Assembly: GCA_964358855.1 (NCBI GenBank)
Contig: CAYHQQ010000011.1
Coordinates: 11,546 to 75,545 of the forward strand
DNA: 64,000 nt
Reading direction: 5' to 3'
From: an uncultured Phycisphaeraceae bacterium
GTDB taxonomy: Bacteria > Planctomycetota > Phycisphaerae > Phycisphaerales > UBA1924
Part shown: in pieces, positions 1 to 64,000 of the stretch
Layout: every line of letters starts with the position of its first letter
How positions within the stretch are numbered: position 1 is the stretch's first letter
Position numbers and translations under genes: made by a program
The notes under the pieces: generated by a model
What the model saw: the letters and a program-made list of their open reading frames with translations, nothing else
The model's database searches: none
What the model was told of the DNA's origin: nothing

Positions 1-2
1 CC

Positions 3-905
3 CAGATCGCCTGCCAGCCGGCGGCGTCGAGCATCTTCCGCTCGATCGCCCGGGTGATGTACGACGGGGGAAATCTGCCCGGGCGGGCGCACGTGCGATG
101 GGACGGCCCGCCGCGGCTCTCTTCTGGCATGGTGGACATCGCGACGAGCGACTTTGGCGAGATCCGGACGATGGTCCAGACCTTCCCGCTCTATCCCCAG
201 AACATCAACACGCGGGCGGACGCCGACCAGAAGTGGCTCAATCCCGGCGTGGGCCCGGGGAACGGGACGTGGGCGCCGGGGAACAACGACGCGATCAACC
301 GGATGCGGGCTTGGATGTGCGACGCGCTTCCAACGCAGTCGGACATGTCCTCAATCGCGCTGAACTCCGCGGCCGACCCCAAGGGTGCGCGTCTGCGGTA
401 CGAGGACTATCCGCCGGATTACCTGGGGACGGTGACGGCGGCGAACGGGAGCGTTTCGTCGCTGGCGAGCCGTCGGGCCGACCAGTTGATGCTCGCGGGT
501 TCCAAGTTCATCCCGCGGTGCACGCAGTTCTCGGTGGAGTGGACCTTCAATTACGCCGACCCGGTGACGGGGGCGGCGGTGTGGTACGGGACGTCGCTGG
601 CGAACAACAACTTCACCCAGTACAACAACGTGGTGGCTCCGTACCCGGGGCTGCCGTTCACGGTTGATCGGCGTGTGGTGTATGGGTTCCCGGTGCCGGG
701 GCCCAACGTGACGCAGACGGCGTGCTTTGGGTATGTGGATCCGACGTACTCGCCTCGGGTGAACAACATGAACGACCCGCGGAGCGTGCCTTGGATGTGG
801 CCCCGGATGGTGCGGGTGACGATCACGATCGCGGATGAGCGTGATCCGACGATCGAGGAGTCGTTCCAGTGGGAGTTTGATCTGCCCAGGCCGCCGACGG
901 TCTGA
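3..905 (+). CDS. hypothetical protein, 5'-partial (runs off left edge)
   Basis: ORF-track 54..905 begins at an internal GTG, but the same frame has no stop back to nt 3, so the gene probably starts upstream of the window. Strong GC3 bias. It ends 75 nt before the co-directional giant GspK-like gene. I cannot name a motif. Confidence 0.6.
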   Translation, partial: QIACQPAASSIFRSIARVMYDGGNLPGRAHVRWDGPPRLSSGMVDIATSDFGEIRTMVQTFPLYPQNINTRADADQKWLNPGVGPGNGTWAPGNNDAINRMRAWMCDALPTQSDMSSIALNSAADPKGARLRYEDYPPDYLGTVTAANGSVSSLASRRADQLMLAGSKFIPRCTQFSVEWTFNYADPVTGAAVWYGTSLANNNFTQYNNVVAPYPGLPFTVDRRVVYGFPVPGPNVTQTACFGYVDPTYSPRVNNMNDPRSVPWMWPRMVRVTITIADERDPTIEESFQWEFDLPRPPTV

Positions 906-979
906 GCGCAGGGGTGGAAGTGTGAGTGGTGGGGGGCGGTGGGATGTGGGGGTTGGGTGGGGTTTGAAGGAGTTTGCAC

Positions 980-3900
980 ATGACCAGCAAGAATGACGGG
1001 CAAAGCGGGCGGACGAGTCATCTGGGCCGCGTCGTGAGCGGCGTGGGCGGGATGATGCGAGCGGTGGCGGGCGTGCCCGCGGGCGTGAGCCGCGACCGGC
1101 GTGGGACGTTCCTGGTGATGGTGATCGGGACGCTGGCGCTTCTGGCGGTGATCGCGGTGGCGCACTTTGCGATCGGCCAGGCGGACCGGCGGGCGAGCGG
1201 CGCATTGGTGAGGGCGGACGCCAAGGGGGACATCCCCACGCAGGTGGCGTCGTACATCAAGCAGCTGATCTCCGACGATCTGTTCACGAGGCGGATGGAA
1301 GACACCAACGCGCTGCTGGCGGGGCTGAGTCTGCAGGAGCAGGCGACGCGTGCGGTGGCGCGGCGCGTGGCGAGCGACATCCCGATGACGGATTGGCGCA
1401 TCGACTCGACGGAGACGTTTTCGTACCTGGATGCCAACGGATACGTGGACAATCCTGCGTACTACACGCCCGCGGGTCGCTGGTCGGACAACTGGCTGGC
1501 GTCGACGGAGCCGATGTGGCTGTCTCCTTACGCGGGGGCGAATCCGGCGGTGCACCCGGACCCGACGAAGCCTTACAAGGACTACAAGGACTGGGGGCAC
1601 ATCTCGAATCTGTCGCCCGATGGGCGGTTTGTGAACCTGTGGAACCTGCGGAACAATTTCGGCGCCGAGTCGGGGTTCGGCAACGCGCTCAACGGCAAGC
1701 CGCGAACCAGCGCGAACCTGTACGTGCTCGACTCAGCGGGGCGTCCGGTGACCCAGACGGACTTTGGCGCGTCGACGGTGAACGCGACCTTGCCGGGGTT
1801 CTTCGCCAACCGTCAGCGTGGGATGTTCATGCCGGCGAGCACGGACTTCCGTTCGCTCGACATCAACTGCGTGGTGGGCAAGGCGCAGTACCACCCGTAC
1901 ATGTACGCCGACGCGGACGGGTCGGGGTACTTCAACGCCCGCTGGACCGAGCTGACGGATGCTCGCGACGTGAACAATCCGATCAACTCGCTGGTGAGCG
2001 ACGGGTCGATGCGGTGGTTTGTCGCGGCGCGGGTGATCGACCTCTCGGGGCTGGTGAACGTCAACACGGCGACCGACAGCTCGCAGGCGCCTGGCGCGGG
2101 GTACCCGGTGGGGATCAGCCCGGCGGAGATCGATCTCAAGCGGGTCCTGAGCATGCCCGATGTGTTCGCGGCCAACGGCGCGGGGTACGAAGGGATCCTG
2201 CAATCGTCGAACGCCGCTTCGGGCGACAACTACGTGGCGTACGACAAGGTGATGGCGCTGCGCGTGGGCGCGAAGGCGTATGACGCGACCATGCGGGTGC
2301 GAGTGTACAACGAGATGCCGCCGGCGACGCCCGAGGTTGCCACCTGGGTTTGGCCGACGACCTGGAACGGCGTGAGCGTGCCCGCGGCGCTCGTGGGCGT
2401 CGATCGCTGGCTGGGGTGGCGCGGGTACGCGAGCTCGATCTCGGGCGCTTCGTTCTCGATCAACTCGGGGGAGATGCTCTCTCCCTGGTTCTCCATCACC
2501 GACTCGGCCGAATTGCTCTCACGCCACGGCGTGAACGACATCGAGGTCACCACGCGGCTGGAGCGGGCGATGGGCGGGCGATTGACGCCCAATCTGCCGG
2601 CGACCACGGGGTACAGCCCTGTGCGAGACAACCGCGGCGAGGAGCTCGAGGCCACGCGAATCGATACCAGCCTTCCGATTGATCCGCTCGTCGCCGAGCG
2701 GGCAATGCTCGCGGTGGCGACGGATGTTCGGCGTCAGCTCACCACGGTAAGCGGCGCGAGGCCGCTGGCTTCGGCCCCGGTGGGCGGCGGGTCGGCGGGG
2801 GTTCTCCAGGGCGTGGATGTGCGGACGAACATCGCGGACATGGTGCGCAACAACAGTTTCACCAACGCGGGGAACATCGCGGCACTGTTCGACAGGGTGT
2901 ACGTGAATTCGCTGGCGCCGGCCTTGCGGATTCCCGGGGTGTGGCAGGATCCGGCGGCGGCGGGCATGCCTTTCAAGACATTGTTCTACGGGCACAACGG
3001 GCCGCAGCTTGGGATTTTCGCCAGCGCGTTCATGACTGCCAATCTGGTGGACGCCCTCAAGCCCGTGGGCTCGGACATGGGCAAGTACACGGTGGTCTTC
3101 GACAGCTCGACGGCCCAGGATCTCTTTCTGCGCAATCAGGCGGCGGGGAGCGACCTTGGGTACATGAGCTTCTTGAACGCCCAGGGCCTGCCCGCGTTCC
3201 CGTGGTTCCGCATGGGGCTTGCGGGGCGAGCGCAGATCTCAGAGTTCTGCCTGGACACCAAGAATTCGACGCAGGCGCTCTCGCGTCTGGCCGTGACGCG
3301 GAATTCCAGCAGCCCCGCGCGGTCGGCCGGCAGCGACAAGCTGACGGTGCCGCCGGCGGTGAACGTGTTTGGGACCAGAGCGCAGCCTTTCATCACCCAG
3401 GTCGGTTGCTACACGATGTACTCGGACGCTCCGCGTCCGGCGGGCGACGTCGACACGGTGCCGGTGGTGCGCGGGCAGCCGCCGTCGGAGGGGATCACGC
3501 TCAACGGGACGATCGTCGCGGCCAACCCGGATTTCCTGGTGCGTGTGCTGGCGTTCCAGATCCACAACCCGTTCGATGAGGCGGTGACGCTGAGCTCGCA
3601 GACGGCGACGGCGTTGAACCAGTTCGCGCCCAACACCGACGCGGGTTACTACTACGTGACGTTGCAGGACGATCCCACCGCCGCCCTGGCCCCGACACGC
3701 GCGGTCAAGCTGGTGAGCGTGACGCATCCGGCGGTAGGGCAGATCAACCTGGTGCCCATCAGCATCGGCGCGGGCCAGACGATCGTGTGCTATACGCTCA
3801 GCCAGTCGCGCGAGGACGTGGTCGCACGCATCAACGCGGTCTCGGGCGGCTCGGGCGGCGACGCGGTCCTGCAGGGTTGGCTCGACACGCAGCTGCGTGC

Positions 3901-6031
3901 CGGTGCCGCCGGTCCCAACAAGATCAACGCGCTCCACGAGGTGCCCAGGATCGACCCAATCGACCACGCGGCCTACACCGAGGCCTTCGACGAGCTCGCC
4001 CAGGGCGCCCTGGCGGGGACCACCGCCGCGACGTCGGTGCAGCTCTGGAAGAGCGAGCGGCTCTCCAAGGAGATTCTCGACCCCGTGAACCTCACGATGG
4101 ACGAGCTTCTGCCCGTCACCACCGTGGGCGGCGTGGCGGTCTTCCCGCGCAACCGGCTGGGCGACGACCGGATGATGGACCGGTTCGCTCTTGGATCGGT
4201 GGCGTCGCCGCTGGTGCTCGACCGCCGGCTCCTGGGAGGCAACAACCGGATCAGCGGGACGTTTGCGGGCCCGCAATCCAACGGGCTGCACACGCCCATC
4301 AACAGCAACACGGGGATCACGCTGACGCTTTGGGCCACGGCCAAGCGGCCGACGGACCCCCAGGCCCTGTTCGGCGCGGCGAACATCGCCGCGGCGATCC
4401 CGCTGGGCGGGATTCCGGCGTACTGCATCGAGCCCAAGAGCTGGGCGACGAACTGGAACGAGCGCAAGACCGATCTGATCGATCTGCCGGGGGTCAATGT
4501 CATCACGCTCGACGCCGCGAAGATCGACGCGGACCCGGTGGCGGCGGCGTACGAATTTGCGACCTGGCAGGCAAGGCAGATCAACGTGGCGCCCATGTCG
4601 CCGACGATGTCGGCGGCTCCGTGGGCGCAGCGGACGGCCGACGGGCTGATCATTCCAGACAATCGCGAGGCAACTCCCAGACCGTACCAGTCGATGCGCC
4701 AGACGATGCTCTCGGCGGCGACGGCGGACAACGGGTTTGGTGTGGCGAGGTCGTTCACGACGATCCTGCCCGGGCAGCTGGCCAACGATCCGCCGGCGGC
4801 GACCTTGCGGGCGACGGACATGCTGCTGCCGATGTGCGTGGGGCCTTGGGAAGCGCCTGTGGACCATGACGCGATTCCGCAGACCAACGGGATGGTGCGA
4901 TGGACGACGCTGGCGGAGGCGTGGGCGATCGCGATGGGCTACGAGGATTTGACTTTTGGCAATATTCCGCAGCCCACGTCCAACCCGCTGTCGATGTACG
5001 CGAACGTGGCCCCGGCGCCGCAGTCTCGCGGGTCGCAGAATCCGCGGCCTGTGACCGACTACGGGCACCTGGTGCTCGACGACTTCGTGCCGTTCTATGA
5101 CAGCGACAGCAATGGGAAATTCGACCCCAGCATCCAGCTGGGCGGGTTCAACCACGATCTGCGGATGGGGCTGGGCATTCCGGTGGCCTTGTCGATCCTG
5201 GATTCGATCTCGACGTGCGACTCGACGTTCGGCGGACTGAGCCGTGCGACGCCGGGGCTGATCAACGTGAACACCGCGACGCACGAGGCGCTGCGGTGCC
5301 TGCCGCTGCTGACGCCGCCCGACGCGGCGGCGAACCTGCTGTGGACGCCGGCGGCGGGCGGTTTCCTGCCGATGGACCCGCGAGCGGACGTTGCGGCGTC
5401 GGTGGTGGCGTACCGCGACAAGGTGCCGGTGGATGTGTTGCCGGGCCGCGGCAACGGCGTGACGCAGGCGAGGTTCATGGACACCGACATCGTCGACGGG
5501 GCGGTGGACCAGGTGGTGAGGCCCGACATCGTGGGCATGCAGTCGGGACGGGCGAGGCAGAATCGCATCGACGGCGTGCGGGAGCTCGCGGGCTTCGCGT
5601 CGCCGGGCGAGATGATGTGTGTGCTGAGCCGCAACACTGCGGCGTTTGGCTCCAACGTGGCGAGCCGAGATCGCGTGACGAACATCGACCACCTGGCGTT
5701 TAACGTCAAGAACGATTCGCAGGCGGGGATCGCGTCCTTGCTCCGCAAGGATTCGGCGGGGAACCTGGTGCCCGACGCGGTGCAGGACAAGTACGAGGAG
5801 AAGCTGATGATCGCGGCGGCTCTGTCGAACACGACGAGCGTGCGGAGCGACATCTTCGCGTGCTGGTTCGTGATCCGCGGGTACACACGCGACGACTGCG
5901 AGGGGCTTGGCGCTTCGGACCCGATGGTGCCCAGCGTGGAACGCCGATTCCTGATGATTCTGGATCGGTCGAACATCACCCGCATCGGCGACGAGCCCAA
6001 GGTGCTGCTGTTCCAGGAAGTGCCGATGTGA
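980..6031 (+). CDS. giant GspK-like (type II secretion minor-pseudopilin-K-like) membrane-anchored protein, 1683 aa
   Basis: ATG 980 is preceded by GAAGGAG (966-972); the ORF-track TTG at 974 is less likely. N-terminal TM helix GTFLVMVIGTLALLAVIAVAHF. Two NVNTA helix-hairpin-helix-type motifs (LSGLVNVNTATDSS and PGLINVNTATHEALRCLPLL), as in GspK/ComEA-type domains. Uninterrupted 5 kb ORF with coding-like GC3. The functional call is family-level only. Confidence 0.8.
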   Translation: MTSKNDGQSGRTSHLGRVVSGVGGMMRAVAGVPAGVSRDRRGTFLVMVIGTLALLAVIAVAHFAIGQADRRASGALVRADAKGDIPTQVASYIKQLISDDLFTRRMEDTNALLAGLSLQEQATRAVARRVASDIPMTDWRIDSTETFSYLDANGYVDNPAYYTPAGRWSDNWLASTEPMWLSPYAGANPAVHPDPTKPYKDYKDWGHISNLSPDGRFVNLWNLRNNFGAESGFGNALNGKPRTSANLYVLDSAGRPVTQTDFGASTVNATLPGFFANRQRGMFMPASTDFRSLDINCVVGKAQYHPYMYADADGSGYFNARWTELTDARDVNNPINSLVSDGSMRWFVAARVIDLSGLVNVNTATDSSQAPGAGYPVGISPAEIDLKRVLSMPDVFAANGAGYEGILQSSNAASGDNYVAYDKVMALRVGAKAYDATMRVRVYNEMPPATPEVATWVWPTTWNGVSVPAALVGVDRWLGWRGYASSISGASFSINSGEMLSPWFSITDSAELLSRHGVNDIEVTTRLERAMGGRLTPNLPATTGYSPVRDNRGEELEATRIDTSLPIDPLVAERAMLAVATDVRRQLTTVSGARPLASAPVGGGSAGVLQGVDVRTNIADMVRNNSFTNAGNIAALFDRVYVNSLAPALRIPGVWQDPAAAGMPFKTLFYGHNGPQLGIFASAFMTANLVDALKPVGSDMGKYTVVFDSSTAQDLFLRNQAAGSDLGYMSFLNAQGLPAFPWFRMGLAGRAQISEFCLDTKNSTQALSRLAVTRNSSSPARSAGSDKLTVPPAVNVFGTRAQPFITQVGCYTMYSDAPRPAGDVDTVPVVRGQPPSEGITLNGTIVAANPDFLVRVLAFQIHNPFDEAVTLSSQTATALNQFAPNTDAGYYYVTLQDDPTAALAPTRAVKLVSVTHPAVGQINLVPISIGAGQTIVCYTLSQSREDVVARINAVSGGSGGDAVLQGWLDTQLRAGAAGPNKINALHEVPRIDPIDHAAYTEAFDELAQGALAGTTAATSVQLWKSERLSKEILDPVNLTMDELLPVTTVGGVAVFPRNRLGDDRMMDRFALGSVASPLVLDRRLLGGNNRISGTFAGPQSNGLHTPINSNTGITLTLWATAKRPTDPQALFGAANIAAAIPLGGIPAYCIEPKSWATNWNERKTDLIDLPGVNVITLDAAKIDADPVAAAYEFATWQARQINVAPMSPTMSAAPWAQRTADGLIIPDNREATPRPYQSMRQTMLSAATADNGFGVARSFTTILPGQLANDPPAATLRATDMLLPMCVGPWEAPVDHDAIPQTNGMVRWTTLAEAWAIAMGYEDLTFGNIPQPTSNPLSMYANVAPAPQSRGSQNPRPVTDYGHLVLDDFVPFYDSDSNGKFDPSIQLGGFNHDLRMGLGIPVALSILDSISTCDSTFGGLSRATPGLINVNTATHEALRCLPLLTPPDAAANLLWTPAAGGFLPMDPRADVAASVVAYRDKVPVDVLPGRGNGVTQARFMDTDIVDGAVDQVVRPDIVGMQSGRARQNRIDGVRELAGFASPGEMMCVLSRNTAAFGSNVASRDRVTNIDHLAFNVKNDSQAGIASLLRKDSAGNLVPDAVQDKYEEKLMIAAALSNTTSVRSDIFACWFVIRGYTRDDCEGLGASDPMVPSVERRFLMILDRSNITRIGDEPKVLLFQEVPM

Positions 6032-6139
6032 GACGGAACTGAACCGAACCGAACTGAACATGGCCCATGGTCGTGGGCTAGGACAGGGTTTGGAGATGGG
6101 CCCCGAGCGTGAGAGAGCAGGATTGCCAGGGCAAACCGA

Positions 6140-6159
6140 CTCGCTGACGCTCGGGGCTC
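6140..6159 (+). repeat. REP-like intergenic motif, copy R1 (CTCGCTGACGCTCGGGGCTC)
   Basis: Read directly. Related copies are at 50966-50986 (inverted), 51043-51063 and 57001-57020. Flanked by CAAACCGA...TCGTTTG, which can pair. Lies between the giant-gene stop and tRNA-Pro. Confidence 0.6.
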
Positions 6160-6228
6160 GTTTGTTTTGGGCCTGCCCCGAGGCCTACGATGGGCGGTTG
6201 TGATGGTCTGTTCAACTGGTCTGTCTTT

Positions 6229-6302
6229 CAGGGCGTAGCTCAGCTTGGTAGAGCGCGTGGTTTGGGTCCACGAGGCCGCAGGTTCAAATCCTGTCGCCCT
6301 GA
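6229..6302 (+). tRNA. tRNA-Pro (anticodon TGG)
   Basis: Cloverleaf folded by hand. Acceptor CAGGGCG/CGCCCTG with discriminator A. D-arm GCTC-AGCTTGGTA-GAGC. Anticodon arm CGTGG-TTTGGGT-CCACG (TGG, G37). 5-nt variable loop. T-arm GCAGG-TTCAAAT-CCTGT. No encoded CCA; followed by TTTTT. Confidence 0.93.
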
Positions 6303-6580
6303 TTTTTGTGAGAGATCAAGCCGTACGACGAGGGCATTGAAGGGCTTTCTCGTTGTAGATTTGAACTCCCGACCGTCATTCATTTCCCATAGCGGGCCCG
6401 CAGCGCAACGGGCGGCACTCGCGGTTGCAAGCGCCGCCCGATGTGGGAATGGAGAAACCACGCGTATCGGAATAAATCGATGCCCATTGCGCATCTTGCG
6501 GGGGGCCAAACTTCCAGAGTCAAATCGCATTGAAACGGTCCTGTGCGCTGACACGGGATGTGCCTTCAGACGCCGTGGGC

Positions 6581-7081
6581 TCAGTGCATCAGTGCCGCCA
6601 TCAGCGTGGTCTTGATTTCCTTGGTCTCCTGCATGGACGTGATCGTGCTCACGACCTTGTGAGTCTTGGCGTCCACGAGCAGGACGTAGCCCGTCTTGCC
6701 CGCGTGCTCCTTCCACAAGTCGCCCAGGCCCAGCGCGGCGAGCATGTACTCGGCCTGGTGTGAGTCCTTGTCAGTCTGGTCGAGTTTGACCGTCAGGCAG
6801 GGCTGCGAGGCCGCGTCCTTCATGGCCTCTTCGAGTTTGGGCTTGAGGGCCTTGCAGCCGGGGCACCAGTCGGCGTAGAAGTTGACCGCGATGATCTTGG
6901 GGGCCTCGGCAGCGTGAGCCTGCGCGGAGCCGCTGGGCTTGGAATCCGACCCGGGCTGCGTGGCTTTGGGCGCGGGCGTGCCGCTGGGCTGTGAGCCCGA
7001 TTGTGCGAAGGCGATGCCGGCGACGGCGATTGTGAGGGCGGCAATTGCCGGGGCGACCGTGCGAGACAACGTGTTCTTCAT
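6581..7081 (-). CDS. exported thioredoxin-family protein (WCPGC)
   Basis: Trimmed to ATG 7081 (MKNTLSRTVAPAIAALTIAVAGIAFA signal peptide) with GGAG upstream. Low-complexity S/P/G linker, then FYADWCPGCKALKPKLEE, a thioredoxin active-site motif. Confidence 0.85.
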   Translation of the reverse strand: MKNTLSRTVAPAIAALTIAVAGIAFAQSGSQPSGTPAPKATQPGSDSKPSGSAQAHAAEAPKIIAVNFYADWCPGCKALKPKLEEAMKDAASQPCLTVKLDQTDKDSHQAEYMLAALGLGDLWKEHAGKTGYVLLVDAKTHKVVSTITSMQETKEIKTTLMAALMH

Positions 7082-7252
7082 CGGAGTACTCCATGCGGCG
7101 AGACGCGATTCGTCGTGCTCATGCTGCCGCGGCAACGCGCCGCAGTGCTGAGTCGGGCCGGCGTCTTCAAAGCAGGGAACAGGAGTCGAAGCCGGACTAT
7201 TCCGTCGCTTTACCGAAACTGCGGCGACTGAGCCGGGGAGGATCTTGCTTCC

Positions 7253-8050
7253 TCAAGGCGAAGCAGCGTGGGAAGTCCAGTCCGCTTCAATCCGAGCATT
7301 GATCTCTCGCATGTCTGGCGCGAGAGACGTTGCGCGTGAGACATCACCTGCGAGCGAGCGACCGGCTTCGATGTTGATCCCGGCGAGCAAACCATCCATG
7401 TAGAAGGCAGGGCCACCGCTGTCGCCCGGCGCCAACGGGGCGTCATGCTCGACCCACTTCAGGGAGCCATCCGTCGAACCTCCGACGCCAACGACGTGTC
7501 CTGCGGAGAGTCGAGTCGATTTGATGCCGCTCCCTACGCACACCACGGTTTCACCGACGCGCGCCGTTGGAGCCACATCAACAGGCGAGATCCCGACTGG
7601 CAGCGGCGCGTAGAGGAGCGCCAGGTCGTTGCCGGGAGCGGTGCTGCGCCAGACGACACGAGCGGAAAGGGTTCGTTCACGGCCGTCAGTCGATGGGTCA
7701 TAGATCAACACGCCGCCGGAGTCAGTGCAATGGGAGGCCGTGAGCCAGTACCCGCGAGCATCGATCGGGACCGCCGCGCAACCACCGATGGTTCGACAGA
7801 CCTGACCGTTCAGGCGGAACACCCCTTGCACGCCGGAGCGGGCGAGGTGGAGATGCTCGACTTCGTCTGTCCCGGTCAGCAATGCCGTGCAATGGGCGGA
7901 CGCGAACTGCGGAAGGGGCGATCCTCCGACCAGTTTGTCATCGACCAGCGTCATCGAAACGTGCTTGCGACTGTCAGTTCCGGCTGAGCATCCGCCGATC
8001 GTCAGAGCAAGAAGTAGCGGAATCCCAACGCATTCGATTGCTCTAGGCAC
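7253..8050 (-). CDS. trypsin-like (S1 family) serine protease lipoprotein
   Basis: Lipobox LLLALTIGGC. Catalytic triad contexts TASHC, NDLALL and GDSGGP are all present. No ATG is available; GTG 8050 (GAGGAG 7 nt upstream) is preferred over TTG 8053. Confidence 0.85.
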   Translation of the reverse strand: MPRAIECVGIPLLLALTIGGCSAGTDSRKHVSMTLVDDKLVGGSPLPQFASAHCTALLTGTDEVEHLHLARSGVQGVFRLNGQVCRTIGGCAAVPIDARGYWLTASHCTDSGGVLIYDPSTDGRERTLSARVVWRSTAPGNDLALLYAPLPVGISPVDVAPTARVGETVVCVGSGIKSTRLSAGHVVGVGGSTDGSLKWVEHDAPLAPGDSGGPAFYMDGLLAGINIEAGRSLAGDVSRATSLAPDMREINARIEADWTSHAASP

Positions 8051-8110
8051 CAAGTTACTCCTCTACAAGAGCCTTGCCCCCCCCCAAACTCCAGCGAGGC
8101 GATTACATCA

Positions 8111-9823
8111 TCATCTCAACGTCCGCACCGCGCGGATGACCTCATCGGGGTCCGCACGCTTCTTGTAGTCCCAGTCGGCGAAGGTCCAACGGATGACGCC
8201 GTCGCGATCGATCACGAACGTGGCGGGCGCGGGGAGTTCCCATGTGCCCGAGGCGTTGGACTCGGCGACGTTGAGGCCAAACTTCTGGTACTTGGCCTTA
8301 GTGCCGTCATCCACGACGAAGTGGACCTTGAATGCCTTGGCCGCGGCGAAGACGCCGTCGCTGTAGACGGCGTAATCGCCCTTGGCCTTCTCGCGCGTCG
8401 CCGCGGCGAGGTCGGGCTTTTCCGGCGTGAGTGCGATGAAGGTTCCACCGGCGGCCTTGAGCGCATCGATCTTGTCGTGCCAGGCCGACAGGGCGCGGGT
8501 GCAGAAGGGGCACCAGCCGCCGCGATAGAACGTGAGCACGATGGGGCCGTCCTTGTAGAGTGAGGCGAGTTGCACGGGCTTGCCGTCGATTCCCGTGACA
8601 GTGGCGTCGGGTGCCTTTGTGCCCACTGCGAGGCCGGGCGCGGCGGGCGGTGCTTCGGCAGCCTGGGCACCGTCCGCCTTGACAACGGCGGTCCTGGGAT
8701 AGAACGCCGACCACGAGTAGTAGAAGGTCTGGGCGGTGCGCACGCCCTTGGGGGCTTGAACAACCGCGACACCCGCGTTGCTCTTGCTGAGAACAACCTT
8801 GCCCGCGGGCGTCGGTATGCTGCGTCCGTCGCCGATCGCGTCCACAGGAACGAACCACGCCTGGGCTGTGTCTCCCTCGCCGACGGCGATGCCGACACCC
8901 AGCGTTTTGCGGGGGAGGGTGTCGCCCACGCCCGCGACGGGCACCATGAGTGTCTCATCCTTGAAGTACGACTCGTACGGCGAGTGCGAATAGTCGCGGT
9001 TGTGCCCCGTGTCCTTGCTGACGATCTTCGCCGTAGGGTGCGACTTCTTGAACGCCGCGAACGTGACGACTTCGACCGGAAGCATCTCCAGCGCGGTCCC
9101 GGCCAGCGGCCCGCTGACGGCGTGCATGCCCAGTTGGCTCCACAGGCCTTTGTCTTTCTTGTCGTACATGAGCACGTTGGAGTTGTAGAGTGCGCCCGAG
9201 ACGCCGAACTCCAGCACCACACTTGACGGCTTGCTCCCGCTGCCGTCCGCCGCCGCGCCCTCGGCGGCCTTGGGTGTGACGCGGCGCGAGAAGACCGTCG
9301 CTGAGTCGCACAAGGGGCAATACGTCGCCGCAATCGGCTCACCGCCGACTGTCGTGTTGACAACCTCGTGCCAATCCAGCACGCGCAGCGGCACGCCCAG
9401 CACATCATCGCCGACGACAACCTCGACGACGCGGGCGTCATCCGGCAGCCAGTCGGCCTTGTCGGCAGGCTCGGTCTTGGGGTCGGTGAGCGCGGGGATG
9501 GCATCGCGCGGCAGGAGCGTGTGGATCTGTTCCTTCGGGATGGTCAGCCCCGCGAGGTTGTAGTCCTTCTCGATGTCCACCGAGCCGGGCCGCTGCACAC
9601 GCTTGAAGGCATCGGGCTGGGCCTCGGCCTTGGCCGCGCCCGAGGGACGCGAGCCGCTGCCGGGCTCGTCCGCGGGTTGTTCGGTTTCGGCATCGAACGC
9701 CGCGCAGTCAGCGCAATCCACCACTTCGACTTCGTGCGGCAGCAACGCCGCCCGGTGCTTGTACGCCGCGGCGGCGGTGAGGGGGACCATCGCGAGTATC
9801 AGCACCTTGAGGCGCGTGGACAT
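8111..9823 (-). CDS. exported DUF3179-domain / peroxiredoxin-like (AhpC-TSA, WCPFC) fusion protein
   Basis: Trimmed to ATG 9823 (MSTRLKVLILAMVPLTAAAA signal; GAGGAG upstream). The middle region has the DUF3179-type ATYCPLCDSATVF motif. The C-terminal region (LTFYRGGWCPFCTRAL) is redoxin/peroxiredoxin-like. The 86-aa ORF-track N-extension is Arg/Pro-rich and looks non-coding. Confidence 0.8.
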   Translation of the reverse strand: MSTRLKVLILAMVPLTAAAAYKHRAALLPHEVEVVDCADCAAFDAETEQPADEPGSGSRPSGAAKAEAQPDAFKRVQRPGSVDIEKDYNLAGLTIPKEQIHTLLPRDAIPALTDPKTEPADKADWLPDDARVVEVVVGDDVLGVPLRVLDWHEVVNTTVGGEPIAATYCPLCDSATVFSRRVTPKAAEGAAADGSGSKPSSVVLEFGVSGALYNSNVLMYDKKDKGLWSQLGMHAVSGPLAGTALEMLPVEVVTFAAFKKSHPTAKIVSKDTGHNRDYSHSPYESYFKDETLMVPVAGVGDTLPRKTLGVGIAVGEGDTAQAWFVPVDAIGDGRSIPTPAGKVVLSKSNAGVAVVQAPKGVRTAQTFYYSWSAFYPRTAVVKADGAQAAEAPPAAPGLAVGTKAPDATVTGIDGKPVQLASLYKDGPIVLTFYRGGWCPFCTRALSAWHDKIDALKAAGGTFIALTPEKPDLAAATREKAKGDYAVYSDGVFAAAKAFKVHFVVDDGTKAKYQKFGLNVAESNASGTWELPAPATFVIDRDGVIRWTFADWDYKKRADPDEVIRAVRTLR

Positions 9824-9938
9824 GACGGGGACTCCTCGATGAACAGTCGGGCGGACAATCGCGGTGTGGAGCGTCTCGGCCCCGCACCGCGGAGGGAGAG
9901 AGAGACCATCGATCCTTGCACGCCGGGCGGGGGCAACG

Positions 9939-10127
9939 CTACCGCCCGGACGGATTGCTCCCGCTCCCGCTCGCGGGCGACGAGTTGCCGGATGGCTTGC
10001 TGCCCGAGCCGGAGTCGGACTTGCTGTCCTGGCACCCGGCCAAAGCGAGCATCGCGGCGGCCGCAATGCCGATGGCGGCAACGGAAAGAGTGCGAGATTT
10101 ACGAACGATGGTGGTGCGATGGCTCAT
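9939..10127 (-). CDS. small Ser/Gly-rich lipoprotein (62 aa)
   Basis: ATG 10127 has AGGAG 10 nt upstream. Lipobox MLALAGC is followed by a QDSKSDSGSGSKPSGNSSPASGSGSNPSG low-complexity tail. The size makes it less certain. Confidence 0.55.
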   Translation of the reverse strand: MSHRTTIVRKSRTLSVAAIGIAAAAMLALAGCQDSKSDSGSGSKPSGNSSPASGSGSNPSGR

Positions 10128-10149
10128 GGGGAACGGACTCCTAGTCCAC

Positions 10150-10183
10150 AGGGAACAGGAAGCCCGGTGGGCTTATTCCGTGC
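10150..10183. promoter_or_regulatory. bipartite palindromic motif, copy S5 (AGGGAACAG-N16-ATTCCGTGC; on the minus strand it reads GGAAT-N18-GTTCCC)
   Basis: 15/18 match to the S1/S2 motif with an identical 16-nt spacer. On the minus strand it sits 23 nt upstream of the small-lipoprotein ATG (10127). The spacer is itself self-complementary (GAAGCCC-ggt-GGGCTT). Confidence 0.45.
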
Positions 10184-10263
10184 CTTTGGGACCGGCCTCG
10201 CGGAAGCCATAGGCGAACACGGCCACCCAGCACGGCCGTCACGGCGTGGGGGCTTCACGCCGC

Positions 10264-10297
10264 ATGGAATACCAGCATACCCGTCGCCATTCCCCTT
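10264..10297 (+). promoter_or_regulatory. bipartite motif, copy S3 (ATGGAATAC-N16-ATTCCCCTT)
   Basis: 14/18 match to S1/S2 with an identical 16-nt spacer. It lies 47 nt upstream of the DUF2934 gene ATG (10345). Weak on its own. Confidence 0.35.
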
Positions 10298-10344
10298 CGT
10301 GACTCGACGCGATTACCGACCGCAACGAAGCGAAAGGACCGTCC

Positions 10345-10614
10345 ATGAAACCCTCCCCGTCCGCGTCCGTCACGGCCGCACCCTCGAATCAGCCGCACGC
10401 CGAAAGCACGGCGGTCACCCACGACTGCATCTGCAAGCGGGCGCATGAACTGTTCCTGGCCCGCAATGGCGGCCCGGGCGATGCGGCGTCGGATTGGTGT
10501 CAGGCCGAGAAGGAACTCTGCGAGGCGTGCGACCACGCGCCTCCGGAATCCACCGACCCGCTGGTGATCGAGACTCGCACGAGGTCCGCCGCTACAACCA
10601 TCGTCCGCAAATAG
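10345..10614 (+). CDS. DUF2934-family protein
   Basis: ATG 10345 has AAAGGA 7 nt upstream. The motif RAHELFLARNGGPGDAASDWCQAEKEL matches the DUF2934 signature (ERAYELW..RG...G...DW..AE.EL). Confidence 0.7.
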   Translation: MKPSPSASVTAAPSNQPHAESTAVTHDCICKRAHELFLARNGGPGDAASDWCQAEKELCEACDHAPPESTDPLVIETRTRSAATTIVRK

Positions 10615-10687
10615 CTCGACAAGGCCGATACGTCGCGTCCGCACGCGCTCGGCCGACGGTTCGCGCGAATCATCGAAGGACCACTCC

Positions 10688-11146
10688 ATGCCCAACACCC
10701 ATGAACCAGCCGCCGTCCGCCCGCACCAGCCCAGCGATCCGGCAAGCGCCGCCCCGCGTCCCGCGCGGATCGCGCTGGTGGGCCACTGCGGGCCGGACTC
10801 GTGGATGCTCAAGGGGGTCGTCGCCCGCGCCTTCCCCGGGGCTGAGGTCGCGATGGTGAACGACACCGCGTCCGCGCAGGCCCACGCCGAGAAGGCCGAC
10901 CTCTTGCTGGTGAATCGCACACTCGACGGCGACTTCTTCGCCGGCTCGGGACTCGACCTGATCCGCGTCCTGCTGTCGGTGGCGAAGCGTCACGCCGCGC
11001 TCATGCTCGTGAGCAACCACGCCGATGCCCAGGCGCAGGCCGAAGGCCTCGGCGCAGCGCCGGGGTTCGGCAAGTCCAAGGCCGGCTCGCCCGAAGCGGC
11101 GCAGCGGATGCGTGCCGCCGTAGCGCACGCAGCCACGCGGCCGTAG
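10688..11146 (+). CDS. hypothetical protein, receiver-like (possible pseudo-receiver)
   Basis: ATG 10688 has GAAGGA 7 nt upstream. The beta-alpha pattern IALVGHCGPD / ADLLLVNRTLDG / GLDLIRVL / ALMLVSNH / GFGKSK resembles a CheY-like fold, with Asn where the phospho-Asp would be. Competing antisense ORFs are Arg-rich. Confidence 0.55.
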   Translation: MPNTHEPAAVRPHQPSDPASAAPRPARIALVGHCGPDSWMLKGVVARAFPGAEVAMVNDTASAQAHAEKADLLLVNRTLDGDFFAGSGLDLIRVLLSVAKRHAALMLVSNHADAQAQAEGLGAAPGFGKSKAGSPEAAQRMRAAVAHAATRP

Positions 11147-11232
11147 ACCCACGCGGTCTCGCGGCCCTGGAACGAGACGAGCCGAGCGTGTGTGTCGGCT
11201 TGCCCTGGCCTCCCGCTGAAAGGAGATCGCTC

Positions 11233-11778
11233 ATGCGAGTAACCGTCACCGACACCGACATCCAGCGTGCCTTCGAGATCGTCAGGGGCGACCCCTGCTT
11301 CGCCGAGAGCGTGGCTGCGATGAAGGCCGGTAAACGACCCGGCGAGATGCTCCAGGCCATGTCACTCCGCCCCGAACTGCTCGCGGGCTTCTCCAAACTG
11401 GGCGAGGGCTTCTACCCCGGCGGCATCGTCGAGCGTGACCTCAAGGAACTGGTCATCCTCGAATCCTCCCGTTCCAACGCCTGCCAGTTCTGCACGGGCG
11501 TACACGTCGTCATCGCCCGCATGATGGGCATCGGCGACGACCCGCTGAGATTGCTCGACGAGCCGCAGCGACAGACCGCCCGCCAACGCCTCGCGCTGGA
11601 GTACACCAGGGCCGCGATGGCCGACTCCAACCGCGTGAGCGACGACCTCTTCGCCCGGCTGAAGACCGTCTTCACCGACGCGGAGATCGTGGAGATCACG
11701 TTTCTGATCGGGAACATCAACTGCCTGAACCTATTCAACAACTGCCTGCGGGTGATGTACCACGGGGAGTACGACTGA
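11233..11778 (+). CDS. carboxymuconolactone decarboxylase / AhpD-like family protein
   Basis: Trimmed to ATG 11233 (AGGAG at 11221-11225). SRSNACQFCTGVH is a CxxC motif typical of the AhpD/CMD fold. Confidence 0.8.
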   Translation: MRVTVTDTDIQRAFEIVRGDPCFAESVAAMKAGKRPGEMLQAMSLRPELLAGFSKLGEGFYPGGIVERDLKELVILESSRSNACQFCTGVHVVIARMMGIGDDPLRLLDEPQRQTARQRLALEYTRAAMADSNRVSDDLFARLKTVFTDAEIVEITFLIGNINCLNLFNNCLRVMYHGEYD

Positions 11779-11779
11779 A

Positions 11780-12016
11780 ATGTGGATCTCTCGCTTCAAA
11801 CGCTTTGTGACTGTCAGCTTGGCGATATTTGCCGTTCTGTTCTGTGTCCAACTGCTCAAGGGTTACGAACCTGCCACGGCCGCACGGTTCGCAGTCATAT
11901 GGGCGGCGGTATCGGCATCATTGTTTGTGGTGACCGGGATGTACTACGCGCGGCGGAAGATCGACTGCCCTATCTGCAACGAACCGATGACGCGGCCGAC
12001 CTCAGAAAAGCGCTGA
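11780..12016 (+). CDS. small two-TM membrane protein with C-terminal CPIC motif
   Basis: ATG lies 1 nt after the preceding stop (TGAAATG). Two hydrophobic helices (VTVSLAIFAVLFCVQLL, FAVIWAAVSASLFVVTGMYY), then DCPICNEP. Confidence 0.55.
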   Translation: MWISRFKRFVTVSLAIFAVLFCVQLLKGYEPATAARFAVIWAAVSASLFVVTGMYYARRKIDCPICNEPMTRPTSEKR

Positions 12017-12024
12017 GCGACTCA

Positions 12025-12843
12025 TTACAGTCCCAGCATCTTCGCCATCATCCTGGCCTTGTGCAGCAGCGACATGGCGGGCGGGTTCGCCGCGTTGTGG
12101 TGCAGGACCAGCACGGTGAGGTCGTCGGTCCGCGTGCCGGGCTGCCAGCCGAACTCGGCATCCACCGCAGCAATAAGGGAGCGGCCGAAGACCGCCGGGT
12201 CGGCCCCGCCGACGGTGCGGGCCAGGGCGAGCAGGCCCTCCTCGCCGATTGATTTGGCGGGCGGGCCGCCCGTCTCGATCAGGCCGTCGGAGTAGAGCAC
12301 GACCAGGTCGCCCTTGCCCAGCGTGACGGCGAACTGGTGGTACTCGGTGGGGTGGATGATGCCCAGCGGCAGGCCGCCCGACGATGCCGTGCCGCTCGTG
12401 TGTTCGTGCGACAGGAGCGACCACGTGCCCGAGGCGGCGTGGTACCAGAGCGGCCGGGGGTGGCCCGCCAGGCAGGCGATCAGCTCGTCGGTGGGCGCGA
12501 AGTAGGTCGCCAGGGCGGCGGTGGCGAAGATGCCGTTCTTGCTGAGCCGCCCGAAGGCGCGGTTGAGGGCGCGGGCGAAGCGGGTCTGGTCGGGGGTGCC
12601 CACGTGCTTGCGCATGAGCGTCCGCAGGTCGAGCGCCAGGTCATCCACGGCGGTGCCGTGCCCGGCCACATCCGCGAGCACGAAGCGGGCGATGCGCCCC
12701 TCGCCGCACATCGAGACGTAGTGGATATCGCCCCCGCTCGCCTCGCCGTGGTACGGCTGGCTGTAGAGCCAGGCGTCGATGCCGTGCACCGAGATGCCGC
12801 TCTCGGCGGCGATGTTGCCGCCCCAGACCTCCATGCATTGCAT
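12025..12843 (-). CDS. PP2C-family (SpoIIE/RsbU-type) serine phosphatase, stand-alone catalytic domain
   Basis: Motifs MEVWGGN, ASGGDIHYV, FVLADVAGHG, VVLYSDGLIE and DDLTVLVL. Trimmed to ATG 12843. The start is uncertain (no strong SD; the ORF extends to 12984). Confidence 0.8.
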   Translation of the reverse strand: MQCMEVWGGNIAAESGISVHGIDAWLYSQPYHGEASGGDIHYVSMCGEGRIARFVLADVAGHGTAVDDLALDLRTLMRKHVGTPDQTRFARALNRAFGRLSKNGIFATAALATYFAPTDELIACLAGHPRPLWYHAASGTWSLLSHEHTSGTASSGGLPLGIIHPTEYHQFAVTLGKGDLVVLYSDGLIETGGPPAKSIGEEGLLALARTVGGADPAVFGRSLIAAVDAEFGWQPGTRTDDLTVLVLHHNAANPPAMSLLHKARMMAKMLGL

Positions 12844-12886
12844 CGTATGTGAGTGCGGGGACTCTTTAGGCAGCGGGATGGCATGT

Positions 12887-13252
12887 TCAGTCGCGGGGAG
12901 CAACGTTTGGATTCTCGCGGAAGTGGGGATCGAGGAGCGTGATGAGGGCGCAGCGGGCCCGGTGCAGCATACGGGCGACTTCACCGCGCGGCAGGTCCAG
13001 TTGCTGAGCGAGTTCGTCCTTGCTCATGCCTTGGCCATCGTGCAGCCGGGAGATTGTTTGATACGGGTCGGGCAGACGAGCGATCGCGGCCAGCACGATC
13101 TCGCGGTCGAGCTCGTCGCTCGCCGCGTTGGTGTCTCGCCACGGGCCGTGCGGACGAACGGCACGGCCGCTGGCGTCGAAAGCTGGCAGTAGGTCGTCGA
13201 GTGCATCGCTGGAACAACGCATGGCGGGGACGGTTGACTGCCGGAGGCTCAT
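12887..13252 (-). CDS. sigma-70 region-4-only HTH protein (121 aa)
   Basis: ATG 13252 overlaps the MTA-phosphorylase stop as ATGA. The C-terminal part (REIVLAAIARLPDPYQTISRLHDGQGMSKDELAQQLDLPRGEVARMLHRARCALITLL) matches ECF sigma region 4.2. No region-2-like sequence is visible. Confidence 0.7.
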   Translation of the reverse strand: MSLRQSTVPAMRCSSDALDDLLPAFDASGRAVRPHGPWRDTNAASDELDREIVLAAIARLPDPYQTISRLHDGQGMSKDELAQQLDLPRGEVARMLHRARCALITLLDPHFRENPNVAPRD

Positions 13253-14199
13253 GGGCAGCCTCCGGGGTTCTGAGCCGACAACTCCGGGAAGTATCGCCCC
13301 CAGATCGGACGCAGGCGTTCGACCTCGGCGGCGGGGATCAGGTCCTTCTTGGTCCAAATACCGAGCTTCAAGGCGTCGTGCGCGGGGCTCGGATGATCGC
13401 GGAGCATCGACACATCGCGCAGGGCGGCTTCGATGAGTTGGGCCGCGGCGTCGGCGCTCTTGTGCAGGTTGCCGATGATCTCCGTGAGCAGCGATTCGGG
13501 GGCTTGGCCCGGCCTTGGCTTCCGCTGCTTCCAGCAGTCGTAGTCGGTGGGCAGGGTGATGAGGGCGTAGGCGATCTCTGCCTCGCGGGCCAGGCGGGCC
13601 TCGGGCAGAGCGGTCATGCCGACCACGTCGGCTCCAAACGCCCGGTGCATCTCGCTCTCGGCCCGCGTGGAGAACGCGGGGCCGTCGATGCAGATGTAGG
13701 TGCCGTCGGGATAGACCTCGATGCCCTTCTCGTTTACGCGCGGCGCGGCGGACTGGAGCCAGTCTCGCATCACAGGGCAGCAGGGGTCGGCGAACTCGAT
13801 GTGGACGGCGGCAGAATCAAAGAACGTGCGGTCGGCGCCACGCGCGCCACTCCCGCTGGTGCGATCAATGAGTTGGTCCACCAGCAACACGCCGCCGGGG
13901 CGGATCTCCTCCCGCAGCGAGCCGACCGCGCCGGTGGCGACGATGTGCGTCACGCCGAGAGTCTTGAGGGCGTAGATGTTCGCCCGGTACGGCGCGCGGT
14001 GCGGCGGAATGGTGTGCCCGGTGCCGTGACGCTTGAGGATGGCGAGTTGGATGTCGGTACCCGCGAGCCTTCCGATGGCGATGGGAGCGCTCGGCGGACC
14101 GAACGGGGTTTGGACCTCGACGGCTTCGGGCGATTCGAGCAGCCCGCTCGCCGAGAGCCGGTCTTCCAGGCCGCTGCCTCCGATGATGGCGATCCGCAT
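13249..14199 (-). CDS. mtnP: S-methyl-5'-thioadenosine phosphorylase (MTAP/PNP family)
   Basis: MRIAIIGGSGL...TPFGPPSAPIAIG...ILKRHGTGHTIPPHRAPYRANIYALKTLGVTHIVATGAVGSL is a classic MTAP signature. GGAG lies 6 nt upstream of ATG 14199. Confidence 0.9.
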   Translation of the reverse strand: MRIAIIGGSGLEDRLSASGLLESPEAVEVQTPFGPPSAPIAIGRLAGTDIQLAILKRHGTGHTIPPHRAPYRANIYALKTLGVTHIVATGAVGSLREEIRPGGVLLVDQLIDRTSGSGARGADRTFFDSAAVHIEFADPCCPVMRDWLQSAAPRVNEKGIEVYPDGTYICIDGPAFSTRAESEMHRAFGADVVGMTALPEARLAREAEIAYALITLPTDYDCWKQRKPRPGQAPESLLTEIIGNLHKSADAAAQLIEAALRDVSMLRDHPSPAHDALKLGIWTKKDLIPAAEVERLRPIWGRYFPELSAQNPGGCP

Positions 14200-14299
14200 G
14201 AGAACTCCGTAGGTGAAGGACGAAGACGGGCCGTGGTCGGCGTGTGATCAGGGCCGGGAACCGTACCCGTGCCGCATCCCGCCTTTGAGCCTTGGTTGG

Positions 14300-14337
14300 A
14301 GAAGGGAATAGGGCCGGGCCCTCGCCTATTCCCTTCT
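14300..14337. promoter_or_regulatory. bipartite palindromic motif, copy S1 (AGGGAATAG-N16-ATTCCCTTC inside a perfect 13-bp inverted repeat)
   Basis: AGAAGGGAATAGG (14300-14312) and CCTATTCCCTTCT (14325-14337) are exact reverse complements. The site lies in the divergent mtnP/arsM intergenic region, 83 nt upstream of the arsM ATG. It reads GGAAT-N18-ATT on both strands. The 18 core positions are identical to S2. Confidence 0.65.
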
Positions 14338-14419
14338 GACCAGCCCGTGCACCCGAACAGCACCGGGATGCACCCGGCCGGAGACGTTTCGGATTACCGC
14401 TACTGGGAGCAGACAACGC

Positions 14420-15670
14420 ATGAGCAACGCGACCTTGAATGGAACGACACACAACAATGGCTCGGCGAAGCCCGCCCCTCATGCTGAGCCCGAGACGCCG
14501 CATGGTGTTGACGCCATCGAGGGCGCGGTGCTCGGCCGCTACGCCGAGGCGTCGAAGGCTCCCGAGGCCGCGTTGTGCTGCCCGACCATCAACTATGACA
14601 AGGCCCTGCTCGCCATGCTGCCGCAGGAGATCATCGAGAAGGACTACGGCTGCGGCGATCCGAGCAAATACGTCGGAGAAGGCGAGACCGTCGTCGATCT
14701 CGGGTCGGGCGGGGGCAAGGTCTGCTACATGATCTCCAAGAAGGTGGGGACACGCGGGGCGGTCCTCGGTGTGGACTTCAACGATCCCATGCTCGCGCTG
14801 GCCCGCAAGTACCAGGGCGAGATGGCGGGCAAGATCGGCTGGGCGAACACATACTTCGTCAAGGCTCGCATCCAAGACATGGGGCTGGACCTTGATGCGC
14901 TGGCCGCGTGGCTGGCGGAGCACCCGGTGACGACGCTCGACGCCGCCGACGCGCTCGAAGCCGAGAAGCGCCGCATCCGCGCCCACGCGCCTGCGGTGCC
15001 CGGCGACTTCGCCGATGTGGTGGTCTCCAACTGCGTGCTCAACCTCGTGGCCACGGACGAGAAGGGAAAACTATTCGACGAGATCTTCCGCGTGCTCAAG
15101 AAGGGCGGGCGGGCGGTCATCAGCGACATCGTGTGCGACGAGACGCCGCCCGAGTCGATGCGGAATGACCCGCACCTGTGGAGCGGGTGCATCTCCGGGG
15201 CCTTCCGCGAGGACGAGTTCCTGGAGCGGTTCGAGAAGGCCGGGTTCCACGGGATCGAAATACTTGAACGTGCCACCGAGCCGTGGCAGGTGGTCAACGG
15301 CATCGAGTTCCGGTCGATGACCGTGCGGGCGTACAAGGGCAAGCAGGGGCCGTGCTTCGAGCACAACCAGGCGGTGGTCTACAAGGGGCCGTGGAAGAAG
15401 GTCGTGGATGACGATGGGCACACGCTGGTCCGCGGCGAGCGGATGGCGGTGAGCGACAAGACGTATCAACTGATGACCGATGCGAAGGGGCCGTACTCCG
15501 GGCAGGTCGTGGGCATCGAGCCGCGCACGCCGATCGCCGCCGAGGAGGCCAAGCCGTTTGCTTGCCAGAAGCAGGCGACCCGCGATCCGCGCCAGACCAA
15601 GGGGCTCGACTACCGCGAGACCATCGCCGCCGATAGCGAGTCTTGCTGCACAGACGGCTCGTGCTGCTGA
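14420..15670 (+). CDS. arsM: arsenite S-adenosylmethionine methyltransferase-like (ArsM family)
   Basis: Conserved Cys contexts ALCCPT and YGCGDP. SAM motif VVDLGSGGG. VVSNCVLNL...FRVLKKGGRAVISDIV. Cys-rich tail CCTDGSCC. Sits two genes upstream of an ArsS-like radical SAM gene. Confidence 0.8.
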   Translation: MSNATLNGTTHNNGSAKPAPHAEPETPHGVDAIEGAVLGRYAEASKAPEAALCCPTINYDKALLAMLPQEIIEKDYGCGDPSKYVGEGETVVDLGSGGGKVCYMISKKVGTRGAVLGVDFNDPMLALARKYQGEMAGKIGWANTYFVKARIQDMGLDLDALAAWLAEHPVTTLDAADALEAEKRRIRAHAPAVPGDFADVVVSNCVLNLVATDEKGKLFDEIFRVLKKGGRAVISDIVCDETPPESMRNDPHLWSGCISGAFREDEFLERFEKAGFHGIEILERATEPWQVVNGIEFRSMTVRAYKGKQGPCFEHNQAVVYKGPWKKVVDDDGHTLVRGERMAVSDKTYQLMTDAKGPYSGQVVGIEPRTPIAAEEAKPFACQKQATRDPRQTKGLDYRETIAADSESCCTDGSCC

Positions 15671-15730
15671 GTTCTTCCATCGTTTGATCTGTTCGTGGTC
15701 CCGCGCGAGTCGCGGGCACTTGGAGTGTGC

Positions 15731-16885
15731 ATGGCTGTTGCTCTCATCATCGCGGTGCTCTGGCTGGCCTACAGCAACGGAGCCAACGACAACTTCAAGG
15801 GTGTCGCGACGCTCTACGGCAGCGGTGCGGCCACGTTCAATCGTGCCCGGATGTGGGCGACGTTTGCCACGCTCGCCGGGAGCCTTGTGTCCGTCGTGCT
15901 CGCCGCGACGCTCGCCAAGCAGTTCACGGGAAGCGGGCTGGTGCCCGCGGAACTCGCCAGCAGTTCGGCGTTGCTCGTGTCGGTCGGCGCGGCCGGCGCG
16001 GCGACCGTGCTGCTCGCGACCTTCCTCGGCATGCCGACCTCGACGACGCACGCGCTCACTGGCGCGCTCGTGGGCGTCGCGCTGCTCGTCAACGGCGGTA
16101 CGGTGCCCCTCGCCAAACTGTGGACGAGCTTCTTCATGCCGCTCCTGGTGAGCCCGGTGATAGCGGTAGCGCTCGCAGGAGGGATGTACCTGGTCCTTCG
16201 CCGCCTGCGTCTGGCGATGGGCGTCACCCGCGAGACCTGCGTATGCGTCGGTCCGTCGCGGACGCTGGTTCCCGTGGGCCTCACCGTTGGAGGCTCGGGC
16301 ACCACTTCGTCATCGTTCCACACGGGAGCCGGCCCGAAGGGTCTGAGCGTGACGATTGGCAAGACCTCGCAGTGCGTCGAGCGGTACTCGGGTACGCTCG
16401 TCGGCGTCGATGCCCAGACTGCGGTCACCACCGTCCACTACGCCAGCGCGAGTGCGGTCTGCTTCGCCCGCGCCGTCAACGACACACCCAAGATCGCGGC
16501 GCTGCTCATGGTCGGCGAGGCCATCGCGGGTTGGAAGCTCGCCGTGGTGGCCGCGGCAATGGTCATGGGCGGCCTCATCCAGTCTCGCAAAGTCGCCGAG
16601 ACCATGAGCAAACGCATCACCGCACTCAACCCGGGCCAGGGCCTCACTGGCAACTTCGTCACGGCCCTGCTCGTCATCGGCGCCTCGCGTCTCGGGCTGC
16701 CCGTCTCCACAACGCACGTCTCGGTCGGGTCGATCTTCGGGATCGGCATCGCTGGCGGGAATCCCCAATGGAAGACCGTCGGTCACATCGGCACGGCCTG
16801 GCTCACCACGCTCCCCCTCGGCGGCGTGCTGGGCGCAGGTCTGTACTACCTTCTCACCCACGCCCATCTCGCCTCAGGCCAGTAA
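15731..16885 (+). CDS. PiT-family (PHO4) inorganic phosphate transporter
   Basis: Trimmed to ATG 15731 (GGAG at 15722-15725). SNGANDNFKGVATLYGSG and the C-terminal repeat TTHVSVGSIFGIG are the paired PiT signature motifs. Multi-TM throughout. Confidence 0.85.
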   Translation: MAVALIIAVLWLAYSNGANDNFKGVATLYGSGAATFNRARMWATFATLAGSLVSVVLAATLAKQFTGSGLVPAELASSSALLVSVGAAGAATVLLATFLGMPTSTTHALTGALVGVALLVNGGTVPLAKLWTSFFMPLLVSPVIAVALAGGMYLVLRRLRLAMGVTRETCVCVGPSRTLVPVGLTVGGSGTTSSSFHTGAGPKGLSVTIGKTSQCVERYSGTLVGVDAQTAVTTVHYASASAVCFARAVNDTPKIAALLMVGEAIAGWKLAVVAAAMVMGGLIQSRKVAETMSKRITALNPGQGLTGNFVTALLVIGASRLGLPVSTTHVSVGSIFGIGIAGGNPQWKTVGHIGTAWLTTLPLGGVLGAGLYYLLTHAHLASGQ

Positions 16886-16906
16886 GCACGCTCGGAGTCT
16901 CTCTTT

Positions 16907-17995
16907 ATGCTCGTCCCCACCAACACTTTGTCGCCTGACTCCGCGTGCCGCATGTCCGGTGAGCGCCCCGATTCCGGCACGGTCGGCCTTACCGTCAACG
17001 GTTCGCGCCCGGGGGAGTGGGAGGCAAACGCCTTCGACCGCGCCATCGAGTCCGCGACCGGCTCGCTCCGCGCGGCGGATATTCGCACGTTCCAAGTCAA
17101 CGTGGGCCTCAGGTGCAACCTCGCGTGCCACCACTGCCACGTCGAGAGCGGCCCCAAGCGGACGGAAGAGATGAACTGGGGCACGATGGCGATGGTGCTG
17201 GAGGCGGCACGGCAGGCCCGGGCACACACGATCGATATCACCGGCGGCGCGCCGGAGATGAACCCGCACTTCCGCCGCCTCGTCTCCGCCGCCAAGGCCC
17301 AGGGCCACGAGGTCATCGTCCGCACCAACCTGACCATCGCACTCGAACCCGGCTACGAGGACCTCCCCGAGTTCTTCGCCGCGCAGCGTGTTCACCTGGT
17401 CGCCTCACTCCCGTGCTATCTCGAAGTGAACGTGGACATGCAGCGCGGCCGGCACGTCTACGCCGAGAGCATCGAAGTCATCAAGCGGCTCAACGCGATC
17501 GGCTTCGGGATCGACCCGGCCCTGCCGCTCGACCTGGTCTACAACCCCGGCGGCCCCTCGCTCCCACCGCCGCAGGGCGCGCTCGAAGCCGACTACCGCC
17601 GCGAGCTGGACCGCCAGTTCGGCCTGCGCTTTACGCGGCTCTACACGATCACGAACATGCCCATCGGCCGCTTCCAGCACGACCTGGACCGGAGCGGGAA
17701 GGGGACCGCGTACAGGCAGAAACTCCGCGATGCCTTCAACCTCGCGACCATCGAGCCGCTCATGTGCCGCCACCAGGTCCACGTGAGCCACGACGGCACG
17801 CTGAGCGACTGCGACTTCAACTACGCCCTCAAGCTCCCGGTCAACCTCGACGACCCGGCCTCACCGCGTCACGTGCGCGACCTGCTCAGACCTGGATCGA
17901 TCGAAACCTTTAGCCGTCGCTCGATCGCCACCGGCGAGCACTGCTTCGCCTGCACCGCCGGGTGTGGCTCGTCGTGCGGAGGAGCCCTCGCATGA
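16907..17995 (+). CDS. arsS: radical SAM / Cys-rich-domain protein, ArsS-like (arsenosugar biosynthesis radical SAM family)
   Basis: CNLACHHC is a CX3CX2C radical-SAM cluster motif. The C-terminal CFACTAGCGSSCGG tail matches, from memory, the Cys/Sec-containing tail of the TIGR04167 family. Lies in an arsM neighbourhood. Confidence 0.8.
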   Translation: MLVPTNTLSPDSACRMSGERPDSGTVGLTVNGSRPGEWEANAFDRAIESATGSLRAADIRTFQVNVGLRCNLACHHCHVESGPKRTEEMNWGTMAMVLEAARQARAHTIDITGGAPEMNPHFRRLVSAAKAQGHEVIVRTNLTIALEPGYEDLPEFFAAQRVHLVASLPCYLEVNVDMQRGRHVYAESIEVIKRLNAIGFGIDPALPLDLVYNPGGPSLPPPQGALEADYRRELDRQFGLRFTRLYTITNMPIGRFQHDLDRSGKGTAYRQKLRDAFNLATIEPLMCRHQVHVSHDGTLSDCDFNYALKLPVNLDDPASPRHVRDLLRPGSIETFSRRSIATGEHCFACTAGCGSSCGGALA

Positions 17996-18035
17996 AGTTC
18001 TCGGACAGATCAAAGAGAAGAATTTCTCGTCCACA

Positions 18036-18055
18036 TCTGGACCGATCGTTCCAGA
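18036..18055. promoter_or_regulatory. 20-bp palindrome O1 (TCTGGACCGATCGTTCCAGA), candidate TetR operator
   Basis: 9/10 symmetric pairs. Lies 45 nt upstream of the tetR ATG (18100). 15/20 positions are identical to O2. Confidence 0.45.
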
Positions 18056-18099
18056 CCGGCTATGGTTCTGCCGATCATCGCAATTGGAAGCACCCACCC

Positions 18100-18678
18100 A
18101 TGCCCTGGAAGAAGAACTTCGATGTCGACGTTGCCCGGGACAGGGCCAAGGCCCTGTTCTGGTCCAAGGGGTACGAGGCGACCTCGATGGAGGACCTGCT
18201 GGGCTGCATGGACATCAATCGGGGAAGCTTCTACGCCACGTTTGGCAGCAAGCAGGCGCTGTACCTCGATGTCCTGCAGCGGTATGACCAGCACTACCGC
18301 TGCGGCGTGCTCGACCAACTCAAGGCTGAGTTCACCCCTCGCGAAGCGATTCTGACGCTGTTCGAGGCGGTCCGAAAGGAAGCCGCCGGCGCGAAGGGCA
18401 CGCGGGGGTGTTTTCTCGCCAACGCAACGATGGAGCTCGCCGCCTCTGACAAGTCCGTTGCCAAAATCGTCGGTGTTGCATTCAGCCAGACCGAGGCGTT
18501 CTTCAAAGCCATGATCGAGCATGGCCAGGCCGACGGCACGATCCGCGCCAGCGCAGATCCGGATGTCGTCGCCCGGTCTCTTCTCGGTCTGCTGCTTGGC
18601 ATGCGGGTGTTGGCTCGCGGCGGGTCGCCCGCGCCGGTGCTTGAGTCGATCGTTCAGCAAGTGAAGGAGTTGCTCTAG
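18100..18678 (+). CDS. TetR/AcrR-family transcriptional regulator
   Basis: Trimmed to ATG 18100 (GGAAG upstream). The N-terminal HTH (ARDRAKALFWSKGYEATSMEDLLGCMDINRGSFYATFGSKQALY) is typical TetR_N. Confidence 0.88.
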   Translation: MPWKKNFDVDVARDRAKALFWSKGYEATSMEDLLGCMDINRGSFYATFGSKQALYLDVLQRYDQHYRCGVLDQLKAEFTPREAILTLFEAVRKEAAGAKGTRGCFLANATMELAASDKSVAKIVGVAFSQTEAFFKAMIEHGQADGTIRASADPDVVARSLLGLLLGMRVLARGGSPAPVLESIVQQVKELL

Positions 18679-18718
18679 AAGTCACGCCGCGCGCGTCGCG
18701 GCACAACGTCTGTCCAGA

Positions 18719-18738
18719 TTTGGAACGAGTGTTCCAAA
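18719..18738. promoter_or_regulatory. 20-bp palindrome O2 (TTTGGAACGAGTGTTCCAAA), candidate TetR operator
   Basis: Perfect 8-bp arms TTTGGAAC/GTTCCAAA with a 4-nt centre. Lies 33 nt upstream of the AhpD-like gene ATG (18771), immediately downstream of tetR. Confidence 0.45.
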
Positions 18739-18770
18739 CATTCAATGGTTCGGTTTCCAGGAGTATCGTC

Positions 18771-19370
18771 ATGAAGTCCGCTCTCATCAACGTCCCCGTC
18801 CAGACCGTCGAGTCCGCCCCCGCTGCGTCGCGCGACCTGCTCAAGGCCGCCGGGAGCAAGTTCGGCTTCGTCCCCAACCTGCTGGGCATGTTCGCCAATG
18901 CCCCGGCCCTGCTCGAGGGATACCTCACACTCGCCGGGATCTTTGATAAGACCTCGCTCTCGCCGACGGAGCGTCAGGTGGTCCTGCTCGCCGCCAGCTT
19001 CGAGAACGGCTGTGAATACTGCATGGCGGCACACAGCGCCATCGCGGGCATGCAGAAGGTCGACCAAGGCGTCATCGGCGCCCTGCGGGACGGTAATCCG
19101 ATCAGCGACGCGAAGCTGGAGGCCCTTCGTTCGTTCGCCGCCGAGGCTGTCCGCACCCGCGGCTGGCCGTCGACTGAGGCCGTGGCGCGGTTCACCGGCG
19201 CGGGGTACACCCCGGCCCAGGCGCTCGAGGTCGTCCTTGGCATTGGCGTGAAGACGCTCTCCAACTACGCCAATCACCTCGCGGCGACGCCGCTCGACAG
19301 CGCGTTCGCACCCGTGAAGTGGTCCAAGCCCGGCTGCGGGTGCGGCACCAGCGCCTGCGGCACGCGCTAA
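18771..19370 (+). CDS. carboxymuconolactone decarboxylase / AhpD-like family protein (second paralog)
   Basis: Trimmed to ATG 18771 (AGGAG 7 nt upstream). ASFENGCEYCMAAHS is a CxxC motif of the AhpD/CMD fold. Confidence 0.8.
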   Translation: MKSALINVPVQTVESAPAASRDLLKAAGSKFGFVPNLLGMFANAPALLEGYLTLAGIFDKTSLSPTERQVVLLAASFENGCEYCMAAHSAIAGMQKVDQGVIGALRDGNPISDAKLEALRSFAAEAVRTRGWPSTEAVARFTGAGYTPAQALEVVLGIGVKTLSNYANHLAATPLDSAFAPVKWSKPGCGCGTSACGTR

Positions 19371-19511
19371 CCGGTCCCCCTCGTCCCTCCCTCCTCCTGG
19401 CGGATCGGGTGGCCCGCGCGGGCTCAGGCCATGACGCCTAGCACCCCGCGCGGGCGCCCTTCCGCTCAAGAGGTCCACATCGTCCCATCGCATTCACAAA
19501 GGAGTTCGATC

Positions 19512-19766
19512 ATGCCACTGGTTCAAGTCAAAGGTGTGTCCGGGTATCTGTCCAAGGAACAGAAGGCCGAGTTGATCAAGCGTCTGACGGACGCGGTCCT
19601 TTCGGTCGAGGGCGAGGGCCTCCGCCCCGTCACGTGGGTCATCATCGAGGACGTGCCCGAAGGTCAATGGGGCGTCGGCGGCACGCTCGCCTCCGCCCAG
19701 ATGCTCCGCGAGATGGCCGGCAAGCAGCACTGCGCCACCGGCGCCGCCGCCTGCGCTCGCACCTGA
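19512..19766 (+). CDS. 4-oxalocrotonate tautomerase-family protein
   Basis: Trimmed to ATG 19512 (AAAGGAG upstream). MPLVQVKG...SKEQKAELIKRLTDAV has Pro-1 and the beta-alpha-beta tautomerase pattern. Confidence 0.75.
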   Translation: MPLVQVKGVSGYLSKEQKAELIKRLTDAVLSVEGEGLRPVTWVIIEDVPEGQWGVGGTLASAQMLREMAGKQHCATGAAACART

Positions 19767-20006
19767 GTTGCGCAGCCATCGCTACACGCTCTCGCTCTTC
19801 ACACCTCCACGAGCCGGTTTGGGTCGCCCGCGCGGAAGCAGGAGGTGGTCACTCGCGCCTTGAGGCGTGACAACGTCCACCTTCTCCCAGACAACCCCCC
19901 CCATCCCGCACGGGCGCCCGCCGCTCGTCACGTCCGTGTCCCCGTCTGTTCGCTGTTCGCTGAGTCCGTCCCTGTCCGCAACATGTCCCATTTCAAGGAG
20001 TTTCTC

Positions 20007-21041
<1,035 letters not shown>

Positions 21042-21153
21042 ACAACGCCGGCTTCGGCACATCACACCGCGGACGGCGAAGGCGGTCCGTGGCGATTCGT
21101 CTCAACCGTTTCAGAGTCCGCTGTCTGTGCAGTCACCCCAGTGGAGCGACTCC

Positions 21154-21642
21154 GTGGAAGGCAACGCATACCCCAGCGTTCAACGTGTCCTATTGCCACC
21201 CTTCACCCTCGACACCGCGACTAAAAAGGTGCGTGCCGCCGAAGATGCGTGGAACAGCCGTGATCCCAAGCGTGTATCGCTGGCCTACTCGACCAACAGC
21301 CAGTGGCGCAATCGGGAGCAGGGAATCCGCGGTCGCGAGCAGATCAAAGCCTTTCTGCATCGCAAATGGGCGAGGGAGCTCGACTATCGGCTGATCAAGG
21401 AGCTTTGGGCCTTCTCCGACAACAGGATCGCCGTTCGATTCCAGTACGAGTGGCACGATGACGCGGGACAGTGGTTCCGCAGCTACGGCAATGAGCTCTG
21501 GGAGTTTGATGCGGCCGGGCTCATGCGCCGGCGCGAGGCGAGCATCAATGACGTTTCGATCGAGGAGGCACAACGGCGGTTCCGCTGGGACGCGCCAGGA
21601 CCTCGCCCGGTGGCTCATGGGGGCTTGGAAGAGGTGATGTGA
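21154..21642 (+). CDS. DUF1348-family (SnoaL/NTF2-like) protein
   Basis: [24 protein letters not shown]...WRNREQ...[40 protein letters not shown] matches my memory of DUF1348. There is no in-frame ATG. GTG 21154 (GGAG 7 nt upstream) was chosen; TTG 21193 is an alternative. Confidence 0.7.
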
Positions 21643-21731
21643 AGTCGCCACCTCGGGATCATCGGACGCTACCAGATGACCCATTGTCGTTCAACCCAGC
21701 ACCCGCACGCGGTGCAAAGTACAAAGGAGTT

Positions 21732-22511
21732 ATGCCTGTGGAACAGACGTTCTCGAATCGTTCTCTCTTGGTCGTTGGCGGAACAAGCGGGATCGGTCTC
21801 GCTGTCGCACGAGCCGTTCAAGGCTCGGGCGGCACAGTGACGGTGATCGGTTCCAGACCTGAGAAGGCGGCGCGCGCCGCGGTGGATCTCGGGTCCGGTG
21901 GTCGAGCCCAAACGATAGACGTTGCCGCCGAACAGGGTCTCGCCCAACTGCAGGAACTGATTGCGTCCGAGCCGCACCCGTTCGACCTCTTGGTCAATGC
22001 AGCCGGCATCTTCATTCCCAAGCCGTTCGTCGAGCACACCCCGGAGGACTATGACCGATACGCGGCTTTGACACGCGCACAGTTCTTCGTGACGCAGGCC
22101 ATCGCCCGGCGGCTGATCGCCTTCGGCCGCGGTGGTGCGGTGGTCAATATCGGCTCCATGTGGGCGAGGCAAGCGATCGAAGCCACACCTTCGTCGGCGT
22201 ACTCCGTTGCCAAGGCGGGCCTGCATGCGCTCACCCAGCATGCAGCGATGGAACTGGCCAAGCACCGAATACGCGTGAATGCGGTATCGCCGGCGGTTGT
22301 CGAGACGCCGGTGTACGAGGCATTCATCCCGTCCGATCAGGTTCATGCGGCACTGCAGGGATTCAACTCGTTTCACCCGATCGGTCGGATCGGTACCCCC
22401 CGGGACATCGCCAGCGTGGTCGCATTCCTCCTGTCGGATCAGTCGTCATGGGTCACCGGGGCGATTTGGGACGTTGACGGTGGCGTTATGGCTGGCCGCA
22501 ATGTCATTTAG
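21732..22511 (+). CDS. short-chain dehydrogenase/reductase (SDR)
   Basis: Trimmed to ATG 21732 (AAAGGAG upstream). Cofactor motif [11 protein letters not shown] and active-site motif [11 protein letters not shown]. Confidence 0.88.
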
Positions 22512-22545
22512 ACCCAGCGGGCCTCAGGCTCTCGTGCCATCGTCG

Positions 22546-22579
22546 AGGGAATAGTCCGGCCCGGATAGCCATTCCCTTC
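22546..22579 (+). promoter_or_regulatory. bipartite palindromic motif, copy S2 (AGGGAATAG-N16-ATTCCCTTC)
   Basis: Both 9-mers and the 16-nt spacer length are identical to S1. The spacer carries a TCCGG-c-CCGGA inner palindrome. The motif ends 6 nt before the ATG of the TVP38-DUF547 gene (22586), which has no SD. If it is a promoter, the mRNA would be nearly leaderless. Confidence 0.65.
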
Positions 22580-22585
22580 CGAGCC

Positions 22586-24268
22586 ATGAGCCACTCCGCC
22601 GTCGAAACGCCGCCCGTGAACGCTGATCCCTCGGACTCGCGTGCCCAAGGCACGAACGCTGCGGGCGCGGGTGGCTGGGCACAGAAGGCCGTGCGCCTGC
22701 TCTGCTTTGTCATCATCGCGGCGAGTGCGCTGGTCATCCTGCGTGCCCTGCCGACGGCCCAACTGCTGGACCTAATGCAGAAGAAAGTGGCGACGTTCGG
22801 GCCGTGGGGGCCGGTCGTGTACGGCGTCACGTACTTCGTCGCCGCCGTCCTCTTCGTCCCCGGCTCGGCCCTCACGCTCGCTGCGGGCGCGATCTTCGGG
22901 CTTGCCGGGGGATTCGCCACCGTCTCGGTCTCGTCCACCGCCGCCGCCGGGGCATCGTTCCTCATCGCGCGCTACCTCGCCCGCGACAAGGTGCGCAAGA
23001 TGGCCGAGAGCAACCGCACCTTCGGAGCGATCGACAAGGCCATCGCGCAAGGCGGGTGGAAGATCATCGCGCTCCTGCGGCTCTCGCCCGCCGTGCCCTT
23101 CTCCTTGGGCAACTACCTCTACGGGCTGACGCCGGTGAAGTTCTGGCCGTACCTGCTCGCGTCGTGGGTGGCGATGATGCCCGGTACGTTCCTGTTTGTG
23201 TACCTGGGCTACGTCGGTAAGACAGCCGCAGGTGGTGGCGGCGGCAAGAACCCGTGGCAGTGGGTGCTGCTGGGCGCTGGTCTGCTCGCGACGATCGTGG
23301 TGAGCGTGTACGTGACCCGACTGGCCCGCAAGGCCCTGAAAGAGACGTCTCTGAAAGAGGACAGTGTGAAGCGTGACACGAGCGAGAAGTCCGCACAGGT
23401 CGTCAAGTCCGGTCCCAAGCCCGTGGGCAAGCCGATCGTCGCGGCCGGGGTGCTTGCTGTGCTGGCGGCGTGCGCACAGCTCAACAAGGGGCGCCTCGGC
23501 AGCATGTTCGGTCCGCCCAAGGCGACGCCCCACGAGGCCTACGCGAACGCTCCAGCCGGAGCAACGTTCGATCACTCGGCGTTCGATGCACTCCTGAAGG
23601 CTCATGTGAGCACTGAGGGCGGCTTTGTCGACTACGACGCGCTCAAGAAGGATGCGGACAAGCTCGACGCCTACATCGTCGCGATTGGGAAGGCCGATGT
23701 GGACACGCTCGGTCGCGACGAGCGTCTGGCGTTCCTCATCAACGTCTACAACGCTTTCACGCTCCGGCTGATCCTGGACTATTACCCCGTAGACTCGATC
23801 AAGGACATCCCCTCTGACCAGCGCTGGGACGCAAAGCGGTGGACGATTGCCGGCGGCACCTACAGCCTCAACCAGATCGAGCACGAGCTCATCCGCCCCA
23901 AGTTCGCCGAGCCGCGTGTCCACTTCGCGCTCGTGTGCGCCGCGATCGGGTGCCCGCCCCTCCGCAACGAGGCGTACACGGGGGCACGGCTGGAAGAACA
24001 ACTCGCGGACCAGTCGCGCTACGTGCACTCGCACCCCCGATGGTTCCGGTTGCAAGAGGACCGTGGCGAGGTCGAGCTGACCGCCCTTTACGATTGGTAC
24101 GGCGGCGACTTCACGCAGAAGGCGTCGTCGGTGGTTGCCTTCGCGGCACAGTTTTCGCCTGAACTGGTCCGGCTCATCAACTCGGGCAAGGAGCCCCGCG
24201 TGAAGTTCCTGGACTACAGCTGGAAACTCAACAGCGTTGGGAATCGATCGCTTGCGGGCGACAAGTAG
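22586..24268 (+). CDS. TVP38/TMEM64 (DedA-related) membrane domain fused to a DUF547 domain
   Basis: The N-terminal half (VYGVTYFVAAVLFVPGSALTLAAGAIFG...LLRLSPAVPFSLGNYLYGLT) is TVP38/TMEM64-like. The C-terminal half (NVYNAFTLRLILDYYPVDSIKDI...IEHELIRPKFAEPRVHFALVCAAIGCPPLRNEAY) is DUF547-like. Confidence 0.85.
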   Translation: MSHSAVETPPVNADPSDSRAQGTNAAGAGGWAQKAVRLLCFVIIAASALVILRALPTAQLLDLMQKKVATFGPWGPVVYGVTYFVAAVLFVPGSALTLAAGAIFGLAGGFATVSVSSTAAAGASFLIARYLARDKVRKMAESNRTFGAIDKAIAQGGWKIIALLRLSPAVPFSLGNYLYGLTPVKFWPYLLASWVAMMPGTFLFVYLGYVGKTAAGGGGGKNPWQWVLLGAGLLATIVVSVYVTRLARKALKETSLKEDSVKRDTSEKSAQVVKSGPKPVGKPIVAAGVLAVLAACAQLNKGRLGSMFGPPKATPHEAYANAPAGATFDHSAFDALLKAHVSTEGGFVDYDALKKDADKLDAYIVAIGKADVDTLGRDERLAFLINVYNAFTLRLILDYYPVDSIKDIPSDQRWDAKRWTIAGGTYSLNQIEHELIRPKFAEPRVHFALVCAAIGCPPLRNEAYTGARLEEQLADQSRYVHSHPRWFRLQEDRGEVELTALYDWYGGDFTQKASSVVAFAAQFSPELVRLINSGKEPRVKFLDYSWKLNSVGNRSLAGDK

Positions 24269-24282
24269 GACCAGACCCACAA

Positions 24283-25893
24283 ATGACGACTACTCACAAC
24301 GGGACGATCCACGACGCACTATCGGCACACGCCAAGCGATACAACGGTGACAGCACGATGCAGTCTACATTCGATCCGAGTGTTCTGGCCGATCTCCGGC
24401 CTTTGGACGAACACAACTCACGGCTGCTCGAAGCCGTCCATCCGCCCACCTGGAACAACCCCACGCCCTCAGGCCGCTACAACATGGCGGTGATCGGCGG
24501 CGGCACCGCGGGGCTGGTGACGGCGGCCGGTGCGGCCGGTCTTGGGGCGAAAGTTGCACTCGTTGAGCGGAGGTTTCTGGGGGGCGACTGCCTCAACTTC
24601 GGTTGCGTGCCGAGCAAAGCACTGATCCGCTCGGCACGGTCGGTGGGCGACCTCGTTGAAGCGCACCATTATGGGGTCAGGGCGGGATCGGGCTTCGGTG
24701 TCGATTTCCCGGCGGTGATGGAGCGCATGCGCCGGCTGCGTGCGGAGATAGCACCGCACGACTCCGCCGAGCGGTTCCGTTCGCTCGGGATCGACGTCTT
24801 CATCGGTGACGCCAAGTTCACCGGTTCGGACACCATCGAGGTAGGCGGGCAGACACTGCGTTTCGCCCGAGCGTGCATCGCGACCGGAGCTCGTCCCGCC
24901 ACCCCTGCCATCCCCGGGTTGGCAGAGGCCGGGTTCCTGAACAACGAGAACGTCTTCACACTCACCGAGCTGCCGCCTCGGCTGGCCGTGCTCGGCTCAG
25001 GCCCGATCGGCTGCGAGCTCGCTCAGTGCTTCGCACGCTTCGGATCCACAGTGACCGTCATCGAACAGGCTGGCCAAGTGCTGCCGCGTGAAGACCGCGA
25101 TGCCGCCGAGTTCGTGATCAAGGCGATGGGTCGCGACAATGTGATCTTCAGGCTGAACGCCAGTGTGGAACGGGTCGAACAATCTGCCTCGGGCAAGACG
25201 CTGGTGCTCAAGACCGCTGGGGGCGAGGAACGGTTAGAGGTTGACGAGATCCTGGTGGGTATCGGGCGAGCGCCGAACGTGGAGGGCATGGGGCTGGAAG
25301 CGGCGGGCGTGAAGTTCGACGCACGCAAAGGAGTCGAAGTCACGGATGGACTGCGGACCACCAACCCGCGGATTTATGCGGCGGGCGATGTGTGCAGCAG
25401 GTACAAGTTCACGCACGCCGCGGATGCGATGGCCCGGATCGTGATTCAGAACGCGCTCTTCTTCGGGCGCTCCAAGGCGAGCCGACTGGTCATGCCGTGG
25501 TGCACGTTCACGGACCCAGAGATCGCGCACGTTGGCATGTACGAGAAGGACGCCCAGGAGCAAGGCATCGAGACCGACACCATCGCGGTAGAACTCGGCA
25601 AGGTCGATCGGGCCATTCTCGACGGCGAAGATGGCTTGCTGAAGGTTCTCCTACGCAAAGGCTCAGACGAGATTCTCGGCGCAACCCTCGTGTCCAGGCA
25701 CGCGGGCGAGACGATTTCGGAACTCACCACCGCGATCACCCACGGCGTCGGTCTGCGCAAACTCGCGAGTGTCATCCATCCGTACCCGACACAGGCGGAG
25801 GTCATCAAGCGGGCGGCGGACGCTTACAACCGCACCCGCTTGACGCCCGGTGTCAAGAAACTCTTCGAGCGTGTTCTGGCGTGGAGGCGATGA
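24283..25893 (+). CDS. FAD-dependent pyridine nucleotide-disulfide oxidoreductase (class I; the 'mercuric reductase-like' group without metal-binding extensions)
   Basis: GGGTAGLVTAAGAAGLGAKVALVE...GGDCLNFGCVPSKALI shows the dinucleotide fold and the CxxxxC redox centre. No HMA domain and no C-terminal Cys pair. The start is uncertain (ATG 24283 has no clear SD). Confidence 0.85.
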   Translation: MTTTHNGTIHDALSAHAKRYNGDSTMQSTFDPSVLADLRPLDEHNSRLLEAVHPPTWNNPTPSGRYNMAVIGGGTAGLVTAAGAAGLGAKVALVERRFLGGDCLNFGCVPSKALIRSARSVGDLVEAHHYGVRAGSGFGVDFPAVMERMRRLRAEIAPHDSAERFRSLGIDVFIGDAKFTGSDTIEVGGQTLRFARACIATGARPATPAIPGLAEAGFLNNENVFTLTELPPRLAVLGSGPIGCELAQCFARFGSTVTVIEQAGQVLPREDRDAAEFVIKAMGRDNVIFRLNASVERVEQSASGKTLVLKTAGGEERLEVDEILVGIGRAPNVEGMGLEAAGVKFDARKGVEVTDGLRTTNPRIYAAGDVCSRYKFTHAADAMARIVIQNALFFGRSKASRLVMPWCTFTDPEIAHVGMYEKDAQEQGIETDTIAVELGKVDRAILDGEDGLLKVLLRKGSDEILGATLVSRHAGETISELTTAITHGVGLRKLASVIHPYPTQAEVIKRAADAYNRTRLTPGVKKLFERVLAWRR

Positions 25894-27353
25894 CCGAACG
25901 AGCACTTCAATCACTGCATGACCGTCCTCGCGCAGCGCCGCCCCACAGCGGCTGGCCAGTGGCCTATTGGATTGCCGGTGGCTCGTTCGTGGCGTACGCG
26001 GCCCTCCTCAGTGGCCTCTCCCGAATGCTGGCGTCGGATGGGATCGGGCGGCAGCATGCCCTTGTGTGGCTCGCAGGTGGTGGCGTAGTCGCCGGCTCTC
26101 TTTACCTCTTCGGCCTATATCGTGCACAACGCCGAGGCGTTCAGATTGCGCCAGTCTGGATCGCGGTCGTGGCCGTCCTGGCACGGCTCATCGTCTCGCT
26201 GTCCCCGCCAATGCTTGAATCCGATTATCAGCGGTACCTCTGGGATGGCGCGGTCGCTGCGAACGGTATCAATCCCTACCGATATCCCCCTAGCGACATC
26301 ATCGCGGGTACGGCCCGTGGGCAGGGCGCTGATCGTCTATCTGATCTGGCTCATCGTGCCGGTCCCGTGCTCACGAGCATCAACCATCCGACGCTCACGA
26401 CCATCTACCCGCCAGTCGCTCAGGCCAGCTTCGTGGTCGCCTATGCGATCGCTCCATTCGGCCCCAATGGCCTCCGAATTGTTTTCTGCCTGGCCGACGC
26501 AGTGACGGTGCTGCTCCTTGCCAGATTGCTCAGGGCTCTCGGCCTTCCTGCTGTCAAGATTGCCTGGTTCGCCTGGAATCCACTCCTCCTCCGAGAGGTG
26601 TATTCGTCCCTTCACATGGACATTCTCCTGCTGCCGCTAGTCGTGGCGGCTCTGCTGGCAGCAGTCCGCTCCCGAAGCGGATTAGTCGCGGCGTGCCTTG
26701 TTGTCGCATCAGCGGTGAAGGTCTGGCCCATCGTTCTTGCACCGCTCGTTCTGCGGCCCCTGTTTGGCCAGTGGCGTCGAATGGCGGCGGTGGTTGGTGC
26801 GTGCGGTCTGCTGGGGGCTGTCCTCTGGCTCCCCGTGGTGCTCGCCCCGCACGGCGAGAACAGCGGCTTCTTGGCCTACGGGCGCGCATGGCAGAACAAT
26901 GATGGATTCTTCCGGGCCGGCATCTGGATGACCGAGCGGGTATTGAATCTGGCTCACATCGAGCCTTGGCACTCCCACACGATCATGCGACTGCTGACCG
27001 CGGGGTTGGTCGCAGGGATCGTCCTCTGGCAATCGCGAACGCTGGCAAGTGATGGCACGAGCCTGGTACGCCGGTGCGTCTTCATCGTCGGCGGGATCTT
27101 TCTCCTGAGTCCGACTCAGTTCCCGTGGTACTGGCTCTGGTGTCTTCCGTTCCTCACGCTCCGTCCCAGCCTTCCCTTGCTTGTCTACACCGCGCTGCTG
27201 CCCATCTACTACGTTCAGGACCAGCTTGTGTACCCGCTCGGCCACTGGCTCCAGCACGCTCCTGTGTGGATTCTCCTGCTACTGGCGGGAGGACGAACAG
27301 CGCTGGGGCATCGCACCAGGCTATTTGATGAACGGGAGGTCCGTGTTGCGTAA
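25890..27353 (+). CDS. polytopic GT-C-type membrane glycosyltransferase-like protein (DUF2029 / GT87 / PIG-M-like)
   Basis: ATG 25890 overlaps the reductase stop as ATGA. Roughly 10 or more hydrophobic helices. The loop motif ESDYQRYLWDGAVAANGINPYRY...TTIYPPVAQ resembles the first extracytoplasmic loop of DUF2029/PIG-M-type mannosyltransferases. Family assignment is by eye only. Confidence 0.7.
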   Translation: MTERALQSLHDRPRAAPPHSGWPVAYWIAGGSFVAYAALLSGLSRMLASDGIGRQHALVWLAGGGVVAGSLYLFGLYRAQRRGVQIAPVWIAVVAVLARLIVSLSPPMLESDYQRYLWDGAVAANGINPYRYPPSDIIAGTARGQGADRLSDLAHRAGPVLTSINHPTLTTIYPPVAQASFVVAYAIAPFGPNGLRIVFCLADAVTVLLLARLLRALGLPAVKIAWFAWNPLLLREVYSSLHMDILLLPLVVAALLAAVRSRSGLVAACLVVASAVKVWPIVLAPLVLRPLFGQWRRMAAVVGACGLLGAVLWLPVVLAPHGENSGFLAYGRAWQNNDGFFRAGIWMTERVLNLAHIEPWHSHTIMRLLTAGLVAGIVLWQSRTLASDGTSLVRRCVFIVGGIFLLSPTQFPWYWLWCLPFLTLRPSLPLLVYTALLPIYYVQDQLVYPLGHWLQHAPVWILLLLAGGRTALGHRTRLFDEREVRVA

Positions 27354-29499
27354 CGGCTCCGTGATTGCCGTGGTGATCCCTGCGTTGAACGAGGAGGCCG
27401 CGCTCCCCGGCGTCATTGCACGCATCCCCGAATGGGTTGACCGAATTGTCGTCGTCGATAACGGCTCAACAGACCGGACGGCTGCCGTCGCTCGTGCCGC
27501 GGGCGCCGTGGTGGTCTCGGAACCCACACGCGGCTACGGCCGCGCGTGCCAGGCGGGCATCATCGCGGCCGAGACGGACCCTCAACTGTCGCCGGAACTG
27601 CTGGTATTCCTTGACGCCGACGGCAGCGACTTCCCCGAGCAGATGGAGCGAGTAGTTGATCCGATCATCGGGGGCTGCGCCGACATGGTCATCGGATCCC
27701 GGACACGCGGGGTGCTTAACGCGGGGGCGATGACCGCGCCGCAGCGATTCGGCAATCTAATCGCTCCCGCTCTAATCCGGTGTCTGTGGGGAGAGCGGTA
27801 CACTGACCTCGGCCCGTTCCGCGCGATCCGTGTGTCGGCCCTGCGTTCCCTTCGCATGGACGACAACACCTACGGCTGGACCGTGCAGATGCAGATCCGG
27901 GCCGCCCGGGTTGGCTTGCGAACGCTTGAGGTGCCTGTCGACTACGGCTGTCGCCGAGGCGGCGAGTCCAAAATCTCGGGCACGATTCGCGGCGTTGTAA
28001 AGGCAGGCACAAAGATCCTCGCGTGCGTCGGCCAGGAGTACTTCTGGCCGAAGAAGCTCACCAGCGGCGCACGAGAGGCGCTCGGTGTGTTCGCTAAGTA
28101 CCCCGAGCCCGGAAGAGCCAAGACTCGGCTCATTCCCGCGTTGGGAGCGGCGGGCGCTGCGGGTCTGCACGACAGCATGGTCCGTCACACCCTGGCCCGC
28201 GTGAGCGAGTTGCTCAGCCAGCGCGAAGTGGAGTCCCGCGTCTATTCGGCTGGAACCGACCCCGACACCTTCGCACACCACTTCAAGACCCAGGTTCCGT
28301 GCGTGGCGCAGAGTTCCGGCGACCTCGGGCAGCGGATGCTCGCGGCGTTCCGGCACATGCTGCGGGAAGCGACCGCTGCTGTCATCATCGGGACCGACTG
28401 CCCTGACATCTCACCGGGCCTCCTCGGTATGGCGTTCGAGGCGCTGCGATCCTCGGATGTGGTCCTCGGCCCGGCCAGCGACGGCGGATACTACCTCATT
28501 GGTCTGAGGCGCCCCGTCCCGGCACTCTTCGAGAACATGGAGTGGAGCACTGCGACGGTGCTGGCCAAGACGCTTGAACTGGCGTCGTCGCTCGGGCTCT
28601 CGGTCCGGCTCCTGCCCACGCTCAACGACATCGATGAACCACCCGACCTGCCGGTGTGGGATCGTGTCCGTGCCACGTTTGCACCGACCGGTGAGATGCC
28701 ATCACTCTCGGTCATCATTCCCACCCTCAATGAGCAGGGTCGAATCGGCAACCTCGTTGACACGGTTCGCCATCCCGGCGTTGAGGTCATTGTCGCCGAC
28801 GGCGGGAGCGACGACAACACACGCAGCGTCGCGGCTGCACACGGCGCTCGCGTGATCATCGCTTCCCGCGGGCGAGGCCCCCAACTCAACGCCGGCGCTG
28901 CGCTCGCGAGAGGGCAGAACCTGCTGTTCCTGCACGCAGACACCACACTCCCCGAGAACTTCGGTGACATCGTGCGGCGGACGCTCAGCGACTCGTCCGT
29001 GGCGGTCGGGGCCTTCCGCTTCAAACTCGATCGTGCGGGCGTTCTCCTGCGCGTCGTTGAAATCGCCGTGCAGGTCCGCTGCGGCGTCTTCAAGACACCC
29101 TACGGCGATCAGGCGTTGTTCATGAGGCGCGATGTGTTCACACGGCTCATGGGGTTCGCGGCAATCCCGCTGATGGAAGACCTCGACCTCGTCCGCCGTG
29201 CCCGGATGACAGGCCGCGTCACGGTGGTGGACGCACCGGCCATCACCTCCGCCAGGCGATGGGAAGTCGTCGGCGTAATGCGTATGACCGCCATCAACCA
29301 GGCGTGCGTCATCGGTTTTTCGATGGGAATGTCGCCGCAGAGGCTGGCCACGTGGCGAAACCGCCTGTCTGGGAAGAAGCCCGTGCGGGCGAGCGTCCCA
29401 ATTCCGTGCGCCGGTCAGATCGTGCCCGAAGGTTCCTTGGCTCCAAACGCTGCCCGAGCCATCTGCATGGCTTCTTCGGACTTGGACGTAAGGAAGTAG
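27328..29499 (+). CDS. three-domain fusion: GT2 (DPM1-like) + DUF2064/TIGR04282-like + GT2 (TIGR04283-like), 723 aa
   Basis: ATG 27328 is in-frame and overlaps the upstream gene by 26 nt. Domain 1 (about 27328-28070): VIAVVIPALNEEAALPGVI...VVVDNGSTDRT...FLDADGSD. Domain 2 (about 28075-28690): LGVFAKYPEPGRAKTRL...IGTDCPD...DGGYYLIGL. Domain 3 (about 28700-29370): SVIIPTLNEQ...VADGGSDDNT...FLHADT...YGDQALF...RRW. Confidence 0.85.
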   Translation: MNGRSVLRNGSVIAVVIPALNEEAALPGVIARIPEWVDRIVVVDNGSTDRTAAVARAAGAVVVSEPTRGYGRACQAGIIAAETDPQLSPELLVFLDADGSDFPEQMERVVDPIIGGCADMVIGSRTRGVLNAGAMTAPQRFGNLIAPALIRCLWGERYTDLGPFRAIRVSALRSLRMDDNTYGWTVQMQIRAARVGLRTLEVPVDYGCRRGGESKISGTIRGVVKAGTKILACVGQEYFWPKKLTSGAREALGVFAKYPEPGRAKTRLIPALGAAGAAGLHDSMVRHTLARVSELLSQREVESRVYSAGTDPDTFAHHFKTQVPCVAQSSGDLGQRMLAAFRHMLREATAAVIIGTDCPDISPGLLGMAFEALRSSDVVLGPASDGGYYLIGLRRPVPALFENMEWSTATVLAKTLELASSLGLSVRLLPTLNDIDEPPDLPVWDRVRATFAPTGEMPSLSVIIPTLNEQGRIGNLVDTVRHPGVEVIVADGGSDDNTRSVAAAHGARVIIASRGRGPQLNAGAALARGQNLLFLHADTTLPENFGDIVRRTLSDSSVAVGAFRFKLDRAGVLLRVVEIAVQVRCGVFKTPYGDQALFMRRDVFTRLMGFAAIPLMEDLDLVRRARMTGRVTVVDAPAITSARRWEVVGVMRMTAINQACVIGFSMGMSPQRLATWRNRLSGKKPVRASVPIPCAGQIVPEGSLAPNAARAICMASSDLDVRK

Positions 29500-30362
29500 A
29501 TGAATCCGTCCCGACGCCACACGAAGATCTCCGGCGCGACCGACCCCGAAGTGGCGATCTTGTCCACCAGCCGATAGGTCTTGCCGGCCTCAAGGTTCAA
29601 CTCGCCAGTGTCCTGCTGAATGTGGATACTGACCAAGGACCCGCGACCACCATTCGGTTGAACGTCCGTGGTTGACTCAAGCACCATCCGAACCGACTTG
29701 CCGCGACCCGGGACGGCGCACGGTCCCGCCCCAAGGAGCTTGAAGCCGCCGCTTTCGATGTGACCAATATCCGGGGTGCCCCCAAGCACTTTGGAAAACT
29801 CGCTCGGGACATCATCCAGCTTGGTCGTCTTGAACCGCATGCCGATCATGTCGGCGTGGACCTCGCACTCCTGGTGCTGGGTTCCGATGAACGACACCAA
29901 GGATGTCCGATACTGCTGAGTGATCAATGTGCCATCCGCCGGCCCAGAGCCGTGCTGGCGAAGGGTCAGGAAGGCCCCACCTGCGACAATTGCGACCGAA
30001 GCTGCGATCGCCAACCAGCGGACCGACAGCGAGAACCGGCGATGGGGCTGGGTGCTTACCGACGGGAGCGGAAGGTTTGCCCGATACATTCCGGCGGTGC
30101 TGCTCATCGCGACGATGCGGTCACGCAGCGCGGCGGGTGCGGTCTTTGAGGCGAATGCGGCGACCGAACCCCGGAGTTCTCGCTCAAACTGGATGACGCG
30201 CTGATCTTCAGGGTGGGCGGCTATGTGGCGTTCGAGTTCAGCCGTCTTTGCGAGAGTCAGCTCTCCATCCGCAGCGGCGCGGAGAATCTCCGTCCGTGCC
30301 GACACCTGCGACTGCTCCGCAGTGTCCGAACGAGGAACGTGATTGTTGGAATGCTCTTGCAT
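29415..30362 (-). CDS. membrane-spanning anti-sigma factor (degenerate ZAS-like N-domain, extracytoplasmic C-domain)
   Basis: ATG 30362 lies 2 nt after the sigma stop (TTG 30368 is an alternative). The N-terminal LAKTAELERHIAAHPEDQRVIQFEREL resembles the H-x3-C-x2-C anti-sigma helix with the Cys residues replaced. TM helix WLAIAASVAIVAGGAFLTL, then about 180 aa outside. The 3' end overlaps the convergent GT gene by 85 nt. Confidence 0.8.
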   Translation of the reverse strand: MQEHSNNHVPRSDTAEQSQVSARTEILRAAADGELTLAKTAELERHIAAHPEDQRVIQFERELRGSVAAFASKTAPAALRDRIVAMSSTAGMYRANLPLPSVSTQPHRRFSLSVRWLAIAASVAIVAGGAFLTLRQHGSGPADGTLITQQYRTSLVSFIGTQHQECEVHADMIGMRFKTTKLDDVPSEFSKVLGGTPDIGHIESGGFKLLGAGPCAVPGRGKSVRMVLESTTDVQPNGGRGSLVSIHIQQDTGELNLEAGKTYRLVDKIATSGSVAPEIFVWRRDGFIYFLTSKSEEAMQMARAAFGAKEPSGTI

Positions 30363-30364
30363 GT

Positions 30365-30970
30365 TCAATCTCTTGAATCCGCGGCCTGGGCTTCTGGTCG
30401 AGGTTCGATGATGCCAGCGCGTCCGAGTTGCGGGGCCAAGGTCGCGTCGTTTCGAAGAAACCGTGCGGCCTGACTCCTGGCGCGATGGAGCCTGCTCATC
30501 ACCGTGCCGATTGGAACGGCCAAGGCCTCGGCGATCTCACGGTACTTGAGACCCTCGACGCCCCAGAACCACAACACTTCCCTCAACTCGACGCTCATCG
30601 AATCCATCGCCTCCTGCATCCGCGTTCCGGCCAAAGCAAGGTCAATCTCTCCGGCCTCAGCCGCGCTCACCGTTTCTGAGGACTCCCCGGTGTCCCTTGC
30701 CTGATCAGTTACCCGCCTGAGCGCCCGGTTTCCCGCCTGCTCGTGCTCAAGCCGTCCATAAAAACTTGTTCTCGCAATCGTCATCAGCCACGCCCGCATT
30801 CCAGCACCCCGACTCGTGAATCCAGCGATCGACTCGGGACGAAACGCCCGCGCATAGACATCCTGAACGAGTTCCTCCGCAGCGTCCGGGTCCTTTGTGA
30901 GGAAGCGGGAAAAGCGGTAAACCGCGTCAAGCTCAGCTATCGCCAGCTTCTCAAACTCGTCTCGCTGCAT
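30365..30970 (-). CDS. ECF-type RNA polymerase sigma-70 factor
   Basis: Region 2 (AELDAVYRFSRFLTKDPDAAEELVQDVYARAF...MRAWLMTIARTSFY) and region 4 (VLWFWGVEGLKYREIAEALAVPIGTVMSRLHRARSQ). Confidence 0.9.
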   Translation of the reverse strand: MQRDEFEKLAIAELDAVYRFSRFLTKDPDAAEELVQDVYARAFRPESIAGFTSRGAGMRAWLMTIARTSFYGRLEHEQAGNRALRRVTDQARDTGESSETVSAAEAGEIDLALAGTRMQEAMDSMSVELREVLWFWGVEGLKYREIAEALAVPIGTVMSRLHRARSQAARFLRNDATLAPQLGRAGIIEPRPEAQAADSRD

Positions 30971-30981
30971 GAGTTGTCCAG

Positions 30982-31015
30982 AGAGGTAATGGCCACGGTG
31001 ATCAGCCTATTCCCC
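30982..31015 (-). promoter_or_regulatory. bipartite motif, copy S4 (GGGGAATAG-N16-ATTACCTCT), candidate autoregulated ECF promoter
   Basis: On the minus strand it reads GGAAT-N18-ATT, ending about 12 nt before the sigma ATG (30970). 14/18 match to S1/S2 with an identical spacer length. Confidence 0.45.
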
Positions 31016-31273
31016 AGGAACACGAAGCGCCCGGCGAAGAGGCAGGCTTCCGTTCGGGATGGTGGGAACAGTAGGGCTAAACACCAATCCATCGGCAGCG
31101 TTCGCGTTCGATCGGGTTCGATCGGAAATACCCAGCGGAACACTTTCGATTAGGGGCCGTTGGCCTCAGGGGAATGATGACTGCCGCCGAGCTTGTCCAA
31201 GTGACCTGCCCGTGATAATTTGAGCCAATCTGAGTGAGAGCAAGCTCGCAAAGCACCAACTAGAATTGGGTGC

Positions 31274-31768
31274 ATGACCACCCTCCGCGACCTCCTGCTC
31301 CCTGGCCTCACCGGATGCATTGGCGGCCACGGGTCGATTCACCGCCAGGCCCTCCCCTCGCCGGTCGTCGGCGCTTGGCGCCATGCCTGCCGACTCGGTA
31401 TTGGCAGGTTGCGCGTCAAGATCACCGAGGAAGTTCCCGCGACCACAGGCCAGAACTACCACCTTGTCGGAGCGCTCGCGCCGCCACCGGTCGGCCGCGT
31501 CCAGGTCGCGTTGCACGTGATTCATCCCTTCATCGGAGCGTGGCGCTTCACCACGGAATGCGGAGGGCAGGACGGCCGCGAGTACTGGGATCCGCCGTTG
31601 AACCCCGCCGAGCTTCCCGAGGGGCTGGTCCTCATCCCGGCGGAACTGTTGTCACGGCGATTCGAGCCCGAAGCGTGGATGCGCGACTTGATCGAAGACG
31701 CCTGGACCGACATCCGCGTGCACAAGCCGCGCACCGTGGGCGAGCTCGTCTTCAACTGGTACGACTAG
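31274..31768 (+). CDS. hypothetical protein (164 aa)
   Basis: High GC3 in this frame. No recognisable motif. The competing antisense ORF (31166..31525) is less coding-like. Confidence 0.5.
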   Translation: MTTLRDLLLPGLTGCIGGHGSIHRQALPSPVVGAWRHACRLGIGRLRVKITEEVPATTGQNYHLVGALAPPPVGRVQVALHVIHPFIGAWRFTTECGGQDGREYWDPPLNPAELPEGLVLIPAELLSRRFEPEAWMRDLIEDAWTDIRVHKPRTVGELVFNWYD

Positions 31769-31835
31769 GCTCCTGGTGTTGTCCCCGGCGCGTGGGCCGG
31801 CTTTGACGTGCCACGTCACACTCCAAAGGAATCGC

Positions 31836-32393
31836 ATGGAACTCCTGCTCCCCCTCTGGCTCCCCATCCTGCTTTCCGCGGGCGTCGTCTGGTTCGTTTC
31901 CATCATCTTCGGGATGGCCCTGCCGCATCACAAGCAGGACTGGATCGGTTTGCCCGACGAGGATGGCTTCATGGAGGATCTCCGCAAGCGCGGCATCAAG
32001 CCCGGCAACTACCTGTTTCCCGATTTCCGCACGAGCGAGCAGTTGAAGTCGGCGAAGGTGGAGAGGGCTTTGAAAGAAGGGCCGGTCGGGCACCTGAGCG
32101 TCTGGAGGACGCCGTTGACCATGGGCGACAAGATGATCGCCACGTTCTTCGTCCACATGGTCGTCAGCATCCTCATCGCCTATCTCGCGCGCGTTGCGCT
32201 TCCGGGCGCGGCGCCCTTTGCAAAGGTTTTCCAGGTCGCGGGCACGGCGGGCATCCTCGCCTACGGCTTCTCACACATCCCCAGCGCCCTGTGGTGGGGC
32301 TCGTACAAGCGAACCATCGTTGCCAATGTCATTGACGCCATCCTCTACGGTGCGATCATCGGGGCCATCTTCGCCTGGCGGTGGCCGCACTGA
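31836..32393 (+). CDS. hypothetical membrane protein (185 aa, about 4 TM)
   Basis: Trimmed to ATG 31836 (AAAGGA upstream). MELLLPLWLPILLSAGVVWFVSIIFGM plus further helices. Confidence 0.65.
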   Translation: MELLLPLWLPILLSAGVVWFVSIIFGMALPHHKQDWIGLPDEDGFMEDLRKRGIKPGNYLFPDFRTSEQLKSAKVERALKEGPVGHLSVWRTPLTMGDKMIATFFVHMVVSILIAYLARVALPGAAPFAKVFQVAGTAGILAYGFSHIPSALWWGSYKRTIVANVIDAILYGAIIGAIFAWRWPH

Positions 32394-32605
32394 CGCGGCG
32401 GGCTCACTCTCCGGCGGTGTCAAGAGAGGGCCTTGTCGCAGTGACGTGCATTGTCGGTGCCCCCACATCCTGGAGACCTTGCCGGGTCCGCACTTTGCTT
32501 GTCACCGGCTCAACGTCTCGGCGCTGCTCAAGAGCAGCAACCAATCGCCATTGGCGGTGAGATCGGCGATCGTCACGCGGACCAGAATCGCGCGCCCGCG
32601 GACTT

Positions 32606-34561
32606 CTAGGCGGCGTTCGCGCGTGGCCATTTGGGCGTGGAGTCGGTGAGTGTCCGCTCGTTCTCCTTGAGCAAGGCTTGAACGGCAACCGCGTCGACAG
32701 GGCGTGACATGTAGTAACCCTGTCCGCTGCTGCATCCCAGGGCTTGCAACTGGGCGAGTTGCTCGATGGTCTCGATTCCTTCGGCGATCACCTTGACCCT
32801 TCGGTTGCTCGCCATGGTCTGAATCGCGTTCACGATATTGGCGACCCGCCCATCGAGGCCCATGCCCGACACGAACGAACGATCGATCTTGACGGCGTCG
32901 ATGGGAAGCGTGTGGAACGAACTCAAGGAGGAGTAGCCCGTGCCAAAGTCGTCCAGGTGGAGCCCGACCCCCATCTCTCGGATCGAGGCCAGCTGCTTGC
33001 ACACGGCCTCGATATTGTCGATGAAGGCACTCTCGGTGATCTCGATATTGAGGCACTCGCCCGGCAGGCCGGTGTCCCTGATGATCCTAGCGATCGCGTC
33101 GGCCAACCCCGCGACGGCGAGTTGCTTGGTGGACACGTTGACGCTGACGCAGAGGCTCTTGTGTGCCGGGAAGCGTTCGTGCCAGATTCTCAGCTGCTGG
33201 CAGCTTTCCCGCATCACCCACAGGCCCAGCTCGTGGATGACACCTGTTTCCTCGGCGACGGGGATGAACAGGGCCGGGCCAAGGGTTCCCAGCTCGGGAT
33301 GGTCCCAGCGCACCAGCGCCTCGACGCTCTCGATGAGCCCGGATTCCAATGACACGATGGGCTGGTACAGCACACGCAATTGAGAGAGCGAGATCGCACT
33401 CTTGAGGTCGTTGCTCAGCCTGCGCTCCGACAGCACCTTCTGACGGATTGTCTCGTCGTACTCGCACACCTGCCCCTTGCCCGTCTCCTTGGCCTGGTAC
33501 AGGGCCGCGTCGGCGTCGCGAAGCAGGTCATCGGGGACGAGATGCTCGGGGCATCCCAGGACGAAGCCGATACTGACGTTGACAGCGACCTGGTGGCCCG
33601 CCATGACGGTTGGTTGGGCGATTGTCCTCTGGAGGCGCTGGGCGATGACGCGCACCTCGTCCGCGGAGTTCACGTCGTCGAGCAGCAGTACAAACTCGTC
33701 TCCCCCCAGCCGGGCGGGGATGTCTCCGCCCACGCGCATGGCGGAATCGAGGGACCTCAGGCTGCCCTCAAGCCGCTTGCCGACCTCGACCAGCAGGTAG
33801 TCACCCATCGCGTGCCCCAGCGTGTCGTTGATCGACTTGAAGTTGTCCAGGTCGAGAAAGAGCACGGCGTACTTGAAGGCGGCGTCGCGCTTGGACCGCT
33901 CGATGCAACGCTCGATCCTCTCGTTGATGAGCAACCGGTTGGGCAGCGAGGTCAGCGAGTCGTACTTGAGTTGCCCTTCAACGGTCCTTCTGGCCTCGAC
34001 TTCCAGCTGCAAGCGAGCGTGGGAGAGCTCAAGGGCTTGCCGGGCGGCAACGGCGTTGGTCTCGGCGAGTCGCTTTTGCGACAGCGAGTTGGCAAGCTGC
34101 CAGACCTCGGCGGCGTCAAACGGCTTGCGAAGGAGCAGGAGACGGTGCGTCTGGCCCAGTCGTTGCGCGATGTCGTCCCACGGATGGTCCGAGTATGCCG
34201 TGCAGATCACGACATCGAGGTTCGGATCGGCCTTCCACAGTTGTTCCACGGTTTGGGTGCCATCCCAGCCCGGCGGCATGCGCATGTCGACGAACGCCAT
34301 GGAGTACGGTCGGCCCTCCGCCAGAGCTTTGTTCAGGAGCGAGACACCCTCGCGCCCCTGAGAGGCGGCGTCCACCTCGAACGTTGCTGTGGGCGTTGTC
34401 GCGGGCGTTTGGGGCGTCTTCCCGAACAGCGCGGCGTCCATCGCGTCCAAGGCGTCGCTTCCACCCGCGGCACGGCACAGGATCGTGCGATAGGCCTTCT
34501 GGATGGATTGCTCGTCATCGATCACCAGAATCCTGCTGGATGTTGGGGCGTTGGCTTTCAT
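32606..34561 (-). CDS. response regulator with GGDEF and EAL domains (REC-GGDEF-EAL)
   Basis: ATG 34561 overlaps the kinase stop as ATGA. REC domain (RILVIDDEQS...AFVDMRMPPGWDG), RLGGDEFVLLL (GGDEF) and VEALVRWDHPELG (EAL). The 190-aa ORF-track N-extension is Arg-rich and was rejected. Confidence 0.9.
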   Translation of the reverse strand: MKANAPTSSRILVIDDEQSIQKAYRTILCRAAGGSDALDAMDAALFGKTPQTPATTPTATFEVDAASQGREGVSLLNKALAEGRPYSMAFVDMRMPPGWDGTQTVEQLWKADPNLDVVICTAYSDHPWDDIAQRLGQTHRLLLLRKPFDAAEVWQLANSLSQKRLAETNAVAARQALELSHARLQLEVEARRTVEGQLKYDSLTSLPNRLLINERIERCIERSKRDAAFKYAVLFLDLDNFKSINDTLGHAMGDYLLVEVGKRLEGSLRSLDSAMRVGGDIPARLGGDEFVLLLDDVNSADEVRVIAQRLQRTIAQPTVMAGHQVAVNVSIGFVLGCPEHLVPDDLLRDADAALYQAKETGKGQVCEYDETIRQKVLSERRLSNDLKSAISLSQLRVLYQPIVSLESGLIESVEALVRWDHPELGTLGPALFIPVAEETGVIHELGLWVMRESCQQLRIWHERFPAHKSLCVSVNVSTKQLAVAGLADAIARIIRDTGLPGECLNIEITESAFIDNIEAVCKQLASIREMGVGLHLDDFGTGYSSLSSFHTLPIDAVKIDRSFVSGMGLDGRVANIVNAIQTMASNRRVKVIAEGIETIEQLAQLQALGCSSGQGYYMSRPVDAVAVQALLKENERTLTDSTPKWPRANAA

Positions 34562-36465
34562 GCGGCGACACTCTCCTGGGCGACACGGCTGGGAAGGTCC
34601 AGGCGGAAAGCGGCTCCGGTGCTCCCGCTCGGCTCCATCATGGCGAGCGTCCCGTTCATCTCGCGAACAGCCAACCAGCTGAAGTGCAGGCCGATGCCAT
34701 GCCCATCGGGCTTGGTGGTGAATCCCTTGCTGAAGAGCCTGTCCCTGTACTGAGGACTGACGCCAGGACCGTTGTCGCTGATCTCCACGAAGGCGGTTCC
34801 AAGTGCGCCGCGTCCACCTCGGATCGTGATGAGCGGCCCAGGAGTCTTCGCCCCGACCAGCGCTTCCTTGGCGTTGGAGATCAGGTTGACGAGCACCTGC
34901 GACAACTTCGAGCGGTCGCAACTGACGAGCACAGACGACTCCACTTCCACCGCAAGGCCGACGCCGTGCCTTTGCAACGACGCGGTGATGACATGGAGCG
35001 CCTTGGTGATGACATCGCCGAGGTTGGCGTGCTCGACGAAGTTGGACGAGGACGCGATGCCCTGGTGAGAAGCCACGATGTCCTTCACGTGCTGCAGGCC
35101 CTCGCGCAGACCCGCAAGGTCCTGCTGACAATCCGCGAGTTCGAGATTGAGATGGCTCGCGAGCTGCGCGAGGTAGGCGGGAATCTGCTGTCCCGGACGC
35201 CCGTTCTCGAAGAACCCGGGCAGATCGGTCTGGTGCTCGGAAAGCAGGTCGGACACCTTCGAGAGACGGGGAGCTGCGGAGCCGGCGAGCTTGCTCGTGA
35301 GTGTGTCCGCCAGAACATTCACGTTCGTCATTGCATTGCCGACGTTGTGGAGCACGCCGGCGGCGACCTCCGCCATGCCGGCTTGTCGCGAGAGGGAGAC
35401 CGAGTTGGCACGGCCCTCCTCCAACTGTGAGAGCATCCCGTCAAACGCCCGCGCAAGGGTGCCCAGTTCATCCCCGCGCTTGAGGTCGACGCGACCCTCC
35501 AGCCGCCCGCTCTTGCCGATATGGGTCGCGTGCTTCGTGAGGGTGCCGAGCGGCTCGAGTACCAACCATCGCATGGCGTAGAGCAGAACACCAAGCGTGA
35601 GCAATCCGGCGGACAGGAGGGACACCGTGGCCATGTGCAGAGCACCGTTGCCCCGCGATGTGATCTGTCGCTTTCCATCGGTCTTGATGAGCATGACGGG
35701 TGAGTCGTCGACCGCCCGCATGACACCGCGAACCGCCAGGCGCTGGGCGTCAATAATTTCCTCCACGGGAGAGTCGCTCTCAATCGCCGCCGCCATGCCG
35801 GCTCGGTCCGCCTGGGTCACGCTCTCGCTGGAGACATCCCAGGTGTCGAACTGCACGCCTGTCTGTGCCCGGAGTGACTCGACCACCTCCGCGGTGATGA
35901 GGCGGCCGAAGATGAGCACACCCCCAAGTGGTCCTTCGTTGTTGCTCTTGAGGATCGGGCGAGCGGCGAGGATCATGAGGCCCAGTTCCGTTCGGGCGAT
36001 ACCCGAGACGCTGCTTTCCTTGGTGCCGGTGACGGCCATGAGTGGGTGCCCAGCGGGCAGACGCTCCTTGGGCATGAAGGCGAGCACGGCCGGCTCGCCC
36101 GTGGGCAACGATGCCAGGTGACTCCAGTACACCGTGCCGTCGGGCTTGCAGAAGTACACGAGATCGATCTTCTGATCCGTGTACCATTCAACGTTCTCGA
36201 GATTCTCGCTGACAAAGCTCGGGTTGGTGTTCTGCACGAACGTGTACGCGTGGTCCCAGGAGGACCAGTCAAAGCACGCCAGCGACAGCGCTTCCCGCTC
36301 CCGAACAATCGCGTTGCGGCAGCGTTCCCAGTCCTTCACCGCGTCATCATGCTCGAGCGCACGAAAGCTGGGCGCGATCGCGAAGCGTTGGATCGCGTAG
36401 TTGACCACAACAGAGACCGTGAGAATCGTGGCGAGCAGCAGGGTGAGTTTGAGCCTGAGTTGCAT
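34558..36465 (-). CDS. sensor histidine kinase with CHASE4-like periplasmic domain and HAMP
   Basis: N-terminal TM, then a DWSSWDHAYTFV-type CHASE4-like region, a second TM, HAMP, H-box GVLHNVGNAM, and an ATPase domain (ISDNGPGV, GHGIGL). Confidence 0.88.
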   Translation of the reverse strand: MQLRLKLTLLLATILTVSVVVNYAIQRFAIAPSFRALEHDDAVKDWERCRNAIVREREALSLACFDWSSWDHAYTFVQNTNPSFVSENLENVEWYTDQKIDLVYFCKPDGTVYWSHLASLPTGEPAVLAFMPKERLPAGHPLMAVTGTKESSVSGIARTELGLMILAARPILKSNNEGPLGGVLIFGRLITAEVVESLRAQTGVQFDTWDVSSESVTQADRAGMAAAIESDSPVEEIIDAQRLAVRGVMRAVDDSPVMLIKTDGKRQITSRGNGALHMATVSLLSAGLLTLGVLLYAMRWLVLEPLGTLTKHATHIGKSGRLEGRVDLKRGDELGTLARAFDGMLSQLEEGRANSVSLSRQAGMAEVAAGVLHNVGNAMTNVNVLADTLTSKLAGSAAPRLSKVSDLLSEHQTDLPGFFENGRPGQQIPAYLAQLASHLNLELADCQQDLAGLREGLQHVKDIVASHQGIASSSNFVEHANLGDVITKALHVITASLQRHGVGLAVEVESSVLVSCDRSKLSQVLVNLISNAKEALVGAKTPGPLITIRGGRGALGTAFVEISDNGPGVSPQYRDRLFSKGFTTKPDGHGIGLHFSWLAVREMNGTLAMMEPSGSTGAAFRLDLPSRVAQESVAA

Positions 36466-36510
36466 TCAAAGGTCCTTCCACGGCCGGCGGGCGCGAGAGC
36501 AGTGCGTCAC

Positions 36511-37515
36511 TTAGAATTCGAGCGACACTCCGATGGTTCCGATCAACTCAGTGTGGTCCCCGTTGTTGAAGGTGCTCGTTGCGTCGCCCAGGAAGAGCCC
36601 CTGCACACCGGCCTTGAGCGTCCAGACACCCCAGGACTTGTCCAGATTGAGCGGCACGGACAATGTCGTGCCGACGCTGGCGAAGCCGAAGACGTCGTTC
36701 TCGCCACTCGCGCCTTCGTAGTAGTTGCTAAGGCTGAGCCCGACGGACACGGGGAAGGACCATCTCAGGTCTTTCATCGTGCCCAGCTCGAACGACAGGC
36801 CCGGCGAGACTCCGAGCTGAAGGTACGTGCCCTTGCGACCTCCATCAATGGAATCCGAGCCGGTCTCGATCACGACATTCGCGGTCGGGCTGAGCGACCA
36901 ATCCCCGAGCAGGTCCGAGTCGTCGAATGCCACGCTCAGGTACACCTCTTCAATGGTCGCCCATGCGTTGGAGGGACTCGACTCGGCGTAGTACCTCGCC
37001 GCGAACTCCCAGCTTCCCACCGCGACGCTCACTCCCGCGTACAGGTCGCTTTCGTACCAGGTTCGGGTGAAGCCGTCAGCAGACACCGCTCCGGTGGCCT
37101 CTCCGTGGAACGAGTTCCACGTGCCCATCGTGAAAGAGATCGTGGCATCCTCGAGCCGAAAGACGTCCAGCGAAACATCGGCGAACGGCTGCGCGATCCA
37201 TCCCGAGTCTTCGAATCTGTAGCCGCGGGAGAAGTAGGCGGTCGTGCAATCCACTCCCAGCGTGACGTGGAAGCGCGAATCCGGAGCCTGGGCCGGAACC
37301 TCAGCCGTGCCTTCCTTTGGCGTGGCGACGCCCGAGGCGGCCCGAGCCGGCCTGGGTTGAGAGCCCACATTGGGCCCTAGTTCCAGATCACCCGTCTCTG
37401 CCGTGGCGACTTCCGGTGGGTCGATTGGTGAATCAAGCGGCACCTTCGCGATCGAAGGCGTCGTGATCCCGAGCGCCAGGAAATGAGCGATTATGTACTG
37501 GGGTCTTTTCTTCAT
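36511..37515 (-). CDS. putative outer-membrane beta-barrel porin
   Basis: Trimmed to ATG 37515 (MKKRPQYIIAHFLALGITTPSIA signal). Alternating beta-strand pattern and a terminal ...GVSLEF aromatic residue. Lies 45 nt upstream of the kinase gene. Confidence 0.7.
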   Translation of the reverse strand: MKKRPQYIIAHFLALGITTPSIAKVPLDSPIDPPEVATAETGDLELGPNVGSQPRPARAASGVATPKEGTAEVPAQAPDSRFHVTLGVDCTTAYFSRGYRFEDSGWIAQPFADVSLDVFRLEDATISFTMGTWNSFHGEATGAVSADGFTRTWYESDLYAGVSVAVGSWEFAARYYAESSPSNAWATIEEVYLSVAFDDSDLLGDWSLSPTANVVIETGSDSIDGGRKGTYLQLGVSPGLSFELGTMKDLRWSFPVSVGLSLSNYYEGASGENDVFGFASVGTTLSVPLNLDKSWGVWTLKAGVQGLFLGDATSTFNNGDHTELIGTIGVSLEF

Positions 37516-38123
37516 GCTCGCCCTTGTGGTGGAAGGAGCTACGTCTACGCACACGACACTCACGCCTGCAGGATCTCATCGGAGGAATTGACCTGTCGTG
37601 TGAGGCCACTCGGCGCACGAAATCGCATTGTGCGACACATCTCCGCAGGTTTGTGGGCACGTTGACCGGTGGCCGCGTCCAAAGGAAGTCCTACCAGTGC
37701 GAATACTGCTCATCGGGCGGCATGCTCGCAGCCCAGGGCCGAGCCTTGACGCTCTTGGATGGAGGCCCAGGAAGACGCCTGGTCACTGGATCCCAGCACC
37801 TGAACGCCATCCAGGAGGGGTTCCGTTGGCGCACTGTCGCTCTGACTTCCCGGGAGGCCGGTCCGTACTGCTCGGACACATGCCGTGGCCACTAGGGTTG
37901 AATCCTCATTGGGCCTCAACCGCCCATCGCCCACTGCCTGGGCCAGGGAAAGGTTCGGCTTTATGCCGAGCTGAGGAGACGGCGTGGGCCTTGGGCAAGC
38001 CCCTGGCAAGAGCGGACCGCGACAAGATCGACCCACTTGTCGGGGCACCCTCGACGGCGAGTTTGTGGAGTGGCTGAGGCAGGTGGGGGATGAGCAGTAT
38101 CAGGCAGGGTCGCGGGGCGTGAG

Positions 38124-39587
38124 CTAATACTGGCCGTAGCGTCCCTTGACGCTGTCGAGCAGCTTCTGAGGCTCGTACGCGACGCCGTCTTTGATGACGA
38201 GCTCGACGTTCTGGATGTCGTTGATGTTCTTGCCCGGGTTGCCGTTGACGATGAAGAGGTCGGCGTTCTTGCCGATCTCGATGGAGCCGATGGTCTTGTC
38301 ACGACCGAGGTAGACCGCGCCGTTGAGCGTTGCGATCTTGATCGCCTCGACGGGCGTGAAGCCGGCCTCGACGAGTAGCTCGATCTCGCGGTGGTCGCTG
38401 AAGCCGGGGACGACGCCGCCGTTGCCGGTGGGGTCGCAGCCGGCGGTGAGCAGGCCGCCAGCCTTGGCGAAGGCGAGCTCCATGGCCATGCCGCGGGCGA
38501 AGATGGTCGTTCGCTTTGCGGCGGCCTGGGCGGGCTGCTTCTGGGTGCGGTTGTAGGAGTAGAGGTACGCGGTACGAGCTTCGGGCGAGAGGACTTCCTG
38601 GGCGCGAGGATAAAGCGGCGGGCGGTTGGGGGTGAAACCTTCGAAGACGGGCAGTGTGGAGGTGATGGCCACATGGTGCTTCACCAGGTCTTCGATCAGC
38701 GCCTTTGCCTCGGGACCGTTCGGGTCGGCGTGCTCGAGGAAAGCCGAGGTGTCGCCCATGGGACAGACGTCGGGCTGTTTGGACGGTGCGAGGTCGGTGT
38801 TGACCATGAAGCCGTGTTCGAGATTGTCGATGCCCAGAGCGATGGCTTCGGAGTAGGTGATGGAGCAGAGGTGCCCGGTGACCTTGAGGCCCCGCTTGTG
38901 AGCGGCGTCGATGGCGGCCCCGAGCTCATCGCGGGTGATGTGCATGTAGGCTTTGAAGGATGTGGCACCGGCGTCGGCCCAGAAGTTGACGAAGCGGCGA
39001 GCGTCGTCGGCGTCCTTGAGCTGATACATCTGGATGAACGATCCGCCCTTGCCTTGAAGGTAGGGAGCCGTGACTTCCATGTGCGGGCCGATCAACTTTC
39101 CCGCGTCGATCTGGTCGCGGAGATTGATGTCGGACTGACCCTCGACGCTTCCGCCGGTCCGCACGGTCGTGACTCCGGCGGCGAGATAGAGGCGCGGGGC
39201 GGAAAAGGTCATCTGGGGCACGAGAAGGGGGTCTTCGACTTTCCCCGCCGCGGTGGCCGGGCGGGCGATGTAGTACATGTGCTCGTGCATCGCCACGAGA
39301 CCCGGAAGGAGCGTGCGGCCTTGCATGTCGAGGACGGTGGTGCCCGGGGCGGAGGCGACATCGGCGCCTTTGGCGATGGCGGTGATCTTGCCGCCCTCGA
39401 TGGTCACGTTCTGGTCGTCCACCTCGGGTTTGCCGGTGCCGTCGATGACGCGGACGTGGGTGAGGACGATGCGTTTGGCCGTGGCGCGGATGTAAGGCGT
39501 GACCGCGCTGGAGAACTGCGCCGGAGGCTGGGCGATGGCGGCGGTGACGGCGATCATCCCGAACAGTGCGGCTTCGAGGATTTTCAC
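38124..39587 (-). CDS. secreted amidohydrolase-family metallohydrolase (imidazolonepropionase-like)
   Basis: GTG 39587 has AGGAG 6 nt upstream and a signal peptide (KILEAALFGMIAVTAAIA). GLVAMHEHM, GHLCS and the rest of the TIM-barrel amidohydrolase pattern are present. Confidence 0.85.
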   Translation of the reverse strand: MKILEAALFGMIAVTAAIAQPPAQFSSAVTPYIRATAKRIVLTHVRVIDGTGKPEVDDQNVTIEGGKITAIAKGADVASAPGTTVLDMQGRTLLPGLVAMHEHMYYIARPATAAGKVEDPLLVPQMTFSAPRLYLAAGVTTVRTGGSVEGQSDINLRDQIDAGKLIGPHMEVTAPYLQGKGGSFIQMYQLKDADDARRFVNFWADAGATSFKAYMHITRDELGAAIDAAHKRGLKVTGHLCSITYSEAIALGIDNLEHGFMVNTDLAPSKQPDVCPMGDTSAFLEHADPNGPEAKALIEDLVKHHVAITSTLPVFEGFTPNRPPLYPRAQEVLSPEARTAYLYSYNRTQKQPAQAAAKRTTIFARGMAMELAFAKAGGLLTAGCDPTGNGGVVPGFSDHREIELLVEAGFTPVEAIKIATLNGAVYLGRDKTIGSIEIGKNADLFIVNGNPGKNINDIQNVELVIKDGVAYEPQKLLDSVKGRYGQY

Positions 39588-39676
39588 GTGCGGCTCCTGG
39601 AGGTTCCGGCGGCGCTGGGACAAGCGTGCCCATCGATGTCGAGGGTAGCCGGGATGGCGGTTGCGACGGGCGTGGG

Positions 39677-40195
39677 TCACCGGCTGAGCGTGTTGATGTA
39701 CGCCCGCCAGGGGCCGACCTCGTCGCGGTACTGCCACGCCATCGCGAGACAGGCCTGGCGGATGTGGTGGAGGTCATGGGCGGCCCAGGTGGCGAGGAGC
39801 TGGCCGGCGGTGACGCGGCCCAGCGCGGGGTGGGTGCCGGTGCGGGCGAGGTCGGCAGGGGTGAGGTTGAGGGCGCGGAGGACCTGCAGGTTGGCGGCCC
39901 GAAGGCGCTGAAACTCGTCGAGGAGCGTGGAGAGCGGGATGGTGCCGGGGGCGATGGTCGCGTTGTGCGGGAAGGGATCGAAGGAGCGGGACTCGCCGTG
40001 TTCAAGAATTCGGCGCAGGCGGGGCATCCAGTCGTCGCGTTCGCCGACGATGAGGTGCCCGACGACCTCGAAGGCGGACCAGGTGGCGTCGCCGTAGTTC
40101 GCTTGGGTCCAGAAGTCGCAGACGCCCATGAGCAGGCTGCGCAAGACGGCCGGCGTGCGATCGAGGATCTCAAGGGTGTGTGGCAGGTCATTCAT
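39677..40195 (-). CDS. DinB-family protein
   Basis: WSAFEVVGHLI...HDLHHIRQ is a four-helix DinB_2-like His pattern. Confidence 0.8.
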   Translation of the reverse strand: MNDLPHTLEILDRTPAVLRSLLMGVCDFWTQANYGDATWSAFEVVGHLIVGERDDWMPRLRRILEHGESRSFDPFPHNATIAPGTIPLSTLLDEFQRLRAANLQVLRALNLTPADLARTGTHPALGRVTAGQLLATWAAHDLHHIRQACLAMAWQYRDEVGPWRAYINTLSR

Positions 40196-40201
40196 GTGCG
40201 G

Positions 40202-41179
40202 TCATCCCCGGCGCACCGGCAGCTGTGCGTTGAGCTCGAAGTATTCGTAGCCATGGGCGAAGGGGCGGCCGATCCAGGATTCGAAACAAGGGTGGTCGTC
40301 GGGGACGTAGCCGCTGCGGGGAAGCCAGGTGCCGTAGAGCCACTGGAGGACACGGAGTTCCAGGTCGATGCCACCCTTGACCTCGACCTGGGCGACGAGC
40401 ATGGGCGGGAAGCGGAAGCGACCGATCTCGCCCTTGGCGGTGAAGCGTTCGGCCTCTACAGCGACGTGGTAGCGGCAGTGCTCCAGAGGGACGAGTTCGG
40501 GATTTTCCCATTGGTAGCCCAGCCACTGGCCGCCCGAGAGGCCGTGGGCGTCGGCCCAGGCGAGCATGCGATGGACGGCCTGGACGACGGCGTCGGGCTT
40601 GTAGGGGTCGTGGACGCGGGTGTAGGCGACGGTGCGTGCGGGGAGTTCACGGATTCGGACTGTGAAAGCCGGGGGCGACAGTGGGGGAGGAGACTGGTCA
40701 AGATGAAGGCGCTGGGGTGAACCCGAGACTATCGCCTCAAGTTCGGCGGCGTGGGAAATTTGCCAGCCTTTGAGGTCGAACGAGCTTGGAGCAGAGCCGT
40801 AGCGGTGTTTGAAGCAACGGGTGAAGTCGGAAGGGGAGGAGAAGCCGCAGGCCAGGGCGATGGACGTGAGCGAAGGCTTGCGATGGTGCGTCATCATGAC
40901 CAGGGCCCGCTCAAGGCGCAGGCGTTTGACGAAGTCGGCGAGGGTGACGCCCACGAGCGACTGGAAGACGCGGTGGAAGTGGAAGGGCGAGAGCATGGCG
41001 GACTTGGAGACGGCCTTGAGCCTCAGGGGCTTGTCGAGGTGGTTCACGACGTGGTCGATGGCGAGGTTGACCCGCTCGACGTAGGCGAGTGAGGTCGCGG
41101 GGGAGGTGGTGGGGGCGGGGCGGGATTTTGTGAGAGTTCGCAAGATTTGGCAAGCCCTCCGCGATGGCGCAAGTATCAT
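40202..41179 (-). CDS. AraC-family transcriptional regulator with GyrI-like effector domain
   Basis: AraC HTH (MLSPFHFHRVFQSLVGVTLADFVKRLRLERA...IALACGFSSPSDFTRCFKHRYG) with a GyrI-like C-terminal half. Confidence 0.88.
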   Translation of the reverse strand: MILAPSRRACQILRTLTKSRPAPTTSPATSLAYVERVNLAIDHVVNHLDKPLRLKAVSKSAMLSPFHFHRVFQSLVGVTLADFVKRLRLERALVMMTHHRKPSLTSIALACGFSSPSDFTRCFKHRYGSAPSSFDLKGWQISHAAELEAIVSGSPQRLHLDQSPPPLSPPAFTVRIRELPARTVAYTRVHDPYKPDAVVQAVHRMLAWADAHGLSGGQWLGYQWENPELVPLEHCRYHVAVEAERFTAKGEIGRFRFPPMLVAQVEVKGGIDLELRVLQWLYGTWLPRSGYVPDDHPCFESWIGRPFAHGYEYFELNAQLPVRRG

Positions 41180-41231
41180 ACGTTCTCGTGCGGCTCATGC
41201 TCAGACACCCAACTCGAACTTGGAGGCACCA

Positions 41232-41780
41232 GTGACACGAATCATCGCGGGCTCATTGCTTGTCATACTCACGTCTGTCGCGGGCGGATGCGCTTCCACG
41301 CAACCCACGACTTCGGCAACCACGCCAGTGGCAGCCAAAGCACCAACAGCAAAGGCACCGGCAGCCAAAGCACCGGCAGGAGATCCACACATGCGGCTCG
41401 GGAACTTCTCGATCAGTCTTACGGTCAAGGATATCGGTGCATCGGTTGCTTTTTACGAGAAGCTCGGCTTCGCGAAGGTTGGCGGCAACCAGGCGCAGAA
41501 GTGGGTGGTCATGCAGAACGAGTCGAGCACGATCGGGCTCTTCCAGGGGATGATTCCCAAGAACACGCTGACGTTCAACCCCGGTTGGGATAAAGACAAG
41601 GCCACGCCCGCCGACTTCCAGGACATTCGCGACATCCAGAAGGCCCTCAAAGCCCGCGGGGTCAAGATCGAGGATCCGCTGATTGACGAAGCGTCGACGG
41701 GAACGGCGTACCTGATGATCATGGACCCCGACGGGAATCCGATTCTGCTCGACCAGCACGTTCCGGCGCCGAAGAGGTAG
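41232..41780 (+). CDS. VOC/glyoxalase-family lipoprotein
   Basis: GTG 41232 (GGAGG 5 nt upstream). Lipobox LTSVAGGC and an Ala/Pro/Lys-rich linker. ISLTVKDIGASVAFYEKLGF...MIMDPDGNPILLDQ. Confidence 0.75.
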   Translation: MTRIIAGSLLVILTSVAGGCASTQPTTSATTPVAAKAPTAKAPAAKAPAGDPHMRLGNFSISLTVKDIGASVAFYEKLGFAKVGGNQAQKWVVMQNESSTIGLFQGMIPKNTLTFNPGWDKDKATPADFQDIRDIQKALKARGVKIEDPLIDEASTGTAYLMIMDPDGNPILLDQHVPAPKR

Positions 41781-41815
41781 CGACCGCGGCGGGTTGCGAT
41801 GGCGCGAGCGGCGAT

Positions 41816-42568
41816 TCAGCGTTTGGGCACGCCCAGGAGCAGGGTCGCGCCCGGCGCCAGAGTGAAGCCCTCCACGTGTCCGGCGAATCGCTCGTCAGCG
41901 GTCACAAAGTGCACGTGCACATCGCTCGCGCCGGGGGTGAAGATGCCGCGGTGCTCGGTGGAGTGGAAGCCCACCATCCGCACCGTTTGGGCCGCGAGTG
42001 ACGAGCGGATCTTGGACTTTTCGTGGTCGGCGAACGTCGGGGGCGTGTGCTCGGGCGGGCTCAGGACGTGGTACGCAAGGCTCTGGACCTCGCCCTCAAC
42101 CCGGAAGGCCATCGGCGCCGAATCATCCAAGCCCGCCGACCGGGCGGCCTCTGGCAGGTACGCTTCGAGTTGTTCGAGCGTTCGCACGGAATTCGGCAAG
42201 GGAACCGACTTCCAATCCGCGGCGTGCGTCCACACGAAAAAGGCCGCACCGTGATCGAGACTGGCGTGGGTGCGGAAAGTGGAGCCCTGTACTGTTGAGA
42301 TGGTGGCACGCCCATCGACCACGGTGATCTCGCCAGTCAGCCCCTCCAGCGGGCCGATCCCGTAGAGGTGGGGGCGCCGGGCGAGCTCGGCAAGGCGCAC
42401 TTTGGCGCTCACGTCCCCGTCGTGCACGGCCTTTCGCTGCTCGCCGATCCAGAGGACGACGCCATCGGCCGGTGGAGCGACGGGACCCGGGGCGTGGCAG
42501 CCGGCTGCGAAGAGGCAGGCGAGCAGGGCGATTCGGGCTTGTGAGCGGATGGTCGATTGGATTTTCAC
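41816..42568 (-). CDS. alpha-acetolactate decarboxylase-family protein with lipoprotein signal
   Basis: YGIGPLEGLTGEITVVDG, FFVW..ADW, FRVEGE...YHVL and GFHS...HVHFV...AGHV match the AlsD family pattern. The GTG 42568 start (IALLACLFAAGC lipobox) is uncertain; the ORF extends to 42844. Confidence 0.7.
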   Translation of the reverse strand: MKIQSTIRSQARIALLACLFAAGCHAPGPVAPPADGVVLWIGEQRKAVHDGDVSAKVRLAELARRPHLYGIGPLEGLTGEITVVDGRATISTVQGSTFRTHASLDHGAAFFVWTHAADWKSVPLPNSVRTLEQLEAYLPEAARSAGLDDSAPMAFRVEGEVQSLAYHVLSPPEHTPPTFADHEKSKIRSSLAAQTVRMVGFHSTEHRGIFTPGASDVHVHFVTADERFAGHVEGFTLAPGATLLLGVPKR

Positions 42569-42653
42569 GTTCGATGGTACGGGCGGCGTGCTTGCCGGTC
42601 GCAACCCGTTCGGCGAGCATGCTGTAGAATGGCCGGTCACTCGGGAGCCCTGC

Positions 42654-43649
42654 ATGAGCCGTCGATCGTGCTTTGCCGCTTGCCTGCCCATCGCCGTTCT
42701 GGCGGGCACGGGGCTGTTGTGCGCGTGTGCGTCGCGGGATGGGGCGGCGGGCACGCCCGTATCGGCGAAGGTCTCGGGACGATCGACGATTGCTGCTCCG
42801 ACGATGATCGACGACAAGCCCCGTGACTTTGCGGGCGTGCACAATGTGGTTGCGTACCACGAGGGGTACTACTCGGGCGGTGCGCCCGAGGGCGCGGCTG
42901 GCTTTGACACACTGGCGGCGATGGGCGTCAAGACGATCATCAGTGTAGATGGGGCCGAACCTGAGGTGGGCGAGGCCAGGGCCCGCGGCATCCGGTACAT
43001 CCATCTGCCGATCGGGTACAACGGGTTTGACGAGCAGCGGAAGCTCGAGCTCGTGCGTGCGACGCGCGACGCGATGGGCGAGGGGCCGGTGTATATCCAC
43101 TGCCACCACGGAAAGCATCGCAGCGCGGGGGCGGCGGCGACGGTCGCGGCGAGCCTGGGGTGGATGACGCCCGATGCGGCCAAGGATCGCATGAAAGTCT
43201 CGGGGACCTCGGCGGGCTACAAGGGGCTGTACGCCTGTGCGGCCTCGGCGGATGTGCTGGGGGCGAATGTGATCGACGCGGTGCCGGCGGACTTCCCTGA
43301 GGTTGCTCAGCCGGCGGGGTTTGTGAAGGCGATGATCGAGCTCGACGAGATCAACGAGCGGCTCAAGGCGATTGAGAAGGCGGGTTGGACGACGCCCAAG
43401 GAACATCCCGACCTGGTGCCCGTGGCCGAGGCGGGGCGGATGGCGGACCTGTTGCGATTCCTGTCGGAGGGAGACCGGGCACAATCGAAGGTCGCAGACT
43501 TTGGCGCGAGGCTCAAGGCCGACGGCGAGCACGTGCAGAAGCTCGAGGACATGCTCCTCGCGGGCGAGACGGACGGCAGGAAGCTGTCGGCCCAGCTGGC
43601 GATCGTGGCGGCCTCGTGCAAGGACTGTCACGCGAAGTATCGGGATTGA
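42654..43649 (+). CDS. lipoprotein fusing a Cys-based phosphatase-like domain (HCX5R) to a C-terminal c-type cytochrome module (CxxCH)
   Basis: ATG 42654 (GGGAG 6 nt upstream). Lipobox GLLCAC. P-loop VYIHCHHGKHRSAG. The helical C-terminal ~130 aa end in SCKDCHAKYRD, with CxxCH six residues from the end as in class II cytochromes c. Confidence 0.75.
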   Translation: MSRRSCFAACLPIAVLAGTGLLCACASRDGAAGTPVSAKVSGRSTIAAPTMIDDKPRDFAGVHNVVAYHEGYYSGGAPEGAAGFDTLAAMGVKTIISVDGAEPEVGEARARGIRYIHLPIGYNGFDEQRKLELVRATRDAMGEGPVYIHCHHGKHRSAGAAATVAASLGWMTPDAAKDRMKVSGTSAGYKGLYACAASADVLGANVIDAVPADFPEVAQPAGFVKAMIELDEINERLKAIEKAGWTTPKEHPDLVPVAEAGRMADLLRFLSEGDRAQSKVADFGARLKADGEHVQKLEDMLLAGETDGRKLSAQLAIVAASCKDCHAKYRD

Positions 43650-43663
43650 CGCGGGGCGACGCC

Positions 43664-44311
43664 TTGGAGCTTGACCACGTCTTCATCTTCTCGACGTCGA
43701 ACGGGCGAGAGGCCGACGCGCTCGTCGAGTTCGGGCTTGTCGAAGCACCTGGTCGCCGGCACGCCGGACAGGGGACGGCCAATCGGACGTTCCACTTTGA
43801 GAACGGGTATCTGGAGATCATCTGGGTGGCGGACCATGCGGAATTGACGAGCGAACGTGTGTCGCCGACGGGACTTTGGGAGCGGGCGAACTACCTTGCG
43901 AGCGGATGGTCGCCCTTTGGCCTGTGCGTGGTGAACACGCTGGAGGCCGATCCGCTGTTTCGCGGGTGCGTGGCGTATCAGCCCGAGTACTTTCCCGATG
44001 GGCAGGTGATTGAGATCGCTCAAAGCGTCGCGCCGTCGGTGTTTCCGATGTTGTTCAGACTCCCTCGGGGGCTTCAGGGGCGAGGGCGGCCGCCCGCCCC
44101 TGTGCATCCGGTTGGAGCGTCGCGAATCTCGCATCTGGAATTCGGCGTGACCACCAAGGGCGCGATCGCGAGTCCGTTCGACCTGCTCGCGCCGAAATCT
44201 TGGGTGAGCTTCACGTCTTCGCAGCGATCAACGCTGACGCTGCGGCTGGACGAGCGTCGTCAGGGCAAGACGAGGGCGTTTGAGCACCTGCCGTTCACGA
44301 TCGAGTACTGA
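43664..44311 (+). CDS. VOC-family / glyoxalase-like-domain protein
   Basis: LELDHVFIFS...GQGTANRTFHFENGYLEIIWV is Glyoxalase_3-like. The start is uncertain (TTG 43664 or TTG 43646, the latter overlapping the upstream stop). Confidence 0.65.
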   Translation: MELDHVFIFSTSNGREADALVEFGLVEAPGRRHAGQGTANRTFHFENGYLEIIWVADHAELTSERVSPTGLWERANYLASGWSPFGLCVVNTLEADPLFRGCVAYQPEYFPDGQVIEIAQSVAPSVFPMLFRLPRGLQGRGRPPAPVHPVGASRISHLEFGVTTKGAIASPFDLLAPKSWVSFTSSQRSTLTLRLDERRQGKTRAFEHLPFTIEY

Positions 44312-44329
44312 CCCCATTGCCCCGATCCT

Positions 44330-45226
44330 TCAAAGAAACGCGGGGGCCCGCTCAAGGATGTCAGTGACGGCGTGGGCGACCGCTCCCGGCAGAATGCTTC
44401 CGGTGCGCTCTCGCATGAGGCCAAACAGCAGGCCTGCCCCGACATTCATCAGCCCCCACGCCCACGCGAACTCGTAGCGCCCGTTGAAATAGTCGACGGT
44501 GTTGAGGGCGTGGATGAAACCAAACATCACGCTCGTCACCAGGAGCCCAACACCAAACTGGGTCCCCAGCACGCGGTAGGGGCGTCCAAAGGCCATGTTC
44601 AGCCGCGACTGCATGTATCCGCGGAAAAAGAGTTCCTCGCCCAGGCCGGCGCACAGGAGCAGTTCGCCCACGAGGGCGGCCGCGCCGCCTATCGGTTTGT
44701 CCGAGCGCAGCGCGAGGAGGATCGGCACCAGGCACGCCAGCGTGAAGGCCGCAAGGCACATGGGGGCGGGAAGGCGCTTGTACAGGCCCAGCCCGTGCCG
44801 CACGCTCAGCAGCAAGACGCCCGCGAGAAACACCTCGCCGATCGCCCCCAGCAGCGCAAGGCCATCGGGTGGTGGCTTTCCGGGCTCGATGTGGAAGTGC
44901 CCGAACCAGACGATCGCGCCCGCGCCGATCGCGGCGAGAAGCCCGAAGGTCAGTCCCAAGGCGAGACTTCCGCGCGGAGCGGAAGCCAAGCCAAACTCCA
45001 ATTGCGGGCGCCTGGAAGCAAGCACCAGGAAAAGTGCACCGACAATCATGAAGAGACCCGGCGAGTAATTCAGATGCTGCGCACGTTCCCATTGCCCCGG
45101 GAAAGTGAACTCCTTGAAAGTCCTGTAGGCAACGTGGACGACGCCGAAGGCCGCCACGACCTCGGCCAGGGCGGCCACACGCCCGATGATGGTCGAGGGG
45201 CGCGGACTTGTCGATTCGTTCGACAT
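44330..45226 (-). CDS. CPBP-family (CAAX) intramembrane metalloprotease
   Basis: GLGEELFFRGY, FGFIHAL and the GAVAHAVTD motifs, in a polytopic protein. Confidence 0.85.
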   Translation of the reverse strand: MSNESTSPRPSTIIGRVAALAEVVAAFGVVHVAYRTFKEFTFPGQWERAQHLNYSPGLFMIVGALFLVLASRRPQLEFGLASAPRGSLALGLTFGLLAAIGAGAIVWFGHFHIEPGKPPPDGLALLGAIGEVFLAGVLLLSVRHGLGLYKRLPAPMCLAAFTLACLVPILLALRSDKPIGGAAALVGELLLCAGLGEELFFRGYMQSRLNMAFGRPYRVLGTQFGVGLLVTSVMFGFIHALNTVDYFNGRYEFAWAWGLMNVGAGLLFGLMRERTGSILPGAVAHAVTDILERAPAFL

Positions 45227-45341
45227 CGGGGGCCTTTCGTTGGAGTCGATGGTATTCGTGCGACCACGGCGACACCAAGCTGGTCGGGCTCACCTGCGGC
45301 GCGTTCCAAGGCGTGGTAGGATGCCCGCCAAGGAGCCCCTC

Positions 45342-46679
45342 ATGCGAATCCGTGGCCTTGCCATTGCCCTGGGCGTATCGATTTCGGCCTTGGTGTGTGG
45401 CACCGGCGCCGCGACCGAAGTCGACCGCTACAGCATCGTCAAGTGCGGGACACTGCTCGACGTCGCCGGGAAACCGGCGAAGAAGAACATGACCATCGTC
45501 GTGAAGAACGGCCTCATCGACTCGGTCGTCGCGACCGGTCAGGAGCCCAAACGCGATGCCATGCCCAAAGACGCCGTGGTCGACACCGTCGACCTCTCGG
45601 GCATGTTCGTTCTGCCCGGGCTCATCGACTGCCACGTGCACCTGACGAATCAGTGGGATGAGGGGATGCGTCTGCGGATGGTGCAGGACAGCGACTCGCT
45701 CGTGGCGGTGCGGGCGACGGTGTTCGCCAAGAAGACGCTCGAGGCCGGATTCACCACTGTTCGCGATCTGGGCGCGAGGCACGCCGAGACGATCTTCGCG
45801 CTGCGGGACGGGATCAATCAGGGGCTGGTCGTGGGGCCCAGGATCGTGGCGTCGGGGCACCCCATCGCCATCACCGGTGGGCACGGCGACTTCACCAACG
45901 GGTATCGCCAGGACGTGTGGGGCGACCAGGGCGAGGCCGACGGCATTGGCGACGGGCCCGACTCGTGCATGAGGGCCGTGCGGAACCAGATCAAGTACGG
46001 GGCCGACTGCATCAAGCTGACCGCCACGGGCGGCGTCCTGTCGGCGAGCGCCGCGGGGCTCCGACAGCACTTCACGCAGGCGGAGCTCAACGCGATCGTG
46101 ACGGCGGCCCACATGATGAGCCGCAAGGTGGCGGCCCACGCTCACGGGGTCGACGGCATCAAGGCCGCACTCGAGGCCGGCGTCGACTCGATCGAGCACG
46201 GAACGTATTTGGACGACGACGCGATCAAACTCTTCAAGGGACACAACGCGTACTTCGTGCCGACGATGCTGGCAGCGGAGACGGTGACGACCAACGCCGA
46301 GAAGCCCGGGTATTACCTGAAGGTCGTCGCCGATAAGGCCCGTCTGGTCGGCCCCAAGCTCAAAGAAGCGGTGGCCAAGGCCCACAAGGCGGGCGTCAAG
46401 ATCGCGTTCGGCACCGACAGCGGCGTGAGCGATCACGGGATCAACGCCCGCGAGTTCTCGCTGCTGGTTGCGGCGGGTCTCACGCCCACGGAGACGCTGG
46501 TGGCGGCGACAACGTCGGCGGCGGACCTGCTCGGGCTGTCGGATCAGATCGGGACACTCGAGAAGGGCAAGGCCGCCGACCTGATCGCTGTTGCGGGCGA
46601 CCCGACGGTTGATGTCGCAACGCTGATGGATGTGAAGGCTGTCATGCGGGCGGGCGTGTTCGTCAAGAACGTGAAGTGA
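45342..46679 (+). CDS. secreted amidohydrolase-family metallohydrolase (paralog of 38124..39587)
   Basis: Trimmed to ATG 45342 (AAGGAG upstream) with a signal peptide (MRIRGLAIALGVSISALVCG). IDCHVHL, AAHAHG, IEHGT and GTDSG motifs. Confidence 0.88.
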   Translation: MRIRGLAIALGVSISALVCGTGAATEVDRYSIVKCGTLLDVAGKPAKKNMTIVVKNGLIDSVVATGQEPKRDAMPKDAVVDTVDLSGMFVLPGLIDCHVHLTNQWDEGMRLRMVQDSDSLVAVRATVFAKKTLEAGFTTVRDLGARHAETIFALRDGINQGLVVGPRIVASGHPIAITGGHGDFTNGYRQDVWGDQGEADGIGDGPDSCMRAVRNQIKYGADCIKLTATGGVLSASAAGLRQHFTQAELNAIVTAAHMMSRKVAAHAHGVDGIKAALEAGVDSIEHGTYLDDDAIKLFKGHNAYFVPTMLAAETVTTNAEKPGYYLKVVADKARLVGPKLKEAVAKAHKAGVKIAFGTDSGVSDHGINAREFSLLVAAGLTPTETLVAATTSAADLLGLSDQIGTLEKGKAADLIAVAGDPTVDVATLMDVKAVMRAGVFVKNVK

Positions 46680-46690
46680 GAGGGTGAGCT

Positions 46691-48253
46691 TTGGCGCGAC
46701 TGCCGTTTGATCCTGCGAAGATGGCCGCGGCCAAGAGGGCCGAGCAGCAGCCGTTGCTCGCGACAGCACCGGCAGGCGACGACGCCATCACCGTCTCGCA
46801 GCTCGCCGATCGGCTCGATGCCGCCCTCAAGGGAGCCTTTCCCCAGCGCGTGCGGGTCGTGGGGGAGGTCAGCAACTTCCACGATCGCACCCACTGGTAC
46901 TTTGATCTCAAAGACGCCACCGCCGTCATCAACTGTGTGATGTTCGCCTCCGCCGCCCGCAAGGCCGGGTTTGTCATCGAGCACGGCCAACAGCTCGTCG
47001 TCTCCGGGCGCGTCGAGTTCTACGCCAAGGGTGGCAAGGTCAGCTTCATTGCCGACAAGATCGAGCCAGTGGGCGCGGGGGCTCTGGACCTCGCTTACCG
47101 CAAGCTCTGCGATGAGCTGCGCGAGCTGGGCTGGTTCGCCCCAGAGCGCAAACGCCCCCTCCCGATCTTCCCGCGCAAGATCGCCGTGGTCACCAGCCGC
47201 AGCGCCGCCGCCTTGCAGGACGTCCTCAACACCATCCGCAAGCGGTGCCCGGCGGTGGGCGTCGTCCTTGCCGATGTTCGGGTGCAGGGAGACGGGGCGG
47301 CGGCGGAGGTGGCCGCCGCCATCCGCACGATCTCCGGGATCCACGCCAGCCTGGGCGTTGACGCGGTGCTGGTCACCCGCGGGGGCGGAAGCAAGGAAGA
47401 CCTCTGGACGTTCAACGAACGCATCGTGGCCGAGGCGATCGTTGCATGCGCCATTCCCGTCGTCGCGGCCATCGGTCACGAGACCGACACAACGATCGCC
47501 GAGCTGGTGGCCGACGAGCGGTGCGCAACGCCCACTCAGGCGGCGATGAGGCTCACTCCCGACTCGGCGGCCCTCATCCGCCAGGCCGAAACAATTCATC
47601 GCAGGCTGACGTCGCTGATGGAGAGCCACCTGCGGGCCGAGTCGCGAAGGATCGATTCGCTCGTGCGTCGCCCCGCGCTCGCTCAACCCGGGCGCATGGT
47701 CGCCGCCAAGGGGCAGGAGCTCGATCACGCCAGACGGCGCCTGGTCTCGGCGGCGTCGATGGTCGTACAGCGTACGGCCCGACGGATCGGGGCCGCCAGC
47801 GCCCGGCTCGACACCATGAAGCCCACCGCATTGCATGCCCGGGTGTCGACCAGAGTGGAGACGCTCGCCACCCGGCTTCAGGCGGCGGCACGCAAAGAGA
47901 TGGCCTCCCACGATCCCAGGGCGCTCGACGATCGGCTGACGCGGGGGATGGCCCGGCTGATGGAGAGCCGTGCGGACCGGATCGACGCCTTGGATCGCCA
48001 GCTCGAGCTGGTCGCCCCGCAGCGAGTGCTCGATCGCGGGTTCAGCCTCACGACCTCCGCCGACGGCTCATTGGTCCGATCGACCGCCGACGTGAAGCCG
48101 GGCCAGGCGGTGCGGACGCGGCTTGCCGACGGGCAGTTCGAGTCGACGGTGAGCGGGGCGGCGACGCCCACGACGCCCAGAAAGCCCGGGCGGACCCGGA
48201 GGCTGGGGGAGAAACCCGGGGACGAGGGGCAACTCGACCTTTTCGGCTCGTGA
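46691..48253 (+). CDS. xseA: exodeoxyribonuclease VII large subunit
   Basis: ITVSQLADRLDAAL...VRVVGEVSNF..RTHWYFDLKD is the OB-fold N-terminus. TRGGGSKEDLW and a long coiled C-terminal region follow. TTG start. Confidence 0.9.
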   Translation: MARLPFDPAKMAAAKRAEQQPLLATAPAGDDAITVSQLADRLDAALKGAFPQRVRVVGEVSNFHDRTHWYFDLKDATAVINCVMFASAARKAGFVIEHGQQLVVSGRVEFYAKGGKVSFIADKIEPVGAGALDLAYRKLCDELRELGWFAPERKRPLPIFPRKIAVVTSRSAAALQDVLNTIRKRCPAVGVVLADVRVQGDGAAAEVAAAIRTISGIHASLGVDAVLVTRGGGSKEDLWTFNERIVAEAIVACAIPVVAAIGHETDTTIAELVADERCATPTQAAMRLTPDSAALIRQAETIHRRLTSLMESHLRAESRRIDSLVRRPALAQPGRMVAAKGQELDHARRRLVSAASMVVQRTARRIGAASARLDTMKPTALHARVSTRVETLATRLQAAARKEMASHDPRALDDRLTRGMARLMESRADRIDALDRQLELVAPQRVLDRGFSLTTSADGSLVRSTADVKPGQAVRTRLADGQFESTVSGAATPTTPRKPGRTRRLGEKPGDEGQLDLFGS

Positions 48254-48271
48254 CGCTATCTTGAGGGGCAC

Positions 48272-48541
48272 GTGAGCAAACCCAACCCAAACCCCGCGTC
48301 CTCCAAGTCCGCCCCCGACCTTGCCGCGTTGTCGTTTGAGCAGGCCATGGAGCAGCTCGAGGCAATTGTCGAGCGGGTCGAGAGCGGCCAGGTGGGGCTG
48401 GAGCAGGCTTTGGCCGAGTACGAGCGGGGGGTGGCCCTGGTTCGTCAGTGCCGCGATGTCTTGCAGAAGGCCGAGCTGCGGGTCGAAGAGTTGAGCAAGC
48501 TGGCGGCGGCGGTCGATAGCAAGGCGGATGGAGAGGCCTGA
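48272..48541 (+). CDS. xseB: exodeoxyribonuclease VII small subunit
   Basis: LSFEQAMEQLEAIVERVESGQVGLEQALAEYERGVALVRQC. GTG start, directly after xseA. Confidence 0.9.
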   Translation: MSKPNPNPASSKSAPDLAALSFEQAMEQLEAIVERVESGQVGLEQALAEYERGVALVRQCRDVLQKAELRVEELSKLAAAVDSKADGEA

Positions 48542-48588
48542 TCGCCAATGGGCCCTGTTGGAACCTGCTGGCAGGACGCTGAAACACC

Positions 48589-50130
48589 ATGCCCACCGAC
48601 GTAGTCGAGCGAATGGAAATGTGGGCACACCTGATCCAAACCGTGTTTGTGTTCGCCTTCGGGGCGTGCGCGGGGTCGCTGATCAACGTTTTGGCGTACC
48701 GGATGCCGCTTGGGATCAGCGTGGTGATGCCGCCCAGCCGTTGCCCGTCGTGCAAGACGCGGCTGACGTGGCGGGAGAACATTCCGATCCTGGGTTGGAT
48801 CCTCCTCCGCGGACGATGCCGATTCTGCAAGTGCAAGATCTCGCCGGAGTATCCGCTGGTCGAGGCTCTGGTGGCCGTGCTCTTCGCGGGGATCTACGTG
48901 CTCTGGTACGCGGTGCCCCGCCACGGAAACTGGCCGGTCGTGCAGCACGCGTGGTTCCTGGGGTTTGACTGGTCGATCATCAAGCCCGAGTGGGCCTACG
49001 GCGGCTTTGCGTCGGCGTGGCCGATCTTTGTCATGGTGCTCGTGCTCGTTGGGTCGCTGGTGGCGATGACGCTGACGGATATCAAGACCTACATGATTCC
49101 GCTTCAGCTGGCCTGGACGCCCGCGGTGGTGGGAATCCTCGCCCACACGGGGTGGGGGGTGTACCTGTCGGTGGTGGGAAACGTGTCGTACGCGACCGCG
49201 TGGATGAAGACCGCTCCGGGATGGACATGGGTGATCGCCTCACCCGGGAAGGCTGGCTGGAGCATCGTCGGGGCCGCCATCGGCGGTATCGTCGGGCTGG
49301 GAATCGCCAACGTGCTCCTCTCCAAGGGACTGATCCGGCGCAGCTTTGCCGACTACGACGAGTGGGAGAAGGCCCACAAGCAGACCGAGGCCGTGCCCCA
49401 GGCAACGCCCGAAGCACAGGGGGTGGGGGTGGAGGTGGGGGAGCCACAGAGTCCCGGGGCGACCGCGATGATCGCCGAGGGCTCACCCGTTCCACCTGTC
49501 GACCCTGCTCAGGCCACGCCCCTTGCCCCACCCGAGTCACAGGCGGCCGAGGGAAGGAACCATTCTGAGGCCGGCGAGAATCCGACTGAGATGTGGCTTG
49601 AATACCCGCACGCCCGACGGGAGATGCTCAAGGAACTGATCTTCCTGGCTCCGTGTCTGGCCCTGGCGATGCTCGGGGCCTCGCTGGCCCACACCTGGGC
49701 CGGCCCCTGGATCGCCGGCCCGACACCCCTCTCGCCTGGCACGCCCACGACCCCAGTCCCCCTTTGGCTCGACGCCACCACCGCCTCGATCTTCGGCTTT
49801 CTGGTCGGCGGGGGCGTGGTCTGGCTCATTCGGATCCTGGGGTCCCTCGCGTTTGGCAAGGAGGCCTTGGGACTCGGCGATGTCCACATGATGGCCGGCG
49901 TGGGCGCTTGTCTGGGATGGATCGACGCGACTTTTGGGTTCTTCCTGTCGGCATTCGTCGGCCTGGCGTGGGCGGGCGGGGCCGCGATCGTCAAGGGAAA
50001 GGGTGCACGGGCGCTGCCGCTGGGTCCGTCCCTCGCGGCGGCCACCATGCTTGTGCTCGTCGGCAAGGTCGGCATCGAGCGGTTGATGAACATCATCGCC
50101 TCGGCGTGGGCGCCATGGAATCTGCCGTAA
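48589..50130 (+). CDS. prepilin peptidase (A24 family) with an unusually long insert
   Basis: Zn-ribbon CPSCKTRLTWRENIPILGWILLRGRCRFCKCKI. Catalytic Asp contexts MTLTDIKTYMIP and GLGDVHMMAGVG. About 270 aa separate the two Asp residues, including a Pro/Ala/Glu/Gln-rich low-complexity stretch. Confidence 0.85.
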   Translation: MPTDVVERMEMWAHLIQTVFVFAFGACAGSLINVLAYRMPLGISVVMPPSRCPSCKTRLTWRENIPILGWILLRGRCRFCKCKISPEYPLVEALVAVLFAGIYVLWYAVPRHGNWPVVQHAWFLGFDWSIIKPEWAYGGFASAWPIFVMVLVLVGSLVAMTLTDIKTYMIPLQLAWTPAVVGILAHTGWGVYLSVVGNVSYATAWMKTAPGWTWVIASPGKAGWSIVGAAIGGIVGLGIANVLLSKGLIRRSFADYDEWEKAHKQTEAVPQATPEAQGVGVEVGEPQSPGATAMIAEGSPVPPVDPAQATPLAPPESQAAEGRNHSEAGENPTEMWLEYPHARREMLKELIFLAPCLALAMLGASLAHTWAGPWIAGPTPLSPGTPTTPVPLWLDATTASIFGFLVGGGVVWLIRILGSLAFGKEALGLGDVHMMAGVGACLGWIDATFGFFLSAFVGLAWAGGAAIVKGKGARALPLGPSLAAATMLVLVGKVGIERLMNIIASAWAPWNLP

Positions 50131-50314
50131 CCGACAGGGTTTTGCGCCCGGAAGGGTGCTTGAATCAGAAAAATAATTCAAGAGGTTCCAGAGGGTGGGG
50201 GAAATCGGCAAAAGAGTCCGATACAGTTGCGCGCGCGTCGAGAGTGGCTAGTTCCGCGATGGAATCGCGGCCTCGGCGCGGGGAATGATCCCGCGTTTAG
50301 CGGAGGGCACACAC

Positions 50315-50905
50315 ATGAACATCCGGATGTCTCGTTGGCTTGGCGTGTTGGCGGTGGCTGGCGTCGGCGCTCTCCTGGGGGCTTGCGGGCCTTCCAAGGA
50401 AGTCGAGAGCCTGACCCTTGAAAACAAGGACCTGCGCACCAAAGTCGACGGCATGGACCAGCGCCTGGGCCAGACCGAGTCGACCGTTACCGCCCTGTCG
50501 AACGAGGTCAAGGCTCGCCCGGTCTATCAGCCCCCGAACCCTGACGAGATGGGTGGCGGACGCCCCGCGACCGAACACAGGCCGTCAGGCCGCACCGTTG
50601 ACCTGGGCATCAATCTGTTTGCCTCGGGCTCGGATGTGCTGTCCACCGCGGCCAAGAAGACGATCGACTCGGCGGTCAAGAACATCAGCAAGGGCTCGAG
50701 CATTCGCGTCGAGGGCTTTGCTGACACCACCAAGCCGACCAAAGGCAAGTACAAGACCAACGAGGCCCTGAGCCAGGCTCGAGCCGATGCTGTTCGCAAG
50801 TACCTTGCCAGCAAGGGTTACAACGCGACCGACGCGATCGGCATGGGCGCTGTCTCGCACAACGGCAAGGCCCCCAGCCGTCGTGTCGAGCTCGTTGTCA
50901 ACTGA
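50315..50905 (+). CDS. OmpA-family (peptidoglycan-associating) lipoprotein
   Basis: Trimmed to ATG 50315 (GGAGGG upstream). Lipobox LLGAC, a coiled-coil segment, then an OmpA_C pattern (VEGFADTT...NEALSQARADAVRKYL...RRVELVV). Confidence 0.88.
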   Translation: MNIRMSRWLGVLAVAGVGALLGACGPSKEVESLTLENKDLRTKVDGMDQRLGQTESTVTALSNEVKARPVYQPPNPDEMGGGRPATEHRPSGRTVDLGINLFASGSDVLSTAAKKTIDSAVKNISKGSSIRVEGFADTTKPTKGKYKTNEALSQARADAVRKYLASKGYNATDAIGMGAVSHNGKAPSRRVELVVN

Positions 50906-50931
50906 GCCGGTCCACATCCCTGAAATACAAG

Positions 50932-50963
50932 ACGCCCGTGGCCGAAGGCCGCGGGCGTTTTTT
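50932..50963 (+). terminator. rho-independent terminator
   Basis: ACGCCCGTGGCC-gaa-GGCCGCGGGCGT (12-bp stem with one G-U pair) is followed by TTTTTT, 27 nt after the OmpA-family stop. Confidence 0.85.
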
Positions 50964-50965
50964 CT

Positions 50966-50986
50966 GAGCCCGACGCGTCAGCGAGG
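50966..50986 (-). repeat. REP-like motif, copy R2 (reverse complement reads CCTCGCTGACGCGTCGGGCTC)
   Basis: 19/21 inverted match to R3, which lies 56 nt downstream. Same core as R1 and R4. Confidence 0.6.
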
Positions 50987-51042
50987 CAGGGCGGTCGAAC
51001 GCCCAAGATGTCACTGGATGCGAATGGTGGCCGTACGCGAAC

Positions 51043-51063
51043 CCTCGCTTGCGCGTCGGGCTC
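51043..51063 (+). repeat. REP-like motif, copy R3 (CCTCGCTTGCGCGTCGGGCTC)
   Basis: Forms an inverted pair with R2 between the convergent ompA-like and csrA genes. Confidence 0.6.
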
Positions 51064-51077
51064 TGTCACGTTGGGAC

Positions 51078-51299
51078 TTACTCGGCGACGGCGGTCGGCT
51101 TGATCACGCCAGCGACTTCGGGGGCTTGGCCGACGATCTGGTCGGCGATTTCCCGCCGGTGGATCTCGACATCCCGCGGGAAGTCAAAGGCAATTCGCAC
51201 CCGCTCCCCCTTAATGGAGGCGATGCGAACGACACCGATCGGATTTCTAGGGTCGCCGATGACGACTTCCTCGCCCTCGCGCCGAGTGATAACGAGCAT
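51078..51299 (-). CDS. csrA: carbon storage regulator CsrA
   Basis: Trimmed to ATG 51299. MLVITRREGEEVVIGD...VRIAFDFPRDVEIHRREI is the canonical CsrA pattern. GGAG SD. Confidence 0.9.
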   Translation of the reverse strand: MLVITRREGEEVVIGDPRNPIGVVRIASIKGERVRIAFDFPRDVEIHRREIADQIVGQAPEVAGVIKPTAVAE

Positions 51300-51306
51300 A
51301 AACGGA

Positions 51307-51324
51307 CTCCACCATAGCTCCACC
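51307..51324 (-). promoter_or_regulatory. tandem GGTGGAG repeats in the csrA leader (possible CsrA self-binding GGA sites)
   Basis: The minus strand reads GGTGGAGctatGGTGGAGtccgtttATG. The second copy is the SD. More GGA triplets lie further upstream in the 260-nt leader. Confidence 0.35.
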
Positions 51325-51561
51325 GAACCCGTTCCTTGGGCCAGTGCCACCAACTGCGATGTATACCAGACTACGCGTCAAAAGGAAAGGTGATTCCGGG
51401 AATCCGGCAAGCTACCGGACGCTTTCGACAAATATACCCAAGCGTAAGGCTTCTGTTATGTACTGAGTGCTGAGGCCGAAGAACCCCGTGGACAGGACGT
51501 GGAAGACCTGTGGGAACATTCCGGCTATCGACCAACCGTCCGTTCCGCCAAGATCGCCATT

Positions 51562-51822
51562 TCAGGGGACCGCTTCCAGCCGCAGGACCTCGGGAACGTG
51601 GGTGCGGAGGTTTCGCTCGATTCCCAGGCGGAGGGTCATGTCGCTCGACGGGCATCCGACGCACGCGCCGTGCAGACGGATCTGAACCACGCCCTCGGGG
51701 GTGAGGTTGACGAACTCAAGGTCGCCGCCGTCGGACTGCACGGCCGGGCGAATGAGATTGATCACCTGAACCACGCGCTCGCGGAGTTCGGCGGCGGGAG
51801 TTGGCGAGGCGGGGTGGGACAT
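51562..51822 (-). CDS. NifU-C/Nfu-type Fe-S cluster carrier domain protein
   Basis: Trimmed to ATG 51822. IRPAVQSDGGDLEFV...VQIRLHGACVGCPSSDMTL. Confidence 0.85.
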   Translation of the reverse strand: MSHPASPTPAAELRERVVQVINLIRPAVQSDGGDLEFVNLTPEGVVQIRLHGACVGCPSSDMTLRLGIERNLRTHVPEVLRLEAVP

Positions 51823-51882
51823 CGAGGTAGTGTACGCGCCGGGAGTGAGAAGAGGGCCGAAAGTCTCTACACTGCCAGCCAC

Positions 51883-53400
51883 ATGGCAGAACTCTCATCG
51901 AAACGGACCGGGCGGACGTGTGTTGCGGCGGTGCTTCTGGCGACGCTGGTGGGCGGCTGCGGGAGCAGCGGGCCCAGAGCGGCGGACGACCCGCTCACGA
52001 TCGCGCTTAACCCGACGCAAACGGGCGAGGCCCGGGCCAAGGCGGTGGGCCTGGCGTACCAGAAGGCGGTGAGCGAGTCGGACCGGATCGCGGCGAGGTC
52101 GGCCCTGTGGCCCCTGGTCTGGTCGCCGCAGGCAGCGCCCGAGGTCAAGGTCGCGATCGTGCAGGAGCTGCTCGCGGAGCGGAATCCCGTGGCCGAGGGT
52201 GTGATCCGCGAGGACCTGCGTCTCATGCTTCCCCACCAGAACTCGCCCGAGGTGGTGACGATGGTGTGCACGGCGGCGGGTGAGCGGGGATGGACCGATT
52301 TCATCCCGGCGATCGTTCGCAGCTACGCGCGGGTCGTGCCGGGATTCACCGACGCGACCCGTTCCGAGCGGGCGGCGCTCATCAAGCTGGGCGGAGGGAA
52401 AGACCTCGAGGCGATCATCTTCGGCGTCTTTGCGCATCCTCCGGCCGACACGCCCGAGACCAAACGCATGAAGCTGGAAGAGCAGTACCGGCTGGCCTCG
52501 TGGGACCTGCTCTCGAGGCTCGAACCGACGGGAGAGCGAAGGATCGCGATGCTGGAGACGGCGGCGGCGGACGTGGCGTACGCGAGGAGCGCGCTGGCGG
52601 CGTGGCGAGAGCTGCGGGCGCTGCCCCAGACCGGCGAGGAGCTGCGATGGGCGTCGCGCCTTCACGATCCCAAGAACGCGGCGAACGCGGCGTGGTGGGC
52701 GGAGGCTCGCTCGGCGATCGCCTCGCTCGATGCCACGAAGACGTCGGGGCTCGAGCTGCGCCACGCCGAGGCGATCCGGGCGGCGGCCATCGCCAGGCCG
52801 AACTGGATCTCCGCGAGCCGGGAGCAATTGCTCGGCGAGGTTCGCCTGCGCCTCAAGGACCGCGAGGTGATCGAGCCCTCGCGCGGGCGGGACGATGGCA
52901 AGAACCGGATCAAGGAATCTCTGGGCGCGTCGGAGGCCAAGCTGAGGTGGGCCGATCTGCTCACGATCCTGCTGGTCGACGACGCGATCCAGGACGCGAT
53001 GTTCGGGCGGGACATCTTCACGTACGTCGGGTTCGACAAGCGGGACACGACGACGGAGTACGGCGGCGTTCTGGACCTTTTGGCGACCCCCGGCAAGCTG
53101 GGATTCGTGGCGACGCTGTATCAGCCGCGTCCGGGGCAGCGTGCGGGCGACGATCGGTTCATCGCCTCTGACGACATGATCAACTCGAGCGACCGGTCGC
53201 TGGCGCACTTCCACTTCCACGTGGCCGAGCGGTACAACTCGAAGTTCGCGGGTCCCAGCGATGCCGATCTGGACTATTCCAATCGCTTCGGTCGCTCGTG
53301 TCTGGTCTTCACAAGCCGGGATTCTGAGTCGCTGGATGTGGACTACTACCAGCCGGGCGTGGTGATCGTTGATCTGGGTGACATCAAGGTCGCGAAATAG
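51883..53400 (+). CDS. lipoprotein of unknown function with C-terminal JAMM/MPN-like motif
   Basis: Trimmed to ATG 51883. Lipobox LATLVGGC. The C-terminal region has TTEYGGVL...HFHFHVAERYNSKFAGPSDAD, i.e. E...HxH...SxxD with a longer than usual spacer. Confidence 0.7.
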   Translation: MAELSSKRTGRTCVAAVLLATLVGGCGSSGPRAADDPLTIALNPTQTGEARAKAVGLAYQKAVSESDRIAARSALWPLVWSPQAAPEVKVAIVQELLAERNPVAEGVIREDLRLMLPHQNSPEVVTMVCTAAGERGWTDFIPAIVRSYARVVPGFTDATRSERAALIKLGGGKDLEAIIFGVFAHPPADTPETKRMKLEEQYRLASWDLLSRLEPTGERRIAMLETAAADVAYARSALAAWRELRALPQTGEELRWASRLHDPKNAANAAWWAEARSAIASLDATKTSGLELRHAEAIRAAAIARPNWISASREQLLGEVRLRLKDREVIEPSRGRDDGKNRIKESLGASEAKLRWADLLTILLVDDAIQDAMFGRDIFTYVGFDKRDTTTEYGGVLDLLATPGKLGFVATLYQPRPGQRAGDDRFIASDDMINSSDRSLAHFHFHVAERYNSKFAGPSDADLDYSNRFGRSCLVFTSRDSESLDVDYYQPGVVIVDLGDIKVAK

Positions 53401-53417
53401 CCGGGCGGTTGAGAGGC

Positions 53418-54623
53418 TCACCGGGGGACGGGCATGATGCCGGCGAACTCCTCGATGGCGTCGGCGGCGCGGGCGGCGGCGCCGCCGGCCATGAGCGGGG
53501 CCATGACCTGGCGGAGATCGGTGCGCTGACGCTCCATGAGCTCGGGCGAACGCAGGAGCGCGTCGGCCTCGCGGATGATCCGATCGGGGCCGCCAAAGTG
53601 CGGGACCAGCTCGACGATGATGCGACGCCGGGCCAGGATGTTGGGGAGGCTGAAGTGCTTTGTGGCGACGATGACGCGTCCGATGAAGAGGTAGAAAAGC
53701 AGGCTGCCACGCCGGTAGAAGACGATCATTGGTTTGGCCTGGCGAGCCACCTGCAGGGTCGTCGTGCCGCTCTTGACCAGGGCGAGGTCGCACCAGCGAA
53801 CGACGGCGTTGGTCTCGCCCATCACCATGCGAACATCGTCAGGCCAGCCGCCGTGGCGGGCGGCCAGGTCGCGAAGGGTTCGCTCGGCCTCGGGATGCGC
53901 GGCGGCGACAACCCCGGTGAGATCGGCGAAACGCTTCTTGAGCTCGCGGAAGGCTCCCAGGATGAGCGGGAAGTGTTGCTGGAGTTCGTCGGGGCGTGAG
54001 CCGGGGAACATCGCAAGACGTGGCTGGCCCACGGGGAATCCCGCGGTCTTGCGGTCGAGTTCGGCGGTGTCGAGCGGGCGGTCGAAGAAGGGGTGGCCGA
54101 TATAGCGGGCGGGGACGCGGCGTTTGGTGAAGAAACTGACCTCAAAGTCAAAGAGGCACAGGAGCATGTCGGTGTGGCGTCGCAGCTTGTTGATCCGCCA
54201 GCGTCCCCACGCCCAGATCTGCGGGGCGACAAGGTGGACGACGCGCAGCCCGCGCTTCTTGGTGATGTCGCAGATCGGGTCGTTGGCCCCGGGCGAATCG
54301 ACGGGCACGTGGAGCGCGACGGGGTGCTTCCTGATCCAGCGGCGGATGCGGGCCATCACTCGGAGGTGCTGGCGGATGCGCGAGAGCCCGGGCAGCCCCA
54401 TGACGGCCGAGTCGATGGTGCGCTCGACGATGTGCGCCCCGGCCGCCTCCATTTTGGGCCCGCCCCACGCGTAGATCGGCAGGGCGGGGTGGCGGCGCTT
54501 GAGCTCGGCGATGACGATCGAGGCGTGCTCGTCGCCGCTGGGTTCAAAGACGGTAAAGAGAATCGCCGGCCCGGTGGGGGGGAGATCGGTGGAGGGGGAC
54601 GGGCTGGAGGGACCGGACGGCAA
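53418..54623 (-). CDS. lpxB: lipid-A-disaccharide synthase
   Basis: ILFTVFEPSGDEHASIVIAELKRRHPALPIYAWGGPKM...PQIWAWGRWR...LVKSGTTTLQ is the LpxB pattern. Confidence 0.88.
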   Translation of the reverse strand: MPSGPSSPSPSTDLPPTGPAILFTVFEPSGDEHASIVIAELKRRHPALPIYAWGGPKMEAAGAHIVERTIDSAVMGLPGLSRIRQHLRVMARIRRWIRKHPVALHVPVDSPGANDPICDITKKRGLRVVHLVAPQIWAWGRWRINKLRRHTDMLLCLFDFEVSFFTKRRVPARYIGHPFFDRPLDTAELDRKTAGFPVGQPRLAMFPGSRPDELQQHFPLILGAFRELKKRFADLTGVVAAAHPEAERTLRDLAARHGGWPDDVRMVMGETNAVVRWCDLALVKSGTTTLQVARQAKPMIVFYRRGSLLFYLFIGRVIVATKHFSLPNILARRRIIVELVPHFGGPDRIIREADALLRSPELMERQRTDLRQVMAPLMAGGAAARAADAIEEFAGIMPVPR

Positions 54624-54738
54624 GAGTCTCCATTGTTGACGCCGACCCCTGCCACTTCTCGCCCTTGACCAATCCCCAACAAACTTTCACGTGCGAGAAG
54701 ATCGGTGTGAACGCCGGTTCGTGGGCCTACTTCGGAGC

Positions 54739-55866
54739 CTACTTCGGAGCCTTGTAGAACGGCATCGGCACGATCTTCGCGTCCAGAATCGCGCCCTTGC
54801 CCGTGTCGACCTGCACCGTCGTGCCGACATCGGTGTGCCCCTTGGCGACAAAGGCCATCGCGATCGATTTGCCCAAAGTCGGCGAGACACACCCCGAAGT
54901 GACGGTTCCAAGCTCGGTGGCGCCCGAGCGAACGCCCATGCCCTGGCGTGCGGCCCGCTTGCCATCAACCTCGAGCCCGACGAGCTTGTGCTTGGGCCCG
55001 CCCTCGAACTGCGTCTTCTTGAGCACGTCCATGCCGACAAAGGGCTCGCCCTTGGCGTCCTGGTCCTTGTCGAGGGAGATCGCGAAATCGACGCCGCAGG
55101 AGAGGGCGTTGATCCCCTCGCCAAGCTCGTGCCCGTAGAGAGGCATCGAGGCCTCGATGCGGAGCGTGTCACGACACCCGAGGCCCGCGGGTCTGAGAAT
55201 TGACGTCGGACTGGCGAGGTCGATGTCCTTGAGGAGCAGCTTGAGGGCCATGTCCACCGCGCTGGCGGGAAGGATCACCTCGACGCCGTCCTCGCCGGTG
55301 TAGCCGGTGCGGCTCACAATCAGCTTCATCACCAGCAGGTTCTTGACAGCGAAGCGATACCGCTTGAGCGTGGGGATCTCGGTTGAGAACTTGCCGATCA
55401 GGTCCATCATCCTGGGACCCTGGAAGGCGATCATGGCGGTCGAGTTGGTCTGATCGTCGATCTTGGTCGCCAGGTCGCCCGCCGATCGCACCTGCTCGAA
55501 GTGCTCGAGCAGCTTCTCGCGGTTGGAGGCGTTGACGACCACCAGAAAATCATCGTCGTCGAGGCGGTAGACGATCACATCGTCCCGCACGCCCCCCGCG
55601 GCGTTGCAGACCAGGCTGTAGCGGCACTGCCCGGCCTGCATGTCGGAGATGCGGCGTGTGCAGACTCGCTCGAGGAACCGGCGAGCGTGGCGCCCCGTCA
55701 CCTTCACGCGTCCCATGTGCGAGACGTCGAAGAGCCCGCCGCTGGTGCGGACCTGCTTGTGCTCGTCAAGGATGCCCGAGTAGTACAGGGGCATGTCCCA
55801 CCCTGCGAACTCGACCATGTGGCCCTTGTGCTCGAGATGGAACGGATGGAGCGGTGTACGCAGCAC
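54739..55866 (-). CDS. gcvT: glycine cleavage system aminomethyltransferase T
   Basis: TPLHPFHLEHKGHMVEFAGWDMPLYY...GGLFDVSHMGRV. Confidence 0.92.
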   Translation of the reverse strand: MLRTPLHPFHLEHKGHMVEFAGWDMPLYYSGILDEHKQVRTSGGLFDVSHMGRVKVTGRHARRFLERVCTRRISDMQAGQCRYSLVCNAAGGVRDDVIVYRLDDDDFLVVVNASNREKLLEHFEQVRSAGDLATKIDDQTNSTAMIAFQGPRMMDLIGKFSTEIPTLKRYRFAVKNLLVMKLIVSRTGYTGEDGVEVILPASAVDMALKLLLKDIDLASPTSILRPAGLGCRDTLRIEASMPLYGHELGEGINALSCGVDFAISLDKDQDAKGEPFVGMDVLKKTQFEGGPKHKLVGLEVDGKRAARQGMGVRSGATELGTVTSGCVSPTLGKSIAMAFVAKGHTDVGTTVQVDTGKGAILDAKIVPMPFYKAPK

Positions 55867-55893
55867 GTGAAACTCCTGGGGTGGAGTTCGAGT

Positions 55894-56496
55894 TTAGCGT
55901 GCTGAGGTCGGGGCAGCGAGGGGGTAGGCGGCACAATCGGCCAGGGCCTCGAGCATGTCCTCGGGCGTCTCCTCGATGACCAGCGCATCCTGCAAACGAA
56001 GCCGCAGGAACGCCTTGCGCTGGGCGTTGCGCAGGAACTCGATCAGATCGTCGAAGAATCCGTCGACGTTGAGCAGGCCGATGGGCCGGGTGTGGATCCC
56101 AAGCTGGGCCCAGGCGATGCACTCAAAGAGCTCGTCGAGCGTGCCGTAGCCGCCGGGGAGGGCGACAAACGCGTGCGAAAGATCGGCCATGACCATCTTG
56201 CGCTGGTGCATGGAATCGACGACTCGCATGTCGGCGACGCGGGGGTGGGCGAGCTCTCTGGTGACCAAAGAGTGTGTGATAACGCCGATGACCTTGCCCT
56301 TGGCCGCCATGGCCCCGTCGGCCAAGGCTCCCATCATGCCCGTGCCGCCGCCGCCGTAGACGATCGTCGTCCCTTGCTGAGCGGCGAGCGTGCCGAGCTG
56401 CGCCGCGGCCTCGACAAAGGCCTTGCCCGAGCCGGGGGCGGCGCCGCAATAGACACAAAGCGAAGCGATCGGTGCTGGCTGGGGGTTGTCGCTCAC
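55894..56496 (-). CDS. LOG-family (TIGR00730) nucleotide 5'-monophosphate nucleosidase
   Basis: VYCGAAPG...IVYGGGGTGMMGALA...PGGYGTLDELFE. GTG 56496 overlaps the upstream stop as GTGA. Confidence 0.85.
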   Translation of the reverse strand: MSDNPQPAPIASLCVYCGAAPGSGKAFVEAAAQLGTLAAQQGTTIVYGGGGTGMMGALADGAMAAKGKVIGVITHSLVTRELAHPRVADMRVVDSMHQRKMVMADLSHAFVALPGGYGTLDELFECIAWAQLGIHTRPIGLLNVDGFFDDLIEFLRNAQRKAFLRLRLQDALVIEETPEDMLEALADCAAYPLAAPTSAR

Positions 56497-56882
56497 GCGT
56501 CGCCCGCCGAATCGGTGAACGTGGACGAATCGGCGAGCGGGCCCGAGCCGGGCATGGCCTTGCGTTCGGCCGGATCGACGACGTACCACTGATTGATCGA
56601 GCCGCAGGACTTGCAGATGACGCCGTAGGTCCCGGGCTTCTCGCCCGCAAGGCCTTCGCCGCAGCGGAGGCAGGTCAGCGTGTCGGTGTGCAGGCGGCTT
56701 GCGATGGTGTTCACCGCCGTGGCGGCGGCCAAGACCGCGATCCCGACGATCGGCCAGGTCGGGATGGTGGTGAGACTGATCGCCACAACCGCCGCGACGG
56801 CGATTCCGACAACCCAGACCAAAGCTCGCCGGCGGATGCGGCTGAACCAGTCTCGGGCGATTTGAACAGGCCTGTCACGCAT
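56493..56882 (-). CDS. small membrane protein with C-terminal zinc-ribbon (CxxC...CxxC)
   Basis: Trimmed to ATG 56882. Two TM helices, then CLRCGEGL...CKSCGS. Confidence 0.6.
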   Translation of the reverse strand: MRDRPVQIARDWFSRIRRRALVWVVGIAVAAVVAISLTTIPTWPIVGIAVLAAATAVNTIASRLHTDTLTCLRCGEGLAGEKPGTYGVICKSCGSINQWYVVDPAERKAMPGSGPLADSSTFTDSAGDA

Positions 56883-57000
56883 AGGTGTGAAACGGTAGCA
56901 GGGGTTTGCACTTGGGAGGAGTCGAAGGCGGTTCCTGGGGTCTAAATAGGGACTTCCCGAGCGGAACGGAGCAATTTCCTTGCTCGCAGCACAAACCCGA

Positions 57001-57020
57001 CTCGCTGACGCTTTGGGCTT
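57001..57020 (+). repeat. REP-like motif, copy R4 (CTCGCTGACGCTTTGGGCTT)
   Basis: Flanked by ACAAACCCGA...TTGGGCTTGTTT, which can pair. Abuts the citrate synthase stop codon (57023-57025). Confidence 0.55.
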
Positions 57021-57022
57021 GT

Positions 57023-58195
57023 TTAGCCGTTCCACTTCCGGGGGGATTCGCCCGTGTAGAGGCTCAGGGGGCGGATGATGCGGTTGTTGGCGTGCTGTTC
57101 CATGATGTGGGCACACCAGCCGCTCACACGGGAGGCCACGAAGATCGGGGTGTACTGGGGCACTGGGATGCCCATCGTGAAGTACGTCATGCCGCAGGGG
57201 AAATCGACGTTGGGGTGGATCTTCTTGTCGCGGAGCATGATCGCCTCGACCTCGTCGCCGATCTCAAACCAGCGGAGGAAATCCTTGCCCTTGGCGGTCG
57301 CGAGTGTGCGGCCCAGCTTGTTGAGGATCGGAGCCCGGTGGTCGCCGTTCTTGTAGACGCGGTGCCCGAAGCCCATGAGCTTGCGCTTGGTGACGAAGGC
57401 GTTCTGCATGAAGTCGTTGACCGAGCCCTTGCCGGCCTCGACGTAGGTGCGGATTTCTTTGAGCATTTCCATGGCGGCCTCGTTGGCCCCGCCGTGGAGC
57501 GGGCCCTTGAGGGCCGCGATGCCACCGGCGACCGCCCCGTGCATGTCGCTGAGCGTGCCGGCGATCACGCGGGACGCAAAGGTCGAGGCGTTGAAGTCGT
57601 GTTCGGCGTACAGGATCAGCGAGACATCGACGACGTGGGCCATCTGGTCGGTGGGCTTCTCGCCCGACATGAGGTAGAGCAGGTTGGCCGCGTGGGAGAG
57701 CTTGGCATCGCCGCCGGTCGCCTGGGCGACGATCGCCCGCCCGTCGATGACGTTCTGCATATGCCCGATGATGGTGGGGACCTTGGCGAGCAGCCGCTTG
57801 GACTTGCGGAGGTTCGCGTCGGCCGAAACGCTCTGGGCGTCCTTGTCCAGGTGCCCCAGAATGCTCACAGCCGTCCGCAGCACATCCATGGGGACCGCCG
57901 AACCAGCCTTGAGCCAAGGGCCTGACGCCTTGAGGAAGTCGACGACAGGAGTGGGGAGGGCTCGCTCGGAAACCAGCTCGGCGGTGAACGCCGCGAGCTC
58001 GGCAGCGGTGGGCTTGTGCCCGATCAGGAGGACGTGGGCGACTTCTTCGAAAGTCGCATTGGCGGCCAGGTCGTGGATCTCATACCCGCGGTACCAGAGG
58101 CCACCCTGCTCGATCGAACAAATGGAGGTCTCGCCGGCGATGATGCCCTCGAGTCCCTTGGCGAAATTGGCGGCGGCGGCGGTCTGATCGGCCAT
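57023..58195 (-). CDS. citrate synthase family (citrate or 2-methylcitrate synthase)
   Basis: GLEGIIAGETSI, GPLHGGANE and GFGHRVYKNGDHRA. Confidence 0.9.
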   Translation of the reverse strand: MADQTAAAANFAKGLEGIIAGETSICSIEQGGLWYRGYEIHDLAANATFEEVAHVLLIGHKPTAAELAAFTAELVSERALPTPVVDFLKASGPWLKAGSAVPMDVLRTAVSILGHLDKDAQSVSADANLRKSKRLLAKVPTIIGHMQNVIDGRAIVAQATGGDAKLSHAANLLYLMSGEKPTDQMAHVVDVSLILYAEHDFNASTFASRVIAGTLSDMHGAVAGGIAALKGPLHGGANEAAMEMLKEIRTYVEAGKGSVNDFMQNAFVTKRKLMGFGHRVYKNGDHRAPILNKLGRTLATAKGKDFLRWFEIGDEVEAIMLRDKKIHPNVDFPCGMTYFTMGIPVPQYTPIFVASRVSGWCAHIMEQHANNRIIRPLSLYTGESPRKWNG

Positions 58196-58245
58196 GTCGG
58201 TTTCCTTGTGTTGCCCGGAAGCGGTTTGCGGCCACTATAGGTCGC

Positions 58246-58296
58246 GTGCTGCGTGCTCAGTGCTGCGTGCTGCGGAAATGACGCAGCACCCAGCAC
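58246..58296. repeat. direct repeat GTGCTGCGTGCT x2 plus complementary arm (13/14-bp hairpin with an alternative pairing partner)
   Basis: 58246-58257 and 58260-58271 are identical. 58260-58273 pairs with 58283-58296 (GCAGCACCCAGCAC). Lies between the methyltransferase stop and the citrate synthase start. Confidence 0.6.
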
Positions 58297-58341
58297 GTTG
58301 CGTTTGTGCTCCCCGCCTTGCGTCAGTCTTTCAGGTCGGTC

Positions 58342-59124
58342 TCACTTTCGAGCCGCAATGTACACGACCCAATCCTCATCGAGCCCCTCCCCGGGCCCAA
58401 CGGGCCGCACGTAGAGCCGCCCGTCACCGTCGATGGCATCGCCCAGCCGGTCATAGACCTCGACCTTGGCGAATCCGGCCTCGTGCATCACGTCGGTGAG
58501 CTCGGGGATCGACCAAAGCCGCCAGTGGTAGACAAAGGCGTCGCGATGAATCTCCGCCCGTGCCTGGCCCTTGCGGGTGACGCGGAAGCTCAGCGTGTCG
58601 GTGACCAGACCCGAAATTGGATCGGCCTCGACTTGGCGCCATGTGTACTCGACACGCTCGCCGGTGGAGGCCCTGAAGGTACGGCGAGTAGCGGTGGGGG
58701 AGGTGAAGGCGCTGCGGCCGCCGTACATGTCGCAGACGAAGATTCCGCGAGGATTGAGAGATGACTTGGCCGTACGGAGATACGCGACCAGTTCCTCGCG
58801 CGTGTGCCAATACCCGATCGGGAAATTCGTGGCCGAGATGATGTCGGCCTTGGCCTTGCACCGGGCGGCGTCGGAGGCGATCGTCCGTACGCCGGGGCCT
58901 TTTGCCTTTTTCAACACCCTCGCGTCGTTGTCGACGGCGATGGCTCGCCGCTTCGGTCCGGCTGTCGCCCAGTAGCGAGCCACCGCCCCCGACCCGCAGA
59001 AATCCTCGCGGAGTGTGAGTGGGGGCCTTGGAGACTTTCGCGTGCCCCCATGCACGGCGGCCAGAAATCTCGTCAGCCGCGGCGGGTCGGTCACACAGAG
59101 TTCGTAGAGCTGATAGCGATCCAT
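58342..59124 (-). CDS. class I SAM-dependent methyltransferase
   Basis: Trimmed to ATG 59124 (MDRYQLYE). LREDFCGSGAV...AIAVDND is SAM motif I and post-I. Confidence 0.8.
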   Translation of the reverse strand: MDRYQLYELCVTDPPRLTRFLAAVHGGTRKSPRPPLTLREDFCGSGAVARYWATAGPKRRAIAVDNDARVLKKAKGPGVRTIASDAARCKAKADIISATNFPIGYWHTREELVAYLRTAKSSLNPRGIFVCDMYGGRSAFTSPTATRRTFRASTGERVEYTWRQVEADPISGLVTDTLSFRVTRKGQARAEIHRDAFVYHWRLWSIPELTDVMHEAGFAKVEVYDRLGDAIDGDGRLYVRPVGPGEGLDEDWVVYIAARK

Positions 59125-59145
59125 CACCGATGGTACGATTCGCCG

Positions 59146-59658
59146 ATGTCGACCGGCTCGCCCCCTTTCACCATCCTGTCCGCCGCATTCCCAGCCGATC
59201 TGGCGGCGGTGGTCGAGCTCTTTCGTGCGTACGCAACTTCGCTCCCCTTCTCGCTGGAGTACCAGGGATTCGACAAAGAGGTCGCGACGCTCCCAGGCAA
59301 GTACGCCAGGCCGGGCGGCGAGGTGCTCATCGCGTGGATGGGCAAACAGCCCGTTGGCTGCGTCGCTCTTCGCCCCCTTCCCCCACACGCCGGCGAACTC
59401 GAGCCCAAGGGCGGCTTCTGCGAGATGAAGCGATTCTTCGTCTCCCCAGCCGCCAGAGGGCAAGGTGTCGGCAAGGCCCTGGCCCAGGCGATCATCGACG
59501 TTGCCAAGGCCGCCGGCTATGGCATCATGCGCCTGGACACCTCTGCCGACATGCACCCGGCCCAGCACGTCTACGAGGCGGTCGGCTTCAAACTCGCCCC
59601 CCGCTACAACGACGACCCCGACCCGACGACGGTGTACTACGAGCGATCACTGGCCTGA
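59146..59658 (+). CDS. GNAT-family N-acetyltransferase
   Basis: Trimmed to ATG 59146. MKRFFVSPAARGQGVGKALAQAII is acetyl-CoA motif A. Confidence 0.85.
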   Translation: MSTGSPPFTILSAAFPADLAAVVELFRAYATSLPFSLEYQGFDKEVATLPGKYARPGGEVLIAWMGKQPVGCVALRPLPPHAGELEPKGGFCEMKRFFVSPAARGQGVGKALAQAIIDVAKAAGYGIMRLDTSADMHPAQHVYEAVGFKLAPRYNDDPDPTTVYYERSLA

Positions 59659-59756
59659 GACGCTCTTTGGGTCCGAGAAACTTCCGCCCTGCCCCCTCCG
59701 AAAGCCTCGCCAAAAGGGAACGTTGGCGGTATGCTGCCGACCTGAGGAGTATGACC

Positions 59757-61343
59757 ATGAAGCGGACCAGTCGCGTGCTTGCGTTCCTGATCATGTTGTG
59801 CCTTGCCGGCGTTGCAAGGCCGTGCTTGGCTCAGACGAGCAGCTCGATCACGTATCAAGGAGCGCTCGCCGCGGCCGGAACAGCGCTCGACGGCACCGCC
59901 GACCTGCGGTTCCGCCTCTACGCCGGCGCAACCGGCGGCACGCAACTGGGCCAAGAGCTCGCCGCCTCGGGCATGACCGTGACCAAGGGTCTGTTCACCG
60001 TGTCCCTCGACTTCGGGCAGGCATTCAACGCCGGTCAGCCGCGGTGGCTTGAGATCGATGTCCGCTCACCCGCCGGCAGTGGTTCATTCACAACACTCGC
60101 GCCCCGCCAACACTTGAGCGCCGCCCCCCTGGCGCAAGGCATCGTCGGCATTCCAATCACCTTCTCCCCGGTGCTCGACCAAGACCAAGCCGGAACTTTC
60201 AACGACGGGTTCATCGTCGAAAACTACCAACCTTGCTGGCAGTCGTTCACCGCCGGCAAGAGTGGTGTCCTCGATCGAATGGAGGTCTACCAGGCTGCCT
60301 TTTACGGCGCCCTCACGGCCACGTTGCACTCCGGGCTAGGCCTTTCCGGCCCCATTCTTGAGACGGTTGTCGTTGCGAATCCCGCCGACGTGACCGCCAT
60401 CCACTTTTCGAGCGTCACTGTGAACGCGGGGTCGATCTACACGATTGAATTCCGCGGTTACGTCGGATTGATGACCGTCAGTGCGAGCATTCCTGGAGCC
60501 GTTGGACACGCCGATACCAACACGGTGAACTGGTGGTTTAGGACCTACGTCGATTCGAGTGCCCACATTGACGCGACCGTGACCACCGCGGCCAGTGTTG
60601 CCTGGTCCGGCGTCACGGGCGTGCCTGCAAACGTGAGTGGGGCGTTCTCGCCCTGGTCGCCCAGCGGCGCCGGCATCGGCTACAACGGCGATGTCGGAAT
60701 CGGCAGCACCCCGCCGCAGTCCAGGCTCCATGTCTCGGGCGGCAACATTCAGCTCGACACGAACCAGAACCTGCAGTTTGGGGGAAGCAGCGAGAACGGC
60801 GACCTGCTCTCCCTTTACCGTTGGAACTATGCCGGCGGCCAGTCGGTCCTCTCGCTCAACCTGGGAAACCCCGCCAACGGAAACGACGCCTTCCTCATCC
60901 AGAGCTCGAGCGGCACGACCCTCTTCCAGTTCAACACCCAGTCCGGCGGCCAGGCGCTCAAGAGCGGCGGCGGATCGTGGGGTGTCCTCTCCGACGCCCG
61001 CGCCAAGCACGACATCAAGCCGCTCGATGGCTCGCTCGATCGCCTCTTGAAGCTCAAGGGCCGCAGCTACTACTACAACGACCCCACGGCCCTGGGTGCC
61101 GGCGAAGGACTCCGCACGGGCTTTGTCGCTCAGGAGGCCGAGCAGGTCTTCCCCGAGTGGATCGCCGAGAGTGGGGGCCTCAAGACCATCAACGTCACCG
61201 GCTTTGAGGCCCTGACCGTTGAGGCCCTCCGCGACCTGCGGAGTGAGACGGACAAGCAGATCGACCAACTCAAGGCGGAGAATGCGGAGCTCAAGGCGAG
61301 GCTGGATCGGCTGGAGGCGGCGATGCTGAAGGCGGCGAAGTAG
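59757..61343 (+). CDS. secreted tail-fibre-like protein with C-terminal intramolecular chaperone (peptidase S74) domain
   Basis: ATG 59757 (GAGGAG 7 nt upstream; ATG 59751 is possible) with a signal peptide ending CLAQ. The C-terminus (LSDARAKHDIKPL...LKLKGRSYYY...GFVAQEAEQVFPEWI, then a coiled coil) matches the endosialidase/tail-fibre chaperone domain. Confidence 0.8.
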   Translation: MKRTSRVLAFLIMLCLAGVARPCLAQTSSSITYQGALAAAGTALDGTADLRFRLYAGATGGTQLGQELAASGMTVTKGLFTVSLDFGQAFNAGQPRWLEIDVRSPAGSGSFTTLAPRQHLSAAPLAQGIVGIPITFSPVLDQDQAGTFNDGFIVENYQPCWQSFTAGKSGVLDRMEVYQAAFYGALTATLHSGLGLSGPILETVVVANPADVTAIHFSSVTVNAGSIYTIEFRGYVGLMTVSASIPGAVGHADTNTVNWWFRTYVDSSAHIDATVTTAASVAWSGVTGVPANVSGAFSPWSPSGAGIGYNGDVGIGSTPPQSRLHVSGGNIQLDTNQNLQFGGSSENGDLLSLYRWNYAGGQSVLSLNLGNPANGNDAFLIQSSSGTTLFQFNTQSGGQALKSGGGSWGVLSDARAKHDIKPLDGSLDRLLKLKGRSYYYNDPTALGAGEGLRTGFVAQEAEQVFPEWIAESGGLKTINVTGFEALTVEALRDLRSETDKQIDQLKAENAELKARLDRLEAAMLKAAK

Positions 61344-61362
61344 TTGAAACTCTGGAGGGTTC

Positions 61363-61833
61363 ATGGAGCCGATCTATTTCTCCGAAATGTTCCTAGCTTC
61401 GGAGGGAAAGAGCTTTGAGTACAAGGGGCGACTGGTCTCCATCGCGGGCGAGATGCCAGTCAACGACGGAGATCGCCTGTGGGTCCAGATCGAACGGATC
61501 GGAAGCCCGATTCTGCAAGGGATTCACATCATGTCCCGGCCCAAAGGCGTGATTGAATGCAACGGTGTTCGATCGAAGCCTGGAAAGCCCTTTGGCTTAT
61601 GGGCTGACACGATGCCGCCGGGCGGAATCGAGGTCAAGATGGTGAAGGGATGCACTACAATTCGTGCTCTCGGCACAAGCGATCGAGACCGAGTGACGGA
61701 ATGGGGGGTCATGAACCACGGCAGGGCAGTTGTGGTCGAGACGATCGAGAACGGGTTCCGGTGCTACTGCAGTGACTGCGAACCCGACGACGACCTCGAC
61801 GACCTAGTGTTCACGGTGACAAAGCTCTGCTAA
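61363..61833 (+). CDS. hypothetical protein (156 aa), compositionally atypical
   Basis: Starts 20 nt after the tail-fibre-like gene. Visibly lower GC and weaker GC3 bias than its neighbours. The Cys-containing C-terminus is CYCSDCEPDDD. No family recognised. Confidence 0.55.
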   Translation: MEPIYFSEMFLASEGKSFEYKGRLVSIAGEMPVNDGDRLWVQIERIGSPILQGIHIMSRPKGVIECNGVRSKPGKPFGLWADTMPPGGIEVKMVKGCTTIRALGTSDRDRVTEWGVMNHGRAVVVETIENGFRCYCSDCEPDDDLDDLVFTVTKLC

Positions 61834-61851
61834 CGCCGGGGACTCGAAACT

Positions 61852-63066
61852 ATGAACGTGACGATTCTTGCCTCAGCGGTCGCACTGCTTTCGCTTTTCG
61901 CCGCCGAACCACCCAAGCCCGCTGACCCCGCGTCCAAAATCACCGTCGCCGCCTACTACTTCGGCAACTACCACCCGGGCGATTCCCGAAACGTCAAGAC
62001 CAAGGGCAAGGACTGGTCGGAGTGGGAGCTTGTGAAGGCCGCCAAGCCGCGATTTCCCGGGCATCACCAGCCCAACGTGCCCTTGTGGGGCTACCTCGAC
62101 GAGTCGGACCCCAAGGTGATGGCCCAGAAGATCGACGCCGCCGCCGACCACGGAGTCGACGCGTTCATCTTCGACTGGTACTCCTACGACGACGGCCCGT
62201 TCCTCGAGAAGCCCATCGAGCAGGGCTTTCTCAAAGCGTCCAACAACAACCGAATCAAATTCGCCTTCATGTGGGCCAACCACGACTGGCAGGAGCTTCA
62301 CCCGTACAAAAAGGGCACGCCCCAGCCTGTGCTGTATCCGGGGCGTGTGACTCCCAAGACGTTTGAGAAGATTTGCGACAGCCTGATCAAGGACACGTTC
62401 TCGCACCCGTCATACTGGAAGATCGATGGCAAGCCGTATTTCTCGTTCTACGACCTCACCAAGCTGCTCGACAGCTTCGGCTCGGTGAAGGAAACCCGGG
62501 CGGCCCTCGACGCGTTCCGTGCAAAGGCGGTGGCCGCGGGGTTGCCGGGGCTGCACCTCAACGCCGTGGCGTGGGGCCAGCCGATCTTGCCGGCGGAGAA
62601 GGTGCCCGTGGATTCGGCCGCCCTGGTGCGCGACCTTGGGTTCGATTCGGTGACGTCGTACGTGTGGATCCACCACGCGGGCATGCCCAGGCAGCAGACC
62701 GACTACAACGAAGTCCGCGACACGTACTTCAGGTACTGGGACGAGGCCCAGAAGAAGTTCGGCGTGCCGTACTGCCCCAACGTGACGATGGGCTGGGACT
62801 CCAGCCCCCGGTGCAACCAGAGCGACACGTTCGACGCGTCGGGCTACCCGTTCACCAACACCATCAGCGGCAACACCCCCGAGCGATTCCGCACCGCCCT
62901 GGAAATGACGAGAGATCGCCTGCTCGCCGACCCCAAGGGGCCTCACATCCTCAACATCAACTGCTGGAACGAATGGACCGAGGGGAGCTATCTTGAGCCC
63001 GACATTGTAAATGGGTTCAAATACCTCGAGGCAGTTCGAGATATCTTCGCGCCAAAGTCGAAGTAG
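61852..63066 (+). CDS. WbsX-like / glycoside hydrolase family 99-like domain protein, secreted
   Basis: Signal peptide. VAAYYFGNYHP...WELVK...PGHHQP..PLWGYLDESDP...HGVDAFIFDWY matches the Glyco_tran_WbsX pattern as I remember it. Confidence 0.75.
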   Translation: MNVTILASAVALLSLFAAEPPKPADPASKITVAAYYFGNYHPGDSRNVKTKGKDWSEWELVKAAKPRFPGHHQPNVPLWGYLDESDPKVMAQKIDAAADHGVDAFIFDWYSYDDGPFLEKPIEQGFLKASNNNRIKFAFMWANHDWQELHPYKKGTPQPVLYPGRVTPKTFEKICDSLIKDTFSHPSYWKIDGKPYFSFYDLTKLLDSFGSVKETRAALDAFRAKAVAAGLPGLHLNAVAWGQPILPAEKVPVDSAALVRDLGFDSVTSYVWIHHAGMPRQQTDYNEVRDTYFRYWDEAQKKFGVPYCPNVTMGWDSSPRCNQSDTFDASGYPFTNTISGNTPERFRTALEMTRDRLLADPKGPHILNINCWNEWTEGSYLEPDIVNGFKYLEAVRDIFAPKSK

Positions 63067-63185
63067 CGGGGGAGGGGCGGCACAGAGGAAACTTCCTCGA
63101 CGTTGCGCCGCAGGTAGACACCCCAAAGACCTGGCGTCTCGCGTCCGCCGCACGCCGAGTTCGCGAGCGTGCGGTAGAGTCCGAC

Positions 63186-63425
63186 ATGACAAAACAACCA
63201 CTCAATCCGTCGGCCAAGGGACCCAACTCGGCTGACGATTGTGGGAGCGACCCCGCCGTCCGCCGGCCGGACGCGGCAACGCGGACTTCGCCCATTCTCC
63301 TCGCGTTCGTCCGCGAGTGGATGGAGAACTCAGCCCAGGCTCGGGCCATGGCCAGAGTGCGGGGCACCCAGGTGAACCCACCGATCACCCAGATCGGCCT
63401 CGACAACAGAACTCGCGCGGCCTGA
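63186..63425 (+). CDS. possible small hypothetical protein (79 aa)
   Basis: Only moderately coding-like GC3. No SD and no motif. The overlapping antisense 193-aa ORF is Arg-rich junk. Confidence 0.3.
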   Translation: MTKQPLNPSAKGPNSADDCGSDPAVRRPDAATRTSPILLAFVREWMENSAQARAMARVRGTQVNPPITQIGLDNRTRAA

Positions 63426-63461
63426 CGATTCGCCCGACGCCTGCATCGTGAGGTATCGTGC

Positions 63462-63518
63462 CACTCATGTCGCCCACCCTTGCTCCCGAATACCAGCACC
63501 TTCGCAGCGACATGAGTG
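63462..63518. repeat. perfect 12-bp inverted repeat (CACTCATGTCGC ... GCGACATGAGTG) with 33-nt loop
   Basis: Read directly. Followed by a CCTTTCGTTT T-rich tract. Lies in the 258-nt region upstream of hutH. Confidence 0.5.
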
Positions 63519-63683
63519 CGCCTTTCGTTTGCGAGGCGACCCACTTCTCTCCCCACGCCAATTCCCCGCCTCGATTCGCAGGTCGTGGGAAACGACAACG
63601 CTTAGTCACTTAACATAACCATTGTTCTCGGACGTTATAGATGAAGTTCGGGCTTGCAGGGGGTACTGATAGACTCCCGCCCA

Positions 63684-64000
63684 ATGCCCCAAGTCACTCT
63701 CGACACACTCCCTCTCAACGTTGCCGACGTCCTGGCCGTCGCCCGCGCGCAGGCCAAGGTCTCCATCGCACCAAAGTCCGCTCAGGCCATGGCCTCCGCT
63801 CGCAAGGGTGTTGATGCCGCACTTCGCGATGGCCTGGCCCACTATGGGCTCAACACCGGCTTTGGATCCCTCGCCCGCACTCGGATCGCCGGCGATCAGC
63901 TGCGGGCGTTGCAGCGGAATCTCGTGAGGTCCCACGCCGCGGGAGTCGGTGAACCATTGGCGACCGAGGTCGTGCGGGGGACGATGCTGATTCTGGCCGC
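63684..64000 (+). CDS. hutH: histidine ammonia-lyase, 3'-truncated by window edge
   Basis: My own translation from ATG 63684: MPQVTLDTLPLNVADVLAVARAQAKVSI...HYGLNTGFGSLARTRIAGDQLRALQRNLVRSHAAGVGEPL. This is the HAL/PAL N-terminal signature. It is absent from the ORF track because it has no stop inside the window. Confidence 0.85.
   Translation, partial: MPQVTLDTLPLNVADVLAVARAQAKVSIAPKSAQAMASARKGVDAALRDGLAHYGLNTGFGSLARTRIAGDQLRALQRNLVRSHAAGVGEPLATEVVRGTMLILA

Follow-up and report, generated by a model that had tools for sequence, protein, structure and literature searches.

We analysed a window of 64,000 nucleotides (the whole stretch of DNA under study) from a Planctomycetota (Phycisphaerae-like) MAG of Hainich groundwater, which is not cyanobacterial. 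An initial annotation had described an arsenosugar-type locus in two blocks, block 1 running from ArsM to a TetR regulator and block 2 from a TVP38-DUF547 fusion to a glycosyltransferase fusion. The following features were found by profile searches and sequence comparison:

8111..10081, minus strand: DUF3179-AhpC/TSA (redoxin) fusion (PF11376, 211.9 bits; PF00578, 75.1 bits)
13249..14199, minus strand: MTAP-family 5'-substituted adenosine phosphorylase, divergent from arsM (PF01048, 141.5 bits; TIGR01694)
14420..15670, plus strand: predicted As(III) SAM methyltransferase (ArsM) of BgArsM-like architecture with a Cys-rich C-terminal tail (NF040538, PRK11873, cysteine alignment)
15731..16885, plus strand: PiT-family inorganic phosphate/anion transporter (PF01384, 187.5 bits)
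16907..17995, plus strand: ArsS, radical SAM enzyme, predicted 5'-deoxyadenosyl-arsenic bond former (TIGR04167, PF04055, PF12345)
17992..18678, plus strand: TetR-family regulator, first gene of a cassette (PF00440, PF16925)
18771..19370, plus strand: AhpD-like (CMD) cassette protein bearing a CEYC motif and ending in a Cys-rich tail (PF02627 in the source gene call)
19512..19766, plus strand: 4-OT-family tautomerase, cassette gene (PF01361, 50.5 bits)
20007..21041, plus strand: alpha/beta hydrolase, cassette gene (PF00561, 132.2 bits)
21154..21642, plus strand: DUF1348/SnoaL-like protein, cassette gene (PF07080, 218 bits)
21738..22511, plus strand: short-chain dehydrogenase (SDR), cassette gene (PF13561, 162.7 bits)
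22586..24268, plus strand: VTT/TVP38 (COG0398-type DedA) membrane domain, then a TM anchor, then DUF547 with a CAAIGC motif (PF09335, 88.9; PF04784, 94.9)
24283..25893, plus strand: class I FAD/NAD(P)H disulfide oxidoreductase (NF004991, 796.6 vs 620)
25890..27353, plus strand: GT-C fold membrane glycosyltransferase (GT87/MptA_B-like), polyprenyl-phosphate-sugar donor type (PF09594, 28.8 vs 25)
27328..29499, plus strand (alternative start 27181; PGAP start 27346): triple fusion of a DPM1/AglJ-like GT2, TIGR04282 (DUF2064, NTP-transferase-like) and TIGR04283 (GT2)
29415-30368, minus strand: anti-sigma factor (NF052375, 33.3 bits)
30365-30970, minus strand: ECF sigma factor (Sigma70_r2, r4_2)

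ArsS scored 407.5 bits against TIGR04167 (cutoff 300) and 155.9 bits against PF12345 (DUF3641); the motifs RCNLACHHC (C70/C74/C77) and CFACTAGCGSSCGG were read directly from the sequence, and the identical protein is named ArsS by NCBI. The ArsM-like protein scored below every NCBIfam ArsM cutoff, its top model being the arsinothricin-type NF040538 (301.7 vs a cutoff of 500), with 118 against the cyanobacterial arsenosugar ArsM model NF038099 (cutoff 400) and 165.7 against PRK11873 (cutoff 263). All four catalytic cysteines were retained, C78, C205 and C257 corresponding to C72, C174 and C224 in the alignment to CmArsM (4FR0), and the cysteine spacing of 24/127/52 was the same as in BgArsM. 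Judged by these sequence features, the methyltransferase is built like the arsinothricin enzyme BgArsM and is not of the cyanobacterial arsenosugar ArsM type. The divergent MTAP-like protein scored 254 against TIGR01694, slightly under the cutoff of 274.85; its closest solved relative was 4GLF, human MTAP also matched, the RH, FS, MT and DYD catalytic motifs were readable, and the catalytic and adenine-specifying residues were intact.

Within block 2, the AlphaFold model of the VTT-DUF547 protein (pLDDT 77.7) found no PDB relative, nor did the fold of its DUF547 domain offer a structural clue. COG0398 DedA proteins, which have been proposed to act as scramblases, are frequently fused to an FAD reductase of the type present here (PMC10127716) and have been argued not to be polyprenyl-phosphate flippases. 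The FAD reductase carries the redox motif CLNFGC and no C-terminal Cys pair; its PGAP name, mercuric reductase, was rejected (TIGR02053 (MerA), 381.8 vs 454.45). The GT-C model (pLDDT 91.7, pTM 0.90) matched ALG6, GPI-MT-I, PimE and ALG3 in Foldseek with probability 1.0, resembling enzymes for which polyprenyl-P-sugars are the donors and lipid-linked molecules the acceptors, and its homologues carry PF26314. The triple fusion exceeded the cutoffs of TIGR04283 (272.9 vs 182, with YGDQ and RRW present) and TIGR04282 (206.2 vs 134), scored 160.6 against TIGR04182, matched PF00535, PF09837 and PF12804, and had 3CGX, GpgS, DPMS and ArnC as PDB relatives. Its DUF2064 domain matched CofC (40 bits) and NTP_transf_3 (33 bits, above cutoff) and contains the invariant motifs KTRLIP, GDLGxRM and DCP. 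The same triple fusion is found in L006, L007 and L090, and no paper on the function of TIGR04282 or TIGR04283 was found in the literature searched. Downstream, the anti-sigma/ECF sigma pair, possibly local regulators, is kept in L006 and L090, and in 12 loci ArsS has other ECF sigma genes in its vicinity.

These results bore out much of the initial annotation. All the genes it named, among them the PiT transporter and TetR regulator of block 1, the ArsS-like radical SAM protein with its CNLACHHC motif and Cys-rich tail, and the TVP38-DUF547, FAD disulfide reductase, GT-C and GT2-DUF2064-GT2 genes of block 2, were present at or near the positions it gave. With TIGR04167, TIGR04282 and TIGR04283 all above their curated cutoffs, an arsenosugar-type ArsM/ArsS locus in a non-cyanobacterium was upheld, and the TIGR04282/TIGR04283 memberships and NCBI names it gave were correct. 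The ArsM-like call held for the gene and its catalytic cysteines, but with sub-cutoff NCBIfam scores and a non-cyanobacterial ArsM type. The reported absence of arsR, arsB/acr3 and arsC detoxification genes was reproduced, Pfam scans of approximately 50 ORFs across the window finding no ArsR, ArsC, Acr3 or ArsB. The locus is nevertheless less novel than had been suggested: in the same MAG, ArsS and the fusion already bear the PGAP label "arsenosugar biosynthesis".

We then compared approximately 190 related loci, counting 40 ArsS loci whose flanks extend 8 kb or more in both directions (full-flank) and 23 full-flank loci anchored on TIGR04282, and scoring association of block 2 with ArsS within 10 kb. 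Block-2 genes were present in 28/40 full-flank ArsS loci from many phyla, with TIGR04282 in 23, TIGR04283 in 19 and VTT in 14 of the 40, and the FAD reductase in 20/40 ArsS loci. Conversely, the TIGR04282-anchored loci contained ArsS in 21/23 and TIGR04283 in 22/23, so the association between ArsS and block 2 holds in both directions. An ArsM homologue of at least 45% identity adjoined ArsS in 33/83 loci; ArsM was present in 17/40 full-flank ArsS loci and adjacent in just 2/23 TIGR04282-anchored loci. PiT lay directly upstream of ArsS in 15/83 loci and also occurred in Cupriavidus and Acinetobacter, a phosphate-selective porin accompanying the PiT gene in L007. MTAP was linked to ArsS in L004, L006, L009, L010, L012, L013, L045, L090, L093, L094 and L096 and present in 9/23 TIGR04282-anchored loci, in at least six unrelated arrangements, among them compact operons and plasmids from cultured strains of Acinetobacter, Cupriavidus and Burkholderia. 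Since the Acinetobacter and Burkholderia plasmids are accessory, their MTAP gene is presumably an extra, dedicated copy, as judged from the plasmid sequences alone.

The same gene set surrounded ArsS in dozens of species, a recurrence far beyond chance. Compact MTAP-ArsS-TIGR04283-TIGR04282 operons were found in L112, L120, L128 and L129, and the set appeared in other orders in Cupriavidus sp. KK10 p1, Acinetobacter portensis pJNE5-X3_NDM-1 and Burkholderia thailandensis p2002721643; shuffled order with a retained set extended to Hydrogenedentota and archaea. The accessory genes had been called non-canonical, which did not hold: PiT, MTAP, VTT, FAD reductase, DUF547 and TIGR04282/3 occur together on plasmids of cultured Proteobacteria (L094, L096), and in the cyanobacterial locus L095 VTT and an FAD reductase (54% identical to the gene here) lie between or beside arsM and arsS. 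The arsenic genes tabulated in a Modicisalibacter paper include both glycosyltransferases but not ArsS.

The gap between ArsS and VTT measured 4.59 kb, in agreement with the earlier 4.6 kb, and is filled by the six-gene cassette at 17992-22511, whose TetR start overlaps the ArsS stop. This cassette was found in the closest relatives only, complete in L090 and in a shorter form in L010, while the two blocks were contiguous and cassette-free in L006, L015, L023, L034, L037 and L044. The blocks are thus co-conserved as had been proposed, and the split stands for this locus but not as the ancestral layout; by locus comparison it is a derived, lineage-specific insertion at the ArsS/VTT junction, predicted to lie outside the core pathway. 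The TetR gene was present solely in L010 and L090, the tautomerase was confined to L010, L090 and L034, and the TetR gene, the alpha/beta hydrolase, the DUF1348 gene and the SDR (at 45% identity or more) each occurred in 0/40 full-flank ArsS loci. Because the gap is lineage-specific and the cassette limited to the closest relatives, its SDR, hydrolase and tautomerase have little claim to later arsenosugar steps, and the SDR, hydrolase, DUF1348 and TetR genes fall outside the conserved candidate set. The previously listed candidates therefore stand in part: the MTAP-like, DUF2064, GT2, GT-C and flavoprotein genes are recurrent ArsS partners, but the SDR and hydrolase are not. The AhpD-like gene shows some wider recurrence (L034, 61%; Acinetobacter L096, 38%) and the tautomerase a little. 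ArsM-AhpD fusions exist according to the NCBIfam name of NF041537, and the AhpD-like protein is possibly a thiol reductant for ArsM.

Gene identities, family memberships and co-conservation are firm at the level of sequence, and they single out candidate enzymes for the unsolved later arsenosugar steps. ArsM homologues methylate As(III) to DMAs(III), which ArsS converts to 5'-deoxy-5'-dimethylarsinoyl-adenosine (DDMAA) via the 5'-deoxyadenosyl radical of SAM (PMC13598754); arsM and arsS are co-transcribed and required for arsenosugars. DDMAA is believed to become "glycosidated", yielding ribosides, and arsenolipids take the form of dimethylarsenoriboside phospholipids (PMC4632732). We interpret the locus as the form taken in Planctomycetota (Phycisphaerae-type) by an ArsS-centred cluster that is widespread, has been shuffled horizontally and makes 5-deoxy-5-arsinoyl-ribosides (arsenosugar-type), probably with a lipid-linked end product, and hold this reading as a whole with moderate confidence. 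Ribose-arsenic attachment is most likely the job of this widespread, barely studied cluster.

In the proposed pathway, PiT would import arsenate, and a thiol-redox component would supply or keep trivalent arsenic and regenerate the ArsM cysteines, be it the FAD disulfide reductase, the AhpD-like protein or an ArsC whose gene lies elsewhere. ArsM and ArsS would yield DDMAA, which the MTAP-like phosphorylase may split by phosphorolysis into adenine and 5-deoxy-5-dimethylarsinoyl-alpha-D-ribose-1-phosphate, a step resembling that of HpnG after HpnH and of MTAN after MqnE, although this enzyme could merely clear 5'-deoxyadenosine. DUF2064/TIGR04282, which carries a KTRL motif and is similar to MobA and CofC, would couple the sugar-1-phosphate to an NMP to give NDP-arsenoribose, and the inverting GT2 TIGR04283 would pass the arsenoribosyl moiety on to an acceptor of the glycerol or lipid type, giving a beta-riboside, the configuration of natural arsenosugars. 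The DPM1-like GT2 (GT2n) may load polyprenyl phosphate with a sugar, the PimE/ALG6-like GT-C may spend this polyprenyl-P-sugar on the membrane's outer face to extend or attach the lipid-linked product, the scramblase-like VTT may shift the lipid intermediate across the membrane, and DUF547, placed in the periplasm because of its charge pattern, may assist there. FA-hydroxylase/sterol-desaturase genes recur near the loci and thereby suggest a link to lipids.

A different reading is that only ArsM, PiT and ArsS are arsenic-related, in detoxification or a side pathway, that housekeeping enzymes finish the riboside, and that block 2, nearby by chance, forms a separate module for envelope glycolipids or lipid homeostasis. 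E. coli with arsM and arsS alone reportedly (Xue et al. 2019) sufficed for arsenosugar-pathway products, and later steps may therefore be completed by host enzymes. Block-2 genes of Tautonia sociabilis (L089) and of a Syntrophobacterales MAG (L092) do lack an ArsS within 10 kb, and in L092 DUF547, GT-C and GT2 form a trio on their own; the VTT-oxidoreductase pairing is a general COG0398 DedA association; and TIGR04282 and TIGR04283 were not found within 9 kb in L095, though cyanobacteria make arsenosugars. We nevertheless consider this reading unlikely in view of the two-way association across many phyla, the retention of the set despite shuffling, and the position of VTT and FAD reductase next to arsM and arsS even in a cyanobacterium.

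Quite unlikely, in our estimate, is another order or product, in which ArsS first adenosylates As(III) or MAs(III), the adenosyl- or ribosyl-arsenical being what the BgArsM-like enzyme methylates afterwards, just as hydroxyarsinothricin is methylated by BgArsM, so that the product would not be a classical dimethylarsinoyl riboside. The arsinothricin-type top model, the BgArsM-identical cysteine spacing and the many ArsS/TIGR04282/3 operons without an adjacent ArsM are consistent with it, but all four cysteines for methylation of inorganic As(III) are present and characterised ArsS acts on DMAs(III). That the substrate is another soft metalloid or chalcogen (Sb, Se, Te), with "arsenosugar" names over-propagated, we regard as highly improbable: an ArsM with arsenic-binding cysteines adjoins ArsS in 33/83 loci, an ArsC-type LMW-PTPase gene lies inside the sister cluster L090, ArsR and arsM adjoin arsS in L095, and PiT transporters are a known arsenate entry route, set against the lack of ArsR, ArsC and Acr3 in the window, the cyanobacterial origin of all characterised ArsS enzymes (the one here being 44% identical to a cyanobacterial ArsS), and the original definition of the family as a Cys-rich (seleno)protein radical SAM family.

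Outside 13249-29499, the DUF3179 fusion represents a recurrent ArsS partner missed by the initial annotation and is a possible accessory member. DUF3179 genes lay near ArsS in 14/86 loci, frequently directly adjacent, and in Poribacteria DUF3179 was the sole ArsS partner.

An arsenosugar-type locus had been proposed for this region in the initial annotation; that finding is real and its main interpretation holds. ArsS scored 407.5 bits against TIGR04167 (cutoff 300; model positions 2-303 of 303), the TIGR04282 (DUF2064) domain 206.2 bits (cutoff 134) and the TIGR04283 (GT2) domain directly fused to it 272.9 bits (cutoff 182), all three above the curated cutoffs. The motifs cited for these proteins (CNLACHHC, the C-terminal tail CFACTAGCGSSCGG and YGDQ...RRW) were all found in the window sequence. 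From arsM through the glycosyltransferase fusion, 13 genes follow in a row on the same strand, and the G+C content of the region is 62-68%. The ORF listing, public gene calls and HMM scans gave the following genes (window positions, strand):

13249-14199 (-), MTAP-family phosphorylase
14420-15670 (+), ArsM-like methyltransferase
15731-16885 (+), PiT transporter
16907-17995 (+), ArsS
17992-18678 (+), TetR
18771-19370 (+), AhpD-like CMD protein
19512-19766 (+), tautomerase
20007-21041 (+), alpha/beta hydrolase
21154-21642 (+), DUF1348
21738-22511 (+), SDR
22586-24268 (+), VTT-DUF547
24283-25893 (+), FAD disulfide oxidoreductase
25890-27353 (+), GT-C
27328-29499 (+), GT2-TIGR04282-TIGR04283 fusion
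29415-30368 (-), anti-sigma factor
30365-30970 (-), ECF sigma factor

Metagenomes of Hainich groundwater are the source of the contigs, and the closest relatives are Phycisphaerae MAGs. The window ArsS matched at 100% the GenBank entry 'MAG: arsenosugar biosynthesis radical SAM (seleno)protein ArsS [Planctomycetota bacterium]'. In the same MAG, PGAP names 13249-14199 'MTAP family purine nucleoside phosphorylase', the ArsM gene 'methyltransferase domain-containing protein', PiT 'inorganic phosphate transporter', the VTT gene 'TVP38/TMEM64 family protein', the FAD reductase 'mercuric reductase', GT-C 'glycosyltransferase 87 family protein' and the fusion 'TIGR04283 family arsenosugar biosynthesis glycosyltransferase'. 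Two genes of this MAG are thus publicly labelled as arsenosugar genes already; ArsM goes unrecognised and the flavoprotein is mislabelled.

The radical SAM protein carries its CX3CX2C cluster motif as C70/C74/C77 within RCNLACHHC, followed by a DUF3641 domain (PF12345, 155.9 bits) and a C-terminal Cys-rich tail in the all-Cys form, and it is 44% identical to Pseudanabaena ArsS. Like its homologues, it is predicted to adenosylate DMAs(III) to 5'-deoxy-5'-dimethylarsinoyl-adenosine (DDMAA), a redox-neutral reaction known from cyanobacterial enzymes only (PMC13598754). Assignment as ArsL was rejected: no ArsL-named model appeared among the matches listed (25 of 34 NCBIfam families), and ArsS was ahead by ~370 bits. 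When the methyltransferase was aligned to CmArsM structures, C78, C205 and C257 fell on the catalytic C72, C174 and C224, and a CC pair at 53/54 corresponded to C44, so that all four catalytic cysteines are present on a class I methyltransferase fold. The cysteines are spaced 24/127/52, exactly as in BgArsM, where they are reported at 30, 54, 181 and 233. The cyanobacterial arsenosugar ArsM model NF038099 gave 118 bits (cutoff 400); the arsinothricin-type model NF040538 was the top-scoring one, yet its 301.7 bits lay below the cutoff of 500. Judged from its sequence, the enzyme is an ArsM-superfamily member of BgArsM-like build, outside the cyanobacterial arsenosugar ArsM model.

Two characterised systems resemble this pair. 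An arsM-arsS arsenosugar operon was reportedly described in Synechocystis sp. PCC 6803 by Xue et al. 2019, and the biochemistry of ArsS is said to have been worked out by Cheng et al. 2021. As in the cyanobacterial operon, a TIGR04167 radical SAM enzyme with CX3CX2C motif, DUF3641 domain and Cys-rich tail is encoded close to a SAM methyltransferase on the same strand, and, as in Pseudanabaena, a VTT/TVP38 gene and a MerA-like FAD reductase accompany them. The window differs in its Planctomycetota host, its BgArsM-like ArsM, the position of PiT between arsM and arsS, the lack of ArsR, and the addition of MTAP, DUF547, GT-C and the GT2-TIGR04282-TIGR04283 fusion. The arsQML genes of Burkholderia gladioli (arsinothricin) likewise pair a C-As bond-forming radical SAM enzyme with ArsM, and the window ArsM shares the BgArsM architecture (identical spacing, NF040538 as best though sub-cutoff match). 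Unlike arsQML, which has ArsL for 3-amino-3-carboxypropyl transfer, the window has ArsS for 5'-deoxyadenosyl transfer, and its locus has no ArsQ permease.

The MTAP-like protein scored below cutoff against TIGR01694 (254 bits; cutoff 274.85) and PRK07432 (269.9 against 453). It contains KRHGTGH, GPAFSTRAES, GMTALPE and TDYDCW, whose R-H, F-S, M-T and D-x-D residues we take, by reference to human MTAP, to bind phosphate and ribose and to specify adenine; the motifs for phosphate and ribose binding and adenine selection thus appear intact. Its nearest solved relatives are 4GLF and the archaeal and human MTAPs, and a weak HpnG match (19 bits) was also obtained. HpnH and HpnG convert adenosylhopane to ribosylhopane, and MqnE and MTAN operate through aminofutalosine. 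From what is known of those pathways, ArsS and MTAP may form a parallel pair, in which a radical SAM enzyme adds a whole 5'-deoxyadenosyl group and a PNP/MTAN-superfamily enzyme then strips the adenine, leaving a ribosyl derivative. The parallel differs in the acceptor atom, which is arsenic here and carbon in those systems, and in the MTAP type of the window phosphorylase.

Among the glycosyltransferase genes, the TIGR04282 domain gave weak but significant matches to CofC and MobA-like NTP transferases; its nearest structure is 3CGX, and the motifs KTRLIP, GDLGxRM, DCP and DGGY are invariant. The TIGR04283 domain has its YGDQ and RRW motifs in place; its PDB match 9OMH is the generic GT-A fucosyltransferase WrtF and was set aside as uninformative. 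The family names 'arsenosugar biosynthesis glycosyltransferase' reflect co-occurrence only, and a literature search on TIGR04282/3, DUF2064, DUF547 or post-ArsS steps returned annotation-level mentions and no experimental paper. The N-terminal GT2 domain of the fusion is similar to AglJ, DPM synthase, GpgS and ArnC. GT-C matched PF09594 (28.8; cutoff 25), and its homologues have PF26314. Its AlphaFold model (pLDDT 91.7, pTM 0.90) matched ALG6, GPI-MT-I, PimE and ALG3 in Foldseek (probability 1.0, TM-scores 0.43-0.63, E-values 4e-3 to 0.28), each of which works with polyprenyl-phosphate sugars on lipid-linked acceptors. Since these E-values are 4e-3 and above, membership is based on the fold together with Pfam GT87/MptA_B, and by this modelling the protein is a GT-C fold glycosyltransferase of GT87/MptA_B, PimE-like type. 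Residues D112 and D119 are invariant in 62 homologues and are candidates, by conservation, for the acidic residue of the first extracytoplasmic loop and for a counterpart of the PimE catalytic Asp. As in the Ppm1/PimE, DPM1/ALG3/GPI-MT-I and ArnC/ArnT pairs, a DPM1/AglJ/ArnC-like GT2 domain adjoins GT-C in the window, and neighbouring, overlapping genes encode the two in Tautonia and in the comparison locus L092 (L numbers denote loci from relatives around ArsS, TIGR04282 or the genes from VTT-DUF547 to the fusion, hereafter block 2). Unlike the Ppm1/PimE, DPM1/ALG3 and ArnC/ArnT pairs, the window GT2 is without a TM anchor of its own and is fused to TIGR04282/3.

The FAD oxidoreductase belongs to the NF004991 subfamily (796.6; cutoff 620). 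An identity as MerA was rejected, as TIGR02053 scored 381.8 against a cutoff of 454.45 and neither a C-terminal Cys pair nor an NmerA domain is present; the failed model and the missing C-terminal CC make the PGAP name 'mercuric reductase' misleading. The same name probably represents a systematic mis-annotation of the TVP38-paired NF004991 subfamily (window, Pseudanabaena locus L095 and MEK6703860.1). The VTT domain (PF09335, 88.9; cutoff 33.9) has homologues named YdjX (TVP38/TMEM64) by JGI, from which we infer that it belongs to the COG0398-type DedA proteins. The commonest fusion partner of these proteins is an oxidoreductase of the FAD-reductase kind, and they have been argued to be without the residues required of undecaprenyl-phosphate flippases and to be scramblase-like instead (PMC10127716). 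On that argument, the undecaprenyl-phosphate flippase assignment of VTT was downgraded to 'lipid scramblase-like' (PMC10127716). The AlphaFold model of VTT-DUF547 (pLDDT 77.7, DUF547 part mostly >88) had no PDB match in Foldseek at E<=0.001, and an ArsC-like or thioredoxin-like nature of DUF547 is unsupported, there being no PDB relative of the model. The TM helix after a K/R-rich linker points to a periplasmic location of DUF547, which bears a CAAIGC motif.

To assess co-conservation, we scanned for ArsS relatives with one genome per GTDB species, which returned at least 593 genomes. The best 80 loci spanned Planctomycetota, Acidobacteriota, Hydrogenedentota, Poribacteria, Desulfuromonadales, Nitrospirales, Gammaproteobacteria, Fibrobacterales, Synergistota and two archaeal lineages. 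Flanks of 8 kb or more on each side were available for 40 ArsS loci, 28 of which contained one or more block-2 genes. By gene, TIGR04282 occurred in 23/40, the FAD reductase in 20/40, TIGR04283 in 19/40, ArsM (>=45% identity) in 17/40, VTT and DUF547 in 14/40 each, the DPM-like GT2 in 11/40, PiT in 10/40, GT-C in 8/40 and MTAP in 4/40. In the reverse direction, metagenomes were scanned from the TIGR04282 domain, led by the Acinetobacter sequence. The 23 loci with 6 kb or more on each side contained ArsS (21), TIGR04283 (22), VTT (17), the FAD reductase (15) and MTAP (9), and compact MTAP-ArsS-TIGR04283-TIGR04282 operons were seen in L112, L120, L128 and L129. Both samples are the best 80 loci of longer lists with many incomplete contigs, and the fractions are indicative, not genome-wide. 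The proposed association of block 1 (ArsM, PiT and ArsS) with block 2 was thus borne out in relatives, for ArsS from both directions (28/40 and 21/23).

Unbiased clustering of all ORFs in 86 loci added DUF3179 (14 loci, among them L016, L020, L028, L048, L050, L051 and L068), ECF sigma factors (12), an ABC ATPase (10) and fatty-acid hydroxylase or sterol desaturase genes (9). DUF3179 often directly adjoins ArsS and is the sole conserved ArsS partner in three Poribacteria loci; in the window, a DUF3179-AhpC/TSA redoxin fusion at 8111-10081 (-) had been missed by the initial annotation. A variant cluster in L007/L008 (8855-18981) comprises the phosphate-selective porin Porin_O_P, PiT, ArsS, FA hydroxylase, VTT-DUF547, FAD reductase, an Rce1-like protease and the fusion. 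Its neighbourhood lacks ArsM, MTAP and GT-C, and the arrangement strengthens the link to phosphate/arsenate uptake and to lipids.

The locus had been described as split into two blocks. The gap exists in the window, where six genes from TetR to SDR occupy 4.6 kb, but the blocks are contiguous in relatives. L006, whose ArsS is 79% identical, reads gap-free as MTAP(-) / ArsM-PiT-ArsS-VTT.DUF547-FADox-GT-C-fusion / anti-sigma(-), sigma(-), and the same colinear gap-free cluster was found in L015, L023, L037, L044, L024 and the Hydrogenedentota MAG L034. The cassette was restricted to the closest relatives, with all six genes in L090 and a shorter version in L010. Given the gap-free relatives and a cassette confined to the closest kin, the split would be a derived insertion at the ArsS/VTT junction, a reading drawn from comparison only; neither flanking repeats, direct or inverted, nor a clear shift in GC were found around the cassette. 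Nucleotide identity between the window and the sister locus L090 is 86.7% over 13201-22506 (block 1 and cassette) and only 72.5% over 22546-30992 (block 2), and protein identity reaches 92-98% in the cassette and 65-85% in the core genes that flank it. The break falls exactly at an additional LMW-PTPase (ArsC-family) gene of L090, which suggests that the left half was recently recombined or exchanged; the ArsS/VTT junction seems to be an accessory-gene hot spot. The hydrolase, DUF1348, SDR and TetR genes occurred in 0/40 full-flank ArsS loci, and the SDR and hydrolase, earlier listed as candidates for later steps, were dropped together with DUF1348 and TetR. The AhpD-like gene is a partial exception, with homologues near ArsS in L034 and on an Acinetobacter plasmid; its product combines a CxxC site with a Cys-rich tail, and fusions of ArsM with AhpD have a model of their own in NCBIfam.

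PLSDB contains 54 plasmids with an annotated ArsS, of which Burkholderia accounts for 49; B. glumae plasmids are also among the PGAP-annotated carriers of the cluster. Acinetobacter portensis pJNE5-X3_NDM-1 (L096) encodes CMD, sigma-70, CcdA, thioredoxin, a peroxiredoxin-like protein, YiiX, arsS, a TVP38-FAD oxidoreductase fusion, DUF547, TIGR04283, TIGR04282, a methyltransferase, PiT, mtnP (MTAP) and sterol desaturase. Its cluster, at record positions 137070-146127, is part of a mobilizable plasmid with the NDM-1 carbapenemase that came from a dairy environment, so the arsS cluster travels on clinically relevant plasmids. Cupriavidus sp. KK10 p1 (L094) has PiT-ArsM-ArsS-FADox-VTT-TIGR04283-TIGR04282-MTAP on a single strand with DUF547 further along, and B. 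thailandensis p2002721643 (L093) has an MTAP-TIGR04283-TIGR04282 operon near arsS and DUF547. L096 and L094 both share ArsS, VTT, FAD reductase, DUF547, TIGR04283, TIGR04282, MTAP, PiT and a methyltransferase with the window, and L093 shares a subset (ArsS, TIGR04282, TIGR04283, MTAP, DUF547). The cyanobacterium Pseudanabaena galeata (L095) carries ArsR, TVP38, 'mercuric reductase', arsM, TVP38 and arsS. The accessory genes, which had been called non-canonical, are therefore usual ArsS companions (L094, L096, L093, L095). In the proteobacterial plasmid clusters, VTT is joined to the FAD reductase instead of DUF547, the glycosyltransferases are separate genes whereas the window has a triple fusion, the gene order differs, and CcdA, thioredoxin and YiiX hydrolase are present without GT-C or DPM-like GT2. 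What is peculiar to Planctomycetota-type loci is the GT-C and DPM-like GT2 pair, the triple fusion and the VTT-DUF547 fusion, with the cassette in the window sublineage. A thiol-redox theme is common to all versions of the ArsS cluster. In L093 and L096, CcdA and a thioredoxin-family protein (exporting reducing power to the periplasm) accompany a YiiX/N1pC-P60 cysteine hydrolase, and in the Burkholderia cluster a second radical SAM gene adjoins DUF547. A literature search found no experimental studies of the proteobacterial plasmid ArsS clusters.

Arsenosugars and arsenosugar phospholipids are major arsenic species of aquatic food webs. To our knowledge, ArsM and ArsS are the only arsenosugar biosynthetic enzymes known, and we know of no assignment, over decades, for the step from DDMAA to ribosides or for the making of arsenolipids. 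The window locus and its relatives narrow the later steps to the MTAP paralogue, DUF2064/TIGR04282 and TIGR04283, then VTT, the FAD reductase and DUF547. The classical scheme demands a 'glycosidation' of DDMAA to ribosides, and arsenolipids are dimethylarsenoriboside phospholipids (PMC4632732). In the route we propose, PiT would plausibly bring in arsenate and ArsM would yield DMAs(III), as established for its homologues. The MTAP paralogue would phosphorolyse the ArsS product DDMAA to an alpha-ribose-1-phosphate derivative, DUF2064 would turn this arsenoribose-1-phosphate derivative into an NDP-sugar, and the inverting GT2 TIGR04283 would form a beta-riboside. GT2 enzymes of this kind have inverting stereochemistry, and natural arsenosugars are beta-configured; the proposed order makes chemical sense and predicts this configuration. 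The FAD reductase, AhpD-like protein and redoxins may give reducing power for arsenic or for the ArsM disulfide cascade, and the DPM-like GT2, GT-C, VTT and DUF547 may act at the membrane on a lipid-linked product. The candidate list was re-centred on MTAP, TIGR04282, TIGR04283, VTT, FAD reductase, DUF547 and PiT, with GT2n (the DPM-like GT2)/GT-C, AhpD-like and DUF3179 as further members.

The core route from MTAP through TIGR04282 to TIGR04283 is proposed on the strength of two-way co-occurrence and chemical logic, and TIGR04282 and TIGR04283 are candidates for catalysing arsenosugar formation. Against the route, block-2 modules occur without a nearby ArsS: the cultured planctomycete Tautonia sociabilis (L089, GCA_003977685.1) carries VTT-DUF547, FAD reductase, a TIGR04283-like GT2 and the DPM-like GT2 with GT-C, with no ArsS within 10 kb, and L092 has a block-2 module with no ArsS nearby. 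Cyanobacteria, moreover, produce arsenosugars apparently without TIGR04282/TIGR04283 beside arsS, neither having been found within 9 kb of arsS in Pseudanabaena galeata L095. ArsM was adjacent in just 2 of the 23 TIGR04282-anchored, proteobacterial-type operons, which leaves room for another reaction order or another arsenic substrate. The MTAP-like enzyme could also merely clear 5'-deoxyadenosine.

Returning to the proposed Leloir-type route, we also considered a joint reading, rather unlikely in our judgement, in which non-photosynthetic bacteria (Planctomycetota, Proteobacteria, Hydrogenedentota, Poribacteria) deliberately import arsenate through PiT and incorporate arsenic into a membrane or envelope glycolipid by an undescribed arsenosugar pathway. 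DDMAA would pass to 5-arsinoyl-ribose-1-phosphate (MTAP paralogue), NDP-arsenoribose (DUF2064) and a beta-arsenoriboside lipid (TIGR04283), which would make DUF2064 the first arsenosugar nucleotidyltransferase; in Planctomycetota, the lipid might then be displayed or extended on the outer face by a VTT scramblase together with a step that uses GT-C and a polyprenyl-phosphate GT2. If this were true, arsenic would be a component, more than a poison for detoxification. The window locus itself is a variant of an already partly annotated kind of cluster, and its value is that later arsenosugar and arsenolipid steps become testable, cultured strains included: with at least 593 GTDB species genomes, the arsS cluster is often met beyond the cyanobacteria, and its presence on plasmids of cultured Acinetobacter, Cupriavidus and Burkholderia, an NDM-1 plasmid included, makes experiments feasible now. 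Confirmation of the model would give functions to several DUFs, correct the 'mercuric reductase' annotations and alter the picture of which groundwater and soil microbes make complex organoarsenicals.

In the remainder of the 64-kb window, an Rfam scan gave a single match, a tRNA at 6229-6302 (+). A promoter search returned zero sigma-70-like promoters, with fewer terminator-like sites than the shuffled expectation. The downstream anti-sigma factor was ruled out as a zinc/thiol (ZAS) arsenite sensor, being without the HxxxCxxC motif. An ORF at 974-6031 (+; 1685 aa) with strong coding signal (GC3 0.89) had no Pfam match at E<=1e-6, and those at 51499-53400 (633 aa) and 42402-43649 (415 aa) were likewise without Pfam assignment. 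At 59019-61343 (+), a 774-aa protein has at its C-terminus a Peptidase_S74 domain, the type that serves endosialidases and tail fibres as an intramolecular chaperone, which may mark a phage-derived or surface-fibre gene, and a WbsX-type glycosyltransferase lies downstream of it at 61852-63066.

Follow-up and report, generated by a model that had tools for sequence, protein, structure and literature searches.

A directional GGAATA-N15-YYRTT motif as the predicted ECF sigma factor promoter of an arsenic and thiol-redox regulon in a planctomycete

Two copies of an apparently palindromic motif, here called S1 and S2, precede two blocks of arsenic genes in the 64-kb stretch of DNA analysed here (the window), and raise the question of what reads them. 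A preliminary description had treated the pair as a bipartite palindrome of regulatory function that joins the arsM block and the TVP38-DUF547/reductase/glycosyltransferase block as one regulon. From the sequence, we consider it quite probable that the motif is a directional promoter for the RNA polymerase holoenzyme of an ECF sigma factor whose gene lies at 30365-30970, and that its targets form a single arsenic and thiol-redox regulon.

Motif copies and their predicted targets

The positions given previously for S1 (14303-14336) and S2 (22546-22579) were confirmed, as were the identical 9-mers (AGGGAATAG and ATTCCCTTC) and the 16-nt spacer of both copies, and S1 does lie within a perfect 13-bp inverted repeat (14300-14312/14325-14337). 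The two sites are real but do not stand alone: another four loci of this geometry had been missed (Table 1), so that the window holds six motif loci and seven oriented sites, all of which read GGAATA-N15-YYRTT, equal to GGAAT-N18-(G/A)TT. Six matches to the S1/S2 pattern with up to three mismatches were found against 0.01 expected from shuffles, which bears out the earlier view that chance is an unlikely explanation, and the stricter oriented pattern gave seven matches against 0.04 expected. A weight matrix trained solely on sites from other organisms, with none from the window, recovered exactly the same seven sites across the 64 kb at 23-29.7 bits, against a best score of 18.1 bits among 20 randomised windows; in the rest of the 64 kb no score exceeded 12 bits, except on the reverse strands of these sites.

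All six loci are intergenic, in a window that is only about 12% intergenic (chance p ~3e-6), and every site faces an adjacent downstream gene. No copy occurs among the housekeeping genes that fill 33 kb of the window (31-64 kb). The -10 triplet is ATT, not the canonical GTT, at five of the seven sites, and TTCCCT after the -10 element is additionally conserved. The inner palindromes described earlier (GGGCCC in S1, TCCGG-c-CCGGA in S2) are present but not conserved, as the spacers vary freely.

Table 1. Features of the arsenic and thiol-redox loci, in window coordinates; start positions at motif sites are predictions based on the SigH open-complex structure (PMC6411747)
Feature	Position	Strand	Description
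Thioredoxin promoter (predicted)	7172-7205	-	GGAATAG-N14-CTGTTCC; 26.0 bits
DUF3179-redoxin promoter (predicted)	10150-10183	-	23.0 bits
AhpD-block promoter (predicted)	10264-10295	+	25.8 bits
mtnP (MTA-phosphorylase-like) / region-4-only sigma-like protein / PP2C phosphatase	12025-14199	-	Predicted S1 target operon
S1	14300-14337	both	Predicted fully symmetric promoter element, divergent mtnP/arsM spacer
S1, + strand	-35 GGAATA 14305-14310; -10 ATT 14328-14330	+	Predicted start ~14339, toward arsM
S1, - strand	-35 14332-14327; -10 14309-14307	-	Predicted start ~14298, toward mtnP
arsM / PHO4-family transporter / arsS (radical SAM) / TetR	14420-18678	+	Predicted S1 target operon
S2	22546-22579	+	Predicted promoter of the TVP38-DUF547 / FAD-oxidoreductase / GT87 / GT2-DUF2064 operon
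S2 elements	-35 22548-22553; -10 ATT 22571-22573	+	Predicted start ~22582, ~4 nt before ATG 22586
TVP38-DUF547 / FAD-oxidoreductase / GT87 / GT2-DUF2064-GT2 fusion	22586-29499	+	Predicted S2 target operon
Putative membrane anti-sigma factor, 317 aa	29415-30368	-	Weak RsrA and anti-sigma matches
ECF sigma factor, 201 aa	30365-30970	-	Pfam Sigma70_r2 and r4_2; proposed motif reader
Sigma/anti-sigma operon promoter (predicted, autoregulatory)	30984-31015	-	GGAATAGG-N12-GCCATTACC; 28.0 bits

The S1 element scores 29.4 bits on the + strand and 26.6 bits on the - strand. Because its symmetry is complete, this single 32-bp element would constitute a full promoter on either strand, and S1 is probably two superimposed promoters that fire in both directions, driving mtnP and arsM divergently. 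An S1-type symmetric element is present in nine of ten arsM relatives (75-85% identity) with unrelated spacer sequences, and occupies the mtnP/arsM spacer as a near-perfect palindrome whenever the fragment includes mtnP; the tenth (L091) has a less symmetric copy that ends beside the arsM ATG. The suggestion that S1 may serve the divergent mtnP operon is plausible, the symmetry being kept in all relatives with the divergent spacer. At arsM homologues of 65% identity or less the motif is absent. ArsS passes TIGR04167, and more + strand genes follow the arsM operon, up to 22511.

S2 scores 29.7 bits forward, the only orientation that fits the consensus fully. As had been described, 6 nt separate its end from the ATG at 22586; for the orthologous sites of L085, L087 and L088 this gap is 10-12 nt. 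With a start predicted so close to the ATG, the mRNA would be almost leaderless; this half of the earlier proposal for S2 agrees with the position of the ATG 10-12 nt after the -10 in four orthologues, whereas its alternative, a hairpin, is not supported (see below). The GT2-DUF2064-GT2 fusion passes TIGR04283 and TIGR04282, named by NCBI as arsenosugar-biosynthesis glycosyltransferases.

The regulon appears to extend past the arsenic locus, to an exported thioredoxin, a DUF3179-peroxiredoxin fusion, an AhpD-like block and the sigma operon itself. The gene downstream of 7172-7205 encodes an exported thioredoxin-like protein with a signal peptide and a CPGC motif, and its orthologues in L088, L093/L094 and L100 likewise have a motif site. 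Downstream of 10150-10183 lie a 62-aa lipoprotein ORF with an AGGAG ribosome-binding site, the DUF3179-AhpC/redoxin fusion and a trypsin-like protease, and downstream of 10264-10295 an 89-aa DUF2934 ORF, hyp152, an AhpD/CMD-family gene and hyp78; in the orthologous divergent spacer of L088, one perfect palindrome replaces the two separate sites. A DsbH/DsbD_N lipoprotein among the motif targets of L092 shares the theme of exported or redox-active proteins and organoarsenical genes.

The candidate sigma factor and its membrane partner

Among solved structures, the ECF sigma factor is nearest to that of M. tuberculosis SigH (E 2e-21), with which it shares the whole -35 recognition stretch GTVMSRLHR. 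The residues M-S-R-L-H-R, which in SigH contact G-34, G-33 and A-31, are retained. The -10 specificity loop is unlike that of SigH, which fits the ATT/GTT triplet and the different flanks. The protein passes the generic ECF model only, and its assignment as a SigH/SigR orthologue was rejected (SigH_actino 92.6 bits, cutoff 251.55). Its putative anti-sigma factor has an RsrA-like N-terminal domain from which the zinc cysteines are missing and a single transmembrane helix, and its C-terminal domain carries a pair of invariant cysteines, C168 and C217; it lacks the HxxxCxxC zinc site and is not of the zinc-binding cytoplasmic type.

The motif upstream of the sigma gene is not palindromic, and its -10 ATT lies 17 nt before the ATG at 30970. 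It is kept in all seven orthologues examined (56-85% identity), exactly in six and as a one-base variant in L085, at 14-20 nt before the sigma ATG, and was not seen upstream of more distant sigma homologues from Phycisphaerales, at no more than 46% identity. Of the seven relatives examined, five (L084, L085, L087, L088 and L089) have the sigma/anti-sigma pair adjoining the TVP38/reductase/glycosyltransferase operon, and in L085, L087 and L089 it is also beside arsS. Across relatives, the phylogenetic footprint is one of conserved arms and free spacers. The 231 kb of clade loci contain 41 matches and the 1.88 Mb of other loci six, of which three are directly upstream of sigma homologues.

We infer a model in which the sigma factor reads a SigH/SigR-type promoter made up of a -35 element GGAATA, 15 nt and a -10 element (C/T)(C/T)(A/G)TT. 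The sigma factor would presumably be held by the neighbouring membrane anti-sigma factor until released, perhaps by thiol-reactive or arsenite stress. The free sigma factor would then direct transcription of its own operon, the exported thiol-redox genes (thioredoxin, DUF3179-peroxiredoxin and AhpD-like) and both arsenic blocks, arsM-PHO4-arsS and TVP38-DUF547/reductase/arsenosugar-type glycosyltransferases. The single regulon proposed in the preliminary description is thereby supported, and its suggestion of a GGAAT-N18-RTT pattern and a test with ECF holoenzyme pointed in the right direction.

Symmetry and competing explanations

The bipartite palindrome did not hold up as the functional unit, because the conserved parts are directional, with a strict upstream GGAATA and a looser downstream YYRTT, and the sigma-gene copies lack the symmetry. 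In all 23 one-way sites the upstream GGAATA is invariant and the downstream half varies. The mean number of complementary arm positions, out of ten, rises from 5.4 in sigma promoters through 6.2 in one-way sites to 8.8 in shared divergent sites, and CTATT occurs at nine of nine shared divergent sites but at one of 23 one-way and sigma sites (the L090 sigma promoter). The -35 core, GGAAT, reads on the opposite strand as ATTCC, the favoured -10 region, which would account for the apparent palindrome; symmetry as such may be selected to some degree.

A symmetric operator, with two GGAAT half-sites 21 bp apart that replaces or adds to the promoter, would explain why S1 and its orthologues are perfect palindromes. 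It could be bound by a dimer of the TetR protein of the arsM operon, the region-4-only sigma-like protein of the mtnP operon or some arsenic/redox sensor; the 21-bp centre-to-centre distance would place both halves on one helix face, and a small protein with only the sigma region-4 helix-turn-helix is a regulon member. Several one-way sites also exceed the symmetry needed by the minimal consensus, the reverse strands of S2 and 7172-7205 scoring 19.2 and 17.8 bits, near or above the null maximum, with nothing obvious in that direction. We nonetheless regard such an operator as unlikely: symmetry is poor at the sigma promoters, the downstream halves vary while GGAATA is invariant, there is no covariation, the fixed short distance to start codons suits a promoter, and the TetR gene and the region-4-only/PP2C pair are restricted to the window and L097, whereas the motif is in all clade loci. 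Slightly less probable again is an ECF-type promoter read by another sigma factor encoded outside the window, with the sigma at 30365-30970 merely a target in a cascade. Planctomycete genomes are usually rich in ECF sigmas, and a motif copy in L096 precedes a diverged sigma (40% identity, different recognition helix), so that sigma genes can be targets; yet the sigma of the window retains the SigH residues that read GGAAYA, is preceded by the motif in every orthologue examined and adjoins target operons in five of the seven relatives, and autoregulation is the norm among ECF sigmas.

An RNA or DNA hairpin, be it a terminator, a processing or stability element, a translation-start hairpin at S2 or a cruciform, seems very improbable. 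Structure prediction, suggested earlier as a check, did return a stable 16-bp stem for S1 (-30.5 kcal/mol, z = -3.1), and the SDR gene upstream of S2 has its stop codon 35 nt before the site, but S2 and the remaining sites fold no better than shuffles (z -0.5 to -1.9), and the sigma-gene copies cannot form the stem at all. Pairing occurs at 68.7% of positions in the 23 one-way sites against 66.9% in shuffles, changes in the arms are uncompensated, no T-tract, terminator-like site or Rfam match was found at the motif loci, and transcription is predicted to begin only downstream of the stem; the hairpin proposed at S2 is unsupported on the same grounds. We give hardly any credence to a REP- or MITE-like dispersed repeat without a specific regulatory role. 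Several copies within 25 kb and a palindromic core are what such an element would show, but conservation is confined to the arms, with unrelated spacers and no flanking repeats found, and each copy lies a short, conserved distance ahead of the gene start that it faces, recurs at orthologous positions in relatives and has no counterpart among the housekeeping genes.

Comparison with known systems

The predicted promoters most resemble those of the SigH/SigR (ECF12-type) thiol-oxidative-stress response of Actinobacteria, whose published consensus is GGAAT-N18-19-GTT, with a -35 element of gGGAAta in C. glutamicum and GGAAYA in M. tuberculosis (PMC10012870, PMC9205884, PMC6411747). The -35 element (here GGAATA), the 18-nt distance to a TT-containing -10 element, the -35-contacting residues of the sigma factor, the predicted autoregulation of its gene and the thioredoxin-type targets are all shared. 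The system described here differs in its host, a member of the Planctomycetota that is apparently Phycisphaerae-like; in a -10 element that is mostly ATT, preceded by CC/CT and C-rich thereafter, with a conserved TTCCCT that is absent from the published consensus; in a sigma factor below the SigH family cutoff; in an anti-sigma factor that is membrane-anchored, without the zinc site and with a novel outer domain; and in targets that include organoarsenical genes and redox proteins that are exported instead of cytoplasmic.

Two reports on sigma-70 (PMC10268837, PMC12825309) describe symmetry-derived bidirectional promoters in E. coli and Salmonella, where, as predicted for S1, one pseudo-symmetric element between divergent genes could be bound by RNA polymerase either way round. 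S1 differs in being wholly palindromic, the -35 of one strand being the -10 region of the other, so that its predicted starts lie ~40 bp apart and face outward. In the sigma-70 promoters, it is reportedly two -10 hexamers that overlap. A brief literature search found no description of such a whole-palindrome layout for ECF promoters.

Lastly, ars operons, arsM included, are usually controlled by ArsR. Neither an ArsR gene nor an ArsR-type operator was seen in the 64-kb window. As in ArsR-controlled operons, the arsenic-transforming genes are predicted to be under a dedicated stress-responsive regulator, but control here would apparently be exerted through a sigma/anti-sigma pair and be common to thiol-redox genes.

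Sequence, number and position of the motif

The preliminary description had treated S1, in the divergent spacer between mtnP and arsM, and S2, ahead of the TVP38-DUF547 operon, as a bipartite palindrome joining two arsenic blocks into one regulon. Both sequences are as described (14303-14336 and 22546-22579), as are the perfect 13-bp inverted repeat that encloses S1 (14300-14312 / 14325-14337) and the distance of 6 nt from the end of S2 to the ATG at 22586. Chance was rightly considered unlikely: the 34-nt pattern, with up to three mismatches, occurs six times in the window, where shuffles predict 0.01 matches. Four further loci share the same geometry (Table). Each site was oriented to the gene immediately downstream, and with S1 counted twice the six loci give seven oriented sites, all of which contain GGAATA-N15-(C/T)(C/T)(A/G)TT (seven matches in the window versus 0.04 expected).

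Table. Predicted promoters in the window, with transcription starts placed by analogy to the SigH open complex and the genes downstream
Site	Position	Strand	Predicted start	Leader	Downstream genes
	7172-7205	-	~7169	88 nt	exported thioredoxin-like protein (signal peptide, CPGC)
	10150-10183	-	~10145	18 nt, AGGAG within	62-aa lipoprotein, DUF3179-AhpC/redoxin fusion, trypsin-like protease
	10264-10295	+	~10300	45 nt	small DUF2934 ORF, hyp152, AhpD/CMD-family gene, hyp78
S1	14303-14336	+	~14339	81 nt	arsM-like methyltransferase, PHO4-family transporter, ArsS radical-SAM enzyme, TetR
S1	14303-14336	-	~14298	99 nt	MTA-phosphorylase-like mtnP, region-4-only sigma-like protein, PP2C phosphatase
S2	22546-22579	+	~22582	4 nt	TVP38-DUF547, FAD-oxidoreductase, GT87, GT2-DUF2064-GT2 fusion
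sigma promoter	30984-31015	-	~30979	9 nt	ECF sigma factor (30365-30970), putative membrane anti-sigma (29415-30368)

All six loci are intergenic (chance probability about 3e-6) in a window of 65% G+C with an intergenic share of about 12% in our gene model. A weight matrix trained on sites from other organisms only recovered exactly the seven sites, at 23-29.7 bits, compared with a best score of 18.1 in 20 randomised windows; apart from the reverse strands of these sites, nothing else in the window exceeded 12 bits. S1 scored 29.4 and 26.6 bits on its two strands. The 33 kb at 31-64 kb, which carry citrate synthase, LpxB, GcvT, exonuclease VII and similar housekeeping genes, contain no site.

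The -35 element GGAATA is invariant in 7/7 window sites and in 23/23 one-way sites across relatives, and exactly 18 nt separate GGAAT from the -10 triplet in every site. Within that triplet TT is invariant, preceded in the window by A (five of seven) or G (two), and among the 23 one-way sites by A (14) or G (9). On the coding strand, the 3' half of the spacer is rich in C in sites of the window, L087, L091, L093 and L100, where CCTCGCC or CCTCGG often stands just ahead of the -10 element in a direction-specific manner; this recurrence may represent an extended -10 feature.

Transcription starts were predicted from the geometry of the SigH open complex, in which GTT occupies -11 to -9 (PMC6411747). 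For S2, a nearly leaderless transcript or an RNA hairpin at the translation start had been suggested. The former is supported by a conserved spacing of 10-12 nt between -10 and ATG in four TVP38 orthologues, and the hairpin is argued against because its stem would not be part of the predicted transcript. Start codons lying 10-12 nt past the -10, namely those of TVP38-DUF547 (window 22571-22588, L085, L087 and L088) and of a DsbH-like lipoprotein in L092, lack a ribosome-binding site, a pattern that implies putative leaderless or near-leaderless mRNAs in this planctomycete lineage.

An ECF sigma factor as the predicted reader

The motif is most likely an ECF sigma-dependent promoter of the SigH/SigR type, predicted here in a new lineage. 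Promoters of SigH (Corynebacterium, Mycobacterium) and SigR (Streptomyces) have the consensus GGAAT-N18-19-GTT, with a -35 of gGGAAta or GGAAYA (PMC10012870, PMC9205884, PMC6411747). The candidate reader in the window is a protein of 201 aa with Pfam r2 and r4_2, and so has regions 2 and 4 only, as group 4 (ECF) sigma factors do. An anti-sigma-like gene follows it with a 4-nt overlap, and the motif upstream of the sigma gene is conserved in orthologues. Its closest solved relative is Mycobacterium tuberculosis SigH (E 2e-21), to which it aligns with an identical GTVMSRLHR stretch containing the equivalents of R186, S182 and M181, through which SigH contacts G-34, G-33 and A-31 of GGAAYA in its open complex (PMC6411747). 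The equivalents of SigH W81 and I85 are kept; the -10 specificity loop is two residues shorter than in SigH, with T76, N77 and N88 replaced. The combination of the same -35 with a modified -10 (mostly ATT, with CC or CT before it and C-rich sequence after it) fits this altered loop. The protein falls outside the SigH/SigR orthologous family, with 92.6 bits for TIGR02947 (SigH_actino; cutoff 251.55), and the only model that it passes is the generic ECF TIGR02937.

Close relatives of the sigma factor were taken from metagenome assemblies by exact-protein look-ups; species-representative genomes yielded no close relative (best 46% identity, then actinobacterial SigH-like genes at about 35%), and Phycisphaerales homologues at 46% identity or less have no motif upstream. 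Seven orthologues (L084-L090, 56-85% identity) were fetched with their flanks. GGAATA-N15-CC(A/G)TT stands 14-20 nt before the sigma ATG in six of them, and with one base changed in L085; no copy forms a palindrome. Five of the seven loci place the glycosyltransferase/reductase/TVP38-DUF547 operon and the sigma/anti-sigma pair in convergent orientation, and in three of those five (L085, L087 and L089) ArsS adjoins the pair. The motif precedes TVP38-DUF547 in L085, L087 and L088, with the ATG 10-12 nt past the -10 triplet as in S2, and lies further upstream in L089.

Among arsM relatives at 75-85% identity (L091-L100), all ten have the motif upstream. Its form in L092-L100 is GGAATAG-N14-CTATTCC, placed in the divergent mtnP-arsM spacer of every fragment that extends to mtnP; the short fragment L091 has a less symmetric copy, GGAATAC...CCATTCC, ending about at the arsM ATG. 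The spacers of these copies are unrelated, and no motif precedes arsM homologues of 65% identity or less. Thioredoxin orthologues also carry sites, as does a DsbH/DsbD_N lipoprotein gene in L092, whose ATG follows GTT by 10 nt. The density of the motif was 41 matches in 231 kb of clade loci versus six in 1.88 Mb of all other fetched loci; of the six, three directly precede sigma homologues from other phyla. In L084, a block with a serine recombinase, DUF2924, a Prim-Pol/DUF3987 primase and small ORFs (961-9141) stands immediately upstream of the sigma promoter, in place of the genes that neighbour it in the window.

It is possible that a different ECF paralogue reads the motif, and in L096 a diverged sigma gene can itself be a motif target. 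This gene (10871-11461, -) encodes an ECF factor of 40% identity with TDRLYR in place of MSRLHR in the recognition helix and without an adjacent anti-sigma. It shares a perfect palindromic motif (11608-11635) with a divergent TVP38-DUF547, which suggests a sigma cascade in L096.

Symmetry of the sites and alternative readings

Partial symmetry is inherent in the consensus, because GGAAT, the -35 core, and ATTCC, the favoured -10 region, are reverse complements. The downstream half varies in the 23 one-way sites (ATTAC, GTTCT, ATTGC, GTTTC and others), and the mean number of complementary arm positions, out of 10, is 5.4 in sigma promoters, 6.2 in other one-way sites and 8.8 in shared divergent sites, which lie between two divergent operons of the regulon. 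Of the nine shared divergent sites, eight fit the full consensus on either strand (GGAATAG ... CTATTCC), and in the remaining one, L098, a single arm is reduced to AGGAATAG. At one-way and sigma sites the downstream element is CCATT, CTGTT or CCGTT, the sole exception being the L090 sigma promoter with CTATT. A natural comparison supports a direction-specific reading: the window spacer 10128-10344 holds two separate one-way sites, whereas the orthologous 89-nt spacer of L088 holds a single perfect palindrome. The mtnP/arsM arrangement and its symmetry are conserved in L092-L100, and symmetric copies also occur at 5892 in L088 and 11608 in L096.

The palindrome as a functional unit therefore falls away, since conservation is direction-specific and the sigma-promoter copies are not palindromic; the GC-rich inner palindromes noted in S1 and S2 are likewise not conserved, their spacers being unrelated. 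The suggested divergent use of S1 fares better, in that each strand carries a full match to the consensus and the genes to either side are divergent. Given the direction-specific conservation and the symmetry at shared sites, we read S1 as two superimposed promoters, one per strand, forming a probably bidirectional element. S2 we read as a promoter that works in one direction, its remaining symmetry following for the most part from the consensus.

A symmetric operator bound by a dimeric regulator is disfavoured: the symmetry is not conserved at all sites (5.4 of 10 positions in sigma promoters), and when one-way sites are treated as hairpins 68.7% of positions pair, compared with 66.9% in column shuffles, with arm changes uncompensated. 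Moreover, TetR, like the region-4-only protein and its PP2C partner, occurs only in the window and L097, and the conserved neighbour is an ECF sigma factor, not a classical repressor. Some protein may additionally exploit the symmetric sites. RNA structure prediction for the four strong sites on both strands found S1 exceptional, and S2 and the others unexceptional. A hairpin, terminator or structured RNA was rejected, as the sites have no U-tract, Rfam match or covariation and only S1 folds exceptionally. Rfam and tRNA scans of the window returned only tRNA-Pro (6228-6303), with no RNA family overlapping any site, and sigma-70 promoter and terminator scans found nothing at S1 and S2. A REP or MITE-like element was also discarded: spacers are unrelated, all copies face a gene start and occupy orthologous positions, and none lies in the housekeeping half, as judged from the window and the relatives' loci.

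The predicted regulon, its input signal and known systems

ArsS passes TIGR04167, and the GT2-DUF2064-GT2 fusion passes both TIGR04283 and TIGR04282, models that carry the NCBI name of arsenosugar-biosynthesis glycosyltransferases, so that two blocks of one arsenic locus is a reasonable description. The proposal of one regulon for the arsM and TVP38-DUF547 blocks is supported; the predicted regulon is wider than the arsenic locus, with thiol-redox targets and the sigma operon itself.

ArsS makes a 5'-deoxyadenosyl-arsenical, and adenine removal is a later step of the pathway. The MTA-phosphorylase-like mtnP (13249-14199, -) is divergent from arsM in the window, with a promoter element common to both, and its product is a candidate for that removal. 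The two genes share the element as well in the eight relatives, all within L092-L100, whose fragments include the gene upstream of arsM. Two genes lie downstream of mtnP (12025-13252, -): the first encodes a 121-aa protein whose only sigma part is a region-4 helix-turn-helix, the second a PP2C (SpoIIE-type) phosphatase. This pair, found in the window and L097 only, might exert feedback at -35 sites or be the remnant of a partner-switching system; the helix-turn-helix is 34% identical to region 4 of the sigma factor over 47 aa, a generic similarity only. A PHO4/PitA-family transporter (15731-16885, +), kept between arsM and arsS in L085, L089, L092, L094-L097 and L100, could serve the pathway by importing arsenate or phosphate. 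A CHASE4-HAMP histidine kinase and a response-regulator/GGDEF/EAL protein (32606-36465, -) adjoin the regulon and have no motif upstream. A 1685-aa ORF (974-6031, +) and tRNA-Pro(TGG) (6228-6303, +) stand just before the first motif-bearing block.

The putative anti-sigma has an N-terminal domain with a weak RsrA match (E 5e-5) and no cysteines. Behind a predicted transmembrane helix it continues with an additional C-terminal domain, some 170 aa long and without a Pfam family. All 59 homologues found are apparently Phycisphaerae-type. The C-terminal domain holds two invariant cysteines, C168, within a conserved HEECE(V/L)H-like stretch, and C217. Its AlphaFold model is confident (pLDDT >90, residues 150-317); a comparison with PDB folds gave no match at E <0.001 and a weak RseB-like resemblance only. 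An inducer in the form of extracytoplasmic thiol-reactive stress, arsenite included, is plausible because the targets are exported thiol-redox proteins and arsenic-transforming enzymes.

We propose a model in which the outer domain of the anti-sigma, through its cysteine pair, would respond to extracytoplasmic arsenite or thiol-reactive stress and link this signal to arsenosugar- or arsenolipid-type biosynthesis and to exported thiol-redox enzymes. At S1, the -35 of one strand would double as the -10 region of the other, such that one 32-bp element could load the same holoenzyme either way and a palindromic ECF promoter would co-induce two divergent operons. The fully palindromic architecture recurs at several divergent spacers in the lineage. 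Taken jointly, a fully palindromic two-way ECF promoter and a Phycisphaerae-specific stress-sensing sigma/anti-sigma pair that controls organoarsenical and thiol-redox genes form a tentative proposal, to which we give rather less than an even chance. Literature searches on palindromic or bidirectional ECF promoters, and on arsenosugar or ArsS together with sigma factors, returned nothing relevant.

For genes of arsenic methylation and of the arsenosugar type, the usual assumption is ArsR control or constitutive expression. Our analysis provides a testable regulator, motif and gene set for such genes in an uncultured planctomycete of Hainich groundwater and, if true, the first regulatory circuit proposed for arsS-type clusters. 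It also ties TVP38-DUF547, the FAD-oxidoreductase, GT87, the DUF3179-peroxiredoxin and the mtnP-like phosphorylase to one stress response, and so offers leads to their functions. A two-way S1, if true, would be a compact design for ECF-controlled divergent operons, with possible use in synthetic biology.

The SigH/SigR -35 code, GGAATA read by M-S-R-L-H-R, has apparently been reused far outside Actinobacteria with a different anti-sigma input. The window sites share the -35 GGAAT(A) and the 18-nt spacing of SigH/SigR (ECF12) promoters; their -10 triplet is GTT in two of the seven and ATT in five. RsrA and RshA are soluble zinc-binding anti-sigmas (HxxxCxxC), whereas the putative anti-sigma of the window is predicted to be of the membrane type, with a cysteine-free N-terminal domain. 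Relative to SigH/SigR, the predicted novelty lies in this anti-sigma input, in an unusual regulon with organoarsenical genes, and in a fully symmetric, probably bidirectional form of the promoter.

Follow-up and report, generated by a model that had tools for sequence, protein, structure and literature searches.

The sigma factor pair and the arsenosugar genes

The window (the whole stretch of 64,000 nucleotides that was analysed) carries genes for an ECF sigma factor and a predicted membrane anti-sigma factor beside genes of arsenosugar synthesis, as well as two genes for thioredoxin-like and peroxiredoxin-like proteins. The genes considered here are as follows.

6581..7135: thioredoxin-like gene, downstream of the site at 7171..7204
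8111..10081: DUF3179 plus AhpC/TSA redoxin gene, predicted target of the site at 10147..10180
13249..14199, minus strand: S-methyl-5'-thioadenosine (MTA)-phosphorylase-like gene (Pfam PNP_UDP_1), in the minus orientation of site S1
14420..17995, plus strand: arsM-like methyltransferase, PHO4-family transporter and radical-SAM ArsS genes
22586..29499, plus strand: arsenosugar-associated operon (Pfam and NCBIfam)
29415..30368, minus strand: predicted membrane anti-sigma factor, with an N-terminal anti-sigma domain, a transmembrane helix and an outer domain
30365..30970, minus strand: ECF sigma factor, SigH-like, 201 aa (Pfam Sigma70_r2 and r4_2)

The ArsS protein scores above threshold in its model (TIGR04167, 407.5 versus a cutoff of 300), and the product of ArsS is 5'-deoxy-5'-dimethylarsinoyladenosine (PMC13598754). 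The operon at 22586..29499 encodes, in order, DUF547+VTT, an FAD-dependent disulfide oxidoreductase, GT87 and GT2-TIGR04282-TIGR04283, and a 772-aa fusion protein exceeds the cutoffs of both TIGR04282 (206.2 versus 134) and TIGR04283 (272.9 versus 182). The methyltransferase is ArsM-like by its sequence and scores under every curated ArsM threshold (NF038099, 118 versus 400; the best, NF040538, 301.7 versus 500), while the MTA-phosphorylase-like protein reaches 254 bits against an NCBIfam MTAP cutoff of 274.85. Of the genes from 6.5 to 36 kb that were scanned, none encodes ArsR.

A preliminary description of this DNA had the sigma/anti-sigma pair overlapping the last gene of the arsenic locus convergently, and the overlap between that gene (27181..29499) and the anti-sigma gene indeed amounts to 85 nt. 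The pair also lies beside the arsenosugar operon in eight related loci (L001-L004, L007, L024, L097 and L101), down to 47% anti-sigma identity; about 20 kb was inspected per relative, and the extent and specificity of the regulon are judged within that span. Arsenosugar genes are not nearby at the loci of three remote anti-sigma homologs (L098-L100, 27-30% identity), and the link therefore seems confined to the closer clade. The promoter motif described below was not seen at L098 and L099; at L100 there is a palindrome that resembles it, with two more bases in the spacer.

The SigH-like sigma factor and a predicted anti-sigma partner in the membrane

The sigma factor has the two-domain architecture of the ECF group (group 4), with Sigma70_r2 at residues 13-75, Sigma70_r4_2 at 118-166 and no region 3, and it passes the ECF model TIGR02937 (60.7 versus a cutoff of 42.9). 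A putative group-specific promoter before the gene and an anti-sigma reading frame that abuts or overlaps its stop codon also fit an ECF gene, and it is the only ECF sigma gene in the window. Its best match in the PDB is Mycobacterium tuberculosis (Mtb) SigH (5zx2_F, E 2.3e-21), with which it shares an identical -35 recognition helix, PIGTVMSRLHR. The specificity loop is two residues shorter than that of SigH and has A/G in place of T76/N77, and because of this difference the -10 reading of SigH is not simply transferable. The protein stays far below the thresholds for SigH/SigR proper (TIGR02947 SigH_actino, 92.6 bits versus 251.55; PRK12533, 110.7 versus 248) and reaches none of the NCBIfam equivalog cutoffs.

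As the preliminary description stated, the anti-sigma factor has a domain of about 180 residues beyond the membrane, which follows a single transmembrane helix at ~112-138. AlphaFold predicts four helices over residues 22-90 (pLDDT ~90 over 21-60) and a C-terminal domain that is also at pLDDT ~90. We compared the protein with 72 homologs, 36 of which were aligned. The HxxxCxxC motif of zinc-binding (ZAS) anti-sigma factors is absent, its position reading H-IAA-H-PE-D, and none of the 36 aligned homologs has an N-terminal cysteine; scores are low with the RsrA model (TIGR03988, 23.3 versus a cutoff of 62.5) and with another anti-sigma model (NF052375, 33.3 versus 100). The protein is thus not a zinc/cysteine sensor of the RsrA type. 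Its outer domain has conserved H163, C166 and C215 in a cluster of the form QHxECExH ... GAGPCAVPG, and this domain is likely to be the sensor. Pfam gave no significant match for it, with DUF3379 faint and below threshold (E 0.008, 15.9 bits), and Foldseek against the PDB gave none below E 0.02. The only recurring Foldseek match is RseB, a weak one with probabilities of 0.75-0.98 for most chains and 0.41 for one, at E 0.03-0.4.

A conserved, probable ECF promoter before the sigma gene

Upstream of the sigma gene and at several other positions in the window we find sites of one two-box class.

7171..7204, minus strand: predicted promoter of the thioredoxin-like gene, directional GTT type, CGGAATAG-N14-CTGTTCCC, matrix score 22.5
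10147..10180, minus strand: predicted promoter of the DUF3179 gene, directional GTT type, CGGAATAA-N14-CTGTTCCC, matrix score 21.3
10265..10298, no single strand: the 10265 site, a weaker palindrome, TGGAATAC-N14-CCATTCCC
14304..14337, no single strand: S1, a perfect palindrome, GAAGGGAATAGG-N6-CCTATTCCCTTC, between the divergent MTA-phosphorylase-like and arsM genes
22547..22580, plus strand: S2, in front of the DUF547 operon, a predicted promoter of this class, nearly palindromic
30982..31015, minus strand: S4, in front of the sigma gene, an ECF promoter predicted to be autoregulatory

The GTT-type sites at 10180 and 7204 do not appear in the preliminary description.

Read on the minus strand from 31015 to 30982, S4 is GGGGAATAG-N16-ATTACCTCT, with the 16-nt spacer gctgatcaccgtggcc, and 11 nt separate it from the sigma ATG at 30970; sequence, orientation and start codon are as first described. 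The -35 box GGGAATAG occupies 31014..31007 and the -10 triplet ATT 30990..30988. With start sites placed by the Mtb SigH numbering G-11 T-10 T-9 (PMC6411747), the predicted +1 is the G at 30979, which would leave a leader of 9 nt, GGACAACUC. The earlier count of 14 matches in 18 positions with an identical 16-nt spacer holds for the comparison of S4 with S2.

We inspected sigma orthologs in other Planctomycetota assemblies (58-76% identity, plus two reached through anti-sigma homologs), and all nine have the two-box layout 14-20 nt before the start codon, the boxes remaining fixed while spacer and flanks diverge. Eight of the nine read GGGAATAG-N16-RTT, one of them with the -35 box GGGAATAA, and the sole exception (L101) has GGAAATAG as its -35 box. 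The predicted +1 G is conserved in the window and in five of the relatives (L001-L004, L006). In L097 the sigma and DUF547 promoters even have one unusual -10 variant, CCATTGCC, in common.

Published SigH consensus sequences are gGGAAta / GTT with GGAATA-N17-GTT (PMC10012870) and GGAAYA / G-11T-10T-9 with a rigid spacer (PMC6411747), and the SigH/SigR consensus is GGAAT-N18-GTT, with a range of GGAAT-N18-19-GTT (PMC10012870; PMC6411747). The orthologs have this SigH/SigR (ECF12) promoter, as GGGAATAG-N16-GTT, whereas the window has ATT. The earlier reading of S4 as an ECF promoter thus gains from the layout kept before the sigma orthologs and from its agreement with the SigH consensus; a clearly different ECF-group consensus would count against that reading, and the one obtained by phylogenetic footprinting agrees with it. 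The motif had been written as GGAAT-N18-ATT for all copies, and while this layout stands, ATT as the -10 element of the family does not, since the usual triplet before sigma orthologs is GTT. Counting against a SigH-type reading, all four main sites of the window have A at -11, a position at which any change from G abolishes activity in Mtb SigH (PMC6411747). We nevertheless regard ATT as a tolerated -10 variant, one that makes the site palindromic.

A weight matrix built solely from the sigma-ortholog promoters of other genomes was applied to the window, with 60 simulated windows as the null. It finds nine matches scoring at least 16, compared with 0.17 expected, all of them at promoter positions between 7 and 31 kb. 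Six sites score above every random control, namely S4, S1, S2, S2 reversed and the sites before the thioredoxin-like and DUF3179-peroxiredoxin genes. The spacing is equally restricted, as GGAAT-Nx-RTTC occurs nine times at x = 18 and zero to three times at each other spacing from 12 to 25. A further plus-strand site at 35179 (score 14.9), within a histidine-kinase gene and under the null maximum, is taken as a chance match.

The same data bear on whether S4 itself might be a coincidence, with the sigma gene transcribed from an unrelated promoter. Its -10 region (ATTACC) is the weakest among the main sites of the window, and the crude model in the preliminary description expected about 0.5 such matches per window by chance. 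The signal is far stronger than that estimate implied, however, with seven occurrences of GGAAT-N18-ATT against 0.65 expected. S4 scores 19.8, above the maximum of 17.7 over all 60 null windows, and its layout is conserved before all sigma orthologs. GGGAATA occurs only four times in the 128 kb of both strands (on both strands of S1, in S2 and in S4), and no match to a sigma-70-type promoter was found in 30900..31300, which covers the 300 nt upstream of the sigma gene. A chance origin is thus extremely improbable. ECF sigma genes are typically autoregulated, and S4 is very probably the sigma gene's own promoter.

Palindromic and directional sites

Both strands match the motif at S1, at S2 and at the 10265 site, which makes these three sites palindromes, a point that the preliminary description missed. 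The symmetry arises because reverse-complementing the -35 box GGGAATAG almost gives the -10 box CTRTTCCC, and replacing G by A makes the 30-bp site identical on both strands. S1 scores 25.5 on each strand, with predicted start sites at 14339 (plus) and 14298 (minus); in the window and its relatives alike, 106-107 nt lie between the minus-strand ATT and the start of the MTA-phosphorylase-like gene. The arrangement GGGAATAG-N14-CTATTCCC, perfect or one base short, recurs between the PNP and ArsM genes at nine loci (L018-L026) whose spacers are unrelated, and is absent at ArsM loci of 65% identity or less. In S2, ATT lies at 22571..22573, the scores are 23.8 (plus) and 20.4 (minus), and the predicted +1 at 22582 would give a leader of 4 nt. 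Equivalents of S2 stand 10-12 nt before the DUF547 ATG at four loci (L022, L023, L097, L101), those of L097 (ATTGCC) and L101 (GTT) being non-palindromic. The 10265 site separates the DUF3179-redoxin gene (minus) from DUF2934, unknown and CMD (AhpD-like) genes (plus). It scores 15.5 (plus) and 12.8 (minus), both below the null maximum, and its counterpart at position 607 of L023 scores 23.8. No clear ribosome-binding site was found in the predicted leaders of 4-9 nt.

An RNA element or hairpin was considered and rejected; Rfam gives only a tRNA in the window, and the palindrome arms would lie upstream of the predicted start. The arms display no covariation because their sequence is invariant.

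Between divergent genes the palindrome appears to be a two-way promoter, and we infer that the palindromes fire in both directions. In L022, an ECF sigma paralog of 40% identity is divergent from DUF547, and the two have a palindromic site in common. On the far side of S2 there is no gene, either in the window or in L023, and the two-way idea leaves its near palindromy in both unexplained.

Inverted repeats are also what dimeric transcription factors bind, and the motif could be an operator, GGGAATAG-N14-CTATTCCC with half-site centres 22 bp apart, whose likeness to ECF promoters is coincidental. Such a factor, for example of the TetR family (17962..18678), would account for the matches on both strands of S1, S2 and the 10265 site, for the perfect 12-nt arms of S1 in a palindrome that is conserved in relatives around a variable spacer, and for a nearly palindromic S2 that lacks a divergent gene, and at sites adjoining start codons it could block initiation. 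The TetR gene was rejected as the source of the motif, being present only in the window and in L023 whereas the motif persists in L018-L022, L024-L026, L097 and L101. The non-palindromic sites also speak against an operator, and there are 13 distinct examples in five gene families: before sigma genes (L001/4, L002, L003, L005, L007, L101), thioredoxin-like genes (window, L018), the DUF3179 gene (window), DUF255 genes (L018, L023, L025) and a DUF547 gene (L101). Their asymmetry always consists of GTT in the gene-proximal box, in 13 of 13 cases, and none has GGAAC in the distal box. In front of orthologs of the thioredoxin-like gene, the promoter triplet is GTT at L018 and ATT at L019 and L020. 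The DUF547 sites of L097 and L101 are not palindromic, boxes and spacing equal the consensus of the nearest characterised relatives of the sigma factor, and a symmetric operator would not explain why the distance to the start codon is fixed or the +1 G conserved. We therefore consider the operator reading very improbable.

A combination of the two is unlikely, yet deserves mention: the sites may be ECF promoters whose palindromic versions also bind a symmetric regulator that gates them. This would suit the palindromy that S2 keeps in the window and in L023 with no divergent gene, and the reach of the S1 symmetry in the window, where 12-nt arms extend past the 8-nt boxes. Symmetry past 8-9 nt is not conserved in relatives, however, no candidate regulator is conserved alongside the motif from locus to locus, and bidirectional use at divergent pairs already accounts for most palindromes.

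If the sites are ECF promoters, they might still be read mainly by another ECF paralog, with the adjacent sigma gene merely one of its targets. The L022 paralog with its shared palindrome would be one such case, and overlap in specificity between SigH and SigE is documented (PMC10012870). Against this, the motif precedes every ortholog of the adjacent sigma gene, the -35 helix is that of SigH, which reads GGAAYA, and the window holds no other ECF sigma gene. Down to 47% anti-sigma identity it is the adjacent pair and no other that keeps its place by the arsenosugar operon, and autoregulation is typical of ECF sigma factors. Control by a paralog is thus improbable.

Discussion

We favor a scheme in which S4 is autoregulatory, the adjacent SigH-like sigma factor reads a regulon that includes two-way palindromic promoters, and the anti-sigma factor provides control, and we hold this whole to be correct with a probability of roughly 0.78. 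Comparison of the sequences shows the conservation of the motif, its rigid spacing and orientation, and the linkage of the genes, and from these we infer that the sites are transcribed and that the adjacent sigma factor is their reader. Region 4 of the sigma factor would contact the -35 box GGGAATAG, and region 2 the -10 box C-Y-R-T-T-C-C located 14 bp further on (equivalent to GGAAT-N18-RTT), with transcription starting about 11 nt past the R to give the short leaders of the sigma (9 nt) and DUF547 (4 nt) messages. With the -10 box one base off the reverse complement of the -35 box, A at -11 would complete a 30-bp palindrome that RNA polymerase could occupy either way round. The same holoenzyme would read at least five further promoters within 24 kb, those of arsM-PHO4-arsS, the divergent MTA-phosphorylase-like gene, the DUF547-oxidoreductase-glycosyltransferase operon, the thioredoxin-like gene and the DUF3179-peroxiredoxin gene, and in doing so the adjacent sigma factor would switch on both arsenosugar synthesis and thiol-redox enzymes, restrained by the co-transcribed membrane anti-sigma factor. 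The candidate ECF regulon over the arsenic genes that was first proposed is thus strengthened by arsM and DUF547 sites conserved in relatives and by the retained linkage; that proposal named the arsenic locus only, and the predicted regulon would also take in thiol-redox genes.

Closest among known systems are those of Mycobacterium and Corynebacterium (SigH/RshA) and of Streptomyces (SigR/RsrA), with ECF12 sigma factors of thiol-oxidative stress. The likeness extends to a two-domain ECF sigma factor with an identical -35 helix, to GGAAT-N18-GTT with gGGAATa at -35, to a putative promoter of the same class directly before a sigma gene apparently co-transcribed with its anti-sigma gene, and to predicted targets that include thioredoxin-type and disulfide-reductase-type genes. 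In contrast, the anti-sigma factor described here spans the membrane and has H-x3-H-x2-D in place of the HxxxCxxC zinc/redox motif, the sigma factor is far below the SigH_actino cutoff with a different -10 specificity loop, the sites admit A at -11 and have a -10 box extended to TTCC, arsenosugar genes are among the predicted targets, and the host phylum is Planctomycetota. The design of the anti-sigma factor, in which a putative sigma-binding domain lies in the cytoplasm and a candidate sensor outside, resembles the sigmaE/RseA/RseB system of E. coli, although the fold match is weak (TM ~0.2, no E < 0.001) and promoter consensus and regulon differ; this analysis gave no evidence of regulated proteolysis as in that system. 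Like ars operons under ArsR/SmtB, the proposed regulon places genes that act on arsenic under transcriptional control. There, a metalloid-binding repressor acts on an operator and the targets serve efflux or reduction, whereas here we propose positive control of biosynthetic targets (ArsM, ArsS, glycosyltransferases) by an alternative sigma factor.

Symmetric sigma-70 promoters bind RNA polymerase in two mutually exclusive orientations and so give divergent transcription (Warman et al. 2021, as described in PMC10268837 and PMC12825309). Those promoters share with ours a pseudo-symmetric sequence, here with two-way use predicted from sequence and divergent genes. Their symmetry lies inside the -10 hexamer, with starts 18 bp apart, whereas here an ECF sigma factor is involved, the -35 box on one strand is complementary to the -10 box on the opposite one, and 41 bp separate the predicted starts. 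A literature search found no paper with this palindromic ECF promoter geometry, and the main text of the ECF reclassification paper makes no mention of arsenic, palindromic or bidirectional features.

To our knowledge, little has been published on the regulation and purpose of ArsM/ArsS arsenosugars in bacteria outside cyanobacteria, and a full-text literature search found no paper tying arsenosugar genes to a sigma factor. More speculatively, a SigH-like sigma factor specific to Planctomycetota and the membrane anti-sigma factor may together form an envelope sensor that perceives arsenite or other thiol-reactive stress through the so far undescribed His/Cys outer domain and drives organoarsenic (arsenosugar/arsenolipid) and thiol-redox genes from 30-bp, perfectly palindromic ECF promoters that are bidirectional and yield near-leaderless mRNAs, although it is rather doubtful that every part of this proposal will hold. 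The outer domain would then be a candidate sensor domain for arsenite and thiol oxidants.

The promoter motif is portable, and the regulon can thus be computed in any genome that carries it, while the sigma/anti-sigma pair offers a genetic switch with which the pathway could be turned on and its products identified. If it works as predicted, the palindromic site is a compact two-way ECF promoter with possible use in synthetic biology. That a single predicted regulon unites arsenosugar genes with those for thioredoxin-like, peroxiredoxin-like and disulfide-reductase proteins suggests that the pathway may belong to a thiol-stress response, and our findings point to a previously undescribed stress switch for organoarsenic synthesis in planctomycete bacteria.

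A predicted SigH-like promoter at the sigma gene and its orthologs

The 201-aa ORF that begins at 30970 carries Sigma70_r2 and r4_2 domains and none besides, and is thus an ECF sigma factor. Eleven bases separate its ATG from S4, the predicted promoter of this gene, which reads GGGGAATAG-gctgatcaccgtggcc-ATTACCTCT (minus strand, 31015..30982). The next ORF (29415..30368), with weak anti-sigma and RsrA matches, has one transmembrane helix followed by about 180 residues, and its final 85 nt are shared, tail to tail, with the convergent last gene of the arsenosugar set (27181..29499). The S4 sequence, sigma ORF, anti-sigma and convergent overlap of the preliminary description are therefore all present in the window. 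Beyond two unknown genes divergent from sigma lies a GGDEF + EAL response regulator with a CHASE4-HAMP histidine kinase (32606-36465, minus strand); the weight-matrix scan described below found no ECF-type site above background at this module, which is separate.

A scan of GTDB genomes yielded seven loci (L001-L007) with sigma orthologs of 58-76% identity, all in Planctomycetota assemblies labelled Isosphaeraceae or Phycisphaerae. In all seven, the -35 element GGGAATAG (GGGAATAA in L007) is followed by 14 variable bases and a -10 element of the form C-Y-G-T-T-C/T (CCATTC in L006). Between the end of the site and the start codon lie 14-18 nt, and the flanking sequences differ. Two further orthologs, reached via anti-sigma homologs, have the same layout, with predicted promoters CGGAATAG-N14-CCATTGCC (L097) and GGAAATAG-N14-CTGTTTAG (L101).

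This ortholog motif, GGAAT-N18-GTT, is the SigH consensus, which was defined by experiment. The C. glutamicum elements are "-35 gGGAAta and -10 t/cGTTgaa", with GGAATA-N17-GTT at trxB1 and mshC (PMC10012870), and M. tuberculosis (Mtb) SigH uses -35 GGAAYA and -10 G-11T-10T-9 with a rigid spacer (PMC6411747). Because the motifs agree, the closest solved structure is Mtb SigH (5zx2_F, E 2.3e-21) and the -35-reading helix PIGTVMSRLHR is the same in both proteins, the ECF-group consensus is not clearly different from the motif, a discrepancy that the preliminary description had named as counting against its proposal. However, Mtb SigH accepts no base other than G at -11 (PMC6411747), whereas A is common at this position in the sites of this clade. 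The specificity loop of the sigma factor is unlike that of SigH, and this difference may account for the A. Although it would work in a SigH-like manner, the protein should not be filed as SigH, since it falls below every NCBIfam equivalog cutoff.

Candidate target genes in the window

The window holds seven copies of GGAAT-N18-ATT where chance would give 0.65. Three sites are inverted repeats that match on both strands, a feature absent from the preliminary description, and have the form GGGAATAG-N14-CYATTCCC: S1 by arsM (14304-14337), S2 before the DUF547 operon (22547-22580) and a site at 10265-10298. Loosening the -10 triplet to G or A (R) added two more, at 10180 and 7204. Spacing is rigid: an 18-nt spacer in GGAAT-Nx-RTTC gives nine occurrences, while the other lengths in the range 12-25 give 0-3 apiece, and GGGAATA is confined to S1 (both strands), S2 and S4. 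A weight matrix (8 + 8 positions) built from six foreign sigma promoters alone gave nine matches scoring at least 16 where 0.17 were expected, all of them intergenic and placed as promoters would be, within the 7-31 kb interval; across 60 first-order Markov simulations, scores peaked at 17.7.

Matrix scores of predicted sites in the window
S1, both strands: 25.5
S2, plus strand: 23.8
7204, minus strand, CGGAATAG..CTGTTCCC, non-palindromic: 22.5
10180, minus strand, CGGAATAA..CTGTTCCC, non-palindromic: 21.3
S2, minus strand: 20.4
S4, minus strand: 19.8
Reverse of 7204, plus strand: 19.1

Genes with a predicted promoter of this class upstream
6581..7135, thioredoxin-like protein
8111..10081, DUF3179 + AhpC/TSA redoxin
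13249..14199, MTA-phosphorylase-like gene, divergent
14420..17995, arsM - PHO4 transporter - ArsS
22586..29499, operon of DUF547/VTT, FAD disulfide oxidoreductase, GT87 and GT2/TIGR04282/TIGR04283
ATG at 30970, sigma gene, with its own S4 among the matrix matches

ArsS, TIGR04282 and TIGR04283 score above their curated cutoffs, and the ArsM-like protein falls short of its own. The divergent gene facing arsM across S1 most resembles S-methyl-5'-thioadenosine phosphorylase (MTAP; 254 bits, cutoff 274.85). ArsS adenosylates dimethylarsenite to 5'-deoxy-5'-dimethylarsinoyladenosine (PMC13598754), and phosphorolysis of the arsenical nucleoside by an MTAP-like enzyme would supply arsenoribose-1-phosphate to glycosyltransferases. 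We infer that coexpression of the MTAP-like gene with arsM-arsS would make biochemical sense.

The longest ORFs for GT87 (25392-27353) and DUF1348 (20923-21642) extend about 500 and 120 nt into the genes before them; as their Pfam domains start only at residues 338 and 92, the true starts probably lie further downstream. A 1685-aa ORF (974-6031, plus strand) has a strong coding signature (GC3 0.89) and no Pfam match at E ≤0.01. The sole Rfam match in the window is a tRNA gene (6229-6302, plus strand), which lies on the opposite strand to the thioredoxin-like gene and just past its 3′ end.

Conservation and linkage in relatives

Scanning metagenomes with ArsM gave 80 loci. Where ArsM identity is at least 75%, nine of ten loci (L018-L026) carry GGGAATAG-N14-CTATTCCC, perfect or one base short, between divergent PNP/MTAP-like and ArsM genes, with mutually unrelated spacers; a related site lies 11 nt upstream of arsM in L017. 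In the other lineages (roughly 70 loci, ArsM identity ≤65%), arsM had no upstream site scoring at least 15. The S2-type site also recurs, always 10-12 nt from the DUF547 ATG. It is nearly palindromic in L023, as in the window, lies in L022 between DUF547 and a divergent sigma paralog that shares it, and is non-palindromic in L097 (CGGAATAC-N14-CCATTGCC) and L101 (GGGAATAC-N14-CCGTTCTC, GTT-type); the unusual -10 variant ATTGCC is common to the predicted sigma and DUF547 promoters of L097. Moreover, the motif precedes a DUF255/DsbD_N thioredoxin-domain protein in L018, L023 and L025. The thioredoxin-like gene has GTT in L018 and ATT in L019 and L020, and thus G and A appear interchangeable at the first triplet position in this clade.

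The sigma/anti-sigma pair and the GT2/TIGR04282/3 gene converge in L001-L004, L007, L024, L097 and L101, and the tail-to-tail overlap is retained in relatives down to 47% anti-sigma identity (29415-29499 in the window, 10876-10960 in L097, 10858-10942 in L101; 79 nt in L001 by tblastn). No arsenosugar genes were seen in the sequence examined around the pair in the closer orthologs L005 and L006, or near the remote homologs L098-L100 (27-30% identity). Because the sigma operon and the operon predicted as its target are transcribed toward each other, each could disturb transcription of the other. Together, the orthologs, the SigH consensus, the matrix scan, target conservation and this linkage support, at the level of sequence, the earlier interpretation of the motif as an ECF promoter. 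Our literature search found no ECF pair coupled to arsenosugar biosynthesis genes and conserved across a planctomycete clade.

A block of TetR, CMD, tautomerase, alpha/beta hydrolase, DUF1348 and SDR genes (17962-22511; L023 13561-18099) is 80-97% identical between window and L023 proteins (TetR, CMD2, tautomerase and hydrolase 90-97%), against about 81% for the flanking ArsM, ArsS and DUF547. It is absent from other relatives, in which ArsS leads to DUF547 directly or via different genes, and appears to have entered the arsenosugar locus recently, by acquisition or exchange. In L022, the interval between ArsS and DUF547 (13615-15461) holds an FMN-reductase-like gene and a divergent, 40%-identical ECF sigma paralog with no obvious anti-sigma gene.

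Promoter or operator

Palindromic sites invite the alternative that the motif primarily binds a dimeric regulator. However, five gene families supply 13 distinct sites that are not palindromes; in each of these sites the symmetry is broken by the G of the gene-proximal GTT, and none has a distal GGAAC box. Palindromy is also dispensable, as the DUF547 sites of L097 and L101 demonstrate, and the sole local regulator candidate, the TetR gene, is confined to the window and L023 and does not accompany the motif. Start-site geometry likewise argues for a promoter: with RTT taken as -11 to -9, after Mtb SigH (PMC6411747), the predicted sigma +1 is G 30979, and it is also G in L001-L004 and L006, mostly the first base of a conserved GGACAA.

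The promoter reading also explains the palindromes most simply. A single base separates the -10 box (CTGTTCCC) from the sequence that the -35 box (GGGAATAG) yields on reverse complementation (CTATTCCC). Since A at -11 would make the 30-bp site identical on both strands, RNA polymerase could be seated either way. S1-type sites, which always lie between divergent genes (predicted starts 14339 and 14298, 41 bp apart), fit this account, as does the palindromic site shared by the L022 sigma paralog and DUF547. It does not cover S2, which is nearly palindromic in the window and L023 though no gene lies opposite, and a second, symmetric protein may bind palindromic sites besides sigma. Known symmetric sigma-70 promoters differ in having their symmetry inside the -10 element, with starts 18 bp apart (PMC10268837; PMC12825309); our literature search found no promoter whose -35 box on one strand is complementary to the -10 box on the other. 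Upstream of the L100 sigma gene (~9250-9356; anti-sigma identity 27%, 6.9-Mb genome) stands TGGAATA-N18-TATTCCA, with equal half-sites and a spacer two bases longer, which may be chance or a spacing variant.

Predicted leaders are 4 nt for DUF547 (22582-22588), 9 nt for sigma (30971-30979) and about 2 nt for DUF255 in relatives (L018 5170-5215). These short leaders, in which no clear Shine-Dalgarno was seen, suggest near-leaderless translation in these planctomycetes.

The anti-sigma factor

As a mechanism, an autoregulated ECF sigma/anti-sigma pair with its regulon is ordinary. The anti-sigma factor belongs to a small family (72 homologs, of which the few that bear a source name are labelled Phycisphaerae or Phycisphaerales), and our literature search found no description of this membrane protein with its uncharacterised Cys/His outer domain. 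Its N-terminal helical domain has H-x3-H-x2-D and neither a ZAS motif nor cysteine, and the protein is therefore not an RsrA/RshA-type redox switch. The outer domain is modeled confidently (pLDDT ~90), and its only resemblance in Foldseek is a weak one to RseB (E 0.03-0.4). C215 (GAGPCAVPGRG) is invariant and H163 and C166 (QHxECExH) are nearly so, and we hypothesize that this Cys/His cluster serves in thiol-reactive or metalloid sensing.
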